From assembly GCA_905178155.1 (NCBI GenBank), contig CAJINV010000009.1, forward strand, positions 248,001 to 312,000: a stretch of DNA of 64,000 bases. Reading direction: 5' to 3'. The position numbers and the translations under genes were made by a program. Numbering within the stretch: the stretch's first letter is position 1; each line of letters begins with the position of its first letter. The notes under the pieces were generated by a model, which saw only the letters and a program-made list of their open reading frames with translations, was not told the DNA's origin and did not search any database. Origin of the DNA: Amoebophrya sp. A120. Lineage: Eukaryota > Protista > Dinoflagellata. Below, piece after piece: positions 1 through 64,000 of this stretch.

Positions 1-1837
1 GACAACGGGCGCGTGCCGGGGGATGGCCTGCTGGGAGACGACTGGCTCGTCACAGAAAAGGACCTACACAAAATCCGCGATCAGGGGGTGGCCAGCATGC
101 TCCAAAAGGGAGGGCGGATGGTGACGAACGTGGAAGTGACTGCCGCCGGGGAGTCGAATCCCATGTGAGGGGCGCGGATGATTTCATTTTCCGGCGTGCA
201 TTTTCCTGAGGAGGACAAAAGGCCGGCGGGCGAGCCAAATCATGACAGCTTGTTAAGCAGAAGTACGGGTGTACCACAAGCACAACCACTGTAAGAAACA
301 GGAGCCGATTTATTGCGAAGACGTCTGTTTTGTGAACAACATTGACCGAGTTGGGTTTTTTCATTTGTTTAAAAAGTAATTACTTACATCATTTCATTCA
401 CTTTCACTAGTACATGCCTTGCCAGCACACTGCTGAAATTCGGGAGTTCTAACATTTGTATAGTATTTCAAATTATTCAATTCCTTTACTTTTACACATC
501 ATTTACATTCGACCAAAATTTGGGAATTTCACGAGATTTTAAAACTTTGTTTTCTACGACCTCAAAACTAACATGGAGAAATCTGTCGCACTCACAGTCT
601 AGTATCGTCCAAAGTACTTTGTATTTCGTCAAATTTTGAAAATTTTTTTCGCTCGATGTACAGTAACGATTGACGAATTTCTTTCTTGAGAAGGAGCTGA
701 AAAAGTGTGGAGGAAGCCGAAGAGGAAGAACCGTACGCTCCTCGCCTCATAATGTATCAATCATTATATTCCAGCTGCGGAAGAAAAGCGCAAGCGAGTA
801 CTTATACATAGTGGTGCTCGTAGTACTAGACTTGCGCCGAGACCAGATGACTGACGGCGGCGTTCAGGCGTTTCTTCGAACGCCTTTCGCTTCAACGCCA
901 GGAGCAAAAGGGAAACATTATGCACACACTTCTTCTCATGCTTTTATTTTCCTTCTATTTTCGCGGAAGTAGCGGATTTGAGATGAAATGCGTTTTCTGG
1001 GCGGCGCGAGCGCAAGCTGCATCTCTGCCCCTCCCTTGTTCGCTGTGCCAGTTTTCTGTCGCATCAGGAATAGGATGCGAAACAGCCGCAGCTGGCAAAA
1101 CCCCGAAGCATACCACGCTCGTGGTACCGAATTGGTTTTCTCTTTTCCGAATGCGAATGGATCAGCGTGCTCCGGCGGATCTTCTTGTTGATCCATTGTG
1201 ACAAAAAACTAAAACAGTCAAGTAGCTAGTGGCACGTCTACATTCAGTAGAACATGTCAAGATCTCGATCATTTTTCGAAGGCGATCTGAAGTGTACATA
1301 GTGATGTATGGTTGTATGTTCTTCTTTTCATGTGGTTGTGCCTGACCACAAGCTAGAGTTATGACCGGCTACTTCGATTTCGCTCGTTTTTTTGAGTTCA
1401 CTGTGATTGAAATTGGTGTAGGAACGATCTTTGTTATTCTTTCTTGGTGCGGAGGAATAGTACAAACACAAAGAGTGAGAAGCTCTTCCTATTACAACAT
1501 GATGTTGTTGCTAGTTGTTTGCATCCAAACTTTGTAAAGAAGAGCTACGCAGTCGCGGTCGCGATGCCTGCAAAATCCGTATCGTTTCCTTGCAATTTTC
1601 CGTCTGGTGATAGTGATTTCGGTTTGAGTCCGTGGTCCTGACAGGCAGAAAATTTTAGTATTGAATCACTGAGAACCAGAACGCATGCCGATGAAGGTCT
1701 TGGAAGCCCCGCGTCAGTATATTTTTTTTTGCGCTCGGCAAGACAGAGCCGCATTTACACTTTGCATGAAGCATATCCTTTTGCGATGAAAGGCACTCTT
1801 TACGTCTTTATTCCGAAGCGCAGGCCTATTCGTCAAG

Positions 1838-4800
1838 ATGCTCTTCGCGCTTCTCGCCTCTGAGTGCTGGAAGGACACCTGGGGTCCGCATAATTTTGCT
1901 CGCTGTTGCTATGTGTTGAAGCGTGGATCTCAAACTCCCTACTCTGTGACGTTTCCTAGTTTGTCATGCTTGTTGCAGTGTTTGTGTTTCAATATCAAGC
2001 AGTTCGAGAGCAGTTTCTGGCTCACCTTGGTAGCTATTACAGTACCGAAGAAGCTTGCGCCATATTGTGTTTCAATATCAATTTCATGTTCATCAGACCT
2101 GCATATGATAATAAATTATCAGCCGTTGGAGAGCACCTGCACCATGGACAAAAATACTGTGAGAAGGAAGGAGTTTGATAATTTTCACCTTTAGTTTACC
2201 CTGGACCAGAGCGTGGCGAGTCAAATCGGGTGTTGGGACCACCTGGGCGATGATGCCGATGCCATCGATATCCTGTTCAAAAACGTCCCCACCCTATCGT
2301 CAAGTTGGGAAATCTGCAAGACAAACCAGCAAGCGTTGGGCGTTGCGCATGACAAGTTCTTTGGCCTCGTAGTGTAATCCTGTTTGGAAAGTTCAGCAGC
2401 GCCACAGATCTAGCACATCATGGCGATTGGAGCATGACAAATTTTCGCAGTACGACTAGAAAAAGGCTCTCCCGGGGCTCCGCATGAGAAACATTTTGAG
2501 CATGCAGATTTGCATTACAGGGGGGGGCGTTTTATTTACATAGGATAATCGACAAGTTCTACAACCGATGCTGTTTGAACCACCCAGTTGACGCCAACGA
2601 GAAGGCCTCGTCGGACGAACAGTTGATTCTGTTAGAAGATCCGCGAGGTGCTGAAGAAAATGATGGCGACGAAGCGAAGAATATTCACAATGCAGATTTA
2701 CCGGGAGATCGCGAGCAGCAGGCTGGAAGTGGAACTAGAAGCACGGCAGAGAAAAATAAAGTGCGAGAAACGCCGGGATTGTCCATAGAGCTGCGAGACG
2801 TGGTAACGTACCCGCTGGTCCTGTCCCGGCAAGAGACGTTGGCTTTGCTTCTCGCCGACCCCGACCAAGCAACTTGTGGCTGTCGGGCGCAGGATGCCTG
2901 GAGCTACTACGACGAGGCGACTGGCGAAGAAGATGCTGCCGCCGGCGCCTTCGGGATATTGCAAGACTTACGGGGTGAGAAGCGAAATCCCATTCCGCCA
3001 GAGGAGGATCACGAGGATCGAAGCCCTTCGGGTTCGCAGCTGGCCCGTCCGGCCGTTCAAGACGACCGGTTTTTCTGCAAACTGCATCGCCGACTGTCGA
3101 TGACTGAGGGAATTCCCTCCGAGATGGTCTTATGGGGAGGAACTCTGTAGACTTTTTAGTTTTTTCTGCCTGCGCAACAACATCTGAGCTGTATCAATAT
3201 TGCAGTTGCAGTCGCACTCGCACCTCGGTTAACTTACATACTTATAAGCATACGGCCTATCTATGTAGTCCTAGTCGCTGCAACATTCGTTGATCTCTAT
3301 CTCCAATGGCGATGGCCGCAGGAGCTCTGTACTTGTGATGTGCCTTCAGATAGATACATACGTGTACGAAACGGTACTAGTTGCAGGATTCAGTACAGAG
3401 TTTTTCACTGGAAAATTACCGGGAACTTTTCGAGGAGATTAGCATTGCAGAAAAAGCCGACTGTCCCTTCGGTTTCCTCGCCCTGATTCTCGCAATCGCC
3501 CAAACGAGAGCGTTTTACTTCAAAAATCCCCTGGACTCCCCGGCTTTTGTCTATGCCGAGAACGCCCTTTTCGTTTTGCTCATGAAAGTCAAGTTTTTGT
3601 ACAACGGGACTGGCAGGAAAACAAAAAAGAAGAAGAAGAAGTCGACGCCACCCTCGTCACCCAAAGGGGGGCCGCAAAAGGCCGTCGATAATACACTTCA
3701 CCGACGAGGAGTACCAGATGGGCAAATTTTTCTGAAGCCGCTGCTTGAATCGGGATGGGACTTCTTCCACTTCATCGACCTGATGCGGCAGCACTACATC
3801 CAAAACATCGGCATTCAGCCAGGTTATCTGGATTGGGAATGCATGGACGTGGACGTCCACCGTGAGGAATTCATGTTCCAGAACTTCGCCGCCTCGAACC
3901 AGGAGATGATGATGAGCCTGCACGCGAACAGAGATATCAACGCCGACAAAGCAACTGCTAATAATCCGGAAGAAGCAGAAGGGGACGACGGGATATCAGC
4001 GGGGAAAAGAGAATTTAGAAGTACTACACCTCCAAAAACAGTAGTACCTGCAAGTAGTGTACAACAAGTACTAGAAGCTGCCGCGACATCAACTGCTTTC
4101 CGTTCCGCACGAGGAGAAACCACGACCGCGGGAGCAGCTGCTACGGACGGAGCCACATCGCAAAAATCCTCAACTCTGCCTGTCAGCTTGGAAAAGACCT
4201 TTCTTTTGCCTCCGCAGCAGGATGTTTTCTTCGTTCGAAACCAACTGAGTTTTTTGTTGCGGGAGGTCGCCGGTGGCGTACTGAAAAATGGAGTTCTCGT
4301 GAGGACAGCAGGTGAGGCTGGAGCTGCTGTAGATGCTGTAGACGAGGAAAACACTTCAAGTGTCTTCAAGCTCTCTCTACTTTCAACTTCCAGCCTATAT
4401 GACGCAGTGCAGACTGTCACCGAGCCGCCACGCAGCCTGTGGAACATTTGGAAAGACTTCACACACATATCCCCGGAACAGGTACCACATCGCGGTTTAG
4501 AATGGGGAAAGCGAATGTTCGACCTGAAGAACGAGAAAAACGTGCGAAAAAACTACAACAAATTGCCGAAAAGCGGCGGAGAACAGCTGCAGGTCTCCAT
4601 TCTAACTAGTTTAGTCGCGGAGCAGCAAAAGACCGAGGGCATGCTCGTCAGAAAGGAAGCAGGTGGCGAGGAGCAACGGGCGACACAGCGCGTCGAGTCT
4701 TCAAGAGATGAACATCAAGAAGTTGCTGCACAAAGTGCAACTAGAACACGATCGGAGCTGCAGCACGAAGCAGAACAGAACCAGCCTAAGGCATGCTATT

Positions 4801-7800
4801 TCATTCACGCGTATGTGATGTTTCAGATGTTTCAGAACCTCGAGGCTACAGCGGACGTCGGGCTAAACGCGTTGGCCATGTTTCACCTTGGTGAGAACTA
4901 CCTAACGGAGCAACTTCTGTTCACAAAAACAACGGCGCATTTGCTCTCGCTAAAACACGCGAAAAATGACCAAGACCTACAAGCAGGAGAAGAAACCGAA
5001 ACCGAAAGTAAGTCGGTGTTTCAGTCCCGTCCCAATGCTCTGGTCGTGGAATTGCGGAAAGGGGTGGCAGTGACATTACATAGTTCACCCTCTACTTCTG
5101 ATTCTGAAGACGATAGTGAAGACTCTGCTGCTGCTGTTGGGTCGCCACTGCTCCATCTGGAGGCTGTTGGTGACACCTCTGTGCTGGCACCGTTGGAAGA
5201 TATTTTGTCGGATGGCACGAGGACACGAAAAGCTGCAACCAGTGCGAGTAGATCCCTGCGCCTGCGCGGGTTTCCGGTATCCTGTGTAAAAACGTCCCCA
5301 CCCCATAGTCAAGATGGGGATTTTGCAACACAAACCTAGGAGTTTTGGGAGTCGCGTATGACAAGTTGCACTCCGTAGTGTAGTGCAGGTTAGCAAGTGC
5401 AGCCGCATCACAGATCCATCTGCTCATCCTGTTCTCAGCATCACAAATTCCAAAACACGATTGGAAATGTCTACCATGGGTATGCGCGTCGCAACTGTCT
5501 TTGTCATTGCAAATCTGCATGACAACTCTTTTCACCCCCTCCCCGGGGGGAATATAAATTCGGGCGCACTGACAAAAAGAGGCGGAACACAGCGAGGAGA
5601 GTTGCCTCGCTGTCGTTACCGACCCAAGAAAGATCCGTATCGTAGACGTACGCACACTGTGCAAAAGACCCGGCAGCTTTTTTTTTCGGCTGTCCCCCAC
5701 TTATTAGATTGTCGGCAAAAGTTTAGGGATAGCGTTACTCCATTGCCGCCTTCGCGATATTTTTTTTAGCGGACCCCGCACGTACGATATCCCTGATGCG
5801 TTTCCCGCTTGGCATTAAACATCCCTGACTCAAACACATATACACCCCTCGGTATGGCACACCTCATCTGCCTAGTCGCCCCTAGGCAGGTGCAGGGATT
5901 TTCTGTGTGGGCTTTTTGTGCTTAATTATTCCAACAGGGGCTGAGTCTTTTTTTTCTGCCTTGCCAGCAGAGTTGTACATGTGGGGGGGAATAGACGGAA
6001 GTGGCGCGAGATCTTGGTGAAGGAGCAGGCGACAAGAGCGGAAATTGTACAAATCAAAAAAAAATATGTAAAGATGGCGCGCACGCGCTCTGCTTAACTG
6101 TGTGAAAGGTGTCGGCCCTGTTTGACCTGCTGCGGCAGGCAGGTGAATTCGTAGAACTGCTTCACATGTTAAGTAACGTCCACTGGCCTCCTAAAATAGT
6201 GATGAATTTATTTGCGAAAAAACCCTCCTGCTATTCCTCCCACAGCACAGCACGTCCGCCGCGGCTTCCGGCTATAGACGTTAGCTATGGCAGAGTTTGC
6301 CGAGTCGCAAAAATATTGCGAGTTGCAAAATATTTTGCGTTGCAAAGTAGTTGGGCGATGAAAGTTGGGAGCTGGGCGATGGGAGTTGGAAGTGGGCGCC
6401 GGGAGTTGGAAGCTGAGCGATGGGGGTGGTGGCGAGTTGGGTGATGGGATTTGGGCGGTGGGCGGGGAGCGATTTCGCAAATCGCGAAAGTTTTGGAAAG
6501 TTTGAAAATTGCGAGAAAAGTTTCGGCGTGGGCGATTTTCCCCCCCGTCGCAAAGTTTTAACTCACACCGCTCAGCAATAGGAGTTATATCTTGGGGATT
6601 TTCTATGCCTATGCGTGTGTCCGGTCCGAGCTCGAAACAAGGGCTCAGGGGTGGCCCCCCTGTAAGCATGCGGGTTTAGGGTTTACATTTGTATGGACCA
6701 ATGCGGCACATCCATCGACTTTCCTGGCAGTGTCGACCTGCTGTACACGGCGCAACCCCCGCGAATCACGAGCGGGGTGCGCATCTTTCGCAGCCGCCGC
6801 GCGTGAGGCTAACTATCGGGCTTCGGCAAAAGCGCACTCAGTCATGATCTTCTACTTGCCGGCCATCTTCTTGCCGCCGCCCCTGCCGCTAACTTTCGGA
6901 TACCACTCCGGCTTCCAAGCACGGCGTGGACCTGATGTTATCTCGATGTCCACCCGCTGGCGCGGCTGCCCCCGTGGATGTGGTGCAAGACCTTCCCATG
7001 TTTTGCAACACGCACGTGGCGGCAGAAGCATCAGCGCATAAAGATGTCAAGATGATAGAAGGTCCGCACCAGCGGACCAGCACGGGTAACAGCCGCCCCG
7101 CGCAACGGATGGATCGTGGGTTCAGCGGTCCCGTCCCCCCGTTTTTGTTTATCTCTAGTTTTTTAGAAATTCTACTATCTTCGAGCACAGACATCTTATG
7201 AATTCCGCTGGAGGCATCGGCGGTAGCTGCACCAATCGCCCGGCGTATTTTGAAAAACAAAAGTCCCACGGCAGTATGGGTCATAACTTGTTCGATTCAG
7301 GGCGCGCGGCTACTAAATGCCACCGGTGGGGTTCTAGATGTAGCGCCGTTTCGTCATGGGCTCGATATTCGACGGGAGCGAGAAAGTGAGGAGCTGGCTG
7401 GTCGCGGCGCACTTGGCACGAGTATTTCCGTGACATGATGGCCGGGACGGTCGTTGCTGATTCCGCTCGAGATTTTTCAACATTGAAGTTGCGAAAACTC
7501 TTTTGCATGACCTTCGCGTAGTACCACCGAGATACGAACCGTCATAGGCTTGCGAATTCTTTTTCAAAAAAACTTTTGCTACAGTTTCGCGCGGCGGCTT
7601 CCCGTGTGTAGGTTTATTCTCGACCATATCACCTCCCCGCTATTCGTCCGACAGCATAGCACGTCCGCCGCGGCTTCCGGCTGTAGACGTTAACTATATC
7701 GTGGGGATTTTCTATGCGTGTGTCCGGTCCGAGCTCGAAACAAGGGTTCAGGGGTGACCCCCCGGTAGGCATGCGGGTTTAGGGTTTACATTTGTATGGA

Positions 7801-10377
7801 CCAATGCGGCACATCCATCGACTTTCCTGACAGTGTCGACCTGCTGTGCACGGCGTAACCCCCGCGAATCACGAGCGGAGTGCGCACATCCGAATCCCGA
7901 ATCCGAAAAACAGTGTAGGGCTTTAGGGTTTTGAATATTTTGATTTTGTATCTCCCACTGCTGCATGAACCTGCTGCAAGAACTTGTCATGCAAAACAAC
8001 CTTCGGGTTGTTCCCGCGCTTCAGGAGTAGTCCTGTTGCGTGAGGGCGGCAGAAGATGAAAGATGTTGTTGATTTAGGGGGTTGAAAATGTTTGTACATG
8101 TGTGATGCAAAAGACAAAGAAATTTCGCGCGTGGGAGCGCATTATTAAGCACAACGGGCGGGTACCGTTCCCGCCGTCACACAATCATGGAAAATTGAAA
8201 ATTGAAAAAAACAGCGTGGGGCCCAATGAAAAAAAAAAATCTGCATGACAACTGTGGAGTGGCCGGGAGATGATGGTGATGGCACTTTGGTGTCCGCCTG
8301 AGCCACCCGCCCTGCGTCTCAAGCCATCTGCGGCCATGGGACAATGGGGGGGCAAAGTGTTTCGCATTTTGTTTAGCATGACAACTCTGGAGTGGGGACG
8401 TTTTTCCTCAGGATATCCTTTGCCAGATATTCTACGGAAGCTGCTGTACACCTCGATCAATATCAACGGCATTCTCGCTATGGAAGCGCCAGGATTGAAA
8501 TCGTGAAAGTTGAAATAGTTTCTTGTGATGCGTAAAATGCAACCCACAAAATGCCTGTCTTGCAGAGTAGGCAAAGGAGGCAGATTGTAAGCCTGTTGAG
8601 GGGTAGAAGTAGAGCTGCTAAAGTAGCATGACAAAAGGCGTCTTCCTTACTGAAACAGCATTACAAACAGGATCTCGGTTCTACCCAAATTTGTCATGCG
8701 CCACTTGAAAACTAGGCGCCAACTGGTATCCGTTTTTTGCATTACAAATTATTTCAACTTTGTCGATTTCAATCCTGACACTCCCATACTCGCGCAACTT
8801 TCCCAGTGCCGGCGGGTCTGGGTGAGCGACGGGGGGCGGAAGGAACCCGGGTACAGCAAGCCGAGCAACCATTTGGTGCAGCAGGCGCGCCCACCAAGGT
8901 ACTTCCGCATGCAGGTGTTTCCGCACCGCGAGCTCGCTTCCAGTTACATCCGGTACAAAAAAGAGCCGTTTTGCAACATGGATCCCTTTCGGGAGATTCT
9001 GCAAACCGTTTCCGCGGACGAGCCGCTGCGGATTTCGGAGGGCGGCGCGCACTTGGGCGACTGCGCGCTCCTGGCCGCGAGCCTACTGCCCACCGCCCGC
9101 ATCACGGCGATCGAACCGCTGCCGGACGCGTCCTTTCTGTTGCAGAATTCCGTGCTTTTGAACGAGCGGCTGGACTTTCCGAATCGCTTGCACGTGGTGA
9201 AGGCGGCCTTGGACGACGGCACGGTGCGGAAGCTGCAGCTCACCCACTTGCCCGGCCGCTCGGCGTCCGCATCGGCAAACGACGGGAATTATGTCTGGAA
9301 TTGCAACAAAAACACGCCGGAGCACCTGTGCCGGAGGCACGACGTCGAGGTCTTGAAACTGGATGAGGTGATTGATTTCGCGCACGTGGTGAAGCTTTCT
9401 ATCCAGGGCAACGAGATCGCGGCCTTGCGGGGGAGCAGCGAGCTCATGCAGCGGTTTGACGTCTGCAGCTGGTTTTTCTACTTCGGCAAGGTGAACTTGG
9501 GCACCAGGGTGGTGGTGAAAGTGGATACGACTACATCTGGTAATTATTCGCAGTTGACCACGTCGGCGGAATCGTTGAAAGCAGACGGTAATGCAGCGGA
9601 GAAGGAGGACGGCCTTGCGGAGGAGAGACAAAAGCGGTTGAATCTGACGGTGCACTATCCTTTCCCAACCTGGTTCATGTCCTCGCGGAGCGATGTTGAA
9701 CTACACCAAGAAAGTAGTACAAACTTCGAAGAAGCACCTGCCAAGGAGTCGTTCGTACAATTGCGAGATTGTGCCACCACGGCGCAAAACGTCAAGAACA
9801 AGGCAGAGAACCCCGAGAACACCTCCCAGGAAAACGCAAGCTACGCGCGCTGCGTCTCGGTAACCGCTTCGGAGGAACTGTGGAGGTTGTTGGCAACGAT
9901 GGACCTGTACTACGTCAATTACGCGAAGAAGTTGGTTACCGCGAGGCGGATCGAGAACGCGTTTGACTTGCACTTGACCATGCAGGCGAACTTGAACCTC
10001 CTCGACGTGGACGAGGACGCGTTTTGGAAGGAGTACCTGATTATCAAATGTAAAAATGTCTGGGTCTGGAAACTTGTAATGCTGGGTGGCGTCTCATGAT
10101 GAGGCTACAAATGCTGGCTCAGCATGACAAGTTTCTGAGCTCCTAGGTGTTGCCTATTCTGCATGACAAACTGCGCTTCTGCATCACAGAAGCGCGTAGC
10201 TCTTGGGTAACGTGCGTGACAGATTTAAGAGTCATGCCAGACAAGCATGACAAACATGAATTCTTCCAGACCCAGACATTTTTACACTTGATACTGATCG
10301 CCACACAGAAGACCGGCCTGAACAAGCGATGCGTCAAGTTCGTCACCCATGTGTGGAGGCAGTTTCGCTTGATGTAA
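1838..10377 (+). CDS. Large (~1332 aa) probably secreted protein with N-terminal CW...CC motifs and a C-terminal FkbM-family SAM methyltransferase domain; predicted exons 1838-1912, 2195-2268, 2553-3126, 3387-5277, 8421-8478, 8794-10041, 10299-10377
   Basis: FkbM motifs in ORF 8696-10099: ISEGGAHLG, AIEP, HVVKAAL, LKLDEV, VVKLSIQGNE. Exon lengths sum to 3999 nt with no internal stop when two GT-AG introns (1913-2194, 3127-3386) and four TIR elements plus one TSD each are removed. Exact junctions within the TSDs are ambiguous. Confidence 0.7.
2269..2547. mobile_element. Introner/MITE-like non-canonical intron, family B (279 bp), TSD ATCGA
   Basis: Left end TATCCTGTTCAAAAACGTCCCC; right end GGGGCGTTTTATTTACATAGGATA (inverted). 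ATCGA at 2264-2268 and 2548-2552. Removal gives in-frame ...DAIDKFYNRCC... Confidence 0.9.
6224..6783 (+). repeat. LTR-like ~255-bp direct repeat, copy 1 (interrupted by element 6286-6580)
   Basis: Aligns colinearly with 7632-7886 (e.g. CACGTCCGCCGCGGCTTCCGG, GTCCGAGCTCGAAACAAGGG, GGACCAATGCGGCACATCCATCGACTTTCCTG). Confidence 0.9.
6286..6580. mobile_element. TAT...ATA element (295 bp) inserted in repeat copy 1; internal AGTTGGG-like tandem repeats
   Basis: Ends TATGGCAGAG / CTCAGCAATA (8/10 inverted). Absent from repeat copy 2, which reads GACGTTAACTATATC. Copy 1 has element plus 5 extra nt (TTAGC...GGAGT). Confidence 0.8.
7632..7886 (+). repeat. LTR-like direct repeat, copy 2 (empty site); contains GGGTTTAGGGTTT
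   Basis: Direct alignment to 6224-6285 plus 6586-6783. Confidence 0.9.
8479..8788. mobile_element. Introner/non-canonical intron, family C (310 bp), TSD CTCGC
   Basis: ~55-bp TIR: TATGGAAGCGCCAGGATTGAAATCGTGAAAGTTGAAATA / TATTTCAACTTTGTCGATTTCAATCCTGACACTCCCATA. CTCGC at 8474-8478 and 8789-8793. In-frame NGILA|QLSQCRR after removal. Confidence 0.92.
10042..10293. mobile_element. Introner/non-canonical intron, family A (252 bp), TSD CTGAT
   Basis: 30-bp near-perfect TIR TATCAAATGTAAAAATGTCTGGGTCTGGAA / TTCCAGACCCAGACATTTTTACACTTGATA. CTGAT at 10037-10041 and 10294-10298. Removal gives KEYLIATQKTGL...FRLM*. Confidence 0.95.
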
Positions 10378-11365
10378 AAACCGGATTCCACGACCACGCT
10401 GGTGGGGAGGTGGGGTACTAAGTAGGAAGATGAAGCTCCGCTTGGCTCTGTGGGCTGCTCTAGAAGCATCACAGAGTCAGCTGCGACCGGGTAGTGCAAG
10501 CTGGCGTTCAAAAACTAGAACATATGACAGTGTTGAGCAAGAATCCTTGGTGGCCAATGGACTAGTCGGCCCCTGCACGTAAAGGTGCATGCACACATAG
10601 TGAAACAGTGACATACAGTAAGGGAAGGCGTTCCAGTCTTGTAAAGTAGCTTCTTGCAAGAGGAGCAAGAGCATCGCAGTCGCTGTTTGCAGCTATCCGT
10701 CTACTGCTCGTTTAAAACGTGTCACAAGGACGCGAAAGCGTTTCGAGCAGAAAGGTTCGTCAGAAACGGAGGCACGAGGACAGCAGTTTTGCTTTTGCAG
10801 TCTAAATGGAGTGTGGGAAGTTTTTGAAAAAGAGGCGTGTATATTCGGGTACAGAACGAGGATCCGGACGTAAGGAATTGATCCATCGTATTCCTTTTCG
10901 CATGAATTTGGTGCTGCTGTACAATCAGAAGGTCCCGCTTTTCGCACCACCGCATTGTCGTCTCATTCGTGTATATCTATCACCCCCGCGCAGATCAGGT
11001 GTCGTTTGGACATTCTTAACGAAATTGTCGAATAGATTCGTCAAGTTGCAGCGCTGCGTCGCACCACGAGGCAATCACGAAGTAAGTACTTTAATGCAGT
11101 ACGCACTCGCACAGGCACTACATTAATACTCACAGCTAGAACATGATCACTTTCACACTGAGTAACTAGGTCGTGAGTTGTTGTCTGAATGCTTGTTTTC
11201 TCGGCAGATACAGCTATGAGCATGAAGTCAAATGACTAAGACATTGACTTCTTTCTTCGTGTAGTTTCGTTCCAATGGTCGCCTCATCAAAGGCCTTAGT
11301 ACCAGCAGAATATTTGATCGCACAACTGCAAAGTTGAGAATCAACCTACCAAACAGAATACCAGA

Positions 11366-14300
11366 ATGCCGCTGGCCGGGTCCTATTTTGATTTTGATCA
11401 CAATGTGATCCCCACCACAAGCCGGGCGAAGGAGCAGACAGCTTCATGCTGTGGCAGTGAAAGCGCAACTGCAACGAGCATACAAGAGGAAGGGGGGTGG
11501 TACAGTGTATTGTCTTCTCCTTTGCCGTCCTGTAGTACCACCAGCACCGTAGACGGAAGTAAGAAGTCCGATGGAGCTGCAAATGATGACACCACGACCG
11601 ACGAAGAAGTCTTGGAGGTCACCGTGACGCGGGAAGAGCTGGCTACGCTGCAATTGCGAATTGTGCACGAAGGTGTTGCCTTGGATCCCAAGCAGGAATG
11701 GGACGATGGTCAGGGAAAGGCGGGGTGCTTCGAGAACCGCTCTTGCGTAGTAGTTCTCCGCGGGTTTAATATTCGAAATAGCGATTTTCTGTTCGACCCT
11801 GCTGGTCCCGAAACACTCGACCCTCTCGAGCACGAAGATGAAAAATCACCTGACCCGCATCAACTACGACTGCGGAGGAAGAATCTGCTGCTCCGAGCCG
11901 TGTACGATACCGAGTTTCAAAACTCTCTTGTTGACAACCCGAGTGGACTCCGAGTTGGCGACGAAATTCTGGGTTACAGGCGACTGTCTGCGGCCGTGAC
12001 AGACGGCGAAAGTGAAAATGAGAAAATCGCAGGCACCAGCGGCGTGCAGAAGCCCAGCGTCGAATGGCACACTGTCGCCGCGGACTTTCGCAACTTAGAC
12101 TTTCTTGGTATGGGCCCCAGTTGTATGTTTCTGAAACAAAACACAAACAAGTCTGGTGAAAATAGACCACGTAGAAGTAGCGAACCTGAGCGAGAGGAAA
12201 GACCACTATTCTTATCGGATGGCCAGACTGGAAGCGATGAGGACGTGGAGTTTTCATGGTCCACATCGGCCACAAAGGCCTGCTTCCTGAACACGTATTT
12301 TGTCAAGCGGATGCTAAGCCTTTGTGATGATGAACGCGTAAGTGGAATAACGAATTTGCCGTCCTCCTCGTGCGGACGTGCTGTCGTATTGAAAGTACGT
12401 CGTGCAGCCGGTGGGTTTGCCTGCGTTTCTTCTGTGGCTGAACAGAACAAGAGGCGTGAGGCGGAGGAGAAACACGACGCGCGCTTTCTGCGAGGTTTAC
12501 GGGAGAAAGTGCTACCAGGAATGAACGAGCCGCTGAACCAAAGCAGTAGAGCTAGAGTCCCACAGTTTCAGCGGCGGGGTAATAAAACGCAACCTTGGCC
12601 GCGGCGGGGGAGGCAAGTTCATCAACATAAACGAAATTTGCAAAAAAGTGGAGTACTGATTGAGCCAGAAAGTAGTCGCGGCCCGCTGCCAGGACCACAA
12701 TCAGCACGAGGCATCCGATCATGTAGCTCGTCCTTCCTATCAAACGCAAAAGTTCTCAAAGATGTTGGCAACTTGATTGATTACGCCACTCAAAGAAGGT
12801 ACTTTTTCACGTTTTTCGGCAGTCGCAGTCACGGTGTACACTTTCGCGACTCTGACGTTGATGTGTGCCTCTACCTGCACGACATCAGATCAGATAAGCA
12901 GGCGCGGCACTACCTGCACACTCTCGGACTAGGCTTGACGTACCTGCAGGAAGCACATGTCGACTGGCTCATCGCTCGCATCCGGAAGCGGCGGGCGTTA
13001 GGCAGAGTGAGAAAGCAAAGGCTGAAGGGAAGAGACAAGCGGAAGCGAGGACACAAGGACACACCGCAAGAATTGCCGGAGCGTGTGGAAAGAAGCAGGG
13101 CTACTGGTGACGATGAGGAAAGCAAAGGCTTTAGTACTACCGGCAGAAAGGGGGAAAGTGAAGAAAATCTTAGCGCGCAGGCAGCAGAGTGGCGGTCCCG
13201 ATCACGGTTTTCACCCACTGAAGAGAATTCAAGAGATTTTCCCTCCACCGCTGCACTGCCAGACAGAACAAGTCTGAAGTATGCGAAAGACGTGCACTCC
13301 GTGGATCTTGAGCCTGTGGAAGCGAAAGGCACACTGGAATTTGTGTTCAAAGGCTTCCAGGTGGATCTAACGTACGCGCTGGACCCCGTAGTGCGGATGG
13401 GAATGCGGGAACAACCGCCTGCGACCTTGATAGAAAAGAGCACTGGAGGCGCAGCGATTGCCGGAGGAGGCCGTGTCGAGGTGAAAGTGGAAAAGAAACA
13501 CAAAAGGGAGACATCGGCCGGAGAAGTACAACCGTCAGCATCACGGTGGAACCAGAAAAGCCCTTGTTTCCGTTCCTGGTTACAAGGCGCTCATTTTCTA
13601 GACAGCTTGCTTCAAAATCCCGGCTTTGGTGCGCTTGTCGTTGCCGTCGAAGAGAAAAACGGGATGAGAGTAGGTGACCAAGAAAGTGCTATTGGTAAAA
13701 ATGATGACATCGTGCAAGAGCAATCGGAAGGGAAGTTCCCAGATCCAGTTTCATGCAAATCGACCCTACTGACACGAGCACGACAGGAGAACAAGCTCCG
13801 GATGGTTTTCCAAAAGATCCTGCACTTCGTCGCGGCCGATAACAAGTGTGTGGATGGGTCGCGGGCTTTTGGGAAAAGGTTTGACAGTGCACAGGCTGAC
13901 TTATTGGCGAACGCTCCCACAAGTACAACTCCCTCGTCCTCCTGCAACATCCGTTATGTTGCGACCGCGGTGCTGCACTGGGCGAAAATCATGAAGTTGA
14001 AAAAGGAGCACTCAAATACGGAGAAACGACTGAAGTCAATCCATCTAGTCGCACTCTTTCTTTGCTTCGTTCGCGGAGGACTTCTTGTTTCTCGACAGCA
14101 TTATATCACCTCCAAGCGGCAAGAACCGCAACGCTGGAACTCCTCGCTTCTCCTGGGCCGCTTTTTTCACTGGGTCGCCACTTTCCCTTTCGAGAGCTAC
14201 AGTCTACGGCCTTTGGCACAGGAAAACAGCAGAGTAGTTGTCAAGCGGCCACGTTGGGCAAGGTTTACGAGGACCGGTCCTTCGGCGAACGAAACTACAG

Positions 14301-16948
14301 AACTAGGCCAAAAGTCTCCAAGCATCAATTTATGGGGAGAGCAGCCGGCGATTCGTCGCTGTTTCGCGGCGGAATCACAATACGCCAATCTGTGGTCTTC
14401 ATCTCCACCTCCATCGTCGGTGTGTGGGAATAGCGAAGCTTCTCTTCCCGCCGTTTTGGGAAATTCCATTCTGAAAGAGGTTGCAAAAGAAGTAAAGACG
14501 CCAGGACCACCTGGCTCTACGCTTCCTTCGCTTTATTCAGTAATCTCTTCGAAGCCCGCGCAGGCGCACTACCACTACTTTGGATGGGAGTACAACCCAG
14601 AAGATCCAGATTTGTGTTTGCCGTTTCAGGAGCGAGAGAAAGTTTGGTCCGCTTCGCCTTCTTCCGCATCTACTATTTTCGGAAATCCGCAGATGATCAA
14701 GAAACCAACCACAACTGCTTACCCGATCCATCGACTGCTGGTGGCCCCGATAGAGGGAGATAGAAATGAGACAACTCCGGCGTCACTCCATCCAGAAATC
14801 AAGCGCAAAATCGTACTCCGGAGCCCGGCGTCGGGCGCTTACGTGACACCAGCCGAGGAGGAGCAGAGGTGGCAACCCCGCGACTTGATCCACATCAGAA
14901 GAAGTCCGCAACTTGCAACTACTCCCGAGGAACATGAAATATCGGCCGTAGCAGGAGAGATGAAGACCTCCGAGCCTGAGCCGGATCAACACGAAGACTG
15001 GCGGTACCGGCAAAACATCTGGCAGTACTTCGACAGCGTTTTGGAGGAGGAGTACAAGGAAACGAGCCGTGCCGAATTTGAGGACAAACAGATGGAGCAG
15101 TACGGACAGAAAAAACCCGATCTAACTTTTCATTTGCGCAAAACCAAAATGTGTGGGCGGAACTGCGACAGCGATAATTCCGATAGTGATCATGCGGACC
15201 ACGAACAATCTCCCACGAGCGACTATTTAGTACCGCAAGGTCGTGACGAAGATTCTTCTACTTTTGATTCCGAAGAAGATGCCGCCAGGAGTATTTGGTC
15301 TTCCGAAGATGCTGAGGAATACGAATACTCACACGACGTCAAGAATACCAACGTAAATCCAAACTGCTATGTGTGTCGAACTTTGCGTTGGTCCGACCTG
15401 CCGATCGCCATTGGCTTGCCACAAGGTCGTGCTAGCTCGCGGCGTGAACACCTAGGCGGAATGTTTGGTGCGGAATTATCTCAAGCGTCGGAACTACGTG
15501 ACTCACAGTCACAACAGCCGCAAAGTTGCGCTACGGTCGTTGACCGGTACGAAAATGCTTCGGCTTTGGAGACCGAAGCGTTGATCTTCCAGGACCAGGG
15601 AGTGTCGAATTGTGCGTGCTATCAGTCCCTGAACGAAGTGGAAACGTGGATACTGGATGAAAAGTTCCTGAAAGATTTAAGGAGAAAGGCCTACGCGACT
15701 TTTCTGCTGTGGGACGAGGGACAGAAGGAGAAGTGTCGGATGCGCAGCACGACGAGGGATGTCTGCCCTGTGAAAAATGGCGGAGGAAGAGGTTCTTTGC
15801 TAAAGCACAACAGTACAACTGAGGTACCAGCTATGAATCATGGGTCACTCGCGGCCTTGTTTGAGAAACTAGAAAACTGGGAAAAATCGCCGGTCCCTGG
15901 GTTTTCTTGCGGTCTAAGTGCCGGAAGACGAAGAACCATGCTTGACTCCACCCGAATGTTTAACCGGATAAAAAAAGAGGACGAGAACGGGCAGCCGCTG
16001 TGGAACACAATGTACAGCCAAGACAAGGAGCAATTGCTCAGCGTTCACCACACGTTCATCAAGCACGGGTTTGGCAACGAGGATGGCAAGCCCGGCGACG
16101 CTCAGCCTACAGCTGTGGACGATCTCCGAAGAGGAGAACAGCAAGGGAAGAACAAACGCTCGTCGAACGAGAAAAGCAAAACTCAAGCACGACGACACCG
16201 CCACCGACGACGGAAGCATTGTGTGATGCGGAAGTTGAAGTTTCGTTGTGGAAAGAGGTTGGCAAGAAGAATACGGAGAAAGAAGAAGCGCGATGAGGAA
16301 GAAAGGCCATTTCCGTACTGTGATCAGCTGCTGCGATTGTCTTTGGATGTCGTAGACGATTTTTACGAAACGTATTTCGATCATGATGTGACAAATAGAA
16401 ACAAAAAGCGAAGTAAGGCGAGGAGCAAGACGATTTCATCGATGAACCACCCGATGACAAGTAAAGCAGTTGGAGGAAGTAACAGTGGAACAACTGAAAC
16501 TCCTTTGTCGCGAACAAGCAGCTCAACTTCGACGGCATTGCGAGGCAGCACAAGGAACAGACCAAGTAACTGGATCAAAATCAAAAGATTTCTCCGCCTG
16601 GCGCAGCTGGATCTGCTGCGAGAGTTGGCCGGGGACAATGACGAGAAGCCAGCAAGTCCACGTGGCTCGTCTTCTTCAACAAACGTGAACGAATTCTGCG
16701 ACGACATGACGTATCAAAAGATGAAAGAAGTAGATAGCGCAGCATTCAAAAAAGAGGTCGTGAGGGCGAAGCCGATGAAGGCGAAAACAATACGACAGAA
16801 AGTTGAGGAGCGGATGAATCTCGGCCGTGCACTCCGCCACAGCAGCGCCACCGCTCAGGAAGAGCATGGAATTTGTCAGTCTAGCGCGCTCTTGAAATTT
16901 GCCAAGCGTGGCAAGGAACCCGACCCAGAGCCGAGTCGGGAGAAGTGA
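11366..16948 (+). CDS. Intronless 1860-aa Pol-beta-superfamily nucleotidyltransferase (non-canonical poly(A) polymerase/TUTase-like) with long low-complexity insertions
   Basis: FFGSRSHGVHFRDSDVDVCL (hGS...DhDh), third catalytic Asp in FQVDLTY, helical-domain segments VLHWAK, LKSIHLVALFLCFV and LLGRFFHWVATFPF. Confidence 0.75.
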   Translation: MPLAGSYFDFDHNVIPTTSRAKEQTASCCGSESATATSIQEEGGWYSVLSSPLPSCSTTSTVDGSKKSDGAANDDTTTDEEVLEVTVTREELATLQLRIVHEGVALDPKQEWDDGQGKAGCFENRSCVVVLRGFNIRNSDFLFDPAGPETLDPLEHEDEKSPDPHQLRLRRKNLLLRAVYDTEFQNSLVDNPSGLRVGDEILGYRRLSAAVTDGESENEKIAGTSGVQKPSVEWHTVAADFRNLDFLGMGPSCMFLKQNTNKSGENRPRRSSEPEREERPLFLSDGQTGSDEDVEFSWSTSATKACFLNTYFVKRMLSLCDDERVSGITNLPSSSCGRAVVLKVRRAAGGFACVSSVAEQNKRREAEEKHDARFLRGLREKVLPGMNEPLNQSSRARVPQFQRRGNKTQPWPRRGRQVHQHKRNLQKSGVLIEPESSRGPLPGPQSARGIRSCSSSFLSNAKVLKDVGNLIDYATQRRYFFTFFGSRSHGVHFRDSDVDVCLYLHDIRSDKQARHYLHTLGLGLTYLQEAHVDWLIARIRKRRALGRVRKQRLKGRDKRKRGHKDTPQELPERVERSRATGDDEESKGFSTTGRKGESEENLSAQAAEWRSRSRFSPTEENSRDFPSTAALPDRTSLKYAKDVHSVDLEPVEAKGTLEFVFKGFQVDLTYALDPVVRMGMREQPPATLIEKSTGGAAIAGGGRVEVKVEKKHKRETSAGEVQPSASRWNQKSPCFRSWLQGAHFLDSLLQNPGFGALVVAVEEKNGMRVGDQESAIGKNDDIVQEQSEGKFPDPVSCKSTLLTRARQENKLRMVFQKILHFVAADNKCVDGSRAFGKRFDSAQADLLANAPTSTTPSSSCNIRYVATAVLHWAKIMKLKKEHSNTEKRLKSIHLVALFLCFVRGGLLVSRQHYITSKRQEPQRWNSSLLLGRFFHWVATFPFESYSLRPLAQENSRVVVKRPRWARFTRTGPSANETTELGQKSPSINLWGEQPAIRRCFAAESQYANLWSSSPPPSSVCGNSEASLPAVLGNSILKEVAKEVKTPGPPGSTLPSLYSVISSKPAQAHYHYFGWEYNPEDPDLCLPFQEREKVWSASPSSASTIFGNPQMIKKPTTTAYPIHRLLVAPIEGDRNETTPASLHPEIKRKIVLRSPASGAYVTPAEEEQRWQPRDLIHIRRSPQLATTPEEHEISAVAGEMKTSEPEPDQHEDWRYRQNIWQYFDSVLEEEYKETSRAEFEDKQMEQYGQKKPDLTFHLRKTKMCGRNCDSDNSDSDHADHEQSPTSDYLVPQGRDEDSSTFDSEEDAARSIWSSEDAEEYEYSHDVKNTNVNPNCYVCRTLRWSDLPIAIGLPQGRASSRREHLGGMFGAELSQASELRDSQSQQPQSCATVVDRYENASALETEALIFQDQGVSNCACYQSLNEVETWILDEKFLKDLRRKAYATFLLWDEGQKEKCRMRSTTRDVCPVKNGGGRGSLLKHNSTTEVPAMNHGSLAALFEKLENWEKSPVPGFSCGLSAGRRRTMLDSTRMFNRIKKEDENGQPLWNTMYSQDKEQLLSVHHTFIKHGFGNEDGKPGDAQPTAVDDLRRGEQQGKNKRSSNEKSKTQARRHRHRRRKHCVMRKLKFRCGKRLARRIRRKKKRDEEERPFPYCDQLLRLSLDVVDDFYETYFDHDVTNRNKKRSKARSKTISSMNHPMTSKAVGGSNSGTTETPLSRTSSSTSTALRGSTRNRPSNWIKIKRFLRLAQLDLLRELAGDNDEKPASPRGSSSSTNVNEFCDDMTYQKMKEVDSAAFKKEVVRAKPMKAKTIRQKVEERMNLGRALRHSSATAQEEHGICQSSALLKFAKRGKEPDPEPSREK

Positions 16949-18156
16949 AGCAGGGTAACTGCTTTCATCAAATAATATACATAGAAGTCAGTGATGTGCC
17001 TAACGATCCCCATGATAATGATCGCGATGTTTTTTAACGTCAGCGTAGATATTGATGTGTGAACCTTCGTGATCGCGAATGCGGAAAATATGCCCAGATA
17101 GGAATGATCCTCAATCTTGGATACTTTTTTACGAAACTTTGACGCAATGTTTTTACAGATGGAATTTCTCTCTCACAAGAAAAAAGATTTTGTTTTTGAA
17201 CTGTACCGATGTAGTAACTCGGACGAGACCTCCATGTCTCTTGTTAAACCGCTGATGACCAAGACAAACCGGAGGTACTCGGACTTTGTGTCATCGAGTT
17301 TGATATCCAGCATAGTGATGCATCGTGCTGGCCGCTAATCGGCCGCGATTCTATCGCAGAAGCATCGTCTTCGTCGAAAATTATGAGAGGACTAGATTGA
17401 TAAAGCGCTGACAGTTTTAGTTTCATCATCGGAATCGGAAATCATTGTCATTCTTGAATCGTGTCCAGCGATTAGAAGTTCTTGTGCTTGGTGGAGTTTT
17501 TCGAGCATTCTACACTTTCGCACAGCAGAGTTGTACGTAGACTTCGAGTAAAATGAAATAAGTTCCACACTTCACTTGTCGTCTTCGACATACGTGATGG
17601 TTTCGAAACAAGTGAGTCTCTGCTAGTAGGAGTCTTTTATCACCTAGAAATAAACACACACGGTCATTCGAAACCGGAAGAAAACTAGCTATAATAAATG
17701 AGGCCCCGATTTTCCTCCTACCTTGCAGCGACACCGAGGGCCGTGAGACGACCAAGGCAGTAGAAAATCATGCTAGCGAGAGTAGACGATGAGCATGGGG
17801 AGGAAGAGAAAAGTCGCCGAAACTTGTTTGGTAGACACGCTAGCCGTGCATCTCCGCCGATAGCAGCTCATGATTGCAGAACCGTGAAGCCCCCAACGCA
17901 CGCCGCGGGAGTGGTTTCCTGTTCTTCTGAAGAAAGCCGATAAAGAGTGCCAGCACGTCGATCTATTTTTGCAAGCTGAAGCAGGAGCGCTAAGCCAACG
18001 AGACGACACGACTACACAGCAGTCCTGCTACAGACGACCCCACGGCCACGTTTTCAACCACCGACCGACCGGGAGCAATACTACAACGGCGACATAGTTT
18101 ACTTCGTGAGCATTTCCCTACGACCTCCCACGACGACAATCGCCGAAATACTTAAA

Positions 18157-19386
18157 ATGATGGGTGGCAGCGGCGGCGGCAGAGCAGCCTCAGCTGGTGC
18201 TGCGAGTAGTTCTTCCTCAAAATCTTCCTTTTGGACGGGCCGCTGGTCCAACATAAACCCCTCGCACCTCACCCCGGAGTCCTACAAACGCGACGACTGG
18301 GGCTGGCTGTACTACACGCCAATTCTGTTCCTGCAACTGATCTTTTTTTTCGCCATTTTCCGGTCCCGAACAATAAGGTTTCAGCAGTTGCTGCTCTGCC
18401 TGTGCGGCTTTTATTGGTGCGTGATAGTCTACTATGTGCAGTACTTCTCACCGACAAGCGGAAAGGTGCTGTTTTGCGACGTCACGTGGACCAGCTGCAG
18501 CTACTGCCTCCACCAGAGAATCAGCTACCTGCCCGAGTAATTTTCCACTTTTTCGATGTTTCGTATATATGTTTGCGATCATGCTCGTGATACAAATGCA
18601 TCTGCATAGTTGTACACCATTACAAAACAACACTATATTTCTTGATGTGGTCGTCGTATCACGTTGCAGTCGCGGCGATTGGATTAGGACCATTGGTTCC
18701 TCGCTCCTTCTTCTAGAATTGCTGTTGCAGCATGCGTATAAATTTGGCTAGATTCGATTCGTATTCCACAACAGGTTTTTTGGGCTTCTGGACCAGCGAC
18801 AATCTAGCCTGAACCGTTCCATCGCCGACACGAATCTGCTGTATTTCCTAGCGCATGTGTTGTACCCCATTCTCCAGAAACTTCCCCTCATTGGTTACTA
18901 CATGACGCACCTCGGGTTCTTCGTCAGCCTGGCCATCGCGGTGGGGTGTGGATATTTGACGCTGATGACCTACTATCAAATGTAAAAATGTCTGGGTCTG
19001 GAAGAATGCAATTTGTCATGCTAAATCTGAAGCATGCAAAAATCTGTGTTGCATGATTACCAAAAGTCGTCCAGTTTTGACCAAGTCGGGAAGCAGTTTC
19101 TCATGCAGGATAGGCATGGGAAAGATCGCACAGAATCTGTCATGCTATGTCCTGCATTCCAGACCTCATGGGTCATGAAATTCTGCATGACAAATCGCGC
19201 ATTCTTCCAGACTCAGACATTTTTACATTTGATACCTACCGCGAAGTGCACGACGTTTGCGTAATCAATTTGATTCTGTGCGTCATCAACTTTGGGCTGT
19301 GCCGGTCCATGTGGCTGCACTTCTACAGGTTGATTATCGACAGAAATAAGAACAAGGTGGTTTCCATGGTCAACAAAACAGAATGA
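18157..19386 (+). CDS. Multi-pass membrane protein of unknown function (~241 aa); exons 18157-18536, 18775-18973, 19240-19386
   Basis: GT-AG intron 18537-18774 plus family-A introner; the joined frame is open (726 nt) with several hydrophobic segments. Confidence 0.75.
18974..19234. mobile_element. Introner/non-canonical intron, family A (261 bp), TSD CCTAC
   Basis: TIR TATCAAATGTAAAAATGTCTGGGTCTGGAAGAATGC / GCATTCTTCCAGACTCAGACATTTTTACATTTGATA. CCTAC at 18969-18973 and 19235-19239. Removal gives LTLMTY|REVHDV in frame. Confidence 0.95.
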
Positions 19387-19916
19387 TAGAAGCATCTGTC
19401 GCGGTTTTGGTTTATTTCACCAGCTCCCGCTGCACATTTTTTCGCAATATGTGAGCTGTATCTATTCAACGCGAATAGAAGCGCACTCGGCTGGGCTTGT
19501 TCTTGTTCGAATGATATCCAATCCTAAAGCGCTGCTGCTGCTCTTTTCGTTTTGCGCCAGGTAGGAAGCCGGGTGGTGCGGCTTCATTCTGGAAAATAAA
19601 TACATAGAATTACGCTCCTGCTCCTCGTTGTAAGTCGTTTGACATTTTTGACAACTGGGAAGAAAAGTGTGGCTGAGACGCGTTTGCACGAGCGGGAGTG
19701 ATTTGGTAGCAGTGACCAGCGCAGTGTGCGAAAGCAAAAAGTGCGCGTGGTTGATGTGAGAAATGTGGGTCGCTAAGGTTCGTCTCATGGATGTCGTCCC
19801 TTGTGCAAGACTTGAGCGAAATACAAGTACCGAGCGCTTCTATACTAAGTACAGGAGAAGCGCACGGCACTTGCTAAGCAGGTCAACACAGTATTTCATT
19901 CGTTTTTTTTCGAAAA

Positions 19917-22076
19917 ATGCCATCGCTCGACGATCCTGAGCCGGGAAGTCTGGAACCGGGCGTTCCGGACGACACCGGGGCTGCGCTCATGGATAGTGGT
20001 GCCAACGAAGAAGAAGTTCCAGAGGGAGGAGGTGAAAGCGAACAGCTTGTCGCAACAGATCAATCCGGCGGTATCCAGCCTGCTTTCCCCGCAGCGGCAA
20101 CCAAGCAAAGCCTTCACGGCGTGCCGCGGGAGCAGCACCTGGAAGTTGCGAACAAGGTCCTCAACCCTCTGGACCCTTCCATCGAAGACCGGCACCAGAA
20201 CCTGAAGCGCAAAATCAGCGACCTGATCTCTTTTCGTGAGGAACGGGCGAAATCCGCCTACAGCTACGAGCAGTTCCGCGCGAGCATGGAGGAGCACAAG
20301 AATAGCGTCGACATTACGCAGTTGCGCAGGGAGATGGAAGGGATCAAAAACGGCTACCACCCGCCGACCTTAGACGAAGACGGGCGGATCTCCCCGAGTA
20401 AGGCCGACCACGAGCACTTGGAGGCGAAAATGCAGCAGAAGTTCGAGTATCTGCGGCAGAAGATGAACACGAATTCGAACGTGCAGTTTCAGCAGTTGGA
20501 GGATCTGAAGGGGAAGTTGGACGACACCTTTTCCGAGTCGCGGCTCTCCCGGCTTATCGAGCAACTGATCGACATGCACCTGCACAAGGCCTTCTGTCTC
20601 CTCTTCGAAGAGTTCCAACAGTCGGTGCAGATGCGGGGTCGTTCCACCTTCACGGGTTCTGGTTCATCTTCACTCGACGGAAATTATAATCGGCCTTCGG
20701 GAATTATGAAAAGAATGACGAAACATGATGAACTGGTGAAGAAGAACTACAATCTTCCCGACGGGCTCCCCGGTTGGTTCTTCCAGCGAAAATATAGAAA
20801 TGCGCAGAAAAGAGCTGAGGAACCTGCGGTTGGCAAGAAATTTTCAGACGGCCTGCCGGGGTGGTTTTTCCAGCGAAGGTACAGGAATGCGAAAAATGCA
20901 GAAGATCCTGATCAGCAGGAAGCAGGTCGTGCTGCCGGCATAATGATAAACGAAGATGACTCGGTGTCCAAGTTGGAAGCCACCGAAGGAGCAGATGACC
21001 AGCACGCATACGACCCGGAGGGAACCGTCATCGAGCTTGAGGGGACGGTCCTGCCGAACGAGCATGTGAATAATGCTGCTAGTAAATACACGACCATGGA
21101 GAATTACCACACGCCAAGTCAACAAGAACCAGGAGCGAATATTAAGACGTCAACACCAGCACCCCCGCCGGCGACGAAGCACGAATGGAAGCAGGGTTTG
21201 CAAGCGATGATTCGGTCGAGCGTGGAAAATTACTTGGCGAACAGTCAGGAAGCGGGGGTGATGATGAAGGAAGAAATTGCCCGGATCGTCACGGACGCGG
21301 TGGAAGCCAGGTTGGACGAGCTTCTGAACGCCGGCGGTGGCGGGGACCAGTCCAGGAAAAACTCTTCCAGGGTAGCGAATGTCGCAGGAGGTGAAGACGC
21401 ACTCGCGAATAGCGACGCTGATGGTGATGGAGGAACACAGGAAGAGCCAAACACCGGCGACGGCGAAGTAGAAAACGGCAACGGGGCGGAAGATGCTGGT
21501 GACCGAGAAAATCAAGCCGAAAATAAGAACAGTACTATCGGTGGGGAAACCTCGAAACCGCAAACTGTCGCAGAGCGATTGAGCTACCCGACGAACGAGC
21601 TGCAAAACCTGCAGACGCAGATGAAGACGCAATACGACGACGGAACGATGGTGGCGACCATGGAAGACATAGACGTCACGCTGACCAGAAAGGTCATGGT
21701 CCTTGGCGAGGAAGTTGTCAAGTTGCAGCAGCACCAACTGTCCCAGCAGAAGATTCTAGTCGCGCAGGAAAAAACGATTCTGAAACTGCTCGAACTGTTG
21801 GAGGAAAGAGAAATAAATGGAGGTGACGCAGCCGCAAGTAGTGCGAGTGCCTCTACCGATTTATTGAAGAAGTTCGACTACAAGGCGGTGCTGAAGTCCG
21901 TCGCGAAGCTGGAGGAGGACAAAGAAGGACAGTTCAATATACTGGCGGTGAAGCAAGAACAAATGGACGACCGATTGACGCATCTGGAAGAGGAGCTGCT
22001 CGCTGGAGGTGCTGTGGTCAGCTCGGGGCCTGCTGGTGGGGGCCAAGACGCGGACGGCGCCGCTGCCGAAAAATGA
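19917..22076 (+). CDS. Hypothetical coiled-coil protein (719 aa) with a duplicated DGLPGWFFQRxYRNA motif
   Basis: Long ORF with strong coding bias and heptad-rich E/K/Q/L segments; internal duplication near 20760 and 20850. Confidence 0.8.
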   Translation: MPSLDDPEPGSLEPGVPDDTGAALMDSGANEEEVPEGGGESEQLVATDQSGGIQPAFPAAATKQSLHGVPREQHLEVANKVLNPLDPSIEDRHQNLKRKISDLISFREERAKSAYSYEQFRASMEEHKNSVDITQLRREMEGIKNGYHPPTLDEDGRISPSKADHEHLEAKMQQKFEYLRQKMNTNSNVQFQQLEDLKGKLDDTFSESRLSRLIEQLIDMHLHKAFCLLFEEFQQSVQMRGRSTFTGSGSSSLDGNYNRPSGIMKRMTKHDELVKKNYNLPDGLPGWFFQRKYRNAQKRAEEPAVGKKFSDGLPGWFFQRRYRNAKNAEDPDQQEAGRAAGIMINEDDSVSKLEATEGADDQHAYDPEGTVIELEGTVLPNEHVNNAASKYTTMENYHTPSQQEPGANIKTSTPAPPPATKHEWKQGLQAMIRSSVENYLANSQEAGVMMKEEIARIVTDAVEARLDELLNAGGGGDQSRKNSSRVANVAGGEDALANSDADGDGGTQEEPNTGDGEVENGNGAEDAGDRENQAENKNSTIGGETSKPQTVAERLSYPTNELQNLQTQMKTQYDDGTMVATMEDIDVTLTRKVMVLGEEVVKLQQHQLSQQKILVAQEKTILKLLELLEEREINGGDAAASSASASTDLLKKFDYKAVLKSVAKLEEDKEGQFNILAVKQEQMDDRLTHLEEELLAGGAVVSSGPAGGGQDADGAAAEK

Positions 22077-22645
22077 TCATGGACAAATAGCCTCTTTAGG
22101 CTGAGGAACTGTTTCCGAATTGTTCGTAGCAATCTCCTCCGCGCCTTGTGGTAAAATAGCTTTAGCTCCTCTTCCTTCTATGAGTCAGCTTGCAACATGA
22201 ACACGAAAGAAATAAAGCTTAAACTCTTTCATTTGCAAGCGTCATGTTGTTCATTTTCTCGTACTTCAGCAGCTGTGTCGTTCGCAATCGCACTCGCGCG
22301 TTCTGAGCCAAAGCTTGGTGGTTGCCAGGTATTGTGTGACCATCTTTGTGCTGATGCTAAAAGCAAAAAGAGATGTTGATGTGCCACCAGGCGTAAAGAC
22401 ACGACAGAGAGACGAGAGATGGTGAGTTGTCGATATCGCAGCGTGGTTGTCGAAGTTCTAGGACATAATTTTTGCAAATCTCGGAGTTGTGAGTCTCAAT
22501 GGCGAATGATAAGTGATGGCCTGCTCTACATAGTAGAAGAAGTATTAAGAGTTACAACAGTTACCTTGTGTGACTGTATTCATTGAAGCGCCACCCCTTT
22601 GGCAGAGTGGGTGTACGTAGTTGTCATCTGGCATCACACGAGGAC

Positions 22646-25600
22646 ATGTGCGAAATCGAAATGCAAACCAGGACGGGCCGTAGTGCTGCCGAGGTTGTCC
22701 TCGAGAGCGGCGAGAATACCGCCGTGTTGCAGCAGGCAGAGGAAAATCAAGCGGCCTGCTCCCCGCGGGCCCGATCCAGCACTGCAGATTCTCTGTCCAC
22801 TTCGTGCTCCAGTGCATCCGAAGTTTGTAACTCGGATGAGGATTCCAACAGCATTGATGACGACCAGGATCAGGACCTGCTTTTTTGCCCCATCACCATG
22901 GAGCTCTTCCGGGATCCGGTGGTGATTGCCAGCGGGAACACGTATGATCGTGTAGCCATCGAGCGGCATTTCAAGGCGGGCAACGTCAAGGACCCGCTCA
23001 CCAACCAGGAACTGCCGTCGTGTTTCATGATCACGAACTGGGACAAGAGGCGCCAGGTACTTCGGGGTAGGTTTTTGTGCACGCGTGTTTGATAATTTGA
23101 TTTTTTCGAAATTTTTTTCTTGAGCATACCTCCATAGCCAGAAGACAGAAGATGAATCGCTCACCCTCACAGGTCCAGCAATACCTGGAGAAGAAGGGCC
23201 CCAGTTTTGTCCCGGAGGGCTGGGAATCCCGCCAACTGGCCTCTGCGGAGACCAAAGTGGTTGTCGCGAGCCGCGCGAACGCGATTGCGGGTACCAGTAG
23301 TGGAACTCGCACGACAAGCCTAGATTGGTACGTCGTGGTGCTGTACACGCTTTGTGCGGTGCTGGTTGGCTTCTCGCTGCAGACGTTCGCCTCGGTGACG
23401 CTCGTAATCCGCTACCCGACCGGAACGAACAGCGGCCAGCAGTTCCTCGCACCCAGGGACCAAAGCCAGCGGGACAGCCTCAGCGTGAACATGCGACGGG
23501 CGGGAAACTCGTTGCTGTCGGCGTTCTATCGGGTGAACCACAACGGGATCCACGAAGACGAAAGCGCTGAGTACGAGCCGGAGACCAGCGAAGCGAACGA
23601 AAATGAGTTCTACCAAAACGACAACTTAGAACGACGCGCAGCTTCGGGTAGGTCTTTCGAATTCGACACTGCGAGCGATTTCGCGGTCCGCGAGAATTCT
23701 TATCTCCACGAAATCCTGTTCAGCGAAGCGACCATCGAGACAAATGGCGCAATCGGACAATCGATTCTCAGTACCAACTTTACAAGGTCTCTTGCAGAGG
23801 ACGAAGCCGATGAGGACCATGAACAGCATGGTACTTCTTCTACAACAACACCGGATGTCGATTTCCAGGAAGACATCGTCACCGCGTACTCTGCTGAAAG
23901 CAGCCACCCCTTTCTCGAGAATCCCGTCCACATTGCCGCGCACTTTCTGCTCGACCACGGTGATTCGCCGCATTTGGTTAATTTCGCCTTGAGTTACTTG
24001 AATCAACTGCCGGACATGGTGTTCAACGCATTCTTGCTTGGGTTGGAGGAAGCGGGTAACGAAGAAAACACGGCCGCAGCTGCAAAAAGACCTTCAACTG
24101 TAGTTCCAGTTCCAGTGTCACCGGTCACAGAAAAGGAGGAGAACGCTCAGCCTGTGCCGCAAGCCACGTCGGCTTCTCTACTGTCGAGAAGGAACACGGT
24201 CGCGATGCGGTCAGGGCGGGAAAGTTCTGTCTACAATCAAGAACAGTCGCAGCCGAGGCCGAGCAACATGACTACAACTCCGGCGCTTCTCGAGAACGAC
24301 GCCCTCCCCGCGATTGAAGTCGCGGCGAGCGGAGAACAAAACCTCGCTACGGTAGTTCCCACAACCGTTGCTGACAACGAGATGGACAAGAGCATTGCCG
24401 ATTGGATCGATGAGGTGGTTGAAACGAAACTTTTCTCGGCGATGGAGCGGTACGGCTTGACTACCAAAGAGGTCGCCGTTGTGACCTGGAGAAACGCGAC
24501 GCAGGCAGGGCGAGGGTTCGAGCAAAACCGATCTTCCCTTGTTTCCTTCGAAGCAGAACAAGACGATCTGGATCATGAATCGACCGCGACCGAGATTCCT
24601 TCTGACAGTGAGGCTGCTCTACAAACAGCCGCCCACGGAAATGGCCCGCGTACGATCCTGGATGCATTCGCGGACCAGATGGCCGGAAAGAAGGGACAAC
24701 ACTACAAGAAATACGAGAAAAAAACGGCAACACGAGAAAAAACGTCTTCTCGCGATGCAGCATCTTCAGACCCACCTCTGATTTCCGCTGCATTCACACC
24801 GTTCGAGAAGCAACTCGCAGCCCGGTCGGACTTGTACTTCAACGTGCCGATTTCCCACATGGCCCACGCTTTTGTGACCGGAAACAATCCTTTCGCGCAG
24901 GCAGCAGTCACAACTACGGAAAAAAAGAAGAAATCGAGCTGTCCAGCCCGGTGGTGCGGAAACATGTTCGAAAACTACAACGGGAAAAAGAAAAAGCAGG
25001 ACAATAAAGCACGGGGTCAAGAACATCATGAACGAGTAGACAACAGCTTCAACATCGTGCCGTCCAGCCAGAATGGGTGGGGAGTCGTCGTCCCCAACGG
25101 AGCATCGTCATACTCGCACCAGTCGTACTACTCGGATTCCGCTCCTACCGTAGTCGTGTCTGGACGCGGAGAAGACGCGGGAGACCACGTCATTCTGAAC
25201 AAGAAGACAATGACTATGAAGCCCATCCTTCTTCAGGCTTCGATTCAGAACCGAGAAGACTCGTATCGGAGATTGATCGAACATGTGATCTTTGAGCAGG
25301 TCGGGAAGTGGATCCCGGAGAACCTTTCGATGGTGGCAGATGTTCTCGCACTTTCGGTTCGTGATCTACAACAAGTGGAGAATGCGACAGCAGCCTCGGG
25401 GGCCCCGTTTCTACACGTAGGACATGACGTAGACGTTGCAGAAGAATACAATTACAAATTTTGGTCCGTTTACATCAAGACAATTCATTCCTCTTCACGA
25501 CCGGACGAGCAGCAACGAAAACTTCTCGCGCAGCAAGACGGGGAGAAGAAAAAGTTTTTCGGCGGTAAAATCCGGATGCGGGCACCGGTCGAAGCTTCTT

Positions 25601-25977
25601 CCCCGCGACCGGAGCGGCGCCCCAGCAACTACATCGAAAGTGCGGCCAGAGTTGCTGTACCGCACTCCATGTTCTGGCGCGGACTCGCCAACAGTCTCTC
25701 CATCATGCATCGGTTCGCAGCCCACCCAACACTGTTGACGTGTTTGAGTCAGAAGACGGCGGACTTTCTGACCAAAATTCAGCACTTCGCGACAACGTGG
25801 AGAAAAATGGTGATGGTAACATCCATTGCGGCTGATGCGGAGGGAGTTGTTCCTGATTCTCTTTTCAACTCGCGCAGCGGACACTATGCGGACCTAGTGT
25901 TGGAACTGGTGCGCGCTGTGCAGGAACGCCGGGAGCTGAGCTGTGGGCGGATTTGTGGAACCTGCATCGCACAGTAG
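22646..25977 (+). CDS. U-box domain protein (putative E3 ubiquitin ligase) with a transmembrane segment; exons 22646-23056, 23173-25977
   Basis: U-box signature LFCPITMELFRDPVVIASGNTYDRVAIERHF...DPLTNQEL...ITNW. GT-AG intron 23057-23172 joins WDKRRQ|VQQYLE. Hydrophobic WYVVVLYTLCAVLVGFSLQTFASVTLVI follows. Confidence 0.85.
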
Positions 25978-27105
25978 CGAAAAGAACGACCTACCACTAC
26001 AAGAATTTGCAGCCAGTTTGATTCCAAGAAATATGTAAACCAACAAACTTTGACATTCTTCAAAATTAACTAAAATTGATGTCGCACTCGGCAATTCGCA
26101 CTCAGCATACCTATACCAAGGAAAGTGTAAGCGAGGACGAAAGCCGCAATGTAAAATACTGCCACTGGCACTGCAGCTGTTTCTGTTTGTGTTTTGTAAG
26201 CCATCCAGTTCATCGCAATGTATAATCCCAGACTTTCAAAAATTTGTAGTGCACCCTCCTGTACTGATGCCACACCTGTACAAACAAGAGCAAGACAAAA
26301 ACTTGACGCCTGAAGATTGTCCTATTGTCGTTCAAAACTCAACTCATTGTATCTCTCTTGAGATGACAGAGACCTCTCACTTATGTAAAAAATATAGACC
26401 ACGAGCACGTCAGTATGAATCTACGAAGCCTGCGTTTGTGCCAAGTAAAGCTATGTATCAACTGCTAGCAATCTGAATGTCAATGTACCGAAATCAACTA
26501 TGCTCTTTCTATGTATCTGCTGTTCTTTGTAAACCTAAACCGTCGTCGCCGGCGATACTTGTACCACTATACAGCTACTCCTACTTCTACTTGTAAAAAA
26601 AACTATTCTCTGCATCCGCTCTTTCTAGATCCATCGAAAAGAGTGCCGACTGGTGGCGCTCGTATGCTTTCATGCAAACCCTTTGCCTATTCGTATTCTT
26701 ATTCAAATAGTGTTCGCTTCGATGCACACTCTCGTGGCTTTTTGGTATCATGGTTTTCCTTTCGGTTCCTACTCCGATCAGCAGATCAAAAAATCTTCAA
26801 AAATTCCTCGGATCCGTCATCAATATTAATTTGTCCGAAACTACAAGTTGCTTGCTTTTTCTGGAATTTATTTTGCACTTGTACTTCGGTTTGCTTTTTT
26901 CCTTTGCGTTGTGACCCGCCACAGTCTCGGATCTCGTCTGGGTAACTTTATTTTTGTTACTCGAGTACTTTCTCGAGCCCCACTGGCACTCATACACTTT
27001 CCAGCGAGACGTCGCGCCTTCGTCCTTCTTGTAGTTTAGTAGCTCTAGATAGATGTAGCATTGCTAGAGCTCGTACTCGTTCAGCACACACCCCCGAGGC
27101 CCATC

Positions 27106-29058
27106 ATGATGGATCCGCCTCCCGAGCAAAATAGAGTTCCAGGTGGGACACACATGCAATCAGTAGAAGCCTTCGTTAATCCCTCGCCACTGCAGCGTGA
27201 CCACCAACCCAGTCGCAGTTCTTCTTCCTCAAAGTACAAGGAAACCAAACGCGTCGATGCGAGCGACTTTGGGAAGTCGGTCGCGAGCGGGGCGGTATCC
27301 GGGTTCGCAGTAAAGACACTTACCGCGCCACTGAGTCGAATGACGATCTTGCTCCAAGTAACGCCGCCCACGGCAGCGGGTGTTCCTCGTGGTGCAGCTA
27401 CGTGTGCGACCGGAAAACAACTTCCAACCTCTCCGATCTTGACCGGAACAAATCCCAGTTCCTCTTCGACCAGCGGTCTGAACAAGCCAACGAGCGTGAA
27501 ACTGGGACCTGCCATATCAAAATGGAAAATCCCCCCACCCCATATCAAAACGAAATTTCTGATGCTGGATTTGCGTACACAAATCAGGTTTGTCTTGCAG
27601 TAGGGGACTGCAGGCCGATATCATGCCACTGCGCAGAGGTTTTGGCCTAGGCGCTTAGCATGGGGAACGCCTATGCTGTAGGACCAACAGCATTACAAAC
27701 CGCCTGCATAATGGGGCGGAGCGGATGCCGTTGCTTTCTTGCAAGACAGACACGATTTGTGGTCACGAATCAGCATCGCAAATTTTTTGAGGCGTTCCTT
27801 TTCGATATGGGGAGGGGGGATTTTTCCTTACAATATGCCACATCAGCAGGCACGACCATAGTACAACAGAAGCCTGGCTCGACCACAAACTTCGTCCCCA
27901 CGGGGTCCCTGGACTTGCTGCGGAAAGTTGTGCAGCAGGAGGGTGTCACTTCCTTCTGGAAGGGAAATTGGACCAGTATTCTGCACAAAGGACTACTGAC
28001 AGGCTTAAACTACGGATTGTTCGAGACAATCAAGAACAGCCTGCGTCCGATTTGGAGATCCGATACAGACCCCGGGTTTCTTGCACGAACGGCGGCAGGG
28101 TACGAAGAGTTAGAGTCCTCCCTCTGGAAATGTTCAATGGTTGTTAAAGGTTTGCATTTGCAATTTGAAAATATGACTTTTTCGATACCGCTTGATTTCG
28201 TCCAGAAACTTCTATAATCCAATGTGCCGCGTCTTCAAGCGCAAGTGCAACCTTTAGTATACATTCCGGAAGAACTAGTTGTACTACGGTAGGAAAAATT
28301 GTCACACAAACAAAAGGTTTCTCGCGAGCTCGGTTTCCTTGACCATCGCCTACCCCTTCGACCTTATGCGCACCCGGTTGGCCTGCGAGCAGAGAAACTA
28401 CCACCTCTCGGTCCCCACTGGTCAGCAGTGGCTGGGCGTTTACCGGGATGTGGTCAAGACGGAAGGACCACGTGCGCTGGTTCGCGGGCTCCCGTGTACG
28501 CTGTTGTGTCAGGGACTCAATGTCGGGCTCAATTTCGGCATTTACGAGACGCTCAACGTCTATCTTTTGCGGTACAGAATTGTAGCACTGTGCCTGCGTG
28601 TGTTGATCTTTCAGTACTCTTTTTGGAACAGTACCGAGCAAGCAAAGTCTTTTCTTTTTGCGAAAATTTGGGATGAACATTTTATCGCGACATACGATGC
28701 ATTTTATCGCGACATACGATGGTCAGTCTCCATAAATTGAAATTCTACCACCTTCTACAGCGAGCAGCATACCCGAACTACATTCCTAGAAACCATGGGT
28801 TGTGGGGCCGTCGCAGGGATCACTGCCTCAACTCTGGTGCAGCCTTTGGACCTGATCCGCCGGCGCCAGCAGATGAGCAACGAGAGCTGGACGGTGCTCC
28901 AGTGGGGTCGGCATGTTGTGCAGAGCCACGGACTGCGGGGGCTGTACCGGGGCTTGGTTCCTGAACTGCTGAAAGTCGCGCCAGCAGTGGGGCTCAACTT
29001 TTATATTTACGAATGGATGCGACAAGAAGTGTTTCAGACCAAAGTACATCCAAGATGA
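27106..29058 (+). CDS. Mitochondrial carrier (SLC25) family protein (~406 aa); exons 27106-27514, 27841-28099, 28317-28571, 28761-29058
   Basis: Three carrier repeats with signature-like motifs APLSRMTILLQ, YPFDLMRTRL and QPLDLIRRRQ, plus EGVTSFWKGN, EGPRALVRG and HGLRGLYRG. One introner and two GT-AG introns (28100-28316, 28572-28760). Confidence 0.92.
27515..27835. mobile_element. Introner/non-canonical intron, family D (321 bp), TSD TGCCA, ~70-bp imperfect inverted arms
   Basis: TATCAAAATGGAAAATCCCCCCACCCCATATC / GATATGGGGAGGGGGGATTTTTCCTTACAATA. TGCCA at 27510-27514 and 27836-27840. Removal gives KLGPA|TSAGTT in frame. Confidence 0.92.
28678..28720 (+). repeat. 21-bp tandem duplication (CATTTTATCGCGACATACGAT x2, ~22-bp period) in an intron
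   Basis: Seen directly in sequence. Confidence 0.85.
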
Positions 29059-30027
29059 CAGTTTTTGCGTTTTGCATACCATGAGATTTTTTGTCGTCGC
29101 ATTCTGACATCTCCGTTTTTGACGTGATTGCGATTTTAGTATGCGCACCTCTATGTATCATAGATACAGATACTACGCAACATCTATCACGCATTCTCAG
29201 TAAAGTTTTCGTTGTTGCTGTTGCCATTTCTTTGCTACTGGATGGAAGTAGTAAGTTCGCAATTTCGGTGGATGTTCATCGTTTTCTGTGACACAACTCT
29301 GTGCACCGGTACTTACCATTTGTTGTTTCGGTCGAAAGGGCAATCAGTCACAGACATGGCCATCGGTTTCAGTTCTTGTGAATCTCAGGTGAATTATCGG
29401 TCGTTTGCTACACAGGTAAATCAGTTTTCGTACACATACCGTGCTTTGCTTCGGTTCCTTCTGCGGTAGTACTCTCTTTCTGTTTTCCTCTCGTCCAGGC
29501 ACTTTTGTCTCGTACTTGTAGTCGTAGCTGTACCCCTTCGTACTTGTACACGCTACGGTGCGGTCGTCAATTGATACGTAAGTTTTTATCTTCTAGCTAT
29601 TTTGATAAACGTCGTTCATCACAATCACAAAAATCAATTGCAGCCTGGGCGAAGGCTCACCCCAAGAAATTAAAAACCCCATTCATGTACTGCTTATTCC
29701 CCCTTACTCCATTTCCCAAATCAAGTTGTGAACTGACACTAGACAATTTTCCGCTGACTTTTCCCATGTGGTGTAAGTGTCGTGTGGTTTCGTTCTCTGT
29801 TCCTCTGTCTGTAACAACTAGACCCTCGTATCAATAGTGCACCAGCAGGAGCTGACAATTCATGGTTAAGCTTCAACTTCAATTGAAGTAGAATGGCAAT
29901 GGCCTATGCTTCGGCCACGTGCCAGCCACGTGAAGGAAGGCTCCGGAGGAACACCGAGGGGGCGCAATGGTGAACAAACCTGCGACGTCTTAAAACAGAG
30001 CAGCTCTCGGGGAGAAGGACGAACGCC

Positions 30028-33000
30028 ATGGCGCGCCGTCGTGGAGGCATCTTGGATGCCCTGCAGCGGTCGCGCTGTAATAGACACTACCTCTTCACGC
30101 GAATAATAGGGGCGATGATAAACCTGGCCCTGTTCTTTCCGGGCAACATAGGCGTAAGACTGATAACAGAGGCTAACGGCTATCGGTATTTACCAGAGCA
30201 AAGGCGTAATAAACAGAGGAGATACCACGACCTGAAGATAACCAGGAGACGACCGACGTCAACAAAACTAGCATCTTCGGAAAGAACAATTGCTACAGAC
30301 GAAAGAACAATTGCTACAGACGAAAGAACAATTGCTACAGACGATAGAGAGAAAATGTCTGGAGGTCTGAAGCACCTACCAAAAGTTTCTACAGCGGAAT
30401 CGATAGTACAGGAAGGAAATAAGCAGGACGATGGCAGGAGAGAGGAGGAGTCGCAATCTCTATCTGCTTTGGAGATGCGCCCCGAGCCTCACCAACCGCC
30501 TGCCTTCAATCTGAAGGAGGAGTTAGGACGTCGGACGAGGAGACGGCCTGCACGTCCGCGTACCGTCATCGAAGGTCGTGACACCGCAGATGAAAGGGTG
30601 ACTCCTGTGCCCGGTGGAAGTAGGGAGAATAATGCTACTTCCGCCGCTGCAATACCAATAGATAGACCGCCGAAAGAAGAATATACCGTCTCGCTCTCGG
30701 TCTCGCAGCTGCTGGAGGAGAAGCCGCGCAAGCACGATGTGAGTGACCTGCCCCGGCGCAGACGTAGGGAAGAGCACTCAACATCCAGTGAAGACGAGGA
30801 CGGTGGACTGCAAGAGTATGATCACGATGACGAACTACAACACAATATTGCACGAGAAGAGCATGATCTGCCTGGAGCAAAAGGTGAAATGTACCAGCAA
30901 GGCACGACTCCGGACGAGAGCGACCGCTGGCTCGGATCCCGTGTAACGTCGACAGGGAGACGGTCTCGTCCCACGCTTGCAGCTACAAGCGGATCATGTT
31001 CGGGAATACAAATGGATTCAGGACAACCGGGACCCTCACCTTCTCCTAGTAATCATCAGGAGGGTCAGGCTGTAGAGCATTATAAACACGAGGGTAGTAC
31101 CCTTCTAGAACAAACAGCCAGGAGCGTTGCAGGAGGAGTTAAAAATCAAGCTACTCCCAGTAGCAGTGAGGACCAAGAAGAGCAGGAGTTTCTCGATCCT
31201 GAAATAAGTTTTGGAACAAGTGCAGGACCCGAACAAACACGAACCAACGTAGAAGGAGATAAAGACCGCGGCCCTTCCGAGGACTCTCAGTCGACTCTGA
31301 CTGCTTCGGCACGACCAGAAGATTCAGACTCAGATGAGTATCCTCTGCACGACCCAAAAGTTAGGAATAACCCCCCCAGATTGATATCAAATCCAACAAC
31401 CCCCGTCATTTCTACGGAACCCGGTGGAGATGGCGACTTTAGTAGTGACATTGAAGTTGTGGCCACGAAAAAGACATCAACAGCACCAGCTGCCCAGTTC
31501 GATTCCGATGCGAATCCCCAGGGCCAGGGCGACCACTGGCGCATTATAGGAACAACACGGCGACCTGGTAATGGAACTACTAGGAACGAAGAGTCCATAC
31601 TTCTGCAGCTTGACCATACGGCCAAGATGAAAGCAAAAACCACCGCCCGCCGAGTAGGAGTGCATTTGTTGCAGCAAAAGACGAGCATGAGCAGACAACA
31701 GCAACAGGTGAAACTGGGTATGGACGCCGGCGGCTTGGCTGGCATTGCGATTCTGTGCACGGTCGGAGGCATGGGTTTGCTGTTTATGACGTTGTACTGC
31801 CTCGGCGTCCTCGAGTGCAACAGCGATTCGGAGTATGACTACGAGGAGAAGCGAAGACAGGAAGCCAGGCGGGCCAACGAGTACTGGAAGGCTTCCAATC
31901 CCGTGATACCCATGCCCGGCAACTACAATAACCACAAGGATCCGAACAAGCAGTCGCACGGCAACCGAGAGCATCTCGGCGGCGTGGCTGCCGCCATGAG
32001 GGCCGCCGACAAGTTGAAGAAGGGTCTGAAGTCGAGGGACCGCAAGGACGACAAAGACAAGAGGAAAAAGAAAGGGAAGGACACCACAACTACCACGTCC
32101 GACTCGGAGTCCGACTCGAGTCACCGGAAAAAGAAGAACAAAGCGGGAGGGCGTGATCACGGTAAGGACCAGCATCATGACGGGAAGAAGGGCAAGAGGA
32201 GCAAGCAACAAGCCACAACGACCGAGACTACGGACTCCGTGGAGGAGTCCGATTCGGATTTTACCAACCCGTTTGCGGTAAACCACAAGGCCGGGCCGCC
32301 CGTGCAGAAAAGGGCGGGTCCCGGGTTTGCAGAGCGGGTCTCGATGACGCAAGCTGCCCATGCCCACGGCGCACTCAACGCCCGGGCCTCGGCGTTTCTC
32401 AACTTGGCCGGGTTCGGAGTGAACAAAGGCAATAAAGCGAAACCCCAGAAGAAGAAACCGCCGAATAAGAAGGAAGCCGCGCACACCACCGATGGGGAAC
32501 ACCACGACACCTCTAGCAAATCGCAAGCGTCATCGAGAAAGGCGAACGCAGGAGGAGCGGTGCACGCGCTACGGTTCGACGAAACCGATTCGGCGCCAAA
32601 AGGATCCCCCAAGATAGACGCGAAGGAAGCGAAAAGACAAGAGAAAGAAGCAAAGGAAAGAAGTAAAAAGGAAGAGAAACCTTATCCACCGGAAATTTGG
32701 CTGTCAGGCGGTTTCTTTTAATTTTTTCAAGGGACCAGACAAACGTGGACGTGCATTTTGCGCCGCTGGCATTAACTTTTGTATTTGTTCTCCACCAGGG
32801 TCTCAATTTGTGCGTGTTATCTTGCATCTTCATAATTATCACGATGCCTTGCGCCAGAGCCAGTAATGTAAACAAGTTACAGGAGAAACGTGTTGTGCGC
32901 ACTCTCTCATGATGACTGAGGCTTTCTGTGATTGCGTGCTGTGCCATGATCATTGTTTTTTCTACATCATTGAGCAAGAAATGGGAACTTTTCTTCCACG

Positions 33001-33257
33001 TATGGGTATGCGAGTCCTGCTCTTGAACATCAATATCTTTCGCTGACTCCAACTTTTGCTTGCATACGCTGAAGAAAGAAAAGAAGGATGCCGGCAAGGA
33101 GGATAAGAAGGAGAAAAAGAAAGGCCATGCTCCTGACAGTGACGACACCAATAATAGTGGCTTTTTTGGCAAGAAAAGGAGCATGGACACTCGAAGGAAA
33201 AAAGAGGCCGTACAACAAGACTTTGATGTCATCCCCAGTAGCCATTTTGATCCCTAG
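30028..33257 (+). CDS. Type I membrane-like protein 1 (low-complexity ectodomain, single TM, K/D/S-rich tail); exons 30028-32682, 33072-33257
   Basis: 897-aa ORF; TM GGLAGIAILCTVGGMGLLFMTLYCLGVLEC; the K-rich tail continues in frame after a decayed introner. Start codon uncertain. Confidence 0.7.
30280..30342 (+). repeat. Coding tandem repeat, 21 bp x3 (ERTIATD)
   Basis: GAAAGAACAATTGCTACAGAC repeated three times. Confidence 0.95.
32683..33066. mobile_element. Aged introner/non-canonical intron (384 bp) with degenerate TIR and TSD
   Basis: TATCCACCGGAAATTTGGCTGTCAGGCG versus CGCTGACTCCAACTTTTGCTTGCATA; flanks AACCT/CGCTG; removing element+5 nt restores the frame to KKEKKDAG. Confidence 0.65.
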
Positions 33258-34247
33258 GAAAAATGTATTTCTTCTTCTTCCTTTACTTTCTTTCTGATTT
33301 GTTCTCTTTGCTTCCTCATTCTAGTATTAGAAATACACTAAAAATTAGATAAACTTACACGTTTGACTGTCCGCAAAGGCAGGTGTGGAAGAGCTAGAAC
33401 ATCTCTTACTCTTTTGAATCATTATCACTTCTATTCATTGCTACAAGAAAAAAAGGGCGCCCGCGCCGTTTCGGCCGCCCAGCGCCTCGCCTTCAGGTGT
33501 GTTGAAAGCAGTGACGTACGCTTGCCTGTTGTGCTACGTCTTCTCGTTTACTAAACGGTGGCTCTTTTGCATGGAGATGTATTTTCGTCCTCGTCCGCAA
33601 CATCCAACTCGGTATAAAGTTAAAGCTTGTCCATGTCCTGTCATAGTCATCGGTTGTATTTACTGATTGTTCGGCTTCGTCCAGATCCAAAATGTGATTG
33701 TCGTCCATGATATTGCTGCGGGCATTTTCAGAAGGAAGTCGGTGAGCGTTCACTTGAAGTAGCAGCCGTATGGTTTTCTTCCTCGTAAACAAAATAAAAC
33801 TTCACGCTAGTGTCGTTCTTCTGCCGCGTCTCATCGTGCTACTCGTATTGAAAATGCTTGTCACACGTAATTCTAATTTTGGTTTCTGCCAAAAATGCTT
33901 TCATCAATCAATTTCGATTTCCACAGAAAACCCCCAATAACTACGTGATAATAACCAATCCTCTCTATGGTATGACACCCCCCTTGACAATGAAAATGAA
34001 ATCAACTTTTTGTTTTTGCAAAAAAACACCAAAGCCCCTGTTGTAGGTAGAAGATAATGTGGTCCCCCACACAGTGTGAAACATGATCCCATATTCAGTT
34101 GTCCCCAAATAATCAAACAAATTCATTCCCCGGGCCATGTACAGCATGGAGGAGCTTGTTTTCGTTCCGATCTGATCATCGCAGGGGCACGACATCAAGG
34201 CTGACGTAGAGCAGGTGGTCGTCGAGCAAACAGATCTAGGAGCGCGA

Positions 34248-37200
34248 ATGATGAAGTGGATATGGCAGCAAGAGGGTCGTGGTGGTCCTGGTCCTGCAGC
34301 AAGCGGCAGCAGCCAGGAGACGAAGGACGATGATCATGAAGAAAGACCTGCGTCAGGGTCAGCCGTTCCCAACGACCTCGACGTACGACGACCCCGGGGC
34401 TCGTCAATTCCATCGCGGCATTCTTGTGCGGCCGACATAAACGTAGAGCGAAGGTGGATACTAGGGAGACAACCATCTAGGCGGACAAGCGAGGCGGGTA
34501 ATACTACCAGTGCCAGCGCTACTAGCGCTATGAGACGGCATCAAGTGCGAAGAAATCCACGAGATAAAAGATGCAGGATATTGATGCTACCGCGCTGTCC
34601 CAGTAGCGGTCGAACACATCATCATAGAGACGCAACTGTTCATCGTTGCAAAAGACGTCAGACCACAACCACATCTTTACAAGTACCTAGCGGCCCTGCA
34701 TCTGTTGCAGAACGAGGACCGTTTGCTCGGAAAGTTGTACAGCGACGTGGAACTGCAGCGTTCGTCTATGGTTGCCGCGACGTCGCACCTGCGTCCTCGG
34801 CGGGTAAAAATATCAATCTGCCGATGTGGCGTTTTATTCTGGCGACACTACTCGGGACGACGACGACTACGTTGTTTGCAGAACCTTTTTGGTCGACGTT
34901 TCTTGTTCACCATAGACCCCTTGTCTCCGAAGATGAACCGGACCACAAGCGATGTGGCTGCTCGAATCACCACGAGCTCAGACGAACTTACAGCAAGCAA
35001 AATTCACTTCTTCAGACGCGTGCCCGCATCGGAAAAGAAACGCGCTTAAATTCACTTCCGTCAGGCAGGAGCACCAGCGCGGCATGGTCCTTTGTCCAAG
35101 TCGTGCAGGGGTACCAACTCCAGGTCACTCGGCGAGGAAAAAGAAGTAGCAGAGCTAAGATGATTGGACGACGGTCGAGCGCGAAGTACAGAAGAGATAG
35201 AGGCGGTGACGTGCCGAGGAGGTCGTCCGCGCTAGTGCGTGCGATATTGAAAGGTCGGGCAGGCACGAGGAACATATCGAAGCCGCGAGAGGGCAACTCT
35301 GTCGCTTCTGTTGTCGGAGTTGCAGAAGTAGATCAAGCGCCTCCATCTCCCAGCGCACAAACCAGAGATCATAGACCAGAAACCTCGAAGATAGGAGGTC
35401 AGGTGCCAGTACTAGCAGACAATGCTGTCTCATCGTCATCTTCGAACAATAACGAGCAGCGCGACAGCAAAGCTGATACAGTGGAATCCAGATCCGGCAC
35501 TAATTTCCAGGAGCTCAAATCCTCGGTCAGCAGTAGAGCAGAGAAAAGGACGACAAAAGAAGAAGAACAGCAACGACAACAGTCGCATACGCAACTCGAC
35601 TCTGCTTCCTCGGCCTCCTCACAGAGGAACAAGCATCAGCAAGAATCTTCTACTGCGCGTGGGCGCATGCACCAACACCGCTTGTTCAGCCTGGCTTCTA
35701 GAGAAGGGCAGACGGAGCAGCGCGCGCGGAGCGGAGAGGAGTGCGTGGAGACGAAGAGTTGCACCTCCTCGACGCGCCAGCGGTGCTACGTGAAGGAAGG
35801 CACTGTCGAAGAACCCACCTCCGCCTTTTGTCTCGACACGGGCTCTTGCGAGACGGAGCAAAACAGCGAGACGTGGAACTGCGGCGTTCTAATGACGGAA
35901 GAGGAAGCTGCGCTTTCTGTTTCTGCGGAGGCCACGAACCTGGGTCTCGTGATGGGCCTGGTTGTGCTCGGCATGGTTTTAGTCGGCACGATCTTGATCT
36001 CCATCCTCTTTTTCGCCGGTGTACTCACCTGCGGCGACGCGGACACCACGGCGTCGCCAAATTCGTCGGGAAAGCGCAACAAGAAAGGAAGCCGCGACTC
36101 GACGGACACCAGCGACAGCAATAATTCCAGCGACGAAGAGAAGAAGAAGAGCAAAAGACGGAAGGGGAGGAAGAGCTCCTCCGATGACAGTGATGACAGT
36201 GGTGCGAAAAAGAAGAAGCGCAGTTCTTCGGAAGATGCGAGCGACACCAGCGGGGACGTGCACCAGTCTTTTTCGAACAAGGCCGCCACCCAGTCGTTCT
36301 CCAACAAGGCCGCCACCCAGTCATTCTCGCAGAAGGCCGGCACGCAGTCTTTTTCCCAAAAAGCGAACCAGTCGTCCGGCAAGAAAAAGAACAACAGCGA
36401 CAGCGACGACGCTCCAACCTCCTCGACGCCGGGAAGCGACGATGATTCCGAGTCCGGTGATGGGAGCAATTTGAATTCCTACACGTCCAACATGCATTCC
36501 AGCGAGGCATTCTCGGGCGGGCACCAAGGCGGCCAGTCCCACGAGAGCTTCCATGGGAGCAAGGGAACCAAGGACAAGAAACAGCTGCTGAGCAAGAACA
36601 GCAGCGACGACACGCTGTTCCACGAGGGCTCCGGCAACATCGGCAGCTTCAGCAACGTGGGCATGGGCAGCTTCAGTGGCAGCGCCCGGAGCTCGACCAA
36701 AGACGAAAGTAAGAAGGACAAGAAGGACAAGGAGAAACAGCGCATCCTCGAGAAGCAGAAGGAGAAGGAGCGCCAGAAAGCGGAGAAGGAAAGAGAGAAG
36801 AAGGAAAAGAAAGAGATGAAGAAAGAAAAGAAGCAAGAGAATAAAGTACCGGACAAAGAAAAGGTGTACGACACGCACGACAATTTCAAACTGGACTCCG
36901 GGCTTGCGGGCGGTGCTCCGCCCGGGCGTGCTTCGCAAGCGCCTGGCGGGGCGCGGCCCTCTTTTTTCGACGCCGCGTTCGGACAGTTAGGCAAGCAGAC
37001 CCCGGCCGCGGACAAGGACAAGAAAAAGGACATAAACTCTTCGAAAGACACCGACCAGGGGGAGCAGAAGGGGATGGGCAGCTTTTCCGGGACCAGCACC
37101 AGCGAGAGCAGCTCTGGGGACGATTCGAAGAACGCCAGCAAGTCCAAAAAGTCAAGCCGGAAACCGCAGGCGGGGGGTAGCGCCATAGCGAAGGCGATGG

Positions 37201-37826
37201 CGGCCCGCGCTTCCAAGATTGTGTCCGATGCGCCCATGTCGGGCAAGGACGCGCCCACGTCGGGCAAAGAGAAAGACAAAAGCGGCGGGGGCGCGCGGAA
37301 GTCGATTTTAGCGGCGGCAATGATGGGCGGCAGCAGCGGCGCCAAGAGCGGTATTAGCTCGGTCTCGAAGAGCGGCCTTACCTCGACCTCCGGAGACAGC
37401 GAGATAGGCAGCAGCGCCGACAGGAAAAAGAAAAAGGCGACGGGCTCGGGTTCAAGAAAATCCGTTGCCCCCGGCGGAAGAAAGTCTGCCCGCCCGTCAA
37501 CAAGAAGCAAAACGCCGACGAGTAAGAAAATGAAGAGCAAGAGTCCAGCCTCCATGAAGTCCAAAATGGATAGCACAATCGTTTCTTCGCCTATGGACGC
37601 AGAAAATAGAAGCTCGGTACTGAACGCGCGAGCCACGGCGCGCGCTTCTGCCATACCACCGATTGATTTCGCAACCATCCAGCCCGACGCCGGGACCACC
37701 CTGGACGACGCCAGGGCTATTGCGCGCGCAAGCACCACCGCGCCGCGGCTCAGCACAAAGCCCCGCCCATCGTCGAAAAGCCCGCGGGCGAGCAAACGGG
37801 GAGGTTCCCGACGGTCGGTCAGGTAG
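34248..37826 (+). CDS. Type I membrane-like protein 2 (small Cys cluster, single TM, S/K/D-rich tail)
   Basis: 1203-aa ORF (first ATG 34248); TM LGLVMGLVVLGMVLVGTILISILFFAGVLTC; QSFSNKAAT-like x4 repeat near 36264-36370. Confidence 0.75.
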   Translation: MMKWIWQQEGRGGPGPAASGSSQETKDDDHEERPASGSAVPNDLDVRRPRGSSIPSRHSCAADINVERRWILGRQPSRRTSEAGNTTSASATSAMRRHQVRRNPRDKRCRILMLPRCPSSGRTHHHRDATVHRCKRRQTTTTSLQVPSGPASVAERGPFARKVVQRRGTAAFVYGCRDVAPASSAGKNINLPMWRFILATLLGTTTTTLFAEPFWSTFLVHHRPLVSEDEPDHKRCGCSNHHELRRTYSKQNSLLQTRARIGKETRLNSLPSGRSTSAAWSFVQVVQGYQLQVTRRGKRSSRAKMIGRRSSAKYRRDRGGDVPRRSSALVRAILKGRAGTRNISKPREGNSVASVVGVAEVDQAPPSPSAQTRDHRPETSKIGGQVPVLADNAVSSSSSNNNEQRDSKADTVESRSGTNFQELKSSVSSRAEKRTTKEEEQQRQQSHTQLDSASSASSQRNKHQQESSTARGRMHQHRLFSLASREGQTEQRARSGEECVETKSCTSSTRQRCYVKEGTVEEPTSAFCLDTGSCETEQNSETWNCGVLMTEEEAALSVSAEATNLGLVMGLVVLGMVLVGTILISILFFAGVLTCGDADTTASPNSSGKRNKKGSRDSTDTSDSNNSSDEEKKKSKRRKGRKSSSDDSDDSGAKKKKRSSSEDASDTSGDVHQSFSNKAATQSFSNKAATQSFSQKAGTQSFSQKANQSSGKKKNNSDSDDAPTSSTPGSDDDSESGDGSNLNSYTSNMHSSEAFSGGHQGGQSHESFHGSKGTKDKKQLLSKNSSDDTLFHEGSGNIGSFSNVGMGSFSGSARSSTKDESKKDKKDKEKQRILEKQKEKERQKAEKEREKKEKKEMKKEKKQENKVPDKEKVYDTHDNFKLDSGLAGGAPPGRASQAPGGARPSFFDAAFGQLGKQTPAADKDKKKDINSSKDTDQGEQKGMGSFSGTSTSESSSGDDSKNASKSKKSSRKPQAGGSAIAKAMAARASKIVSDAPMSGKDAPTSGKEKDKSGGGARKSILAAAMMGGSSGAKSGISSVSKSGLTSTSGDSEIGSSADRKKKKATGSGSRKSVAPGGRKSARPSTRSKTPTSKKMKSKSPASMKSKMDSTIVSSPMDAENRSSVLNARATARASAIPPIDFATIQPDAGTTLDDARAIARASTTAPRLSTKPRPSSKSPRASKRGGSRRSVR

Positions 37827-39192
37827 GTTAGGTTCGAAGTGGTGAGGCATTCAAAGATTAGGCACTACTTGTTTCAAGCTTGACTTGATAATCTCTTTAT
37901 GTAAAAATCAATTATGTTTGTTTTTTTCCGCATCTTCGCCCATTAGTTTATCTTTTCATTTTCTGTAATTAGAAGTGTGTAAACCGAAATTCCTCGTGTT
38001 GTACCATGTGATAAGCAATACATATTATCTCAACCGGCAGCTTTTTATCTGTTGCATGACAGCGCCCATTTCTAGACCTAGACTTTTAGAATACACCCAA
38101 TATGCTATTCCCAAGATGAAACTCAAAGTCTCTCTTATTCTTCCCGTTTGATTGATGTTGATCTGGTTCGGCTTCGGTTGTTCTTTGGTCTTACGTAGAC
38201 CTTGACCTTCTGATTTTTCAGGTGAGTGTCTGTTCGACGATTCGCATCGTGTAGAAGACTTTCAAATACTAGTATGGATCTAAAGACGAGATGAACAAAT
38301 TAGTATCGGTGCATGCAACCTCCTTATCGACGTTCATGGTATTGACTCGTCCAGTGTGAACTGCAGAAAGAATAGACGTACCCGTTGTGCATCATAAGCT
38401 TTTGTGCAGCCATGAAAAGCACATACTTGCATGACAAACATAAGTAATTATTCTCTCCACCATCGGTTTCTGCTCGTCGTTCTCCTTCTCGTTTGTGAAG
38501 TGGATAATTCTGTTCGGTTGTTGTGTCTTCACTTAGCTCATACCGTTCGGTTGTGTTGCCATGACGTGCAAAACAATTTGCGGCGTAGCACGAGCCCATC
38601 GTGGCATCGTCGTTGCTTCTCTGTCTTTCGCAACAGCAATTTGCTTCGTCGGTCGTACGTATACAACTTTCGTGCGACAAGCCAAGGCGCGCGCCACACT
38701 CGTCCAACTTCAGAGAAGCTAGTAGGCGCTTTCCGTTTCCTCGTGTTTTTTGGTCTTTCCGAAACAAGCTCAATCAGAATTACGTAAGTAGGGCAAACAT
38801 CAAGATGACGCCATGAATTCTTCCCAAACCACAGCAAAAACTAAACCCCATTGTACTGTGTACCGTTTCCCCCCACGAACAATATTCACCCAATTCCAAA
38901 GTCCGCGAGCATAATGTTGTGCGACATAAGTATTCATCCCATGTAAGTGCTCATATGATGCGGCGATTGACGTAACCTAAACATTTACATTAACCCAGAG
39001 CCAGAAAGCGAAAAGTCAGATCGAAGTCGTTTCAGCCGCGTCCAAAAAACAGTATGCCCGTAGTTATTTTCAAGGAACCCGATTGGGCTAGTGTTAGTGA
39101 AGCGAACCGCAATATAATGCGGAGGAGCCGGTGTAGTTGTACTCCAGAAAGAACTCTACGTACTACCAGTAATTAGTTTACACAAGATCAAA

Positions 39193-42100
39193 ATGTCAGC
39201 TGAAACAAATATCTTCACGACGGCTGCAGCTGGCGGGACTTCTAAAAGGTTATCGGTCATACGGTCGCTTTCCTTTTTCTTCGTTTCCAGCACCTGGACT
39301 TCTTTTTTGTCGGTTCCAAACCTGTGGGGCGGGCGGCAAGAACGAGCCTCGTCGTACGACGCAGCTTTCAACAAGAATGATGTAGCACGACGAGGTAGTA
39401 GTACAACAGGGGCTGACGGAGCAGGCCCAGTAGAAGACGACAAACCATGGACAACAAGACCACCGTCGACAGCACCACATATCGTAGATGTTCCGGGTGG
39501 TGGTCCAAGTCGTATGGACAAGATATTCGTCGCGGGGTACCAGGTCGGAAGAACGAGAACGTCGAGAGGAACAAAGAATAGCCGGCAGGCAGCATTAAGT
39601 CGTGCAGACTCTAAGCGGACAACTAGGCCGAGGCGGTCGCAAAAGTTTCCTCCGAACAAGAACGCGGCGTTTGGGCAAGAGGACGTTGAACATCGAAACG
39701 TAGACGAGAAGCCAAACGACTCGCTGACGCGGAGCCACTATGAAGAAGACGCTAGTAGTAACACATCTGGACCACAGCGGCAGGAGCACCCTGATCAACT
39801 ACGAGACGATGTTGACCGGCGGGTCGTCCAACGAAGTTCTCCTTCTTGGAACTCGGGACGCGAGACCACCAGCGTTCTTCAGCGCATCGTGGAGCGGAGC
39901 GAAATCAAAAGAGCTGCAGCGGAGACGACGGTGTTGAGCAGCCACGTTGAGGCCGCGACGACGTCCTCGCATCAAAGGCACATGAAAAACAAAGCGGAAA
40001 TGGGGCGAGAGGTGGTCGCAGCGAAGAAAATAGCGGCAGACCAAGCCGCCGCCTCCGCAGCAGCTGCTGTAGATAAAAAAGCCGTCGAAGGGAGTGACGG
40101 CAAAAATACGAATATCGTGCCGCCTGACGTAGAACTTCAATTTCAACAAAGTTCTTTTGCTCCAGATAGCAAGGCAGATGCAATGGAAAAGCTGAAACTA
40201 TTTGAAGAGTTTCAGGAGTATCAGGAGTGGCTGAAACAGAAACAGCAAAAGAAGATAAGTACCGTGAGCGACACGACAACTGCGGCCGGCGTGCACGACA
40301 AGGGTACGACGAGAATACAACACGTCACGGAATACAAAACTCCTGTTAAAATACAACGAATAAGCCCTGCTCCTGCTCCTGCACCAGAGGAAACGCCTGC
40401 TTCTTCTCCTGCAACCGTGGAAGTGCCTGCACCTGCTTCTGCACCAAAGACTACAACGCCTGCTGCTGCACCAGAGGTGGAGCAGGAAACGCCCGACCCA
40501 GCAGCTGCGCATCAACGTCCATCGCCGGCTGAGCAGACTGTTACCCCCGACGCACCGTCATCGTCAGAGCCAGCGCCTTCACCGGTACAGCATCCACCGG
40601 CCACGGAAACGAGTGAACCGGACGTCGAGATGCTGCAAGCACCGGATGGTCCTCAGGCGGCGCCGGTGCCGGCGACACCTACACCTACACCTTCGACAAA
40701 ATCGTTACCAGGAACTGAGCCAGAACCCCCACCACCAACCCACGGCGCGTTGAGTTTTTTCGACGATAGCGAGAAAACCGACGAGGCCATACCAGGTCAA
40801 TTTGGCAGTGGGAGTCTAGGTGGTGGGTCCGAACTCAGTGGTGTGAGTGAAGTAAGTGACGCGCACACGACACCAGCGCCGTCTTCCGGGTTGCCAAATA
40901 ATGTTACCGGCGGCGGGGCGTCAAGTAACCAAACTTTCGCCGTACCATCAGAAGTACTTTCAAGCGGGGAGGTAGGAAAAGACGAGGCGAAGTCGGGGGA
41001 GGCTGCTACCAAAGACGCCTGCATGACGCTGGCGTTGATTTTTGGCGGGGTAGGAAGCTTGTTGTGCCTCGTGCTGGTAATGGTGATGATCTGTCTTGTT
41101 CTTCACTACAAGGAGGGGTACGAAGAGAACGCCTCTATAAAGGCGACCCTCGCGCGATCGCAAATTTTACGCCTCAATGACGGCACCATCGCGGTCACGC
41201 CGACCGTCACAACCACTCCCGCCCCCGACACGACCACCGAGTCACCTCCTATGAACAGAGACGAGGTGCATCTCACGTCGTCCCAGGAATCGCCGCACCC
41301 AACATCCCACCTACACAGTAAGGGGAGTGCGGACCGAATCGCGAGTGGGGAGCAAAAAGACCTACAAGCTGACGACAAGTCGCAGCAGGGTCTTCCGTCT
41401 GGGCAGGTGCGACAGGCAGGGGATGGCGCCAATAATCTTAATCCGCTCAATCTGCAGCCGGGAACCGAAGAGCCAGCACCAGTACGCACGGGCGACGGAG
41501 TCCTTGCCGACGTTCTCGCAGGCGACCACCCTTTTCCTGCAGGAGACGATGAAGGCACTCCTGCGACGGGTGCGGCTACGGGGCCACATGAGTACGGAGA
41601 AGCCCCTGCAGCCGCAGCCGGGGGGAGGGCAAGTATGGTGGTTTACAGCGCCGCCCCTCCGGGGGTCCCCCAGGAAGACGAGCAATTTGGGGACGAGATC
41701 AACAGTTTCGCGCCCAGTCTTGAGTCCACCCAGCAGGACAACAAGAAGATTTTGTCCAGCTTCGGCAAGGAACCAGCCGGCAGCAAAGAAGCCAAGCAGC
41801 TCCAGTCCGGAGACCCGTCGAACCGGTCCAGGGGCGTCGCACAGATTCCGGACATCACCACTAGTGTCACTCCCGCTGGAGTTGTACCTACTTCGAGAGC
41901 AGGGCAACTAGGTGGTCCGGCGCAAGACGAGATATTATCTGCAGCGGGAGCGCCGTTGCTGGGCGCCCACGTGAGGGAATACAACAGAGGGGTCGCCGGG
42001 CCGAAGAGCGCCGGGTCCCACGATAGCGCAGGTATGAGCTACGACGAGCACCACGAGGAGGCAGCCGCGAGCAAGGCCGTCGCGGCACAGCAGCCGCAGA

Positions 42101-43405
42101 GCTTCCTGGCGTCGCACAGTTTGGCGCGTGGGGGACGCATTTCCAAGCAGATGTCCAAGTCGCTTTCGGGGATTGTTTCCTTCTCGGAGGAAAACCCCGA
42201 CGACGCTGGTATCGCTGACATGGCGGAAGCGGGTAGGCAAAAGATAAAGAAATCCAGGAACAAGGAGAGTGCAGCAGCCAAGGAACTGAGCAAGTCCTTG
42301 TCTTCGAAGAAGAGCATGAAGAGCAGCAAGTCGCTAAGCAACAAGTCTATGTCCAAGAAGAACGTGTCCGACGCTTCGGGGCATTCGGATCGGGACTACG
42401 ACTACAGCAAGAAGGTGAAAAAGAGCGCTTCTGGCCGAGACCTGCGAGAGAAGGACCGAAATCGATCGGCGAGCGCGAAGAAGAGCAAAAAGCAGGGAGG
42501 TGACGCCGCTGCTCCCTCCAAAGACCTTTCGTACGGCAGCGGGAGCACCGCCAGTTTCGTGGATCTCATCAAGTCCAGCCACGCGCCCGCCAGTCACGCG
42601 GCCGCGCCCGCCAGCGAGGCTCCGCGCCAACAAGGTTCGTTGTTTCTGCAGCGTGCGCTGGAACACCACGAGGCCGTAGGAAAGGTGATGGGCAACATGG
42701 GTTCACAAACCTCACAGAACCGGCTCTCCGCCGCAATATCGTCGGGCCGGCTCTCCCAGTCACTAGGCTCCCAGCAACCAGCAATTCCTGGTTCCCTGCA
42801 ACCAGCACAACCAGGCTCCCAACTAGCCGCACCACAAAGCTCCTTCGGCGCTCTTGCTGACACCATCCGCAGATATCCTACCACAAAATCGCGAGCCTAG
42901 TTGTTTGTCAGTCTCAGCATTTGTGGGATTGTTATCGTAGAAGTAATAGTAAAGACGATCATCATGATTAATGTTTATGATGATGATCGAGTGTGTCAAA
43001 TGATCATGAGAAACAACAAAACACTGCTGGCGCTGCTATTAGTGCTTCTCGCCAGCAGGAAGTTAAAGTTTCTCGATTTCGTTTCCTTGCAGATTCTTGA
43101 ATTCTTGTCCCGATGATGCAGTTCCTGACAGCTTGTGGCTTAAGATTTTGTCTTGGGATAAGGAAGCATCTAAACTTGCATCGAAGGTATCGTCCAAAGC
43201 GTCCTCAGGTGGAAGTCGCTCGGGACGGTCCGACGCTTCGGCGAAACGCTCAATGAAAAAAGAAAAGATGAGAAGCCGAAATAAAAGTGGCGATCTTCGT
43301 GGCGAGCCGAGGAGCGGTGCGCCGAGAAGCGGGACTGGAGGTGGCCGGAAGTCAGATCGACCTCCTTCCGTCATCGGAAGCGTCTGGCAACCTGGCGGGG
43401 AGTAG
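39193..43405 (+). CDS. Type I membrane-like protein 3 (P/A/T-rich stalk, single TM, S/K-rich tail); exons 39193-42873, 43166-43405
   Basis: 1235-aa ORF; N-terminal hydrophobic stretch; TM LALIFGGVGSLLCLVLVMVMICLVL; frame continues after the introner. Confidence 0.75.
42874..43160. mobile_element. Introner/non-canonical intron (287 bp) with diverged TSD
   Basis: TATCCTACCACAAAATC / GATTTTGTCTTGGGATA (14/17 inverted); flanks GCAGA/AGGAA; removing element+5 nt is in frame to ASKLASKV. Confidence 0.8.
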
Positions 43406-44270
43406 GACTGAAGCGGTGGAAATTAGATAGGATATTTTTTTGGTTCGTTTCTATTTTTTTCTTTTTGTTGAATACATCATGCGGGTTTGGGTACGAACGA
43501 GGAGCGAAAAGTCTATGACCTCGTCATACGTAGTGTAGATGAACTGAGTACCGCACCTGCATGATATGGATAGATCTTTTTGATAATTGAGCGACTCGAA
43601 TTCATTTTGAGTTGCTTGTAGCTAGTTGATTCCCCTTCCCATTAGAAACTTTACAAGTTTCAGTTTTGTAAAAAATTAACACAATAAAGTACGTACACTA
43701 GAAAAAAAATCCCAAGCCTCCATTCAAGACAATTTTTCCAATAACATAATCACGCTCGACGCAGTCGCAGCTTACTAACAATTTAAGTAATCTAGTTTCT
43801 ACTCGTTTTCCTTTTCTTTGCCTCTGAAAAAGTGTTATGTTTCAGCATCGGAAGACTCACGAAATCAAAAGTAGAAGAACCGTGTTCGTCGTTCTGTCCT
43901 AGAAGTCTTTGTGATGCTATATCTGTAATAGTAAAAGTAATCGTTTGTCGTCGAGATGCTGAAAGAGAGAAAAGCGAGAAAATGAAAAATGGAGAGGGAC
44001 CGCAAAAACTATAGTGAAGCAAAATTGCTTCTGCTTTTGCTATCAATCGTGTGACGAGATGGACGAAAAACAAAATAAGATGAATCCACGGGAGCGGAGG
44101 TGTCCTAGTCAATCTCAGTAACGTGTTTTTCTAGGTTTGCTTAGTACGTCCATTCTTCCACATGGACGTACGTCGCAGCTTTCTAATACGGGAGTTTTTC
44201 CGGTAGGGAAAAACTTGCAGCTCTCCGCCCAACGACATACCAGTACTAGCGTAAGAGCCAAGAAGAAAAG

Positions 44271-45608
44271 ATGCCGCCTGGTTCGTTGCAGCAAGTGCTG
44301 CACACGCTGTTCCACCCTTTCGACACTGGACCCTACCACGCCGGAGAACTATCTGGAGATGATTTCTTTCGCGCACACTTCGATACTAAGTACACGACAT
44401 CTTGGACAAACTACGGTGGTGCAGCCACCAAACACCAGCACGGCGGTAGTACGACCGTTGGTCGCTATGATAGCAGCTCACTATGGAACGCAATTGATTC
44501 TCTGTTCAATATCGCAAGCTGTAGTAGTAGCTCGAAGCGGGTCACCAGTCCGGTGCACAGAAGATTTTCCACTTTCACTTCTCATGCCAGTGGCGCGTCG
44601 CCGTTTTCGAACACCGGCCCATTTGCGGCCGAGGAACATCAACTACCTCGCACGACTAAGAGAATAGCTGCAAGGGTGAAGACCAGCAGGAACTACAAGC
44701 CGCCATCAATAGCCACAGTTGCAGGCACTACTTCCTTTCTGAAGGCGACCGACCCTCGCGCCCCGACTTCCGGGTCCGGTGCGGACTTCTGTTGCAGCAA
44801 GAAGCTCGGGCGCTGTATGAACAAAGCGAAGTGCCCTTACGGGTACTACAAGTGTCACAACGGGTGTATGAACCTGAAGAAGATCGCGTACTCCCAGAAA
44901 GGCGCGTTCGAACGGGAACACGTCACGGTGGACCAGGATTTCCACATCAAGTCCATTGACACGGCGGAGCTGCCCATTCTGAGGCACAAGGGCCAGGCCT
45001 GCCTCCCGCACTGTTTCGACAAGACCGGCCCCTGCCCGGAGTTCTGCGGGAATGGCATGTGCTGCCAGAAAGGGCAGGCGGGCAACTACTGCGATGGCGA
45101 CATCGGCGGGGAGGACAAGCCGGTGTGCGTCATGCGGTCCGTAGAGCCCTCCGCCGCCCCCGTCGACCACTTGGACCAGGCGTGTCAGTCCCAGTGCGGG
45201 TCGAACGGACCGTGCCCCGACTTTTGCGGGGCGGGCTTGTGCTGCAAGAACGGCGAGACCGGGAATGGGTGCGACGGAAGTATGGGGCAGATGAACGGCA
45301 GCAAAGCGCTCCGCGTGTGCGTCCGGGGCCGCCCGCCAGCGGATTTGATGCCCCCGCAGGGGCCGCTGTTCGTGCAGGGAATGCAGGCCGGGGCGGAGAT
45401 TATGGTCGTGAACAAAGACACAAAAGAGTTCCGGAACCAAGACCCGCAAGTTTTGCTGAAGCAATTGAACGAGTACAACAAGGGCGAGATCTACATCATG
45501 GGCCCGCCGGCGAAAAACCCAAGGTGCTCGGACGCACAGAACTACTGCAACATGCGGGGAGATACACTCGACGCCCGATTCAACGCGGTACTTACAGAAG
45601 CGCCTTGA
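44271..45608 (+). CDS. Cysteine-rich protein (445 aa) with two copies of an 8-Cys module; probably extracellular
   Basis: CLPHCFDKTGPCPEFCGNGMCCQKGQAGNYCDGDIGG...VCV and CQSQCGSNGPCPDFCGAGLCCKNGETGNGCDGSMG...VCV; strong GC3 bias. N-terminus uncertain. Confidence 0.8.
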   Translation: MPPGSLQQVLHTLFHPFDTGPYHAGELSGDDFFRAHFDTKYTTSWTNYGGAATKHQHGGSTTVGRYDSSSLWNAIDSLFNIASCSSSSKRVTSPVHRRFSTFTSHASGASPFSNTGPFAAEEHQLPRTTKRIAARVKTSRNYKPPSIATVAGTTSFLKATDPRAPTSGSGADFCCSKKLGRCMNKAKCPYGYYKCHNGCMNLKKIAYSQKGAFEREHVTVDQDFHIKSIDTAELPILRHKGQACLPHCFDKTGPCPEFCGNGMCCQKGQAGNYCDGDIGGEDKPVCVMRSVEPSAAPVDHLDQACQSQCGSNGPCPDFCGAGLCCKNGETGNGCDGSMGQMNGSKALRVCVRGRPPADLMPPQGPLFVQGMQAGAEIMVVNKDTKEFRNQDPQVLLKQLNEYNKGEIYIMGPPAKNPRCSDAQNYCNMRGDTLDARFNAVLTEAP

Positions 45609-46709
45609 TTTCGACCACATGGTTTCTCTCGTTTTAATTATCAGAAGAAATGAAGATTGAGAACAAGCCTCCGTCGTTTACCAATCCAATGAGAATATAA
45701 AAATTGGCTCGCGCTAGAAGATGCTTATTCACAATGGCTGTCGCGTTGCACTATTTTTGCAAATCAAAAAATTGAAACACCTCTACTAAATTCAACCCAG
45801 CCCGCGGGCTGCAAAGACCACATCGGATGCGATAGCGACCAAATCTGCTGTTGCAAGAAGACGGGTAGGAAGTTTCCCTGCGAAGTTGACGAGTACAAAC
45901 TACCCATGTACAACGGGCAACCGATGTGCGCGTTGTCAGACTTCGACGAGCAACAAGTGCAGAAGGAAATGGTTCTAGGCGACAACGGGTGGGCCGGGTG
46001 GTCGGACGAAAACGTAGCTGAGGCGTAGACGGATTTTGGTTTTGTCTCCCTGTTGGCTCCACCACGGAGACTTCTGAGCTTCTTTTCTTTTCCATAGAAA
46101 ATTTTGGTTGTGCCATGCGTTTTAGGAATACAAAGGCAGGAACTACACTTATACCTAAATCTAACGAGAACCGGCCGGCGGCGACATTAAGTAGAAGAAT
46201 GCGTGAGTATTTTGATTTTCGGCTAGCAAAACTTAGTTGTGAGGTTAGGTTTCATCTAGTAGCTTCTAGCTCTGTTACCGCCGAACCAGAGCCATAGGAA
46301 GATAGCGACCTGCCACCCACCCTCGTGAAGCGTGAAAACTTCACTGAGCTTGACTTTTTCCGTGGATTTTTCATTTTGGTCAAACGACTACTTCGCAAAT
46401 TTAACGAACATCTTTCCCGATTCCAATTGAGCGTTTGAAGGCAACCAGGAGTCAATCCTGCCACTGCACGCCTGGAGGTCCATACAGGCATGCCTCGTGA
46501 CCGCGTTGATTCTGGGATAGCGTTGTTGTGTTTTTGAAGCCGAGCCGATAAATCATTAACGCGGGCGCACGGAAGTTCGGGAGTGACAGGTACGCACTCG
46601 TGAAGATGCTGAAATACGAAGTTTCGGATATTTTCGCCGCTCTGCAACCTGATGTGAGCAGGACGAGAGAAGGCAAGGATCGAATTTGAATCAAAAGAGC
46701 AAACACAAG

Positions 46710-47482
46710 ATGTCGTGCCGCATCCTGCTTACCACCAGCCTCGATCCCTCCTATCCTGAGGAAAACATGCTGGACGGAAACGAAAAGACCTACTGGATAT
46801 CAACAGGCATGTTTCCCCAGGAGATTTTGGTCGAGATAACAGACCGAAGGTCGAGCACAATCAAAATCGCCAGCACAGGTACCATGTCGGATATATATAC
46901 GCGTACGCATTCTAGCAAGCAGAAGCAAGGTTTTTTCTCTGCTTCATGTTAGAAATTCTCCTGGAAGAGGTAGTTGTTTCGGATTGAAATCGGTTTTGCT
47001 TTTGTATGCGGCACGGAAGGCAGACGGAAGCCAACGCTGAACCGGCTTTCTTGTCTTCATCATGAATGGAGTGAGTCACGTGAACAAAACCATATCTGAG
47101 GTATAAAGGAGCTCAAGCTCGAGGTGTCCAAGGATGACACAGATTACCCAGTTAATTTTGCAACGCAAGACACGCTACGTCTGGACAATAGCAACAGGTA
47201 CAAAGTTTATTGCTTGCAATTGCGACCAGGAACATCAACATACTCATGCATTTGCATTCTGTTTCTGTTCCTGTTTCACTAGATTTAGAAGATGACGATT
47301 TGCTTCTTCTACTAACTTCGTTCTGATCACGTTTCTGCCGCGTTCAATATCACTTGGAAAACGAAATAAACGCCAGGCTCCAGTACACCGACTTGCAGCT
47401 ACCACAAGCGCGATTTCTCAAGCTGGTCATACTAAGTGGCTATTCAGAGTTTCCGACCGTGCATAAACTTGAATTGATCTGA
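46710..47482 (+). CDS. IFT25: Intraflagellar transport protein 25 (IFT25/HSPB11), 123 aa; exons 46710-46878, 47101-47197, 47377-47482
   Basis: TSLDPSYPEENMLDGNEKTYWISTGMFPQEI and ARFLKLVILSGYSEFPTVHKL match IFT25 motifs; two GT-AG introns give a 372-nt open frame. Confidence 0.9.
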
Positions 47483-47941
47483 GTTCTTTGTCCTTTGAAG
47501 TCAGCACTTCTCCATGCGCGAAGAAGCCCGATGAGAACATAAGACGCATCTTCTCTATCCGCATCGAAAATAAGTGTCGGCCGGGGCATCCTGTGCTCAC
47601 GTCGTTCGATACCGAGGACAGCGAAGCTTTGACATCGTGCTTTATTGTTCGATGAAAGTTCTTATTCTTAATCTTAATCACGACTCGTCGGAGAGCGTAA
47701 GAAGAAGAACCCAGGCCGGAGATAAGTAAGATCACGAGAGAATGTTTGCATTGTCGTGTCGTACATTGATTCATTTCATGGTCGTAGAGGTGATGCTGTC
47801 GTATGCGAAGCAGTTGGCACCGTGTAAGTGTCAATCGAATTTACATATTTATTGGTTGCTCTCGTCTTCACTTGATGCGATAAGCGATAAAGGTTTTCAT
47901 AGCTCACATTTTCGTCTAAGATTCTACTTCCAACGAAAAAC

Positions 47942-49201
47942 ATGGGTTTGCAAATGCGCAATCTTCTTTCTGACATGTTGTCAGATAGCACACTCTGGTG
48001 CCGGAAAGCTGCACCAAGTGCTGCAACAGGTTCACAGGACGAGCGGGCTTCCATCTTTGTCACAGCGGCGACACCTTCTTGGCCTGCTACTACACATCCG
48101 TCCACTTGTCCAAAGGCCTCGTCGCATTTGTCGCACGCACCAGTCTCCAGCTTTTTCGCTTCGTCCGAGGAGAAAGATCTCGTCGCAGCACCATTATCAT
48201 CGCAATGTCGTCGACCACAACGACCTCAAAAAGGCCGTCGGTTGGCGAATTTGCACAGAGCAGGTCAACGTAGGACCACAGCCTTCGGCTCCTCGTCACC
48301 GTCCCTCATTGCGGGGCACAGCAAAGCCACATCCAGGAAGAAAACACGAGCCGCGACGAGCTTTCTGCCGGAATTCATCACCGACTTGCTCGGCGGGAAG
48401 CCGGACATGGGAGACTTGCAATCGATCATGGACGGGGAGATGTCGAAGTACATGAACCCGGGCGGCGGCTTCCCCCCCGGGTTTCCCGGCGGGGACAGCG
48501 ACGTGATCATTCCGGATCCCTACAGCTTTCGGACCTGCCACCGCCAGTCCTTCACGAACTGCGACTACCACTACGAGATTTGGGGCACGAAGTTCAAGTG
48601 CGACGGCCCGAACAAGGAGCGGTGTCGGCCGCTCGCGCCCGTCTGCTACGATTCCATCGTGGAGCGGAAGCGGAAAGACGCGCCGGCGGGGGGCAACGAC
48701 CCGGAGCACACCGCGGACATCATGCAAGACGACCGGTGGAACAAGCTCTGGTACATACGGGACCCGCGGCTCGGGTTCTACGCGAACAGCCTGATGCTCA
48801 TCAACCACAGCTACAAAAACACCAAAAACCGGCTGTTCGAGGAGGTCCGGGACGCGTGGATGAGTAAAGTGAGGCCCTTTCCGGTGTTGTTTCAGAAGTT
48901 TGACTGCACCGACCCGAAAGTGTACGACGAAATTTGCAAGCACGGCGGCGTGCCGCTGCACGAAGACTCGCTCGCGTTGACGAAACTCGACGGCGAGCAC
49001 CTGCAGCACCACTGGAAGCGGTTCGTCGTGCCATTGCGGAAAGTGAAGCCGATTGTCAGATTATTCTACGACTCGCACGACAAAGGGAGTTTGGCGAAGG
49101 CTTTCGAGGACTTCCACGATGCGGTGGAGGAGACGACGGTGATGGTGCCCGGGAAGCCAGGGGAGTACCTGAAAACAGAGGAACCGGTTTTGATGGCGTG
49201 A
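47942..49201 (+). CDS. Hypothetical protein (419 aa), Cys-containing C-terminal globular region, possibly secreted
   Basis: Long ORF with strong GC3 bias from ~48360; no recognised domain. Confidence 0.75.
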   Translation: MGLQMRNLLSDMLSDSTLWCRKAAPSAATGSQDERASIFVTAATPSWPATTHPSTCPKASSHLSHAPVSSFFASSEEKDLVAAPLSSQCRRPQRPQKGRRLANLHRAGQRRTTAFGSSSPSLIAGHSKATSRKKTRAATSFLPEFITDLLGGKPDMGDLQSIMDGEMSKYMNPGGGFPPGFPGGDSDVIIPDPYSFRTCHRQSFTNCDYHYEIWGTKFKCDGPNKERCRPLAPVCYDSIVERKRKDAPAGGNDPEHTADIMQDDRWNKLWYIRDPRLGFYANSLMLINHSYKNTKNRLFEEVRDAWMSKVRPFPVLFQKFDCTDPKVYDEICKHGGVPLHEDSLALTKLDGEHLQHHWKRFVVPLRKVKPIVRLFYDSHDKGSLAKAFEDFHDAVEETTVMVPGKPGEYLKTEEPVLMA

Positions 49202-49799
49202 TGGAAATCGCGAGTGTGGTTGTGTCAAAGACACCGATCGCTGTTTCTGTATGATATTGACGCATCTATAACTTGAACGCAAAATGAGAAGTACGGCCTC
49301 GTACATGCACTACGTTTCGCTTTTGGCGGTACCCACAGATACTGGAAAGCCACTGCAGCTGTTACTGTGCTAGTGCGCTTTTCAGCGAGACAATGCAGCA
49401 ACCATGGCTGTCAGGACGAGGATGGAGAAGCGTCTTTTCTCCCCCTGTTCGAACTGCAGACCTACATTAGATGCATTTTTATAGTCAGTGATCCTGGTGA
49501 GAGCGAGAGAACGAGAAGCAACTACTGGCCATTGCTTTCAGAAACGGTGTGTTGGTCTTGGGAGCAACTGCTACAGCTAGATATGAAAAGCTGAGCCGAG
49601 GTATTTCCCAATGTTGAGTGGCATTCCAAACAAGAGAGAAAAACGAGTCCCTTGGCACAAGTGCCCGTGCGACCAGCACAATGACAAATGTGCCTTGGAT
49701 GATAACACCCACCAAGCAAAGTTGGCGCCGTGACATTAGATGGAGAAATGTGGCGCCATCAGGCTTGTATATGTCGGAAATGAGCGGGCGACGGAGCGA

Positions 49800-51800
49800 C
49801 GACGCAGCGGTCGAACGGCATCACGACAGTAACCGGTGGCGGCACGGTGGGCCTCTCACGTGCTACGGGGCAGATAGGCGTCTACGGCTTCAGTGGTTTT
49901 GCCGGAATTTGTCCGACACTTCGCCCGGGCGCCACGCTAGGCCTCCGACGTTGCCTAGCCCGCCCTGTTCGGTGTGCGCAGCAGGCCATGTGACGCCCCC
50001 GCACGAATGCCGGAGGAGTTGCAACGAACCCGCTTGCCCAGAGGCAGAGCCCCCGCAGCAACAAAGCGGAGCGCCGGGGCCGGCCCTAAGGGTAAGATAG
50101 GCCGCGACTGGTCAGAGGGGTTCGGTGAAAGAAGGCGACCAGCGGGCGCGGACGGCCGAGATCAGTGCCGAAAATTGGGGAAACAAAAAGCCGCGCGGCT
50201 GCGCTCCAAAACAACTTCAGCTACGTCATAAGGGAACGAGGCCAGCCAATCCATTGGCGCGCCCGCCGGCGAAAAGGATCGCGCGACCAACGAGCGACGT
50301 GGGCCCCGAGGGCCACTCGGCCGCCCCCGTGCGACCGGCGTGGCGTGGCCATTTTGTGTTGCGCCCGGCCGCCCGAAGCAGATCGCTGCCGGGCTTTGGA
50401 GCTGCCGCCCGGCGGCCCGTGGGCTCGCTTGGGCCCGCACCCCCCGTCCATTTGGGATTTCGCTCGCTGTCCGCGCGCCCCATCCGGCCTGTGTGTTCGT
50501 GTCCACAGCTGCGGCATGGCGCGCTCTTGGTGTGGCCTAGGTAGCATTCCGTCGTGGATGGGTGTAGCCGTTCCGGCAGGCCCTCTGCAGCGCCTCTCAG
50601 TGCTTTTTATTTGCGTGCGTGATATGCTAAAGGTAAAGTCCCAAATTCTCATACAGTATGACGAGAAATCAAATTCGATTTCGTGTTCTCATGCATGTCA
50701 CTAGACTAGAGCGAATTTTCCTTCTCTGTTCTTGTTTCTGACGCAATGCTCTACTGCATTGCGTCGAGGGATAACATAACGCGAGGTCGAGGGTGGTTGT
50801 ACACATAAAGAAAAAAGCCGTAGTGCGAAGGCGAGCGCGATCATGTCTTGGTAGACAAAGAGAGGTTTGGGTATCTCCGAGAAAAGAGTTTAGATAGAGT
50901 GCCGTTTCTCATCATCTTTTCCACAGAAGAAAGAAATGCGAGCGTTAGCCTTTCCGAAGCACCATGCCCCTTGCTGGGATGATGCACTAAACTCAAACCT
51001 CCAGCCGAGTACATGGCGTGCAATGTCGTACTGACGACATTGCTGGCGCAGTCGACAGGACGCGTTGGAACGGCACCAAGCGCGAACGCTGGGGAGTGGC
51101 GGAGAGCCGGCAGTGCGTTTGGTGTTGTCGCCTTTCATGAACAACGCGGCAAGCCTGCGGTTGTAGCACGGTGGAAACATTCTCGCTCGGGGGGGATCAT
51201 GGAAGCAGTCACGGGAGTCAGCTTCTTCGCTGCTAGTGCCGCCATCACAGAAAGCCGCTCGGCGTCGGCCTCGCCTCAAGTCAAGGCGCAGCAGCTTAGA
51301 TTGCGCGGGATCTGTACCGCGCGGCCGGTGTCGCATATGGGGAACCCGCGCCATCAAGCAACGCGCGCCCCTTCGTCCGGCCCCCCCCTGACCAAACCCC
51401 TCCAAGTGGCCGAGTTCCGGCCCCTTGGACTGTGCTGCGGCGCGGTGCTCCCGGCGGCTGCCCAAAGATGGCGGGGGCGTGGCCCGGTGGCCTTCGAAGC
51501 CCCCCCGCCCCATCTCGCGCGCCTCCGCGATGGGCCAGTGCGCCCCCCGGCCTACCTTCGTACCCGCCCGGCGGCGCCCGTCTTGAAATTGGAGAAAGTG
51601 ACGGACGCCGGGGAGGCCCGGCGCCCCGCCTGGGCTCAAAGCGCGTTCGGTGCGTGTGGAAACACGCGAAGGCGTGGACATGGTGTTGCTCTGCAGCCTG
51701 TTGCAAGGCGGTGCCCGGCTCTTGATTTGTTTCCTCCATGTCCCGGCGTACAATCCGCAAGCCGTACTTCTTCGACCACACAAGCGTGGCTCGTGGTCTC
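49800..51800 (-). mobile_element. Decayed DIRS-like (tyrosine-recombinase) retrotransposon remnant, RT-RNase H-Dam order
   Basis: Minus-strand motif remnants in the expected order: LRLDLRRG (~51290), HVLGW (~51010), DTNTQAGWGA (~50500; cf. TDAS..GWGA), ILFAGG (~50275), FCFP..(frameshift)..ALISAV (~50180; cf. FPP..LI..V). GC-rich and frameshifted; boundaries approximate. Confidence 0.4.
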
Positions 51801-52258
51801 GTCTCGTCTTATGTCCGTGTAGGCTTCATCTGTTCGCCTTCGTTGTCTGTGCCCAGGTTGTGTGGTGGAGCAATGAATCATGACCCTGCACCGGTGGCGA
51901 GAGCGAGAAGTCAGTGCTCGCACTTGCCTCAGAACGTCATATCGACACCCCGCGGTGAAAAGTCGAAGAGAAGCGAGGCGTCAATATGCGCACTGTGGAG
52001 AACAACAAGATGACCACGAAGTGAAATGAAATTGGCAAGTGAGGGATACCCTTGTCAATGTGGAGCGAGGGAAAGCGTGAGTGCAGAAGTTGGTATAGAA
52101 ACTAGAATTTGAACTAGTTGTACATCGTGCGCTGTGGTTGCTCTTGTTACGAGATCGCTGAAGAAGGAGCACAGAAACGGTGCCTGAAGAAAGCCGCCAG
52201 CGGAGAAATTCTTGTGAAGGAGACATTGTGACTACGCTCACGTTCTTGGTTTTTCACC

Positions 52259-55056
52259 ATGGGGAACACCCCGCCCGAGTCGCCTCGTGGCGAGGTAACG
52301 GGGACGATTCCGGGATCCGGCGTGAATATTTACGACCAGAATTTCTACGCCGCCGCCGAACAGCAGCAGCTCCAAGCCCAACAGCAGCAGGCGCCAGAGC
52401 AGCTCAGTTACGTCATCGGTGGCAGCCCCGGCGCAGGCGGTGGCTATGGATCTCCGTACGGAAACGTCAACCCGAATCTTCCTCAAGCTGGTTTTCCGCG
52501 CGAGCGCCACATCGACTCGCTTCCTGTGTCCGCAAGTCCCTACCCGATCCCTGGATATGATCCGAGCCGAGATTCACGCTACACCACACCAGTTTTACAG
52601 CACCAAAACACGACCAGAAGTACTACAGGTGGACTGACCATGGCGGCGCAGCATGATCAATATGTGCTGCAACAGCAGCAGAGCCAGCAGAACCTTGGAA
52701 ATCTGCAGTACAACACGCCTGTCCCATACGACTACAGCACGCCATTGCCGCCAAACCACGCACTTCCGCAGCAGGGAGGGAACAGTGTGAACCTCAACCA
52801 GTACCCCCAGGACTACTACATGACACCAGGAAGCGTGATGTCTCACCAGTCGGGGTCGACATTTGCAAACATGCCGGCGACGTCCAGTTCCTCTTATCGA
52901 ATGAACAACGGCAGCACATCTGGTACAGGCAATTCCGATTATTACAACATCAACGGCAGTGTGGTCCACGAACAAACAGTGTCGCACCAAGCAAGTTCAT
53001 ACAGCGCCGCCGCCGGTGGGCCAGGTCCAGCCGACACTCCAAATGATTATCCCGGGTCCATTAGCCGGAACCTCGGTTCCGGCGGCGCGGCGGATCCGAA
53101 CGCGAAGTTTGTGTCCAGAATCTTTTCCAACGATTTGGTCTTTACGCCAAAGAAACAGCCATCGGGTACCGCCCCTGGACGAATATCAACTCCCGCAACG
53201 TCGTCGAGCTTAATCTTCGGTGCGACGGCGGGTAGCAATGTCATACACGAGAACTATGGGAGCGCGGCCGTTGTTTCAACCCCAGGGGGTAGTGCTTCTG
53301 GCGGCCCTGGTGCTCCACCGCCCATTCAAACGGGCGGGTCGATTTTGTTCGGCAGCGCGACAGGCACACCAGCAGCTCCTGGTTCGGCGCAAAAACGCCA
53401 TCAATTGGGCTTCGATTATAACGCAACCTCTGATAGCGATTACAACAGCACACTCACACCTGCGGGAAATTCGTCTATTCTTTTCCCGTCGAACAATACG
53501 TCAAACGAACAGCTTGATCGGCTAGGAAGCGCTGGTCAACAAGCTGCAACAGCCGCGGGGATGAATCCGCACCAGGGTGCGACAGCGCTGCTCCACAAGT
53601 TTCCAGCCGGCAATAGAACATCGGCCACAGCAGGTGATGGCGTAGAGCCTCCACTGTCGCAAGAGGACGAGGAGATGTACCGTGTGCAGTTTTTCCGGCA
53701 CAGGAGTAAGGTAAGAGAGATGGAGCAGAAGGTTTTACTCTTGAGACAAAAAGTTGCGGAAATCGAGCAGGCTGCCGCTCTGGAAAAGGACTACGCGGCA
53801 GAGCGAGCAGAAGTGGCGGACACAAACTTGAAACTGATTCAGGAGTACAGTGCTTTTTGCTTGTTTCACATCCTTGTCTGCTTAATCTATCATGCAATTT
53901 CTCCCTGTTCTTGACATACACATCAATTGACAAGGAGCCAGAACGCAACATGTAAAATTGCAAGTTTCAGCTTCTGTTGACACATAAGGTACGACGAGAA
54001 AATACGTGTTCTAAACGAGCAAACGCACACCGCCACGATGGACCTGATCGAGGAGAAACGAAAAAGGATAGACCAGAAACAGCACCTCTTGCAGCAGTTG
54101 TCAGCCAGCCAAAGCCAGGCAGCAATGGAGGAGGAGGCTGAGGTAGCATGTTCCTGTTGTGTTGCTGAAATTTTCAATATCATTGCGGAAAACGCATGAG
54201 CCCTTGATTTGTACTATCGAAAAAATTGTGCTGCACCTCCCACACCTACCGACAGAATGCCATCCCCGAGGAGAACCGCGAGTCGATCAAGCAGGCCGAG
54301 GAAGAGATCGACCGGCTGCGGAGGCAGCACGCGTCCCAAGAGGCTGAGTTTGAGGAGCTGAAAGACACGGCGGAGCAGGAGATAGGCGCGTTGCTCGACG
54401 AGTATCAAAAGCTCGCCCCCGAGGATGAGGAAGACGTCGGACCCGAGGCAAGCGATACCGCCGGCACTGCGCAAGAGCTGCCACCAGGAATGAACGAAGC
54501 TAGCGAGGATCGCGCGTCGCGTTCAGTGAAAGACGTCGACCAGCAGTTGCTCGACCCCTACAGTGGTGTGGTTCCTCCGCAGGATAGTAATTCTGCCGGG
54601 TCTAAAGACCACCACTTTTCCAGCGCGGAAGCGGTCCGGAGCCCGTCGGGTGCGCCGATCCCCTCTGCGTCGTTTTTGCCAGCGGTCGTCGGAACAGGCT
54701 CTGTATTACTGCAGCAGCAAGCAGTACCCGGGCAGCACTATCAACCCGTAGAAGCGCAGCAGGGTCCGGCGGTGGAGCAGGTGATACTCGCGTCCCCAGA
54801 GGTCTTCCTGCACCACCAGAATGCGTCGAGCTATGGGAACACTAGTAACGCAGGAGGGAACAATTCCAATTCTGGTTTTTTGCCTGGGTCCTCCTCCTCG
54901 CCGGACCAGCACATCATACTCTCCAGTCCGCCTGATGTCAATGCGACCCAGCAGCAGTACCGTGTGGTTGACGGAACGGCTGGCACGACCGAGCCTGCGG
55001 CTCGAGTGTCGACCGAATTTCGTACCGCAAGTCGCATTCAGCTGCCGATATCGTGA
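52259..55056 (+). CDS. Hypothetical protein (~846 aa): low-complexity Q/S/G/Y N-terminus and central coiled coil; exons 52259-53844, 53989-54142, 54256-55056
   Basis: GT-AG introns 53845-53988 and 54143-54255 give a 2541-nt open frame. Confidence 0.8.
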
Positions 55057-56091
55057 GGAACAGGAGAACTTTTTCAAGCTTCGTGAATTCGGTCTTTTCG
55101 TTTGGAAAGCGAAGGCTGAATTATATACCACAGGGCTTGCACGAAATACAGCATTTTTGCATTTTTTTCTGGCCGCTAGGGCAAGGGAGCAACTTTCCTT
55201 TGCAGTAGTCACTGTGCGGATGAGTACTTTGATGGATTCTCAGGAATACATAGACAGCGGCGGTGTGACAGAAGAGCGTGCGCCATTCGAAGCCTGCTGA
55301 TTTTGATCGTTTTCAGGTGTTCTTTCCTCACCCCTCGAGAAAGCGCAAATTTGTGCTCGGTTGATTTACGAAGAGAAAGCGCAGACCTTTCGGTTGATTC
55401 TTAGTGCCAGTGCTAAAAAACTGAAAGTTTGTATGATGAATTAAAACGTAAATGATTTTTTTTTTTCATTTGATTTTCCATTCACGTGCAGCTACCAGCG
55501 GTCGTTTTGATACATAGCTATGTATCGGTTCGTATTTCATCTTCGTTCTTCTTTTTTCGTCAAGATTGGTGTTTCGTTTTTTTTTCTTTGAGCAAACTAA
55601 CATGAATCGTCTGCGTGCTCTGATCTCCCTCATTCGGTTTCGTGCACCATTTTCTTTCTTCAAGGTCGTCGTGCATCTCTGTTGTCGTCCTCGTTTTTTT
55701 CGTATATTTCATCGTTGTTTGTTCACAATCTTATGCTGGTCTGCTTTTTTTCTGCTGGCGATCGTTTCTAATAATTTCGAACGCAACTACTACGCACACA
55801 GACGGACCCAACGCAACCCACATCGCAACTTCCCCCATAGTTCGTTGTAGCCCATTGCATTTTCCACTTCCCTCATTCACTTCTACATTTTCCACGACCA
55901 CGACACTTGTGTTGTACCCGATAAATAAACACTTCGGTTTCCGCGAGGACATTCCAAATAGGCACACAAAACTAGCACGAGTACGACGAGCCAGTACTTG
56001 AAAAGTAACCTACTTTTCTCGTCATATCTGAGCCCTTGTAGGTTGTGCCACGCCCGCCGACTTACGGGGGTAGAAGACACGACCCCAGAAG

Positions 56092-59000
56092 ATGGAAGTC
56101 GTCAAGAAGACCCTGGAGTCCGCACAGCGGTTCCTATCCGGGTCATCGAGATCTGCGTCGGCAGAGGCGGACGGCGAAAGGGACATCAGGGCTGCGCCAG
56201 ATCTTGCTGCGGTGACGTTCACAAATGAGCTGATACAGTTGGCAGCTGCAGGAGGGCCGCCGGCCTCGATTGCTGCACCTACCGCGATATCTTTCGGTCG
56301 TAAAACAGCAGCATCTTCTTCCTCCTCTTCCGCAAACAGAGGTCGTTCACCGACGGTTAGGAACCTTTCTTCATTGGACGAGGAGGGTTTTATCTGCACG
56401 CCAGTGGAGAAGGAGCCGAGTCGCTTTTCCGCGACCTCCGGCATTCTGCAGATCAGTGGCCAAGACGAGAGCTCCTGTGGCGCAGCGGACCGCGCAACGT
56501 TGGATTTGTGGTACCAGGACATCATTGACGTCACCCCAAGTTCCTCTGCGTATGACGACTACGACGACGATTCTTTTGGAAAAGAAAAATCGTCCCCTTC
56601 CAAGCCGGGCAGCCCGTTTAGGTACTACAACGAAGAGGAGAACACAGACGGAAATTTTTCCCCGACCAACCGTCTGTCTGCGTTCGGCTCCGGGACGACA
56701 GGCGCGAACGCTGGCAGGGTCGTGTCTCTCCGGTCCTCTGGCCGCACCAGCACGAGCGCGCAGCAGTTCGGCAGTGGGGCGAGCAATTTGCTGAACCAGC
56801 ACAGCAGACTCTCGACGAACGTCTTGGGCGGATCGGGCAGCTCCGTGAAAATTAACACGACCCACCGTCCGAGCACCACGAACTCGGCGCTCCGCAACGC
56901 CGACGCGGCGAACGCGAACAATTTGCTGCACAGCAAATCCAATCCGAACTCCCCCACGATTTCCTCGACGAAGCGCACGAACAAGATGTTCGACCCGTTT
57001 GAGGACTTGACGACCTACAATCTCGACAAAAACAAGGGAACGCCGGTGTCGAACCGCAGCACGTTGACGCCGGGGAGCAACCGGACCGGGAGGACGAGCA
57101 GCGGAAACTTTTCAACGACAACGTCCTTATTCCACACCACCTCGACCGCGTCCTCGCGTCATCTCGAGCGCGTGAGTCTCGGCGACTCGTCAAACTCGCC
57201 GTCGCCGACCGCGTCCCCGGTCGGCAGGACCAAAATCTCTTCCTCGCTCTCGACCGCGAACAAGCTGAACGCAAGCCTGAACAGCACGTCGGCCAGTGGT
57301 ACCGGCTCGAGTGCGTCGAGCAGCTCGGGCAGGGATGAGGTGGTGCGACGAAGTAACAAAACAAGGCTTAGCTACGAGGAAATGCAACAGCAAATGGAAG
57401 AAGGGTGTGCGCTATCAAGGTAAAGTTCTTTCGTAGACAGTTTTAAAAGTAGTTGAACATGATGTTGAGATGTAGGTTCGGTTGTCAAAGAAGTGGAGTT
57501 GCATCTTGATTCCATTTCTACTTAACGTTTACGAATAAATCTAGGTGTCACGGTTGCGTGAGCGAATCAATCTCAAACCAATTTGCTCAATCAGGTTCTA
57601 CGCCGCGGAAATCACGGATCGGCCGGACGAAGCCCCCCACGAGCCACTGGTCGAGTACTACAACGAAAACTTGGAGGTCGTTCCTAAGGCCATTTACGAC
57701 AAGCAAACGGGCCAGAAATTTCAGCAACCGCCGTATAAAATCAAGATTCTGACCGTGGAAATTGTCCCCTCGTCGATCTTGGAGGGGAACTGCACCCCGT
57801 CGCCGAAAGTGAACGGAAGGACGAAGTCAACGTCGCCAACCCGGACGAAGACGGCGTTTCAGGGCGTGATTGAGTCGGAGTTTGGGGCGGAAAAAGTCAA
57901 GAAATTCTTCTTGAAGCTGAAGCCTTCCAAATACGCCGGCAACGGGCCGCAGTCCTTTCACACCAACAACGACAGCTCCATGGCGGTGTGGTGGCACAAG
58001 AAGTTGACCGGGAACGTGCCAAAGGTCCGGGACGACCTCGTGTGCCCGGAAATACCGATCTTAGGCTCGAACCCGCTCGGCACGCTCGCGCACCTGGGCC
58101 AGCCGGGGAACACGCAAATCAATTTGTCCCAGCTGCAGAACACCAATCCGCTCGGGATTCCGCGCGCGAAGCTTTCCGCTCTCGCAAAGCACGAGGCCGT
58201 CGTCCCGGTTGGTGCGCCTAACAAATCCCCGCACATCGGCATCGCCACACTTTTCCGCGGGATGATTGTGCCAAATGCGCTGGAAACGTACCAGCAGCCC
58301 GGGACGTTCGGGAACAGCAAAGACCCCCGCAGCATCTCGGAGCAGGCCAACATGACGTCACCGCTGCACGGAATTCCGAAGATCAAGGTGCCGGTCTGCT
58401 GCAAAAGGAAGCTCTGCAGCGATAAGGAGTTCCACCTGAGGCAAATGATGATCAACTTGCAATCGGTACTGCAACTGATCTACGACTTCACCGGATACGC
58501 CTTCGATTTCATGATCGACAACACGCTGGCTTTCTGCGCCTGCTCCACGACGCGGGAGAAGGAGGAAGGCGTGAGCTACCCGATGATCATGATCAATCTG
58601 CAGCGGATTCCAAACAAATTTGCAGTGCTGGCGCACATCGTCGGACACGAATACGGCCACATCATGCGCGGACACTTACGTATTGATAATTTTTCGCATC
58701 ATAATATTGACGCACCTGTCTCTTCTTGAACAAGCCACAGAGACGTCATATCAAGATGGCAAAGGGAAATTACCTTCTGATGTTTCTCCTCACACTGTAG
58801 TGCCTAGTACTTCTCACATAAATTTGTGTGATCTCTGAATTGAAAATCCAAATCGCAAAAAAAAAAAACAGAACAACAATGCCGGTGTCAATTCGGGCCG
58901 TCCTCCTGGCAGCACAAGATGTTGGAATACGAGGCGGACCAGTTTTCCGCGCTCTTCATCGCCACGATGAACATCGACCCGCGGGAGATTTACCATCATC

Positions 59001-59197
59001 TGGCCAACGACGAGGTCCGGCTTCAACAGTTAAAGCACTTCGTGAACACCTTTTCGACCTACGGCGACAGGAACGAAGGGGCAAATAGCATGCAGTACGG
59101 GTCAAGCACGAGCGGCGGAAGCTCCGGCGCCCCGTCCTCCGCGGACAGCTCCAGTAGCGCCACGGGAATGCAGAGGCTCTACAAAATGTTTACGTAG
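56092..59197 (+). CDS. Zinc metallopeptidase, M48-like gluzincin, with a long Ser-rich N-terminus; exons 56092-57419, 57595-58679, 58872-59197
   Basis: LAHIVGHEYGHIMRGH (HExxH) and downstream EYEADQFS (third ligand ExxAD); GT-AG introns 57420-57594 and 58680-58871 are phase-compatible. Confidence 0.8.
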
Positions 59198-60101
59198 AAG
59201 CGCTTCTGGAAGAACGGCTATAATCTGAGTGCTAGCATACAAAAATCACGTAGACCATCATGAAGAGTCACATGCCGCAAATAAGTATAAGCTAAGGGAT
59301 CGGCATCGCATAGTCATAGACCATTGCATAGTATCAGGGCTGTAAAATATTTTGTTACGCGTTCCGTTTTTTCGATTGTGCTTGCACACAATTAACCACA
59401 TTTTGCAATTGAGACAAATATTAACAAGACACTTCCAAAATCAAATTTACGCGTTTCTGACAAGGTAAAAGTTTCAACAACTCGCTTGCACCACCCCTTT
59501 AGACATATCATCCCCACTAGCAGTACCCCATTTCATCTCATAGGTTCTTACCCAGAAGCATCATTTTTTCGTTGCTGGCACCCTTCCGCCCGGAAGGAAG
59601 CGTGTTAGCGCGCGAACCCTCTCACTTCCACACACATTTTTTTACATATTAGGCGCATATTCATCACGTTACATACTCACCGTTTCGTTTCACCTTAGCG
59701 GGGCTTATGTTTCATCCATATTAAAGACGCATGAAAATCTACATACTCATCTGGACCACGCACGACAGCACAAACGATGGAGTGCTATCGCATGACACGA
59801 CGACGGTTTTGGGTATATTTTTCAAACGTAGAGACGAGGATATCATAAATGCATTTGCGAGTGGCAGCTCGCCTCGCGGAAGAGTATCCGTCCACTTCTG
59901 CGGTTCGTTGGTTTTTCGATACTTGTTCCCACTCAATCTTCTCCTGACTTACTCCGTTCTCTTTCCTTCCGGGATTTCGTGGACACTCTGAGTACTGCTG
60001 GATCAACATGATACATGGATCTACCACTTTTTCGTATCGAATAAAGAATGTAGACAAGAACCACGATCCTCACGAGTAGAACGAGATCAATTAAAGCGAC
60101 A

Positions 60102-60698
60102 ATGGTACTTACAGACACTTGTCTTACAAGAAGCTCGTCGTCATCGTCCACGACTTCTACGGTGCGTGCCGGTTGCCTGGACGGAAACTGCACTGTCTTG
60201 ACGGCATGTTGTAACTCGTCGCCGAGATTGGCTAGTCGTAGCGCGGAAAAGAGAAGAAGAAATCGCAGGCCCGCAAGTATCAAGCTCACGACTCTGTCTC
60301 TGGTCTCGTCAACATCTGCGGCTTTGGTTTTGTTCCATCTAAACAGCTACCCAAGTGGAATCAACACCGCCCTTGCCGCCAGCTGCGAGGAAGGGAACCG
60401 GCTTTCGTCCATCGAGGCCATCAACCTGCAGTGTGACGGCGAGACGCAGATTCCCTGGCCGGAGGGCTTCGGGAACCTTTTGTCTTTGCCCTTCGGGCTC
60501 GACATCGAACAGGCGAAAGAATTCGGAAAGGGGCTGTTCAAGCGGAATTTCATGGAGGTATTCGAACTTAGTGGCGTCACCGGCGACGGGCAGTATCGCT
60601 TCATGCCGAACGTCCGGTGCAAGGGCGAACTGAAGGGGATACACCCCATCGGAAGCAAGGGCGAAGCATGGACCATGGCCATATGGAACGATGCGCAG
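60102..60698 (+). CDS. First exon of a hypothetical secreted/membrane protein (downstream exons not identified)
   Basis: 203-aa ORF with a hydrophobic segment, GC3-rich 3' part and a CAG|GTACTG donor at 60699. Confidence 0.6.
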
Positions 60699-62106
60699 GT
60701 ACTGCAAGGGTGACTCTCGTCTGATATAAAAATCTAGTATCACCGTCGTGAGCTGGAAGCAAATGCTAAATGCTGGTTGTCCTTGACGGCTCCGCATCCG
60801 CGCCCATAAACAAGCAAGGCTATGCATGCAAGGAAGGACATTATCAGCTTTGGCATTGTTATACCCACTCTCAAACACACACATTAACAGGATTGGTGCT
60901 CGACGAAAGACAATAACTGCACGGGCATCATGCAGTTTGTTGGAAACAGCACGGAAAACTGTCATCACTGGTGCGGGACACCGCAGTTCTGCACAAATAT
61001 AGAGCTAGAAGATGATGAGGAGTTGACTATCCCAAGCAACGACTGGAACTTGTGGTACAAAACTAGACCGTAGAAAGTGAAAGTTGGCACCACGAAAGCT
61101 AGGCGCTGATATTTTGGATAATTCAGATGGGTATCGATAGCTGTTGCTGTAGCACGCGGATAGAAACTCCAACAGATTTTTTTGTCGTGCGCGATTGGAT
61201 CGTCTGACTTTGAGTAGAAAAGTAAAGGTTCTCAATTTGTCACGCAGTGCGGAAAACTGTACATTCCTCAAGAACAGCAAGCCAAAACCTGACCCACTGC
61301 TGAAAGTAAACAAGCTCTGTGAGGACCGGAGTCGGACGAGCCGCAGCAGCTCCCTCACATATTGCATGTATAGGAGCAGCTTTTGCTTTACGCACCGTGC
61401 ACTTCTGCGAAAGAACATGTATGTTGCCGACGTATAATTTACTTTCGTGAAGAAGCCACGCGTGGAGCTGTTGTGAGCGATGGAGGGCCGACTGAAAAGA
61501 GCGCTTCGAAGTGCGACAACCAGAGGGATGCAGGGTGTCGGTTCCGCACAACCAGAGCCAGGAAGCAACACGAGTGAAGTCTTCAGCATGGACGTTGCGC
61601 CCATCTTGCCCCTCACTTGCATTTTTCGATGTGTAGACCGTAAATCCTTGTAGCTGAAAACTGCGCTCAACAAGATGTCGGCGCTGTAAGAAATCCCGCT
61701 AGCGGCCAGCGCGGAAGCAGCGTGCGCCGCGCTGTGGTGGACCAGGTGGAATGCAACGCGGAGCGCCAGCGCCTGGCTTGAGAGTATATGAAGTGGCCAG
61801 CTTTCGAGACTGGGCCACCTGGGACAAGGTAGTGCAAGGCATGAATCCCGGAACGCTAGGCGTGAAGTGAATAGCGCAAAACGAACAGGAGCAGTAGAAG
61901 GCAAGGCCCGCCTCTTTCATGGCTCTTCACATTGGCGACACGGTTTTGAGCGAGGCCGTTGAGCTTATCATGCGCGCGAGCATGCAAGACCAAAGCCAAA
62001 CGTAGTCCAGCCTAGCACTATGGAAAAAATATATGTCAGCGTAGACCTGTTTTGCAACAGATGATTATAGTGCACGCACATCCACGATACGTCGATCGAT
62101 TTCAGA

Positions 62107-62143
62107 GCCGTAGCCATTTTGGCTCAAGCCAATTTGGCTCAAG
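62107..62143 (+). other. Genomic full-length dinoflagellate spliced leader (DinoSL) followed by a tandem relic SL
   Basis: GCCGTAGCCATTTTGGCTCAAG (62107-62128) matches DCCGTAGCCATTTTGGCTCAAG exactly; CCAATTTGGCTCAAG (62129-62143) is a 14/15 relic. Confidence 0.93.
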
Positions 62144-63832
62144 GAGCCTAACTTAGTAGAAACCTGTCGAGAGCGGGGCCCTCTGCACGGGGCCCCTGGA
62201 GAGTATGTGTAGGCAGCCGGGTGCAGCCGGCTGCGCCCTAGATTCATTTATGCTACTAGTGAAAGTCACCGCCGCCGCCACCCAAGATGGTTCCATCCGG
62301 CACCACCGTGCAGCTCTGTGACCCGAGGGAGATAGTCACCAACGCCAAACTCCAACCTTCCTCCGGCAGCGTCTAGCGCGAGGCCGTGCAGCAACAAGGG
62401 CAAGCACGACGCGACCGGTGGGGGTTTCTCCCTCCACCGCCAGAGGCAGTGTGGCGCGTGCCGACCTTACCAAGGCCTCCGCGCACCGCCGGAGGATCTT
62501 CGACGACGGACCGTGCCCGAAGCAAGCCGACCGCAGATGGACTAGCTCGTCGTGGTATTTTTTCAGCGAGCGGTGGAGCGTGTACTCGTGGCAAGGAGTC
62601 TCTGCTCGAAGAGCTTCCGCAGGCCGTGATCGTGCGCACTGACTCTGGGCAACTTGTGGCGCCAAAGATTTGTCGTCGGGGGTTTGTATGTGCGTGTGGT
62701 TAAAGTGGAGTATGGATAAATTTAAATTTTCTTTAACTATTGTTTTGTGTTATGCATGGCCTTCTTCTTCGTCTTCATCTCCAACTACGCATATTTTCAT
62801 TTTGAAGTGTTTGTCTAGTTTGCGGATAATTTCGTTGTCGATCCCCGTGAAGCTGTCCTGTCATCGTTCAACAAACTCTCTAATATCAGGTATACGGCGC
62901 GACTGTGCTGGGACGGGGCAAGCGATGGAGCGGCGACGGATAGTTAGAAGTAGAAGTAAAATCACCAAAAGCGCACAGCATAAGTAGTCTTAGTCGTAAA
63001 CTTGCAGTGTTAGCAATTAGCTTTTTGTAGCGCCACCCGTTGCGCCGGGCGAGTAGTTAGCTCCGTAAACGCACTGCGAAGAAGGTAAAGGGATGCTTTT
63101 CTCTATGCCAAAAAAGGCTTAAAATAGTCCATCCCTCACGCTGCCGTTGTGCCGGTGGTCGTGGCGTCGGGCGGAGGTTCGCGGGTGTGCCGGTCGTGCA
63201 CTAGAAACAAAAGTGTGTATAATAGTGCCGTGGCCCTCCTTATATAGTGCCCGTTCGTGTAGTTAGCATTCCGCGTATCGCCCTCCCATAGTTTAGGTTT
63301 TGCATTTGTAGAGACGCCTGCGCGGATCAGGTGCAGTAACCAAGCTCGGCAAGTAGCGCTCCGCGGGGAGGTAGTTTCGTGTAGTATACTATATTGTAAG
63401 GAAAAAAGGTGCGTAGTTCAGTGACCCTTGTTTTTTTGTTTTCAAAAACTACAGTAGAAAGTAAAAGCAAAAAGCACGAAGTTAAGAAGAAGAAGTTCAA
63501 AGCACGGAAAAAAAGAAGCTCACTATGAACTTGGGCAAAAAAGTAGCTTATGCAGCAGGAGTTTGTATGCGCTGCACCCAGCCCCGCCGAGCTACATACG
63601 CGCCCCAGTGGGTTAGAGGAAAAGTCTAGCAGGTCCCTAGGGTAGGAGTTTGATAACTTAGTTTTGTATGCTGGGCAGTTGCTGCTGTCCGGAGGCGTCC
63701 ACACTGCCTGATAGTAGTCGTGTGCCCGTGGCGCATAGCATTGCGTTGTTCCCTGCCCCTGTCTATCGAGCTTTGAGGTAAGAGGCCACCGCCACCGCGC
63801 CCGTAACTAACTACTTAACTAATAATGCGTCG

Positions 63833-63853
63833 AACTGAACTGAACTGAACTGA
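63833..63853 (+). repeat. (GAACT)n microsatellite
   Basis: GAACTGAACTGAACTGAACTG seen directly. Confidence 0.85.
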
Positions 63854-64000
63854 CGAGGCGACGAGTTTAAATGTTTTAAAGCAACATTGGTATGGTCAGG
63901 AGGCGAATGCGATACTCTAGATCATACCGAATGCCAAGTCTACCTTGTCGCAGCTGCTATGGTCATGCCTTTTCGGGTCATAAAGTACTGGAAGAGAGTC

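Follow-up and report, generated by a model that had tools for sequence, protein, structure and literature searches.

TAT...ATA introner elements with 5-bp target-site duplications in Amoebophrya sp. A120 and their likely register of excision

The window (the whole 64,000-nt stretch analysed here) encodes proteins that carry the public label Amoebophrya sp. A120. Eight elements interrupt its coding exons (Table 1; hereafter named by their first position). All start with TAT and end with ATA at the coordinates first assigned to them, and the five perfect 5-bp target-site duplications (TSDs) named in the initial annotation were recovered. Among the remaining three, one has a direct repeat with 3/5 matches at its boundaries and two have none. 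An A-run occupies positions 11-15 of the terminal inverted repeats (TIRs) in 7/8 elements and is absent from the 8479 element. Unlike canonical U2 introns, and as previously proposed, none of the eight yields GT..AG ends in any of the six element+5 registers. Related loci contain multi-copy families that match six of the elements, and nothing there matches 32683 or 42874.

Table 1. Coordinates of the elements, inserts, host genes and introns in the window
Feature	Position	Strand	Characteristics
Element, 279 bp	2269..2547	+	TSD ATCGA; 75-77% to a family with many copies in related loci
Host gene, FkbM methyltransferase domain	3582..10377	+	Three elements inside
Composite element	5278..8415	+	279-bp core (88% to related copy), two nested inserts; degenerate TSD (3/5); RNA-type junction 5276>8420, 3143 nt removed
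Nested insert	5528..8236	+	A-rich 3' end; 17-bp direct repeat at GCATGACAA motif
Second nested insert or duplication, 133 bp	8243..8375		~20-bp direct repeat at same GCATGACAA motif
Element, 310 bp	8479..8788	+	TSD CTCGC; 315 nt removed in RNA contigs (8473>8789)
Element, 252 bp	10042..10293	+	TSD CTGAT; 257 nt removed in RNA contigs (10036>10294)
Element, 261 bp	18974..19234	+	TSD CCTAC; 266 nt removed in RNA contigs (18967>19234)
Host gene, SLC25 mitochondrial carrier, 406 aa spliced	27106..29058	+	One element and two canonical introns
Element, 321 bp	27515..27835	+	TSD TGCCA; 326 nt removed in three RNA-type runs (27509>27836), present in DNA run
Canonical introns of SLC25 gene	28100-28316, 28572-28760		
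Degenerate singleton, 384 bp	32683..33066	+	No TSD; frame restored by element+5
Degenerate singleton, 287 bp	42874..43160	+	No TSD; public protein reads TIRRASK

The 5278 element had been described as a single unit. Its TAT and ATA ends stand, but it is actually a 279-bp element carrying two nested inserts. The larger insert is likely a retroposon; no Pfam match was found among its ORFs of at least 113 aa. A scan of the window for TAT..ATA pairs with a TIR of at least 14/22 and a perfect 5-bp TSD gave 5 matches, against 0-1 in each of 40 shuffles (2/40 gave 1). Further TAT..ATA pairs, including 46752-46838, 5702-6902 and 20685-20796, were treated as chance. So was the pair 47802-49771, which encloses a 432-codon ORF and has a 5-bp repeat but a TIR of only 13/22. 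The 27515 element was said to lie within a conserved carrier: the host is indeed an SLC25 gene, but the insertion site is a low-complexity linker and not a conserved stretch.

The transcript evidence is drawn from Logan contigs that represent a single sample from a single study and whose RNA type is a guess. The RNA junctions that the initial annotation suggested reading skip exactly element+5 at five of the eight elements, the 5278 junction being present in runs X1 and X4. Restoration of all eight ORFs by deletion of element+5 therefore holds in frame arithmetic (8/8), but transcript contigs confirm it for 5/8 only. The 2269 element has only 24 open codons upstream in the frame-joining test, and no joint skipping it occurs among the 15 joints listed of 24. 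No RNA contig spans the 42874 site, where public protein P0001 agrees with removal of element+5. The 32683 element has no RNA cover; there, public protein P0002 has a junction ~60 nt upstream in another frame and runs counter to the element+5 rule. The contig that skips the 18974 element also skips a canonical GT-AG intron (18537-18774), and the three canonical introns skipped in RNA-type contigs all have GTA donors. DNA run X2 lacks the 27509>27836 joint (the sole element tested) and is unbroken through 30315-43700. The raw RNA run X9 gave 144 reads and X10 gave 3; most of them fall on one element copy of 90-95% similarity, and neither run is informative for these junctions.

Element-flank junctions are also present in RNA-type contigs, as loose ends. 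These, together with RNA confirmation limited to 5/8, could be taken to indicate gene-killing MITE insertions or assembly artefacts in host pseudogenes. However, spliced contigs with intact frames refute this for the five elements concerned, the DNA run covers element-exon junctions, and conserved enzymes are restored across many elements, so that this reading is highly improbable.

The copies in 131 related loci carry duplications of 5 bp with random sequence; GT and AG are not enriched and both orientations occur, observations that are new here. One family shows a perfect 5-bp repeat in 104/126 copies, and a repeat of any other length of at least 3 bp in no copy. A scan that did not impose TAT gave 293 matches with a 5-bp repeat, 246 of which begin with TAT (16 clusters); one element has an 8-bp repeat. 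Gene-oriented TSDs follow the composition of their flanks (G at -1 in 45/167, 50.7 expected; AG at +3+4 in 16, 13.7 expected). Both orientations are found in 11/11 subfamilies. Coding-like sites account for 87% of 306 elements and 54% of 2141 random sites, and removal of 11 elements from locus L028 leaves a single 284-codon dehydratase frame. Scans of viral contigs (0, 2 and 0 matches; L134, L135) and two metagenome matches (L096, L127) gave single 21-22-nt chance matches with no second end, which were excluded from the counts. Transcript contigs and related-locus copies agree with the initial description of multi-family, transposon-derived, non-canonical introns excised as the element plus one TSD length.

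The elements have likely been spread by one integrase-type cut-and-paste transposase, whose 5-bp staggered insertion would create the 5-bp duplication. The earlier proposal of one transposase type draws indirect support from shared termini, TSD length and a subterminal motif, but no enzyme was found. As already noted for the window, the 150 longest of its 214 ORFs of at least 100 aa contain no match to a transposase family; 150 of 175 ORFs from related loci (458 kb) include no transposase, and Farhat 2021 found none in A120 (PMC7789003). The GCATGACAA-type motif, another new observation, is common to 11/11 subfamily consensuses. Inside elements lie 13/15 of its window occurrences, and the old singletons 32683 and 42874 have no copy or one variant. 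These shared repeats are putative transposase-binding sites.

Alternatively, several unrelated enzymes might have moved the families, the ends being alike since the host splices only such ends. The TIRs of the families do diverge beyond position 13, published classifications are mixed (several TE classes for A120 introners in Gozashti, PMC12130899), and a host that selects among exon insertions would retain those whose duplication has the matching length. However, 11/11 subfamilies share the subterminal motif in addition to the termini and TSD length. Moreover, the TAT/ATA terminus, initially considered fixed, is general but not invariant: 16/17 copies altered at one end persist at coding-like sites, which indicates that a perfect TAT is unnecessary for the host. 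Several enzymes are thus an improbable source.

The TAT...ATA elements are the published introner elements of Amoebophrya sp. A120; the initial annotation related them to Farhat 2021, a link that is supported. These introners were described as inverted repeats starting with TAT, 7 nt and an A-run, with 3-5-nt direct repeats, forming a hairpin, supported by RNA and devoid of an internal transposase (PMC7789003). The present elements are the same in kind, sharing the TAT-TIR with its A-run, a repeat within the 3-5-nt range, repetition in the genome and non-GT-AG removal. They also have the attributes of MITEs (short, non-coding, TIR and constant TSD, many copies). The novelty initially claimed was overstated, as Farhat 2021 already has the TAT ends, the short direct repeats, the support from RNA and the comparison with MITEs (PMC7789003). 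It is also pre-empted by fam38 of Gozashti 2025, given as 'Ginger, 5-bp TSD, TA/TA Termini' with Copia/Gypsy-like ORFs, an integrase-like candidate (PMC12130899). Novelty is therefore low, the system being already published, and the remaining value is a sharper form of the open question. Where Farhat 2021 reported variable direct repeats and splice positions, the repeat is a uniform 5 bp here, and we propose one -1/+4 register. Most of the 58 families listed in Gozashti 2025 carry the label 'Unknown'; their TSD lengths, assigned automatically, range from 2 to 11, and the splice mechanisms given are mixed (PMC12130899). The present elements resemble those A120 families as TIR DNA elements of 150-320 bp (PMC12130899), but unlike fam38 the copies studied here have no ORF.

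Among known transposons, IS3EU and GingerRoot likewise have TA..TA termini and TIRs (PMC10045372, PMC6839031); however, their TSD is usually 6 bp, a length found in none of the 126 copies. The TNT..AYA termini of IS481EU resemble TAT..ATA, but its TSD is ~4, 15 or 25 bp (PMC10045372, PMC6839031). Ginger1 and Ginger2 differ in having TG..CA termini. Euglenid nonconventional introns share terminal inverted repeats, slidable direct repeats and a suspected MITE origin (PMC12501133, PMC11282704), as well as a cut at a fixed offset from a paired motif. Their excised RNA is reported to be circular (PMC12501133, PMC11282704). Their code is N3-CDG...CHG-N5-6, in contrast to N1-TAT...ATA-N4 here at one exact junction, and the lineages are unrelated. 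Non-canonical introns of Fritillaria borealis are reported in reviews to be likewise MITE-derived, with TIR and TSD and non-GT-AG ends, and to be removed by an adapted U2 spliceosome; they keep preferred dinucleotides (AG-AC, AG-AT), whereas the acceptor dinucleotide is random here.

The sole non-slidable RNA junction lies at -1/+4 and two indirect cases fit it, which is also new. The 5278 intron in RNA is 5277-8419; it opens with GT (flank G and T of TAT) and closes with CT. At 42874, the TIRRASK of P0001 is compatible with -1/+4 or 0/+5 only. In the L028 element 4504-4806, the M-x-GGEIF motif of 2gn4 is kept as M-R under registers 1-4, while 0/+5 gives M-P and 5/0 gives V-R. This direct junction, one annotation and one conservation argument suggest that the pre-mRNA is likely cut one nucleotide upstream of TAT and four nucleotides downstream of ATA, irrespective of the bases. 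A frame control on 286 junctions across loci, noisy and determining the offset modulo 3 only, placed 199 of them in long ORFs at an offset of +5, 201 at +2 and 143-158 at the others. Mutation polarity on decayed TSDs was uninformative for the register because the substitution spectrum is symmetric. Ortholog searches for more registers found only L030 itself and, with L005, repeat-family paralogues having no useful span of junctions.

A model combining a random 5-bp TSD with the most GT-AG-like placement reproduces the published A120 splice-site spectrum, again a new result (fam2; r 0.98 at the 5' and 0.97 at the 3' side). Published A120 splice-site diversity may therefore be an artefact of placement. 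With a -1/+1 model the agreement drops to 0.92/0.89, and the +5 RNA joints rule that model out. GT..AG ends are permitted in 4.5% of 488 oriented TSD cases. The published mixture would be real if the hairpin recruited a permissive spliceosome taking the most GT-AG-like cut within the duplication. The placement model fits whatever agent chooses, the 5278 junction is also the best-scoring register at its site (GT..CT), and A120 has nearly all spliceosomal proteins (PMC7789003). Yet P0001 fits neither of the best-scoring options at 42874 (GA..GG, AG..AG), neither GT nor AG is enriched at insertion sites, and two independent choices would not hold 5 nt after TSD decay, as 5278 does. Such a permissive choice is unlikely.

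Overall, 5-bp-TSD TAT...ATA introners moved by one integrase-type transposase and cut at a fixed -1/+4 register are the best explanation, and a reasonably probable one. The offset of 1+4 nt would equal the duplication length, so that the mRNA would be restored exactly and exon insertions would be harmless. Paired or symmetric ends, rather than GT/AG, would define the cut. If the cut is fixed in this way, the chaotic-looking A120 splice sites reduce to one rule, gene models become correctable and the mechanism testable. A wider proposal, for which our confidence falls a little short of even, is that tens of thousands of A120 introns follow N1-TAT...ATA-N4, with an offset equal to the stagger produced by one as yet uncharacterised clade of integrase-like transposases, exact erasure of exon insertions in either orientation, motif variety as an artefact, and an independent second origin of Euglena-like position-defined splicing. 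A transposon thus matched to host splicing would make exon insertions cheap and explain mass intron gain.

As to catalysis, we lean slightly towards a modified U2 spliceosome over a separate nuclease-ligase route, because the -1 register gives an N-TA donor like the canonical GTA donors of the host. A non-spliceosomal, structure-guided nuclease and ligase could act at the same fixed register, a route proposed for the nonconventional introns of euglenids. This alternative shares everything but catalysis with the best explanation and is possible, though less probable. Independence from orientation and sequence is consistent with it, as are the failure to detect U1 snRNA in A120 (PMC7789003) and the analogous Euglena code, thought to use distinct factors. 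The GCATGACAA motif, considered as a candidate branch point, lacks the expected strand asymmetry (66/1568 vs 55/1365 mismatches, p 0.85), which also suits a nuclease. Against it, N-TA matches positions +2 and +3 of the three canonical donors seen, and in both A25 and A120 the predominant 5' motifs have T at +2. Donor-side protection of T and A points the same way but is weak, which also tells against the best explanation: TA is changed 6 times at the 3' end and once at the 5' end, the latter with a conflicting strand call.

Pairing of the ends bears on the same alternative. The predicted folds pair the ends in 6/7 elements folded (those of 32683 are unpaired), in line with a structure-guided nuclease. 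However, TIR positions 4-8 are paired in just 51-79% of 208 copies, and the G-U excess that would argue for pairing in RNA is not significant: G-U and A-C stem pairs number 229:192 (p 0.08), or 72:56 per element (p 0.19). Sense and antisense folding energies do not differ significantly (p 0.09). Structure-guided excision, proposed initially, is supported only indirectly, by the lack of GT/AG selection and by the occurrence of both orientations but not by the RNA-level pairing signal. In the G-U/A-C and folding tests, positions 21-30 alone, considered post hoc, gave p 0.011.

All eight elements of the initial annotation, named here by their start positions (2269, 5278, 8479, 10042, 18974, 27515, 32683 and 42874), begin with TAT and end with ATA where it placed them, and the perfect 5-bp repeats that it named are present in five of them. 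A scan for TAT..ATA pairs returned five in the window against at most one per shuffle (40 shuffles). The absence of GT..AG ends was likewise borne out for all eight, in any register that removes the element plus one 5-bp TSD length (element+5), and by frame arithmetic this removal joins open frames in every case. The source name of two window-encoded proteins is 'Amoebophrya sp. A120'. The element system is largely confirmed as real; it was previously known and is not new as a system. The portions of Farhat 2021 (PMC7789003) consulted describe TAT-starting inverted repeats and 3-5-nt direct repeats in these elements, variable splice positions, and neither U1 nor a transposase detected in A120.

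One TIR pattern retrieved 133 metagenome loci, 131 of them in contig set JACKZZ01; the two others were chance matches and were removed. Elements of these related loci show 75-95% identity to six of the eight window elements. In the seed family, whose TIR pattern was used, 104 of 126 copies carry a perfect 5-bp repeat and none a repeat of another length of at least 3 bp. When TAT was not required, 246 of the 293 matches having a 5-bp repeat still started with it. The de-duplicated set includes 244 elements in 16 clusters, the seed-family cluster being represented by 152. Among 337 full-length copies, the TSD matches at 5/5 positions in 247, a share inflated by a copy library built from perfect copies, at 4/5 in 41, at 3/5 in 14 and at fewer in 11; the TAT or ATA call is missing in 24, of which 7 lie at locus edges.

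The Logan contigs for X1, X4 and X5 show removal of exactly element+5 at 5278, 8479, 10042, 18974 and 27515. These three runs represent one sample, presumed to be RNA, whose contigs also skip three GT-AG introns. Of 24 joints, the 15 listed do not include that of 2269, while 32683 and 42874 lie outside RNA contig cover. Run X2 gives DNA-like coverage of 26900-43700 (about 44-fold), without an element-skipping joint at 27515 and continuous across 32683 and 42874. The proposal that element+5 is removed in all eight stands for the five with RNA contigs and agrees with a public protein, P0001, at 42874, but not with the one at 32683. There, the joint of GSA120T00003901001 (P0002, window 32618-33070) falls within purine-rich sequence some 60 nt upstream of where the element starts, and the model finishes in a different frame; this is either a mis-annotation or a genuine exception. 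The predicted fold of element 32683 shows no end pairing. In X9, a 2026 raw RNA run, about 140 reads match an unspliced, 90-95% similar copy of element 18974 (over window 18974-19060) with different flanks, and next to nothing else from the same stretch; the family is present in another strain or sample.

A perfect TSD lets the cut position slide over six positions. At 5278, where the TSD has decayed, both RNA contigs give an intron of 5277-8419, which takes in one base ahead of TAT and four beyond ATA (-1/+4), yet this element reaches 3.1 kb owing to nested inserts. P0001 is compatible with -1/+4 or 0/+5 and incompatible with the more canonical-looking GA..GG or AG..AG. In the metagenome locus L028, registers 1-4 retain M-R-GGEIF, against M-H-GGEIF in PDB 2gn4, but M-P results under 0/+5 and V-R under 5/0. 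The sole register fitting these one direct and two indirect cases is -1/+4, which is probably the one used.

Published 16-dinucleotide splice-site spectra of A120 fam2 (9716 introns; PMC12130899) were compared with a model in which the most GT-AG-like register is picked for 244 TSDs in both orientations. The model reproduces them (r 0.98 and 0.97), while no single fixed register fits both ends. One anatomy can therefore give rise to the published variety of splice motifs, the modelled fit being the same whether annotation or the cell makes the choice. Neither a fixed register nor a placement artefact is stated for Amoebophrya in the literature searched, mostly outside subscription journals. 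A rule of uniform 5 bp, a probable -1/+4 cut and artefactual splice-site variety is a plausible addition, and inexpensive to test.

Host strands were assigned by a codon model, with 95% concordance among elements sharing a locus. Oriented TSD bases match flank composition, and among 167 oriented cases neither GT at -1 (45 observed, 50.7 expected) nor AG at +3+4 (16 observed, 13.7 expected) is enriched. Both orientations occur in all 11 subfamilies (34:17 in the largest). Coding-like sites host 87% of 306 elements, compared to 54% of random sites. All 11 subfamily consensuses contain a GCATGACAA-type motif, in 2-5 copies each; the motif shows no strand asymmetry, so that a role as branch point is unsupported.

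Transposase families gave no match among 150 of the 214 window ORFs, nor among 150 of the 175 ORFs from related loci. Besides IS3EU/GingerRoot, hAT lineages with 5-bp TSDs are a possible alternative. IS3EU/GingerRoot has TA..TA termini in common with the A120 elements, but its TSD, usually 6 bp in the parts of PMC10045372 and PMC6839031 consulted, argues against membership. Within the rows of Dataset S2 of Gozashti 2025 (PMC12130899) covered here, all 58 for A120 and 20 of 60 for A25, fam38 is given as 'Ginger, 5-bp TSD, TA/TA Termini', with Copia/Gypsy-like ORFs.

A transposase with a 5-bp staggered cut and no target preference would spread the non-coding elements, and the host would take out 1+4 flanking bases together with the element, restoring the mRNA. 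RNA pairing is a candidate cue for recognition. TIR positions 4-8 are poorly paired and positions 11-13 paired in 96-98%, these and TAT (fixed by selection of copies) being the stable parts; the excess of G-U over A-C pairs in the stem is not significant (229:192, p 0.08). Of 17 copies in which one end has changed, most nevertheless occupy coding-like sites. The outer two bases are altered six times at the acceptor end, once at the donor end (with a conflicting strand call) and twice in unoriented copies. Together, this skew and the GTA donors seen in the window's three canonical introns weakly hint at spliceosomal catalysis.

The A-tailed inserts of the window and of locus L033 interrupt introners of two different subfamilies and may possibly be retroposons targeting introners. 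Between 6222 and 7930, the window insert carries direct repeats of 67 and 175 nt, 1.1-1.4 kb apart, telomere-like GGGTTTAGGGTTT motifs and a 20-nt tandem run. One RNA-type contig skips 6221-7921; a shorter version of the insert therefore exists elsewhere.

Inserts and element-bearing stretches in the window and in related metagenome loci (L0nn)
Feature	Location	Characteristics
A-tailed insert in introner	window 5528-8236	16-17-bp direct repeat, at GCATGACAA motif
A-tailed insert in introner	L033 4209-4935	16-17-bp direct repeat, at GCATGACAA motif
92% similar 5' end of A-tailed insert	L079 1-232	directly past corresponding motif position, third element
TAT..ATA element	L030 4329-4608	8-bp direct repeat; element+5 removal would retain one additional in-frame codon
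13 elements in one 8-kb locus	L028 1211-7044	11 within a 284-codon frame, UDP-GlcNAc dehydratase-like gene
8 elements	L009 282-3130	within a 418-codon frame
58-nt segment	window 2011-2068	88% similar to L044 847-904; outside recognised elements

A chance TAT..ATA pair (46752-46838) falls in an exon of a small multi-exon gene (window 46711-47480), which presumably resembles IFT25/HSPB11. Three large low-complexity genes lie in tandem and co-oriented at 29974-43405. They have no Pfam match, and the two searched for homologs retrieved only the genes themselves. Each carries one membrane-like hydrophobic stretch, predicted by eye, and a lysine/serine-rich tail.

What the first reader, a model, noticed from the sequence alone, without database searches (positions are those of the whole stretch)
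5278..8415. 3.1-kb 'Russian-doll' intron that collapses to exactly the 279-bp family-B introner
Seen: 5278-5529 (252 nt, homologous to 2269-2547) plus 8389-8415 (27 nt, right TIR) totals 279 nt, the same length as the sibling in the same gene. The ~2.7-kb insert is bounded by AAATCTGCATGACAACT (5511-5527, 8237-8253) and ends in A11, hallmarks of target-primed retroposition. The flanking exons still join in frame through a 58-nt exon (8421-8478). Inference: TIR-defined introns tolerate >10-fold expansion and act as safe havens for other mobile DNA.
Basis: partly seen in the sequence, partly recalled or inferred. Interest (0 to 1): 0.78.

Follow-up and report, generated by a model that had tools for sequence, protein, structure and literature searches.

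The report
Nested insertions stretch a hairpin intron
A 279-base intron-forming mobile element in a gene of a likely parasitic dinoflagellate has grown to 3.1 kb through two stacked insertions and is still missing from the message, which suggests that its paired ends, not its length, mark it for removal.

Summary
Largely real, with corrections. The two outer pieces (279 nt) align without gaps at 270/279 and 266/279 to intact introners from a related assembly. One contig of a probable RNA run skips the 3.1 kb, and two homologues run across it. Lengths put the splice at 5276/8420, not 8421.

There are two insertions: 2.7 kb with a 17-bp duplication, and 113 nt with a 20-bp one. The 2.7-kb insert is a non-coding mosaic of repeats. 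Its A11 is A8 plus three A's of the duplication, but joints in other contigs fit copies ending at the same A-run. Retroposition is likely (about 0.55), not shown.

A second family member (L002) carries an unrelated 1.1-kb insert with an 18-bp duplication at the overlapping site and no poly(A). 'Safe haven' is untested; a hot spot is hinted (2 of 18 elements).

The introners are published (introns of 40-1000 nt analysed), and kilobase end-paired introns are known in euglenids. This scan earlier noted a 13.6-kb hairpin-bounded intron in another dinoflagellate.

The parts
3419..5276 (+). Upstream coding exon of the host gene (the start is approximate)
   Evidence: Open frame 3381-5339; tblastn to P0001 at 3411-5078; contigs of run X3 at 3419-3612, 3654-4488, 4464-4797, 4949-5276
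5273..5277 (+). Left copy of the introner's 5-nt target duplication; by the inferred junction its first four bases stay in the mRNA
   Evidence: 3/5 identical to 8416-8420; the contig ends at 5276
5278..5529 (+). Left 252 nt of the family-B introner, with the left inverted-repeat arm (5278-5309)
   Evidence: 96.4% to L009 and 95.2% to L005 over 252 nt
5511..5527 (+). Left copy of the 17-bp duplication
   Evidence: Exact repeat with 8237-8253
5528..8236 (+). 2.7-kb non-coding mosaic insert; multi-copy modules around a single-copy core; 5 dispersed TTTAGGG
   Evidence: Depth and joints in run X1; no Pfam or Rfam match; TTTAGGG 5 here, 0 in the other 61,292 nt of the window
6222..6783 (+). First copy of an internal direct repeat, interrupted by about 297 nt (6289-6585)
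   Evidence: 6222-6288 vs 7631-7697 88%; 6586-6783 vs 7695-7886 92%
6733..7456 (.). Single-copy core of the insert
   Evidence: One 724-nt contig, no differences, depth 43.4 against 45 and 48.1 on the flanks; one other contig skips 6787-7411
7631..7886 (+). Second, uninterrupted copy of the internal direct repeat
8212..8239 (+). Likely 3' terminus of the repeat family, with the A-run (8229-8239)
   Evidence: Joints 6216-8212 (2 contigs, side 28) and 6761-8214 (1 contig, side 26) both reach 8239 if counted on this side
8237..8253 (+). Right copy of the 17-bp duplication
8263..8375 (.). Second insertion, 113 nt, between copies of a 20-bp duplication (8243-8262, 8376-8395); multi-copy in the DNA run; no poly(A)
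   Evidence: 15 contigs at 8302 and 13 at 8361; not homologous to the introner interior
8384..8415 (+). Right inverted-repeat arm of the same introner
   Evidence: 8375-8415 is 41/41 identical to L009, the closest match of the left part; predicted duplex with the left arm -41.3 kcal/mol
8416..8420 (+). Right copy of the 5-nt duplication; by the inferred junction only 8420 stays in the mRNA
8420..8478 (+). Small exon (LPDILRKLLYTSININGI); its 3' edge is ambiguous over the 5-nt repeat 8474-8478
   Evidence: 54-nt gap in contig 13 of X3; matches P0001 and P0002
8479..8788 (+). Next introner (310 nt, another family, perfect 5-nt repeat)
8789..10036 (+). Downstream exon with an FkbM methyltransferase domain
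   Evidence: PF05050, E 5.1e-05, above the curated cut-off; contig 13 of X3
2269..2547 (+). Sibling family-B introner in the same gene (279 nt, a more distant subfamily)
   Evidence: 189/285 to the collapsed element; 190/284 to L009

Best explanation
A 279-nt inverted-repeat introner in a protein-coding gene carries two later insertions in its right arm (113 nt and 2.7 kb, each flanked by a 17-20 bp duplication) and the whole 3.1 kb is missing from a spliced transcript, likely because its outer arms still pair, with the large insert likely a non-coding poly(A)-ended repeat copied in by another element's reverse transcriptase. Step 1 (shown): the element is a close subfamily member of an abundant introner family. 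Step 2 (shown): two insertions with long duplications lie 20-46 nt from its right end and leave the outer arm intact. Step 3 (inferred, about 0.55): the 2.7-kb piece entered by target-primed reverse transcription at an A-rich cut, using non-LTR retrotransposon proteins in trans; it was already a patchwork of repeat modules. Step 4 (shown by one contig; exact bases inferred from lengths): the intron 5277-8419 (GT..CT, 3143 nt) is removed, one base outside the left arm and four bases beyond the right arm. Step 5 (predicted): pairing of the arms across 3.1 kb brings the splice sites together.
For: Ungapped 270/279 and 266/279 identity of the collapsed element to L009 and L005. Duplications. Contig 13 of run X3 skips 5277-8788 except for 54 nt and also skips the 10042 introner. 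Homologues P0001 and P0002 carry sequence from both sides in one protein. The minimum-energy fold of 5257-8440 pairs 22 bases of 5278-5301 with 8392-8415. The right arm is the best partner of the left arm in 5313-8800 (-41.9 kcal/mol; the best site elsewhere gives -29.2). For retroposition: the duplication begins with AAA next to an A-run; joints in three other contigs fit a shared end at the last A; non-LTR retrotransposons are reported in Amoebophrya genomes (PMC7789003, passage).
Against: No RT or other Pfam family in 7 insert or junction ORFs. No hammerhead core, no A box and one lone B-box-like match. Only A8 lies outside the duplication. The 113-nt insert and the 1.1-kb L002 insert have 18-20 bp duplications without poly(A), so a long duplication at this site does not by itself mean a poly(A) element. 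The flanks and duplications of other copies could not be read: no genome is held and the contig tables are cut. No displayed DNA contig bridges the insert junctions. Splicing rests on one contig from one run whose RNA status the tool marks as a guess. End pairing is a prediction.
Confidence: 0.57

Rival explanations
1. Same spliced, expanded introner, but the inserts are DNA patches captured during repair of staggered breaks at a fragile site in the right arm. The 2.7-kb piece would be repeat-rich DNA, possibly subtelomere-like, and its A-run a chance point of microhomology.
For: Three unrelated inserts (2.7 kb, 113 nt, L002 1.1 kb) have 17-20 bp duplications at overlapping positions, and two lack poly(A). 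The large insert is a mosaic with a single-copy core. TTTAGGG, a telomere motif reported for strain A120 (PMC7789003), occurs 5 times on one strand (4 independent) against 0 in the rest of the window; 0 of 2000 resamples reached 4. The L002 insert ends in repeats that resemble the target's own upstream bases.
Against: Joints in three other contigs fit a shared, defined end at the A-run, as expected of a mobile family rather than a random patch. The TTTAGGG are dispersed, not an array, and I chose the motif after seeing it.
Confidence: 0.25
2. The motif just inside the right arm is a specific target of one or more retroelement endonucleases, so introners are dedicated landing sites.
For: Both expanded elements among 18 complete family-B copies held carry their inserts at overlapping sites, 29-46 and 34-52 nt from the right end. 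By my rough estimate (13 positions in about 240) the overlap has a chance near 1 in 20. The core motif GCATGACAA recurs in several introner families.
Against: Only two independent loci. The inserts are unrelated to each other and the duplications are offset by about 6 nt each, unlike a fixed cut. Survival bias is possible, since insertions in the outer arms would be lost. The window was chosen for this very insert.
Confidence: 0.13
3. Assembly chimera: repeats from elsewhere were joined into a normal 279-nt introner.
For: No displayed contig bridges the junctions. The only contig at 7511-7687 differs from the window at 11 places.
Against: Clean duplications at both inserts and an ungapped collapse to 279 nt. 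The core is single-copy at the depth of the flanks. An independent assembly shows the same kind of structure at the same site (L002).
Confidence: 0.05

Closest known systems
Introner elements of Amoebophrya A120 (Farhat et al. 2021, PMC7789003; sections 10, 11, 16 and passages read)
   Same: Inverted-repeat arms starting TAT, seven variable bases, then a run of A; a short direct repeat at the exon borders; non-canonical splice sites; a repeated family.
   Different: 3143 nt. The paper used only introns of 40-1000 bp, and A120 non-canonical introns average 240 nt; the word 'nested' does not occur in its main text. The paper calls the splice position relative to the hairpin variable or unknown, whereas the diverged direct repeat here allows it to be inferred.
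Euglenid nonconventional introns (review PMC11282704, passages read)
   Same: Ends brought together by inverted repeats, TSD-like borders, lengths from dozens to several thousand nucleotides.
   Different: Different lineage and motifs (CAG/CTG). Here the unexpanded and expanded states of one subfamily can be compared base by base.
Non-autonomous non-LTR retroposed copies (SINE-like or processed sequences; features from my own knowledge)
   Same: Long target duplication starting with A's, 3' A-run, no coding capacity, multi-copy.
   Different: 2.7-kb mosaic with internal repeats and a single-copy core; no Pol III promoter found; the tail is short; the partner LINE is not identified.
Secondary insertion of transposons into existing introns (filtered out as a known confounder in PMC12130899, passage)
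   Same: Mobile DNA nested in an intron.
   Different: The host intron is itself a non-canonical transposon-derived intron whose arms are split by the insert.

Membership tests
Amoebophrya A120-type introner | Inverted repeat joining the intron ends | tested here: met
   32 nt, 88% complementary; paired in the predicted fold
Amoebophrya A120-type introner | Arm begins TAT + 7 nt + at least AAA | tested here: met
   Both arms against the description in PMC7789003 section 11
Amoebophrya A120-type introner | 3-5 nt direct repeat at the borders | tested here: met
   3/5 identical here; 5/5 in L005 and L009
Amoebophrya A120-type introner | Repeated family | tested here: met
   18 complete copies in the window and 9 loci; very high summed depth in run X1
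Amoebophrya A120-type introner | Removed from mRNA at non-canonical sites | tested here: met
   One contig of X3 skips it; the GT..CT ends are inferred from lengths
Amoebophrya A120-type introner | The host is Amoebophrya | tested here: inconclusive
   No call names the organism; inferred from the match of the element anatomy to PMC7789003
Non-LTR retroposed copy (2.7-kb insert) | Long target-site duplication | tested here: met
   17 bp exact
Non-LTR retroposed copy (2.7-kb insert) | 3' poly(A) or simple-repeat tail belonging to the element | tested here: inconclusive
   A8 outside the duplication; the joint lengths of 3 other contigs fit an end at 8239, but which side was measured is not stated
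Non-LTR retroposed copy (2.7-kb insert) | Dispersed copies with their own, different duplications | not testable with these tools
   Multi-copy modules seen; flanks not readable, no genome held
Autonomous LINE or Penelope-like element | Reverse transcriptase / endonuclease ORF | tested here: not met
   No Pfam match at E 0.1 in 7 ORFs; the longest insert ORF is 159 aa
tRNA-type SINE | Internal Pol III A and B boxes | tested here: not met
   No A box; one isolated B-box-like match (recalled patterns); no Rfam match
Retrozyme / Penelope-derived repeat | Hammerhead ribozyme in the direct repeats | tested here: not met
   No core motif on either strand; no Rfam match at E 1
LTR element / TRIM | Terminal TG..CA repeats and a 4-6 bp duplication | tested here: not met
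   The repeats are internal, do not start with TG, and the duplication is 17 bp

The most novel reading that the evidence does not exclude
The sequence just inside the right arm of family-B introners is a preferred cut site for several unrelated mobile sequences. Because the host removes these introns by end pairing regardless of length, the abundant introners form a silent landing pad inside coding genes: a transposon-made intron parasitised in a site-directed way by other elements.
Probability: 0.15. Interest if true: 0.75.

Novelty: new variant of a known kind. Interest (0 to 1): 0.47.

Why it matters
How Amoebophrya-type non-canonical introns are recognised is open: U1 was not found and the splice position relative to the hairpin is described as variable or unknown (PMC7789003). 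This locus is a natural experiment. An introner more than 11 times its normal length, with only its outer arm left at the 3' end, is still removed. Its diverged direct repeat lets one infer the cut register: one base outside the left arm, four bases beyond the right arm. It also shows a size class outside the published 40-1000 bp analysis window, and hints at an insertion hot spot that is easy to test on the public assemblies.

Tried and rejected

RNA runs: no listed holder is on record as RNA. Raw-read runs X9 and X10 gave no test: 79 partial reads, chiefly on another introner's arm, and 0 reads. X3 has no cover at 6510-7845, which I do not count as evidence.

The insert's 3' motif had 0 matches in metagenome contigs, viral contigs and the 9 loci. 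BLAST found no copy of either insert in the rest of the window or in the loci. Rfam: 0. Pfam: 0 for 7 insert or junction ORFs and for 4 L002 insert ORFs.

The idea that 8263-8375 is a diverged introner arm was rejected: best local score 35 against 29-42 for 20 shuffles; 1 of 16 targeted alignments reached z 3.1 and the rest 2.4 or less. The joint 5529-8237 was set aside as probably an ordinary family-B copy matching both duplication copies. The T's listed between 6216 and 8212 may be a strand effect; unresolved.

Supplements of PMC12130899: 12 of 14 files were searched for six motifs, with no hit (long cells are cut and one store did not answer). 'Amoebophrya' was not found in file 3. So a listed family matching this insert is not excluded. 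The supplementary figures of PMC7789003 (S12, S19-S25) were seen as legends only.

Literature searches for nested insertions in introners (0 papers) and for break-repair capture (0 papers) found nothing; two searches listed nothing relevant by title. Earlier-findings look-ups by place, by sequence and by the first word set gave nothing relevant.

Full report
Setting. The window carries short elements with inverted arms that begin TAT and are flanked by 5-nt direct repeats. They match the introners described for Amoebophrya A120 (PMC7789003, section 11). No call names the organism, so 'Amoebophrya-like' is my inference. No genome is held. The evidence comes from the window, public runs laid on it, nine related loci and two homologous proteins.

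The collapse. 5278-5529 plus 8389-8415 is 279 nt. Against the sibling in the same gene it matches 189 of 285 columns with compensating gaps, so that comparison alone is weak. A pattern scan of metagenome contigs gave 9 loci. Two hold intact 279-nt elements that match the collapsed sequence without a gap at 270/279 (L009) and 266/279 (L005). The last 41 nt of the window's element are identical to L009, so the far right arm belongs to the left part.

The 17-bp repeat (5511-5527, 8237-8253) is exact, and 0 of 1000 resamples held such a repeat. But removing only that insert leaves 412 nt. A second insert of 113 nt (8263-8375) lies between two 20-bp copies that differ at one base. It is multi-copy in the DNA run (15 and 13 contigs at two positions) and is not a diverged introner arm. 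The order of the two insertions is not fixed by the sequence. The A11 is A8 plus three A's of the duplication.

One gene, one intron. Homologue P0001 reads GFP-RPDVIRKLIYTSININGLLAQ where the window's exon pieces read GFP, LPDILRKLLYTSININGI and LAQ. P0002 also carries motifs from both sides. In run X3, which the tool only guesses to be RNA, one 1989-nt contig covers 4949-5276, then 54 letters, then 8789-10036 and 10294-10652. It skips introns, so it is spliced sequence. Fifty-four is the length of 8420-8473. The two copies of the 5-nt repeat differ at their last two bases, so a left piece ending at 5276 fits only a junction 5276/8420. The intron is then 5277-8419, 3143 nt, GT..CT. This is inferred from lengths: the joint rows of X3 were not among the 15 of 189 shown. 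Runs X9 and X10 gave no test.

How it may be spliced. In the minimum-energy fold of 5257-8440, 22 bases of 5278-5301 pair with 8392-8415. The right arm is the left arm's best partner in 5313-8800 (-41.9 kcal/mol against -29.2 elsewhere). The inserts landed inside the right arm's inner part and left about 30 outer bases in place. End pairing is a prediction, in line with the hairpin model of PMC7789003, not a result.

The large insert. It is non-coding by Pfam (0 of 7 ORFs) and Rfam. In run X1, 5528-6216 is multi-copy and 6733-7456 is single-copy at the depth of the flanks. 6222-6783 repeats 7631-7886 at 88-92% with 297 extra bases. Other contigs join 6216 to 8206 or 8212 (3 contigs), 6761 to 8214 (1) and 6786 to 7412 (1). 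For the joints to 8212 and 8214 the shorter side is 28 and 26 letters, which counted rightwards ends at 8239 both times, the last A. This suggests a repeat family of variable length with a fixed end and an A-tail. With a duplication that starts in A's, that favours target-primed reverse transcription in trans. Non-LTR elements are reported in these genomes. TTTAGGG occurs 5 times in the insert, 0 times in the other 61,292 nt of the window and 4 times in 56,846 nt of the loci; 0 of 2000 resamples reached 4. The motif was chosen after inspection and is dispersed, but it keeps a subtelomere-like origin in play.

An independent case. L002 holds a family-B element of 1384 nt with intact arms and a perfect 5-nt repeat. 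It has a 1.1-kb insert between two copies of an 18-bp sequence that overlaps the window's duplications. The duplications lie 34-52, 29-46 and 20-40 nt from the right end. The L002 insert is unrelated to the window's inserts and has no poly(A); it has (GA)n at one end and a short tandem repeat at the other. Both flanks have an open frame, in what looks like a phosphatase gene (weak Pfam hit below the cut-off); there is no RNA for it. In a thresholded census 2 of 71 elements exceed 1 kb, and 2 of 18 complete family-B copies are expanded (one copy cut by a locus end left out). The loci were selected by a family-B pattern and the window by this very insert, so these are not unbiased rates. This case weakens poly(A) retroposition as the general explanation and raises the idea of a hot spot, on two loci only.

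Comparison. The element meets the testable features of an A120-type introner. The paper analysed introns of 40-1000 bp only, so this size class lay outside it. Kilobase end-paired introns are described for euglenids (PMC11282704, passage), and secondary insertion into introns is a recognised event (PMC12130899, passage). PMC12621601 (passages) describes end-paired introns in diplonemids; PMC6221363 (passages) added nothing on length. Searches showed no paper on nested insertions in Amoebophrya introners; the library is limited to open papers.

Verdict. A real, spliced, multiply nested introner: a new variant of a known kind. The structure and the single gene are well supported (about 0.9). The retroposition step is likely but open (about 0.55). 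'Safe haven' is untested. Its value is as a natural test of length independence and cut register in an unexplained splicing system.

Noticed in passing
window 2269-2303 and 8381-8415: The sibling introner's left arm is predicted to pair better with the distant right arm (-36.6 kcal/mol) than with its own (-32.1). If pairing alone set the splice sites, skipping of 2269-8415 might occur; no such joint was among the rows shown for X3.
   Followed up: partly
L002 1547-2930: Family-B introner expanded to 1384 nt by an unrelated 1.1-kb insert with an 18-bp duplication at the overlapping site; it lies in the opposite orientation within a probable phosphatase gene.
   Followed up: yes
window 6289-6585: About 297 nt, multi-copy in run X1, with short palindromes and a degenerate G-rich 21-nt tandem repeat; it interrupts one copy of the internal repeat between two TAT.
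   Followed up: partly
window 6923-7070: Weak 150-nt self-complementary stretch (61%) in the single-copy core of the insert.
   Followed up: no
window 7943-8184: A contig of run X3 matches with 11 differences, so another copy of this module is present in the probable RNA run.
   Followed up: no
window 11318-16948: A 1876-aa open frame without interruption, next to an introner-rich gene.
   Followed up: no
L001-L009 versus the window: The census found 65 elements in 56.8 kb of loci but 6 in the 64-kb window. The loci were selected for an introner, so the contrast may be selection or real clustering by gene.
   Followed up: no
L004 3257-3529 and L006 3501-3780: Family-B copies whose two arms are nearly alike, so that the left-arm pattern also matches the element read from the other end.
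   Followed up: no

Follow-up and report, generated by a model that had tools for sequence, protein, structure and literature searches.

Two introners of one family, inserted in opposite directions into two forward-strand genes of Amoebophrya sp. A120, are both missing from transcript-derived contigs, and the removal of such elements from RNA is very probably encoded in their ends and blind to their orientation. The evidence supports an excision signal that lies in the symmetric ends, not in a strand-specific interior, and both orientations are likely to work because the ends mirror each other and so look alike from either side. The two elements, A1 and A2, match the introner type of Amoebophrya A120, being non-autonomous transposons with terminal inverted repeats (TIRs), and they were found in a window of 64,000 nt (Table 1).

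Two related elements with opposed interiors

A1 and A2 have TIRs in common (30 nt at 97% in A1 and 36 nt at 97% in A2, where the symmetry of the ends reaches about 50 nt), run from TAT to ATA, carry the end motif TAT + 7 variable nt + AAA and are flanked by 5-nt direct repeats (TSDs) that are exact at 5/5 positions in each. With the TIRs set aside, the interiors align best in reverse complement, with a local score of 40 (17.8 on average in 1000 dinucleotide shuffles, with sd 2.6 and a maximum of 32) and a global score of 183 reversed vs 111 forward. The two interiors are related but have diverged, so that neither is the exact reverse complement of the other, and a forward match over 15 nt (score 30, against at most 28 in the shuffles) arises because GCATGACAA repeats are present on both strands. 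The original prediction, that shared TIRs enclose opposite interiors, was exact in its coordinates and is upheld by these alignments and by the opposite orientation classes of the two copies; its 24-mer pair at 10151 and 19093 likewise agrees in reverse complement just as described. Family A has the features of a MITE, with lengths of 240-303 nt, TIRs of 30-50 nt, a 5-nt TSD and at least 129 copies.

Table 1. Coordinates of genes, elements and repeats in the window
Feature	Positions	Strand	Details
279-nt introner	2269-2547		TSD ATCGA; same family as left end of 3.1-kb element
Host gene G1	3582-10377; exons 3582-5276, 8420-8473, 8789-10036, 10294-10377	+	Transcript joints, open frame
3138-nt element in G1	5278-8415		TAT...ATA TIRs; imperfect TSD TCCGG/TCCTT
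Introner of another family in G1	8479-8788 (310 nt)		TSD CTCGC; removed in X1, joint 8473>8789
A1 TSD CTGAT	left 10037-10041, right 10294-10298	+	One copy's worth remains in transcript
Family-A introner A1	10042-10293 (252 nt)	+ (interior orientation class)	TIR arms 10042-10071, 10264-10293
Interior block	10151-10174	+	22/24 vs reverse complement of 19093-19116
Host gene G2	18157-19386; exons about 18157-18536, 18775-18968, 19235-19386	+	Joints, frame, homolog
Canonical GT..AG intron in G2	18537-18774	+	Absent from same contigs as A2
A2 TSD CCTAC	left 18969-18973, right 19235-19239	+	Flanking repeat comparison
Family-A introner A2	18974-19234 (261 nt)	- (interior opposite to A1)	TIR arms 18974-19009, 19199-19234
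321-nt introner	27515-27835		TSD TGCCA; within + strand mitochondrial-carrier gene

Both host genes had been placed on the forward strand, which their reading frames confirm: that of G1 spans 1093 codons from stop to stop against 242 for the longest minus-strand frame, and that of G2 300 codons against 94, with a homolog, P0001, matching all three G2 exons on + at 49% identity spanning both junctions. Exon 3 of G1 encodes a weak FkbM methyltransferase domain (PF05050, E 5e-5), and the G2 product is hydrophobic with no Pfam family at the cut-off. Among the other inserts, the 279-nt introner has no RNA joint among the matches listed, a search for a transposase in the 3.1-kb element gave a Pfam match in none of 10 frames, and Rfam returned no matches across the 64-kb window.

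Removal from transcripts

Joints were sought in X1-X4, RNA-like contig sets from the cDNA of one study whose RNA status was assigned by a software guess, and compared with X5, which is DNA-like; X5 (S3, P2) and X1-X4 (S1/S2, P1) are different samples. The A1 joint, 10036>10294 (257 nt out), is found in X1 and also between adjacent pieces of one X4 contig, and the A2 joint, 18967>19234 (266 nt out), is found in X1-X4; the raw-read runs X9-X11 matched element ends of other loci only. In X2-X4 the contig with the A2 joint also skips the neighbouring GT..AG intron, whose loss together with A2 marks the strand and identifies the contigs as cDNA. The element and one TSD are thus absent from the RNA-like contigs and present in the DNA-like ones, in which X5 unitigs 8760-10066, 10269-18998 and 19207-19600 continue through each of the four junctions and into the TIRs, at a depth of 42-48x.

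The alignment to P0001 is gap-free over the A2 junction, with conservation in frame after A2, and retention of A2 would cost 48 residues, some of which P0001 shares; with A1 retained, 18 different residues would stand in place of the final 25. Both copies are skipped as predicted, although the need for precise removal, asserted for both genes, is strong for A2 and weaker for A1. Across the family, removal of the element plus 5 nt was the best-scoring of three registers in 90 of the 123 unselected copies listed, and stops interrupt all three frames in 67 of the 74 strand-called family-A copies among the matches listed, so that the cell must remove these elements. At no fewer than eight loci (>=8) one open frame results after removal over copies of both orientations. 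In a Pfam search, 32 exon pieces from eight such mixed-orientation loci gave no consecutive matches across junctions and one informative match (L042, Choline_transpo). The A1/A2 family is a repeated intron family with non-canonical ends and RNA joints.

Orientation across the family

Copies were surveyed at 132 loci of a second assembly (contigs JACKZZ01; 33 of 64 parts), which are known from DNA only; the longest match between that assembly and the window is 330 nt, all of it element. The orientation call was bimodal in the 129 copies listed, agreed with the best match in 129/129, and placed A1 (+81) and A2 (-118) in opposite classes. Host strand was assigned by a model with a held-out error of 10/538 at the margin used, which mis-called the flank of A2 (margin -6.7) and left that of A1 undecided. 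It reached a call for 74 of the 127 family-A copies listed from the second assembly, and the tabulation of element orientation against host strand that the original prediction had proposed shows both arrangements to be common, with 26 copies in one direction and 48 in the opposite one. Mixed orientations recur in three further families (8:9, 5:7 and 4:6 among the matches listed), and one family is one-sided (5:0, likewise among the matches listed). The skew in orientation has a p value of 0.007-0.6 depending on method (copies listed) and, together with the 5:0 family, indicates that the interior may have some influence of its own.

Splice ends and motif-like features

Neither GT-AG nor a GC donor with an AG acceptor is present in any of six registers of A1 or A2. 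Among the 74 strand-called family-A copies listed, GT..AG is available in any register in 4, GC..AG in 1 and G[TCA]..AG in 9, and the AT..AC ends of the U12 type, seen in 1/74, do not characterise the family. The bases of the TSD show no consistent bias (copies listed), which implies that at least one cut falls in arbitrary sequence and is placed from the TIR; this cut within random TSD sequence is the main oddity of the system. The ends themselves are conserved across families, with G at position 9 in 376 of 442 listed ends and A at positions 11-14 in 375-428 (at 11-13, 411-428), TAT at the ends having been a requirement of the element search. Among 297 listed candidate end pairs (TIR >=15/20), taken before any TSD requirement, an exact 5-nt repeat flanks 172, and a 3- or 8-nt repeat 1 each.

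From orientation it had been argued that no strand-specific branch point or polypyrimidine tract could be at work, and this argument is not supported. The terminal 30-50 nt, in which a T-rich run and a YTNAY resembling a branch site are included, read alike in both directions, and the TIR supplies the last 31 nt alike in both orientations (listed copies): YTNAY is found in 19 of 26 copies of one orientation and 42 of 48 of the other (61/74 in total, copies listed), and positions -17..-6 are about 70% pyrimidine in both (copies listed). CTRAY occurs in 3/74 listed copies, about 40% of the acceptor arms lack the branch-like TTTAC because position 10 varies between T and C (copies listed), and the arms on the donor and the acceptor side agree in base profile (copies listed). 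What the original prediction had named as its refutation, signals of its own in each orientation, holds in a trivial sense for these motif-like features, though not for GT-AG. Because the terminal ends read the same both ways, orientation is no argument against U2 recognition; of the conflict with standard U2 splicing that had been proposed, what stands is the missing GT-AG, already published for this element type (PMC7789003).

Several candidate signals were rejected. A hidden acceptor formed by ATA and a G at TSD base 1 occurs in 33/74 copies against 23.6 expected, and the excess did not recur in 54 other copies listed (14 against 16.8); nor is there an excess in favour of a hidden G|T donor, the fifth TSD base being G in 18-19 of 74 listed. 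The CT..AC register of A2 (minus-strand GT..AG) is attributed to chance, given that G2 lies on + and that 2/74 listed copies show it. Two viral_contigs matches (L001, L002) are 21 nt in an AT-rich reading frame with no surrounding element.

How the ends may be recognised

The explanation that we put first, plausible and held tentatively, is that A1 and A2 are lost from transcripts through a TIR stem that would position a modified, U1-independent U2-type spliceosome. A cut-and-paste transposase making 5-nt staggered cuts would account for insertion; in the pre-mRNA the two mirrored ends, of 30-50 nt each, are predicted to form a stem by pairing, which would position the putative catalyst, and the cuts would be measured from the stem base with overhangs that sum to 5 nt. 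One junction hints at cuts 1 nt before the stem and 4 nt after it; in the 3138-nt element the X1 joint 5276>8420 (one contig, in which the software flags the stretch between the pieces as not known) suggests that the cut follows TSD base 4. In Amoebophrya, U2, U4 and U6 (and U5 in A120) were found with 83/89 spliceosome proteins, U1 was not detected, the minor snRNAs are reportedly absent in A25/A120, and canonical introns are still spliced (PMC7789003); because those introns also need the retained snRNAs, the latter do not discriminate between catalysts. In the predicted folds, at -109.7 and -118.9 kcal/mol (z -8.0 and -11.7), the TIRs close into a stem and both TSDs stay unpaired. Tests for selection on RNA pairing gave no clean support among the copies listed: G.U vs A.C mismatches stand at 67:53 (p 0.24) and 78:70 (p 0.57), the sense strand folds better in just 42 of 74, and the covariation between arms (3546 vs 3476 +/- 14, mostly positions 10 and 14) can be explained by subfamily kinship. 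Of the original claim of a symmetric signal, its location in the ends is supported for both orientations, while the 78:70 count does not establish that it is the hairpin, and not some linear motif, that is recognised.

A non-spliceosomal endonuclease and ligase, measuring from the base of the TIR stem with a 5-nt stagger, rejoining the exons and likely releasing a circle as proposed for Euglena, is the main rival, possible if rather unlikely. It would suit the lack of any dinucleotide rule at either side and the indistinguishable donor and acceptor arms (copies listed), the skipping of a 3.1-kb element with the same ends, and the precedent of Euglena, where inverted repeats contribute to splicing and a circular product has been reported (PMC12501133; PMC11282704). 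Against it are the want of a pairing-selection signal (copies listed) and the need for a second machinery although the Amoebophrya spliceosome already seems to be U1-less (PMC7789003). It is correspondingly doubtful that the lineage has a second excision system, convergent with that of Euglena, whose cuts fall 1 nt ahead of a TAT...ATA stem and 4 nt past it whatever the sequence and in either direction; if it had, every transposon of this kind with a 5-nt TSD, whatever its length between 110 nt and 3.1 kb, would become a scar-free intron.

That a spliceosome with adapted proteins reads linear motifs in the arms, the hairpin being incidental, appears improbable. Such motifs exist, as TAT-N5-G-N-AAAA at the 5' end and, at the 3' end, the complement of this motif, which includes a T run and YTNAY, and the conservation of positions 9 and 11-14 across families (442 listed ends), the lack of a G.U excess (copies listed) and the branch-like and T-rich features in both orientations would agree with their being read; transposase binding, however, would predict the same conservation, and the predicted 30-50 bp stem would bury them.

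A hairpin together with a direct repeat is the layout of template-switch artefacts, both are present in A1 and A2, and the RNA evidence is all cDNA, so that the joints might be reverse-transcriptase template switches between direct repeats at the hairpin foot. The text of PMC7789003 makes no mention of RT-PCR, direct RNA, template switch, artifact or lariat. This reading is nonetheless very improbable, since in-frame protein conservation resumes past A2, three-frame stops interrupt most listed copies (67/74), the joined form is what assembles through the junction in four runs, and no microhomology is seen at the joint 5276>8420 (both = 0; one contig). Removal from DNA, by somatic excision or as an empty-site allele in the RNA samples, is scarcely credible: the DNA-like and RNA-like sets do come from different samples and contigs lose rare variants, but X5 is unbroken through every junction at uniform depth, the RNA-like exon pieces differ from the window by 0-1, and four inserts are missing, next to a GT-AG intron.

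Relation to known introners

Introners of Amoebophrya A120 have non-canonical ends, a proposed hairpin and co-oriented genes (Farhat et al. 2021, PMC7789003), and the text of that paper gives their inverted repeat as TAT + 7 nt + AAA and a boundary direct repeat of 3-5 nt, 5 bp according to the legend of Fig. S19. Our elements share this motif, boundary repeat, non-canonical ends and proposed hairpin, and A120 family sizes of 149, 214, 252-260, 278, 305 and 321 nt (PMC12130899, supplement file 8) match the sizes here; two A120 families are labelled 'palindromic' (PMC12130899). The family-A TIR had no match in 14 supplement files of PMC12130899, and assignment to A120 is by size and signature. 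No treatment of orientation relative to the host gene was found for Amoebophrya introners in the searchable text. What is added for introners of this type is the orientation counts, the donor/acceptor symmetry, the cut-position hint and the codon-phase bias.

Polarella glacialis and Aureococcus anophagefferens also have TIR/TSD introners inserted either way, with one orientation favoured, which carry or recruit GT/GC/GA + AG sites (bioRxiv 10.1101/2020.10.14.339549), unlike the family here with its few G[TCA]..AG copies (9/74 listed). In Fritillaria borealis, TIR-transposon introns likewise lack GT-AG and the U2 spliceosome is reportedly necessary (bioRxiv 10.1101/2025.08.15.670264), a point in favour of a spliceosomal catalyst here; there, however, U1 is conserved and AG-AC/AG-AT preferences are kept (PMC11282704; bioRxiv 10.1101/2025.08.15.670264), whereas no dinucleotide preference is seen here (copies listed). 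In the nonconventional introns of Euglena, terminal inverted repeats juxtapose the ends, GT-AG is missing, a MITE origin has been suggested, and a separate machinery has been argued for, with a CAG/CTG signature and circular products (PMC12501133); the predicted pairing of the ends and the missing GT-AG are alike, and TAT/ATA ends, a 5-nt TSD and repeated families set the elements here apart.

Implications

Elements of this class were already known, as were two-way introners, and PMC7789003 leaves open by what route non-canonical introns of the Amoebophrya type are lost. A1, A2 and the counts for their family limit the possibilities: interior and direction are largely dispensable and the two ends interchangeable, and with at least one cut in arbitrary host sequence, the cut is probably placed by its distance from the TIR. 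This would explain how coding sequence could be filled at low cost, as nearly every insertion would be spliceable with no prior splice site.

Oppositely oriented introners in co-oriented genes

The family-A introners A1 and A2, transposon-like inserts in genes G1 and G2, share their termini (start TATCAAATG, end TTGATA) and terminal inverted repeats (TIRs) of 30-36 nt. The original prediction that their interiors are opposed is real: the 24-mers it cited are identical as reverse complements at 22/24 positions, and without TIRs the interiors, diverged and partly palindromic, score higher reversed both locally (40, against a maximum of 32 in 1000 shuffles) and globally (183 versus 111 forward), a forward 15-nt match also lying above its null.

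Inserts and related features in the window, with 5-nt target-site duplications (TSDs) and the joints (window bases made adjacent) in RNA-like contig set X1
Feature	Position	Length	TSD	X1 joint
A1 (G1)	10042-10293	252 nt	CTGAT, perfect on both flanks	10036>10294
A2 (G2)	18974-19234	261 nt	CCTAC, perfect on both flanks	18967>19234
Second G1 insert	8479-8788			8473>8789
3.1-kb TAT...ATA element (G1)	5278-8415	3138 nt	TCCGG/TCCTT	5276>8420 (one contig, annotated 'between: not known')
GT..AG intron (G2)	18537-18774			18536>18775
TAT...ATA pair	767-1072		absent

Both host genes lie on +, as claimed, judging by reading frames and by P0001, the sole homolog found for G2 among 278 candidates, which matches three G2 exons, all on +, at 49% identity. 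Excision of A1 and one TSD (plus two further inserts) leaves G1 open for 1093 codons, and that of A2 and one TSD leaves G2 open for 300; the need for removal is weaker for A1, where retention would replace the final 25 residues with 18 different ones. The window is a block of co-oriented genes, with 13 of 17 ATG-started ORFs of at least 250 codons on +, including all 11 longer than 440 codons. Within it, a + strand mitochondrial-carrier gene (27049-28211) contains a 321-nt introner with a PF00153 match on either side, and the TAT...ATA pair, complementary at 16/20 bases, is possibly a decayed element or chance.

Removal from RNA

The RNA-like sets X1-X4 come from two samples of a single study; their RNA status is a guess that fits the loss of the GT-AG intron and the empty intergenic bins of X1. 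Among the joints listed, both G2 joints occur together in one contig of each of X2, X3 and X4, the A1 joint appears in X4 as neighbouring pieces of a single contig, and pieces in X2 and X3 terminate at 10036. The DNA-like set X5 covers all 30 bins and has a depth of 0 at either G2 joint; its unitigs continue across each of the four junctions and into the TIRs, at 42-48x. Absent with one TSD from RNA-like contigs and present in X5, both copies are removed, as had been proposed. GT..AG, GC..AG and AT..AC occur in none of six possible registers in either element.

In each of the raw RNA runs X9 and X11, more than 100 reads contain a single element end (window 18974-19060 and 5278-5320, respectively) flanked by foreign sequence on either side. 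These are copies at other loci retained in RNA; that in X9 could be one-armed and therefore unspliced.

Orientation across the family

A TIR scan of metagenome_contigs yielded at least 132 loci, all from one other assembly and without RNA, where splicing is presumed. They hold at least 216 distinct elements with TAT...ATA ends whose TSDs agree at 4/5 or 5/5 bases, at least 127 of them family A, in which orientation classes are clean (best match in the same class for 129/129; 7925/8256 pairs concordant). Host strand was called with a codon model that had learned from 13 ORFs of the window; it was correct for 138/144 held-out 200-nt pieces, made 10/538 errors at margin 10, and was wrong on A2's own flank (margin -6.7). 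The tabulation of orientation against host strand suggested alongside the original prediction gave, at margin 10 with no stop, 26 A1-like and 48 A2-like among 74/127 called copies (p 0.014 against 1:1). Stricter or otherwise changed filters gave 19:33 (n=52) or, by ORF length, 21:29 (n=50) and 10:21 (n=31), with p from 0.007 to 0.6; both orientations are thus common and the skew is mild and unstable. Among confident calls the A2-like orientation is in about 2:1 excess, and T runs are commoner in A1-like interiors, A runs in A2-like ones.

Other families gave 8:9 (17/21 called), 5:7 (12/20), 4:6 (10/18), 5:0 (5/12) and 0:2 (2/5), omitting 16/92 copies in clusters of fewer than four. At eight loci a single open frame, not validated by Pfam, spans copies of both orientations, making a strand call unneeded. 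Excising the element plus 5 nt was best against two shifted registers in 90/123 unselected copies. Two 21-nt TIR matches in viral sequences (L001:1001-1021, L002:176-196) fall within an AT-rich reading frame with no element, and are chance.

A signal in the element ends

The excision signal lies in the element ends and is symmetric, as anticipated: both orientations are common, and donor-side and acceptor-side arms have an identical base profile in transcript sense, their conservation being inflated because the scan demanded one exact arm. Median self-symmetry is 49 nt, no base preference recurs consistently in the TSDs once codons are corrected for, and GT..AG is available in 4/74 strand-called family-A copies. 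One TSD's worth stays; therefore at least one cut falls within arbitrary host sequence, and would probably be positioned by distance from the TIR. The joint of the 3.1-kb element, the sole one with RNA at an imperfect TSD, shares no letters, which places the cuts 1 nt ahead of the stem and 4 nt beyond it in its one flagged contig.

The first TSD base occupies codon positions 3, 1 and 2 in 65, 38 and 25 of 128 strand-called elements in the at least 132 loci (p 6e-5; control 173/179/186 of 538 for positions). Cutting after TSD base 1 or 4 would give intron phases 0/1/2 of 51/30/20%, a layout resembling the classic intron phase bias; palindromic target preference is an alternative source of this unevenness.

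The first ~170 nt of the 3.1-kb element match a 279-nt family; it has internal duplications (6609-6783/7712-7886; 6222-6288/7631-7697), short TTTAGGG-like runs and no Pfam match. Its interior (5742-6065) resembles that of a 972-nt family-A element (L031:1501-2472; 72% over 327 nt), i.e. different TIR families may have cargo in common.

What removes the elements?

Our tentative model, held at somewhat under even confidence, is a modified spliceosome that would be guided by the stem of paired TIR arms. As to the proposal that this hairpin is the signal, a stem is strongly predicted for A1 and A2 (z -8.0 and -11.7), but selection for RNA pairing was undetected (G.U versus A.C 67:53 and 78:70), the sense strand was more stable in only 42/74 copies, and arm covariation, mainly at two positions, is confounded by kinship. 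A non-spliceosomal stem ruler that cuts the elements out is the main rival, and less likely. A spliceosome reading linear motifs is improbable. The argument from symmetry against standard U2 recognition fails: the consensus of the final 31 nt differs between the two orientations at one position only, and includes a T-rich run and YTNAY in 61/74 copies, so that linear 3' signals could sit inside the TIR. That the joints are cDNA artefacts is very improbable given the gapless P0001 alignment across the A2 junction, and loss at the DNA level still more so given the X5 unitigs through all four junctions.

Relation to known introners

Amoebophrya A120 introners are described with repeats of TAT + 7 nt + AAA and 3-5 nt direct repeats, over 60% of the introns non-canonical, U1 undetected and a hairpin model proposed (PMC7789003); the main text there lacks the word 'strand', and in the passages covered 'orientation' refers to gene order only. 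In PMC12130899, rows 1-22 of the 58 for A120 include TIR families that agree in size with those seen here, two of them bearing the label palindromic. Opposite-orientation matches are permitted in the method of PMC9860276, two-way introners are reported in Polarella with Aureococcus cited (bioRxiv 2020.10.14.339549), non-canonical Fritillaria introns are stated to be U2-dependent (bioRxiv 2025.08.15.670264), and Euglena introns are treated in PMC12501133 and PMC11282704. Our literature search, covering few subscription papers, returned none with orientation or mechanism in Amoebophrya as its main subject. The element type is known, and the two-way property is known from other introners; the difference here is that GT-AG is lacking altogether, a combination we did not find reported for the Amoebophrya lineage. 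Removal of these elements from RNA is very probably end-encoded and orientation-blind.
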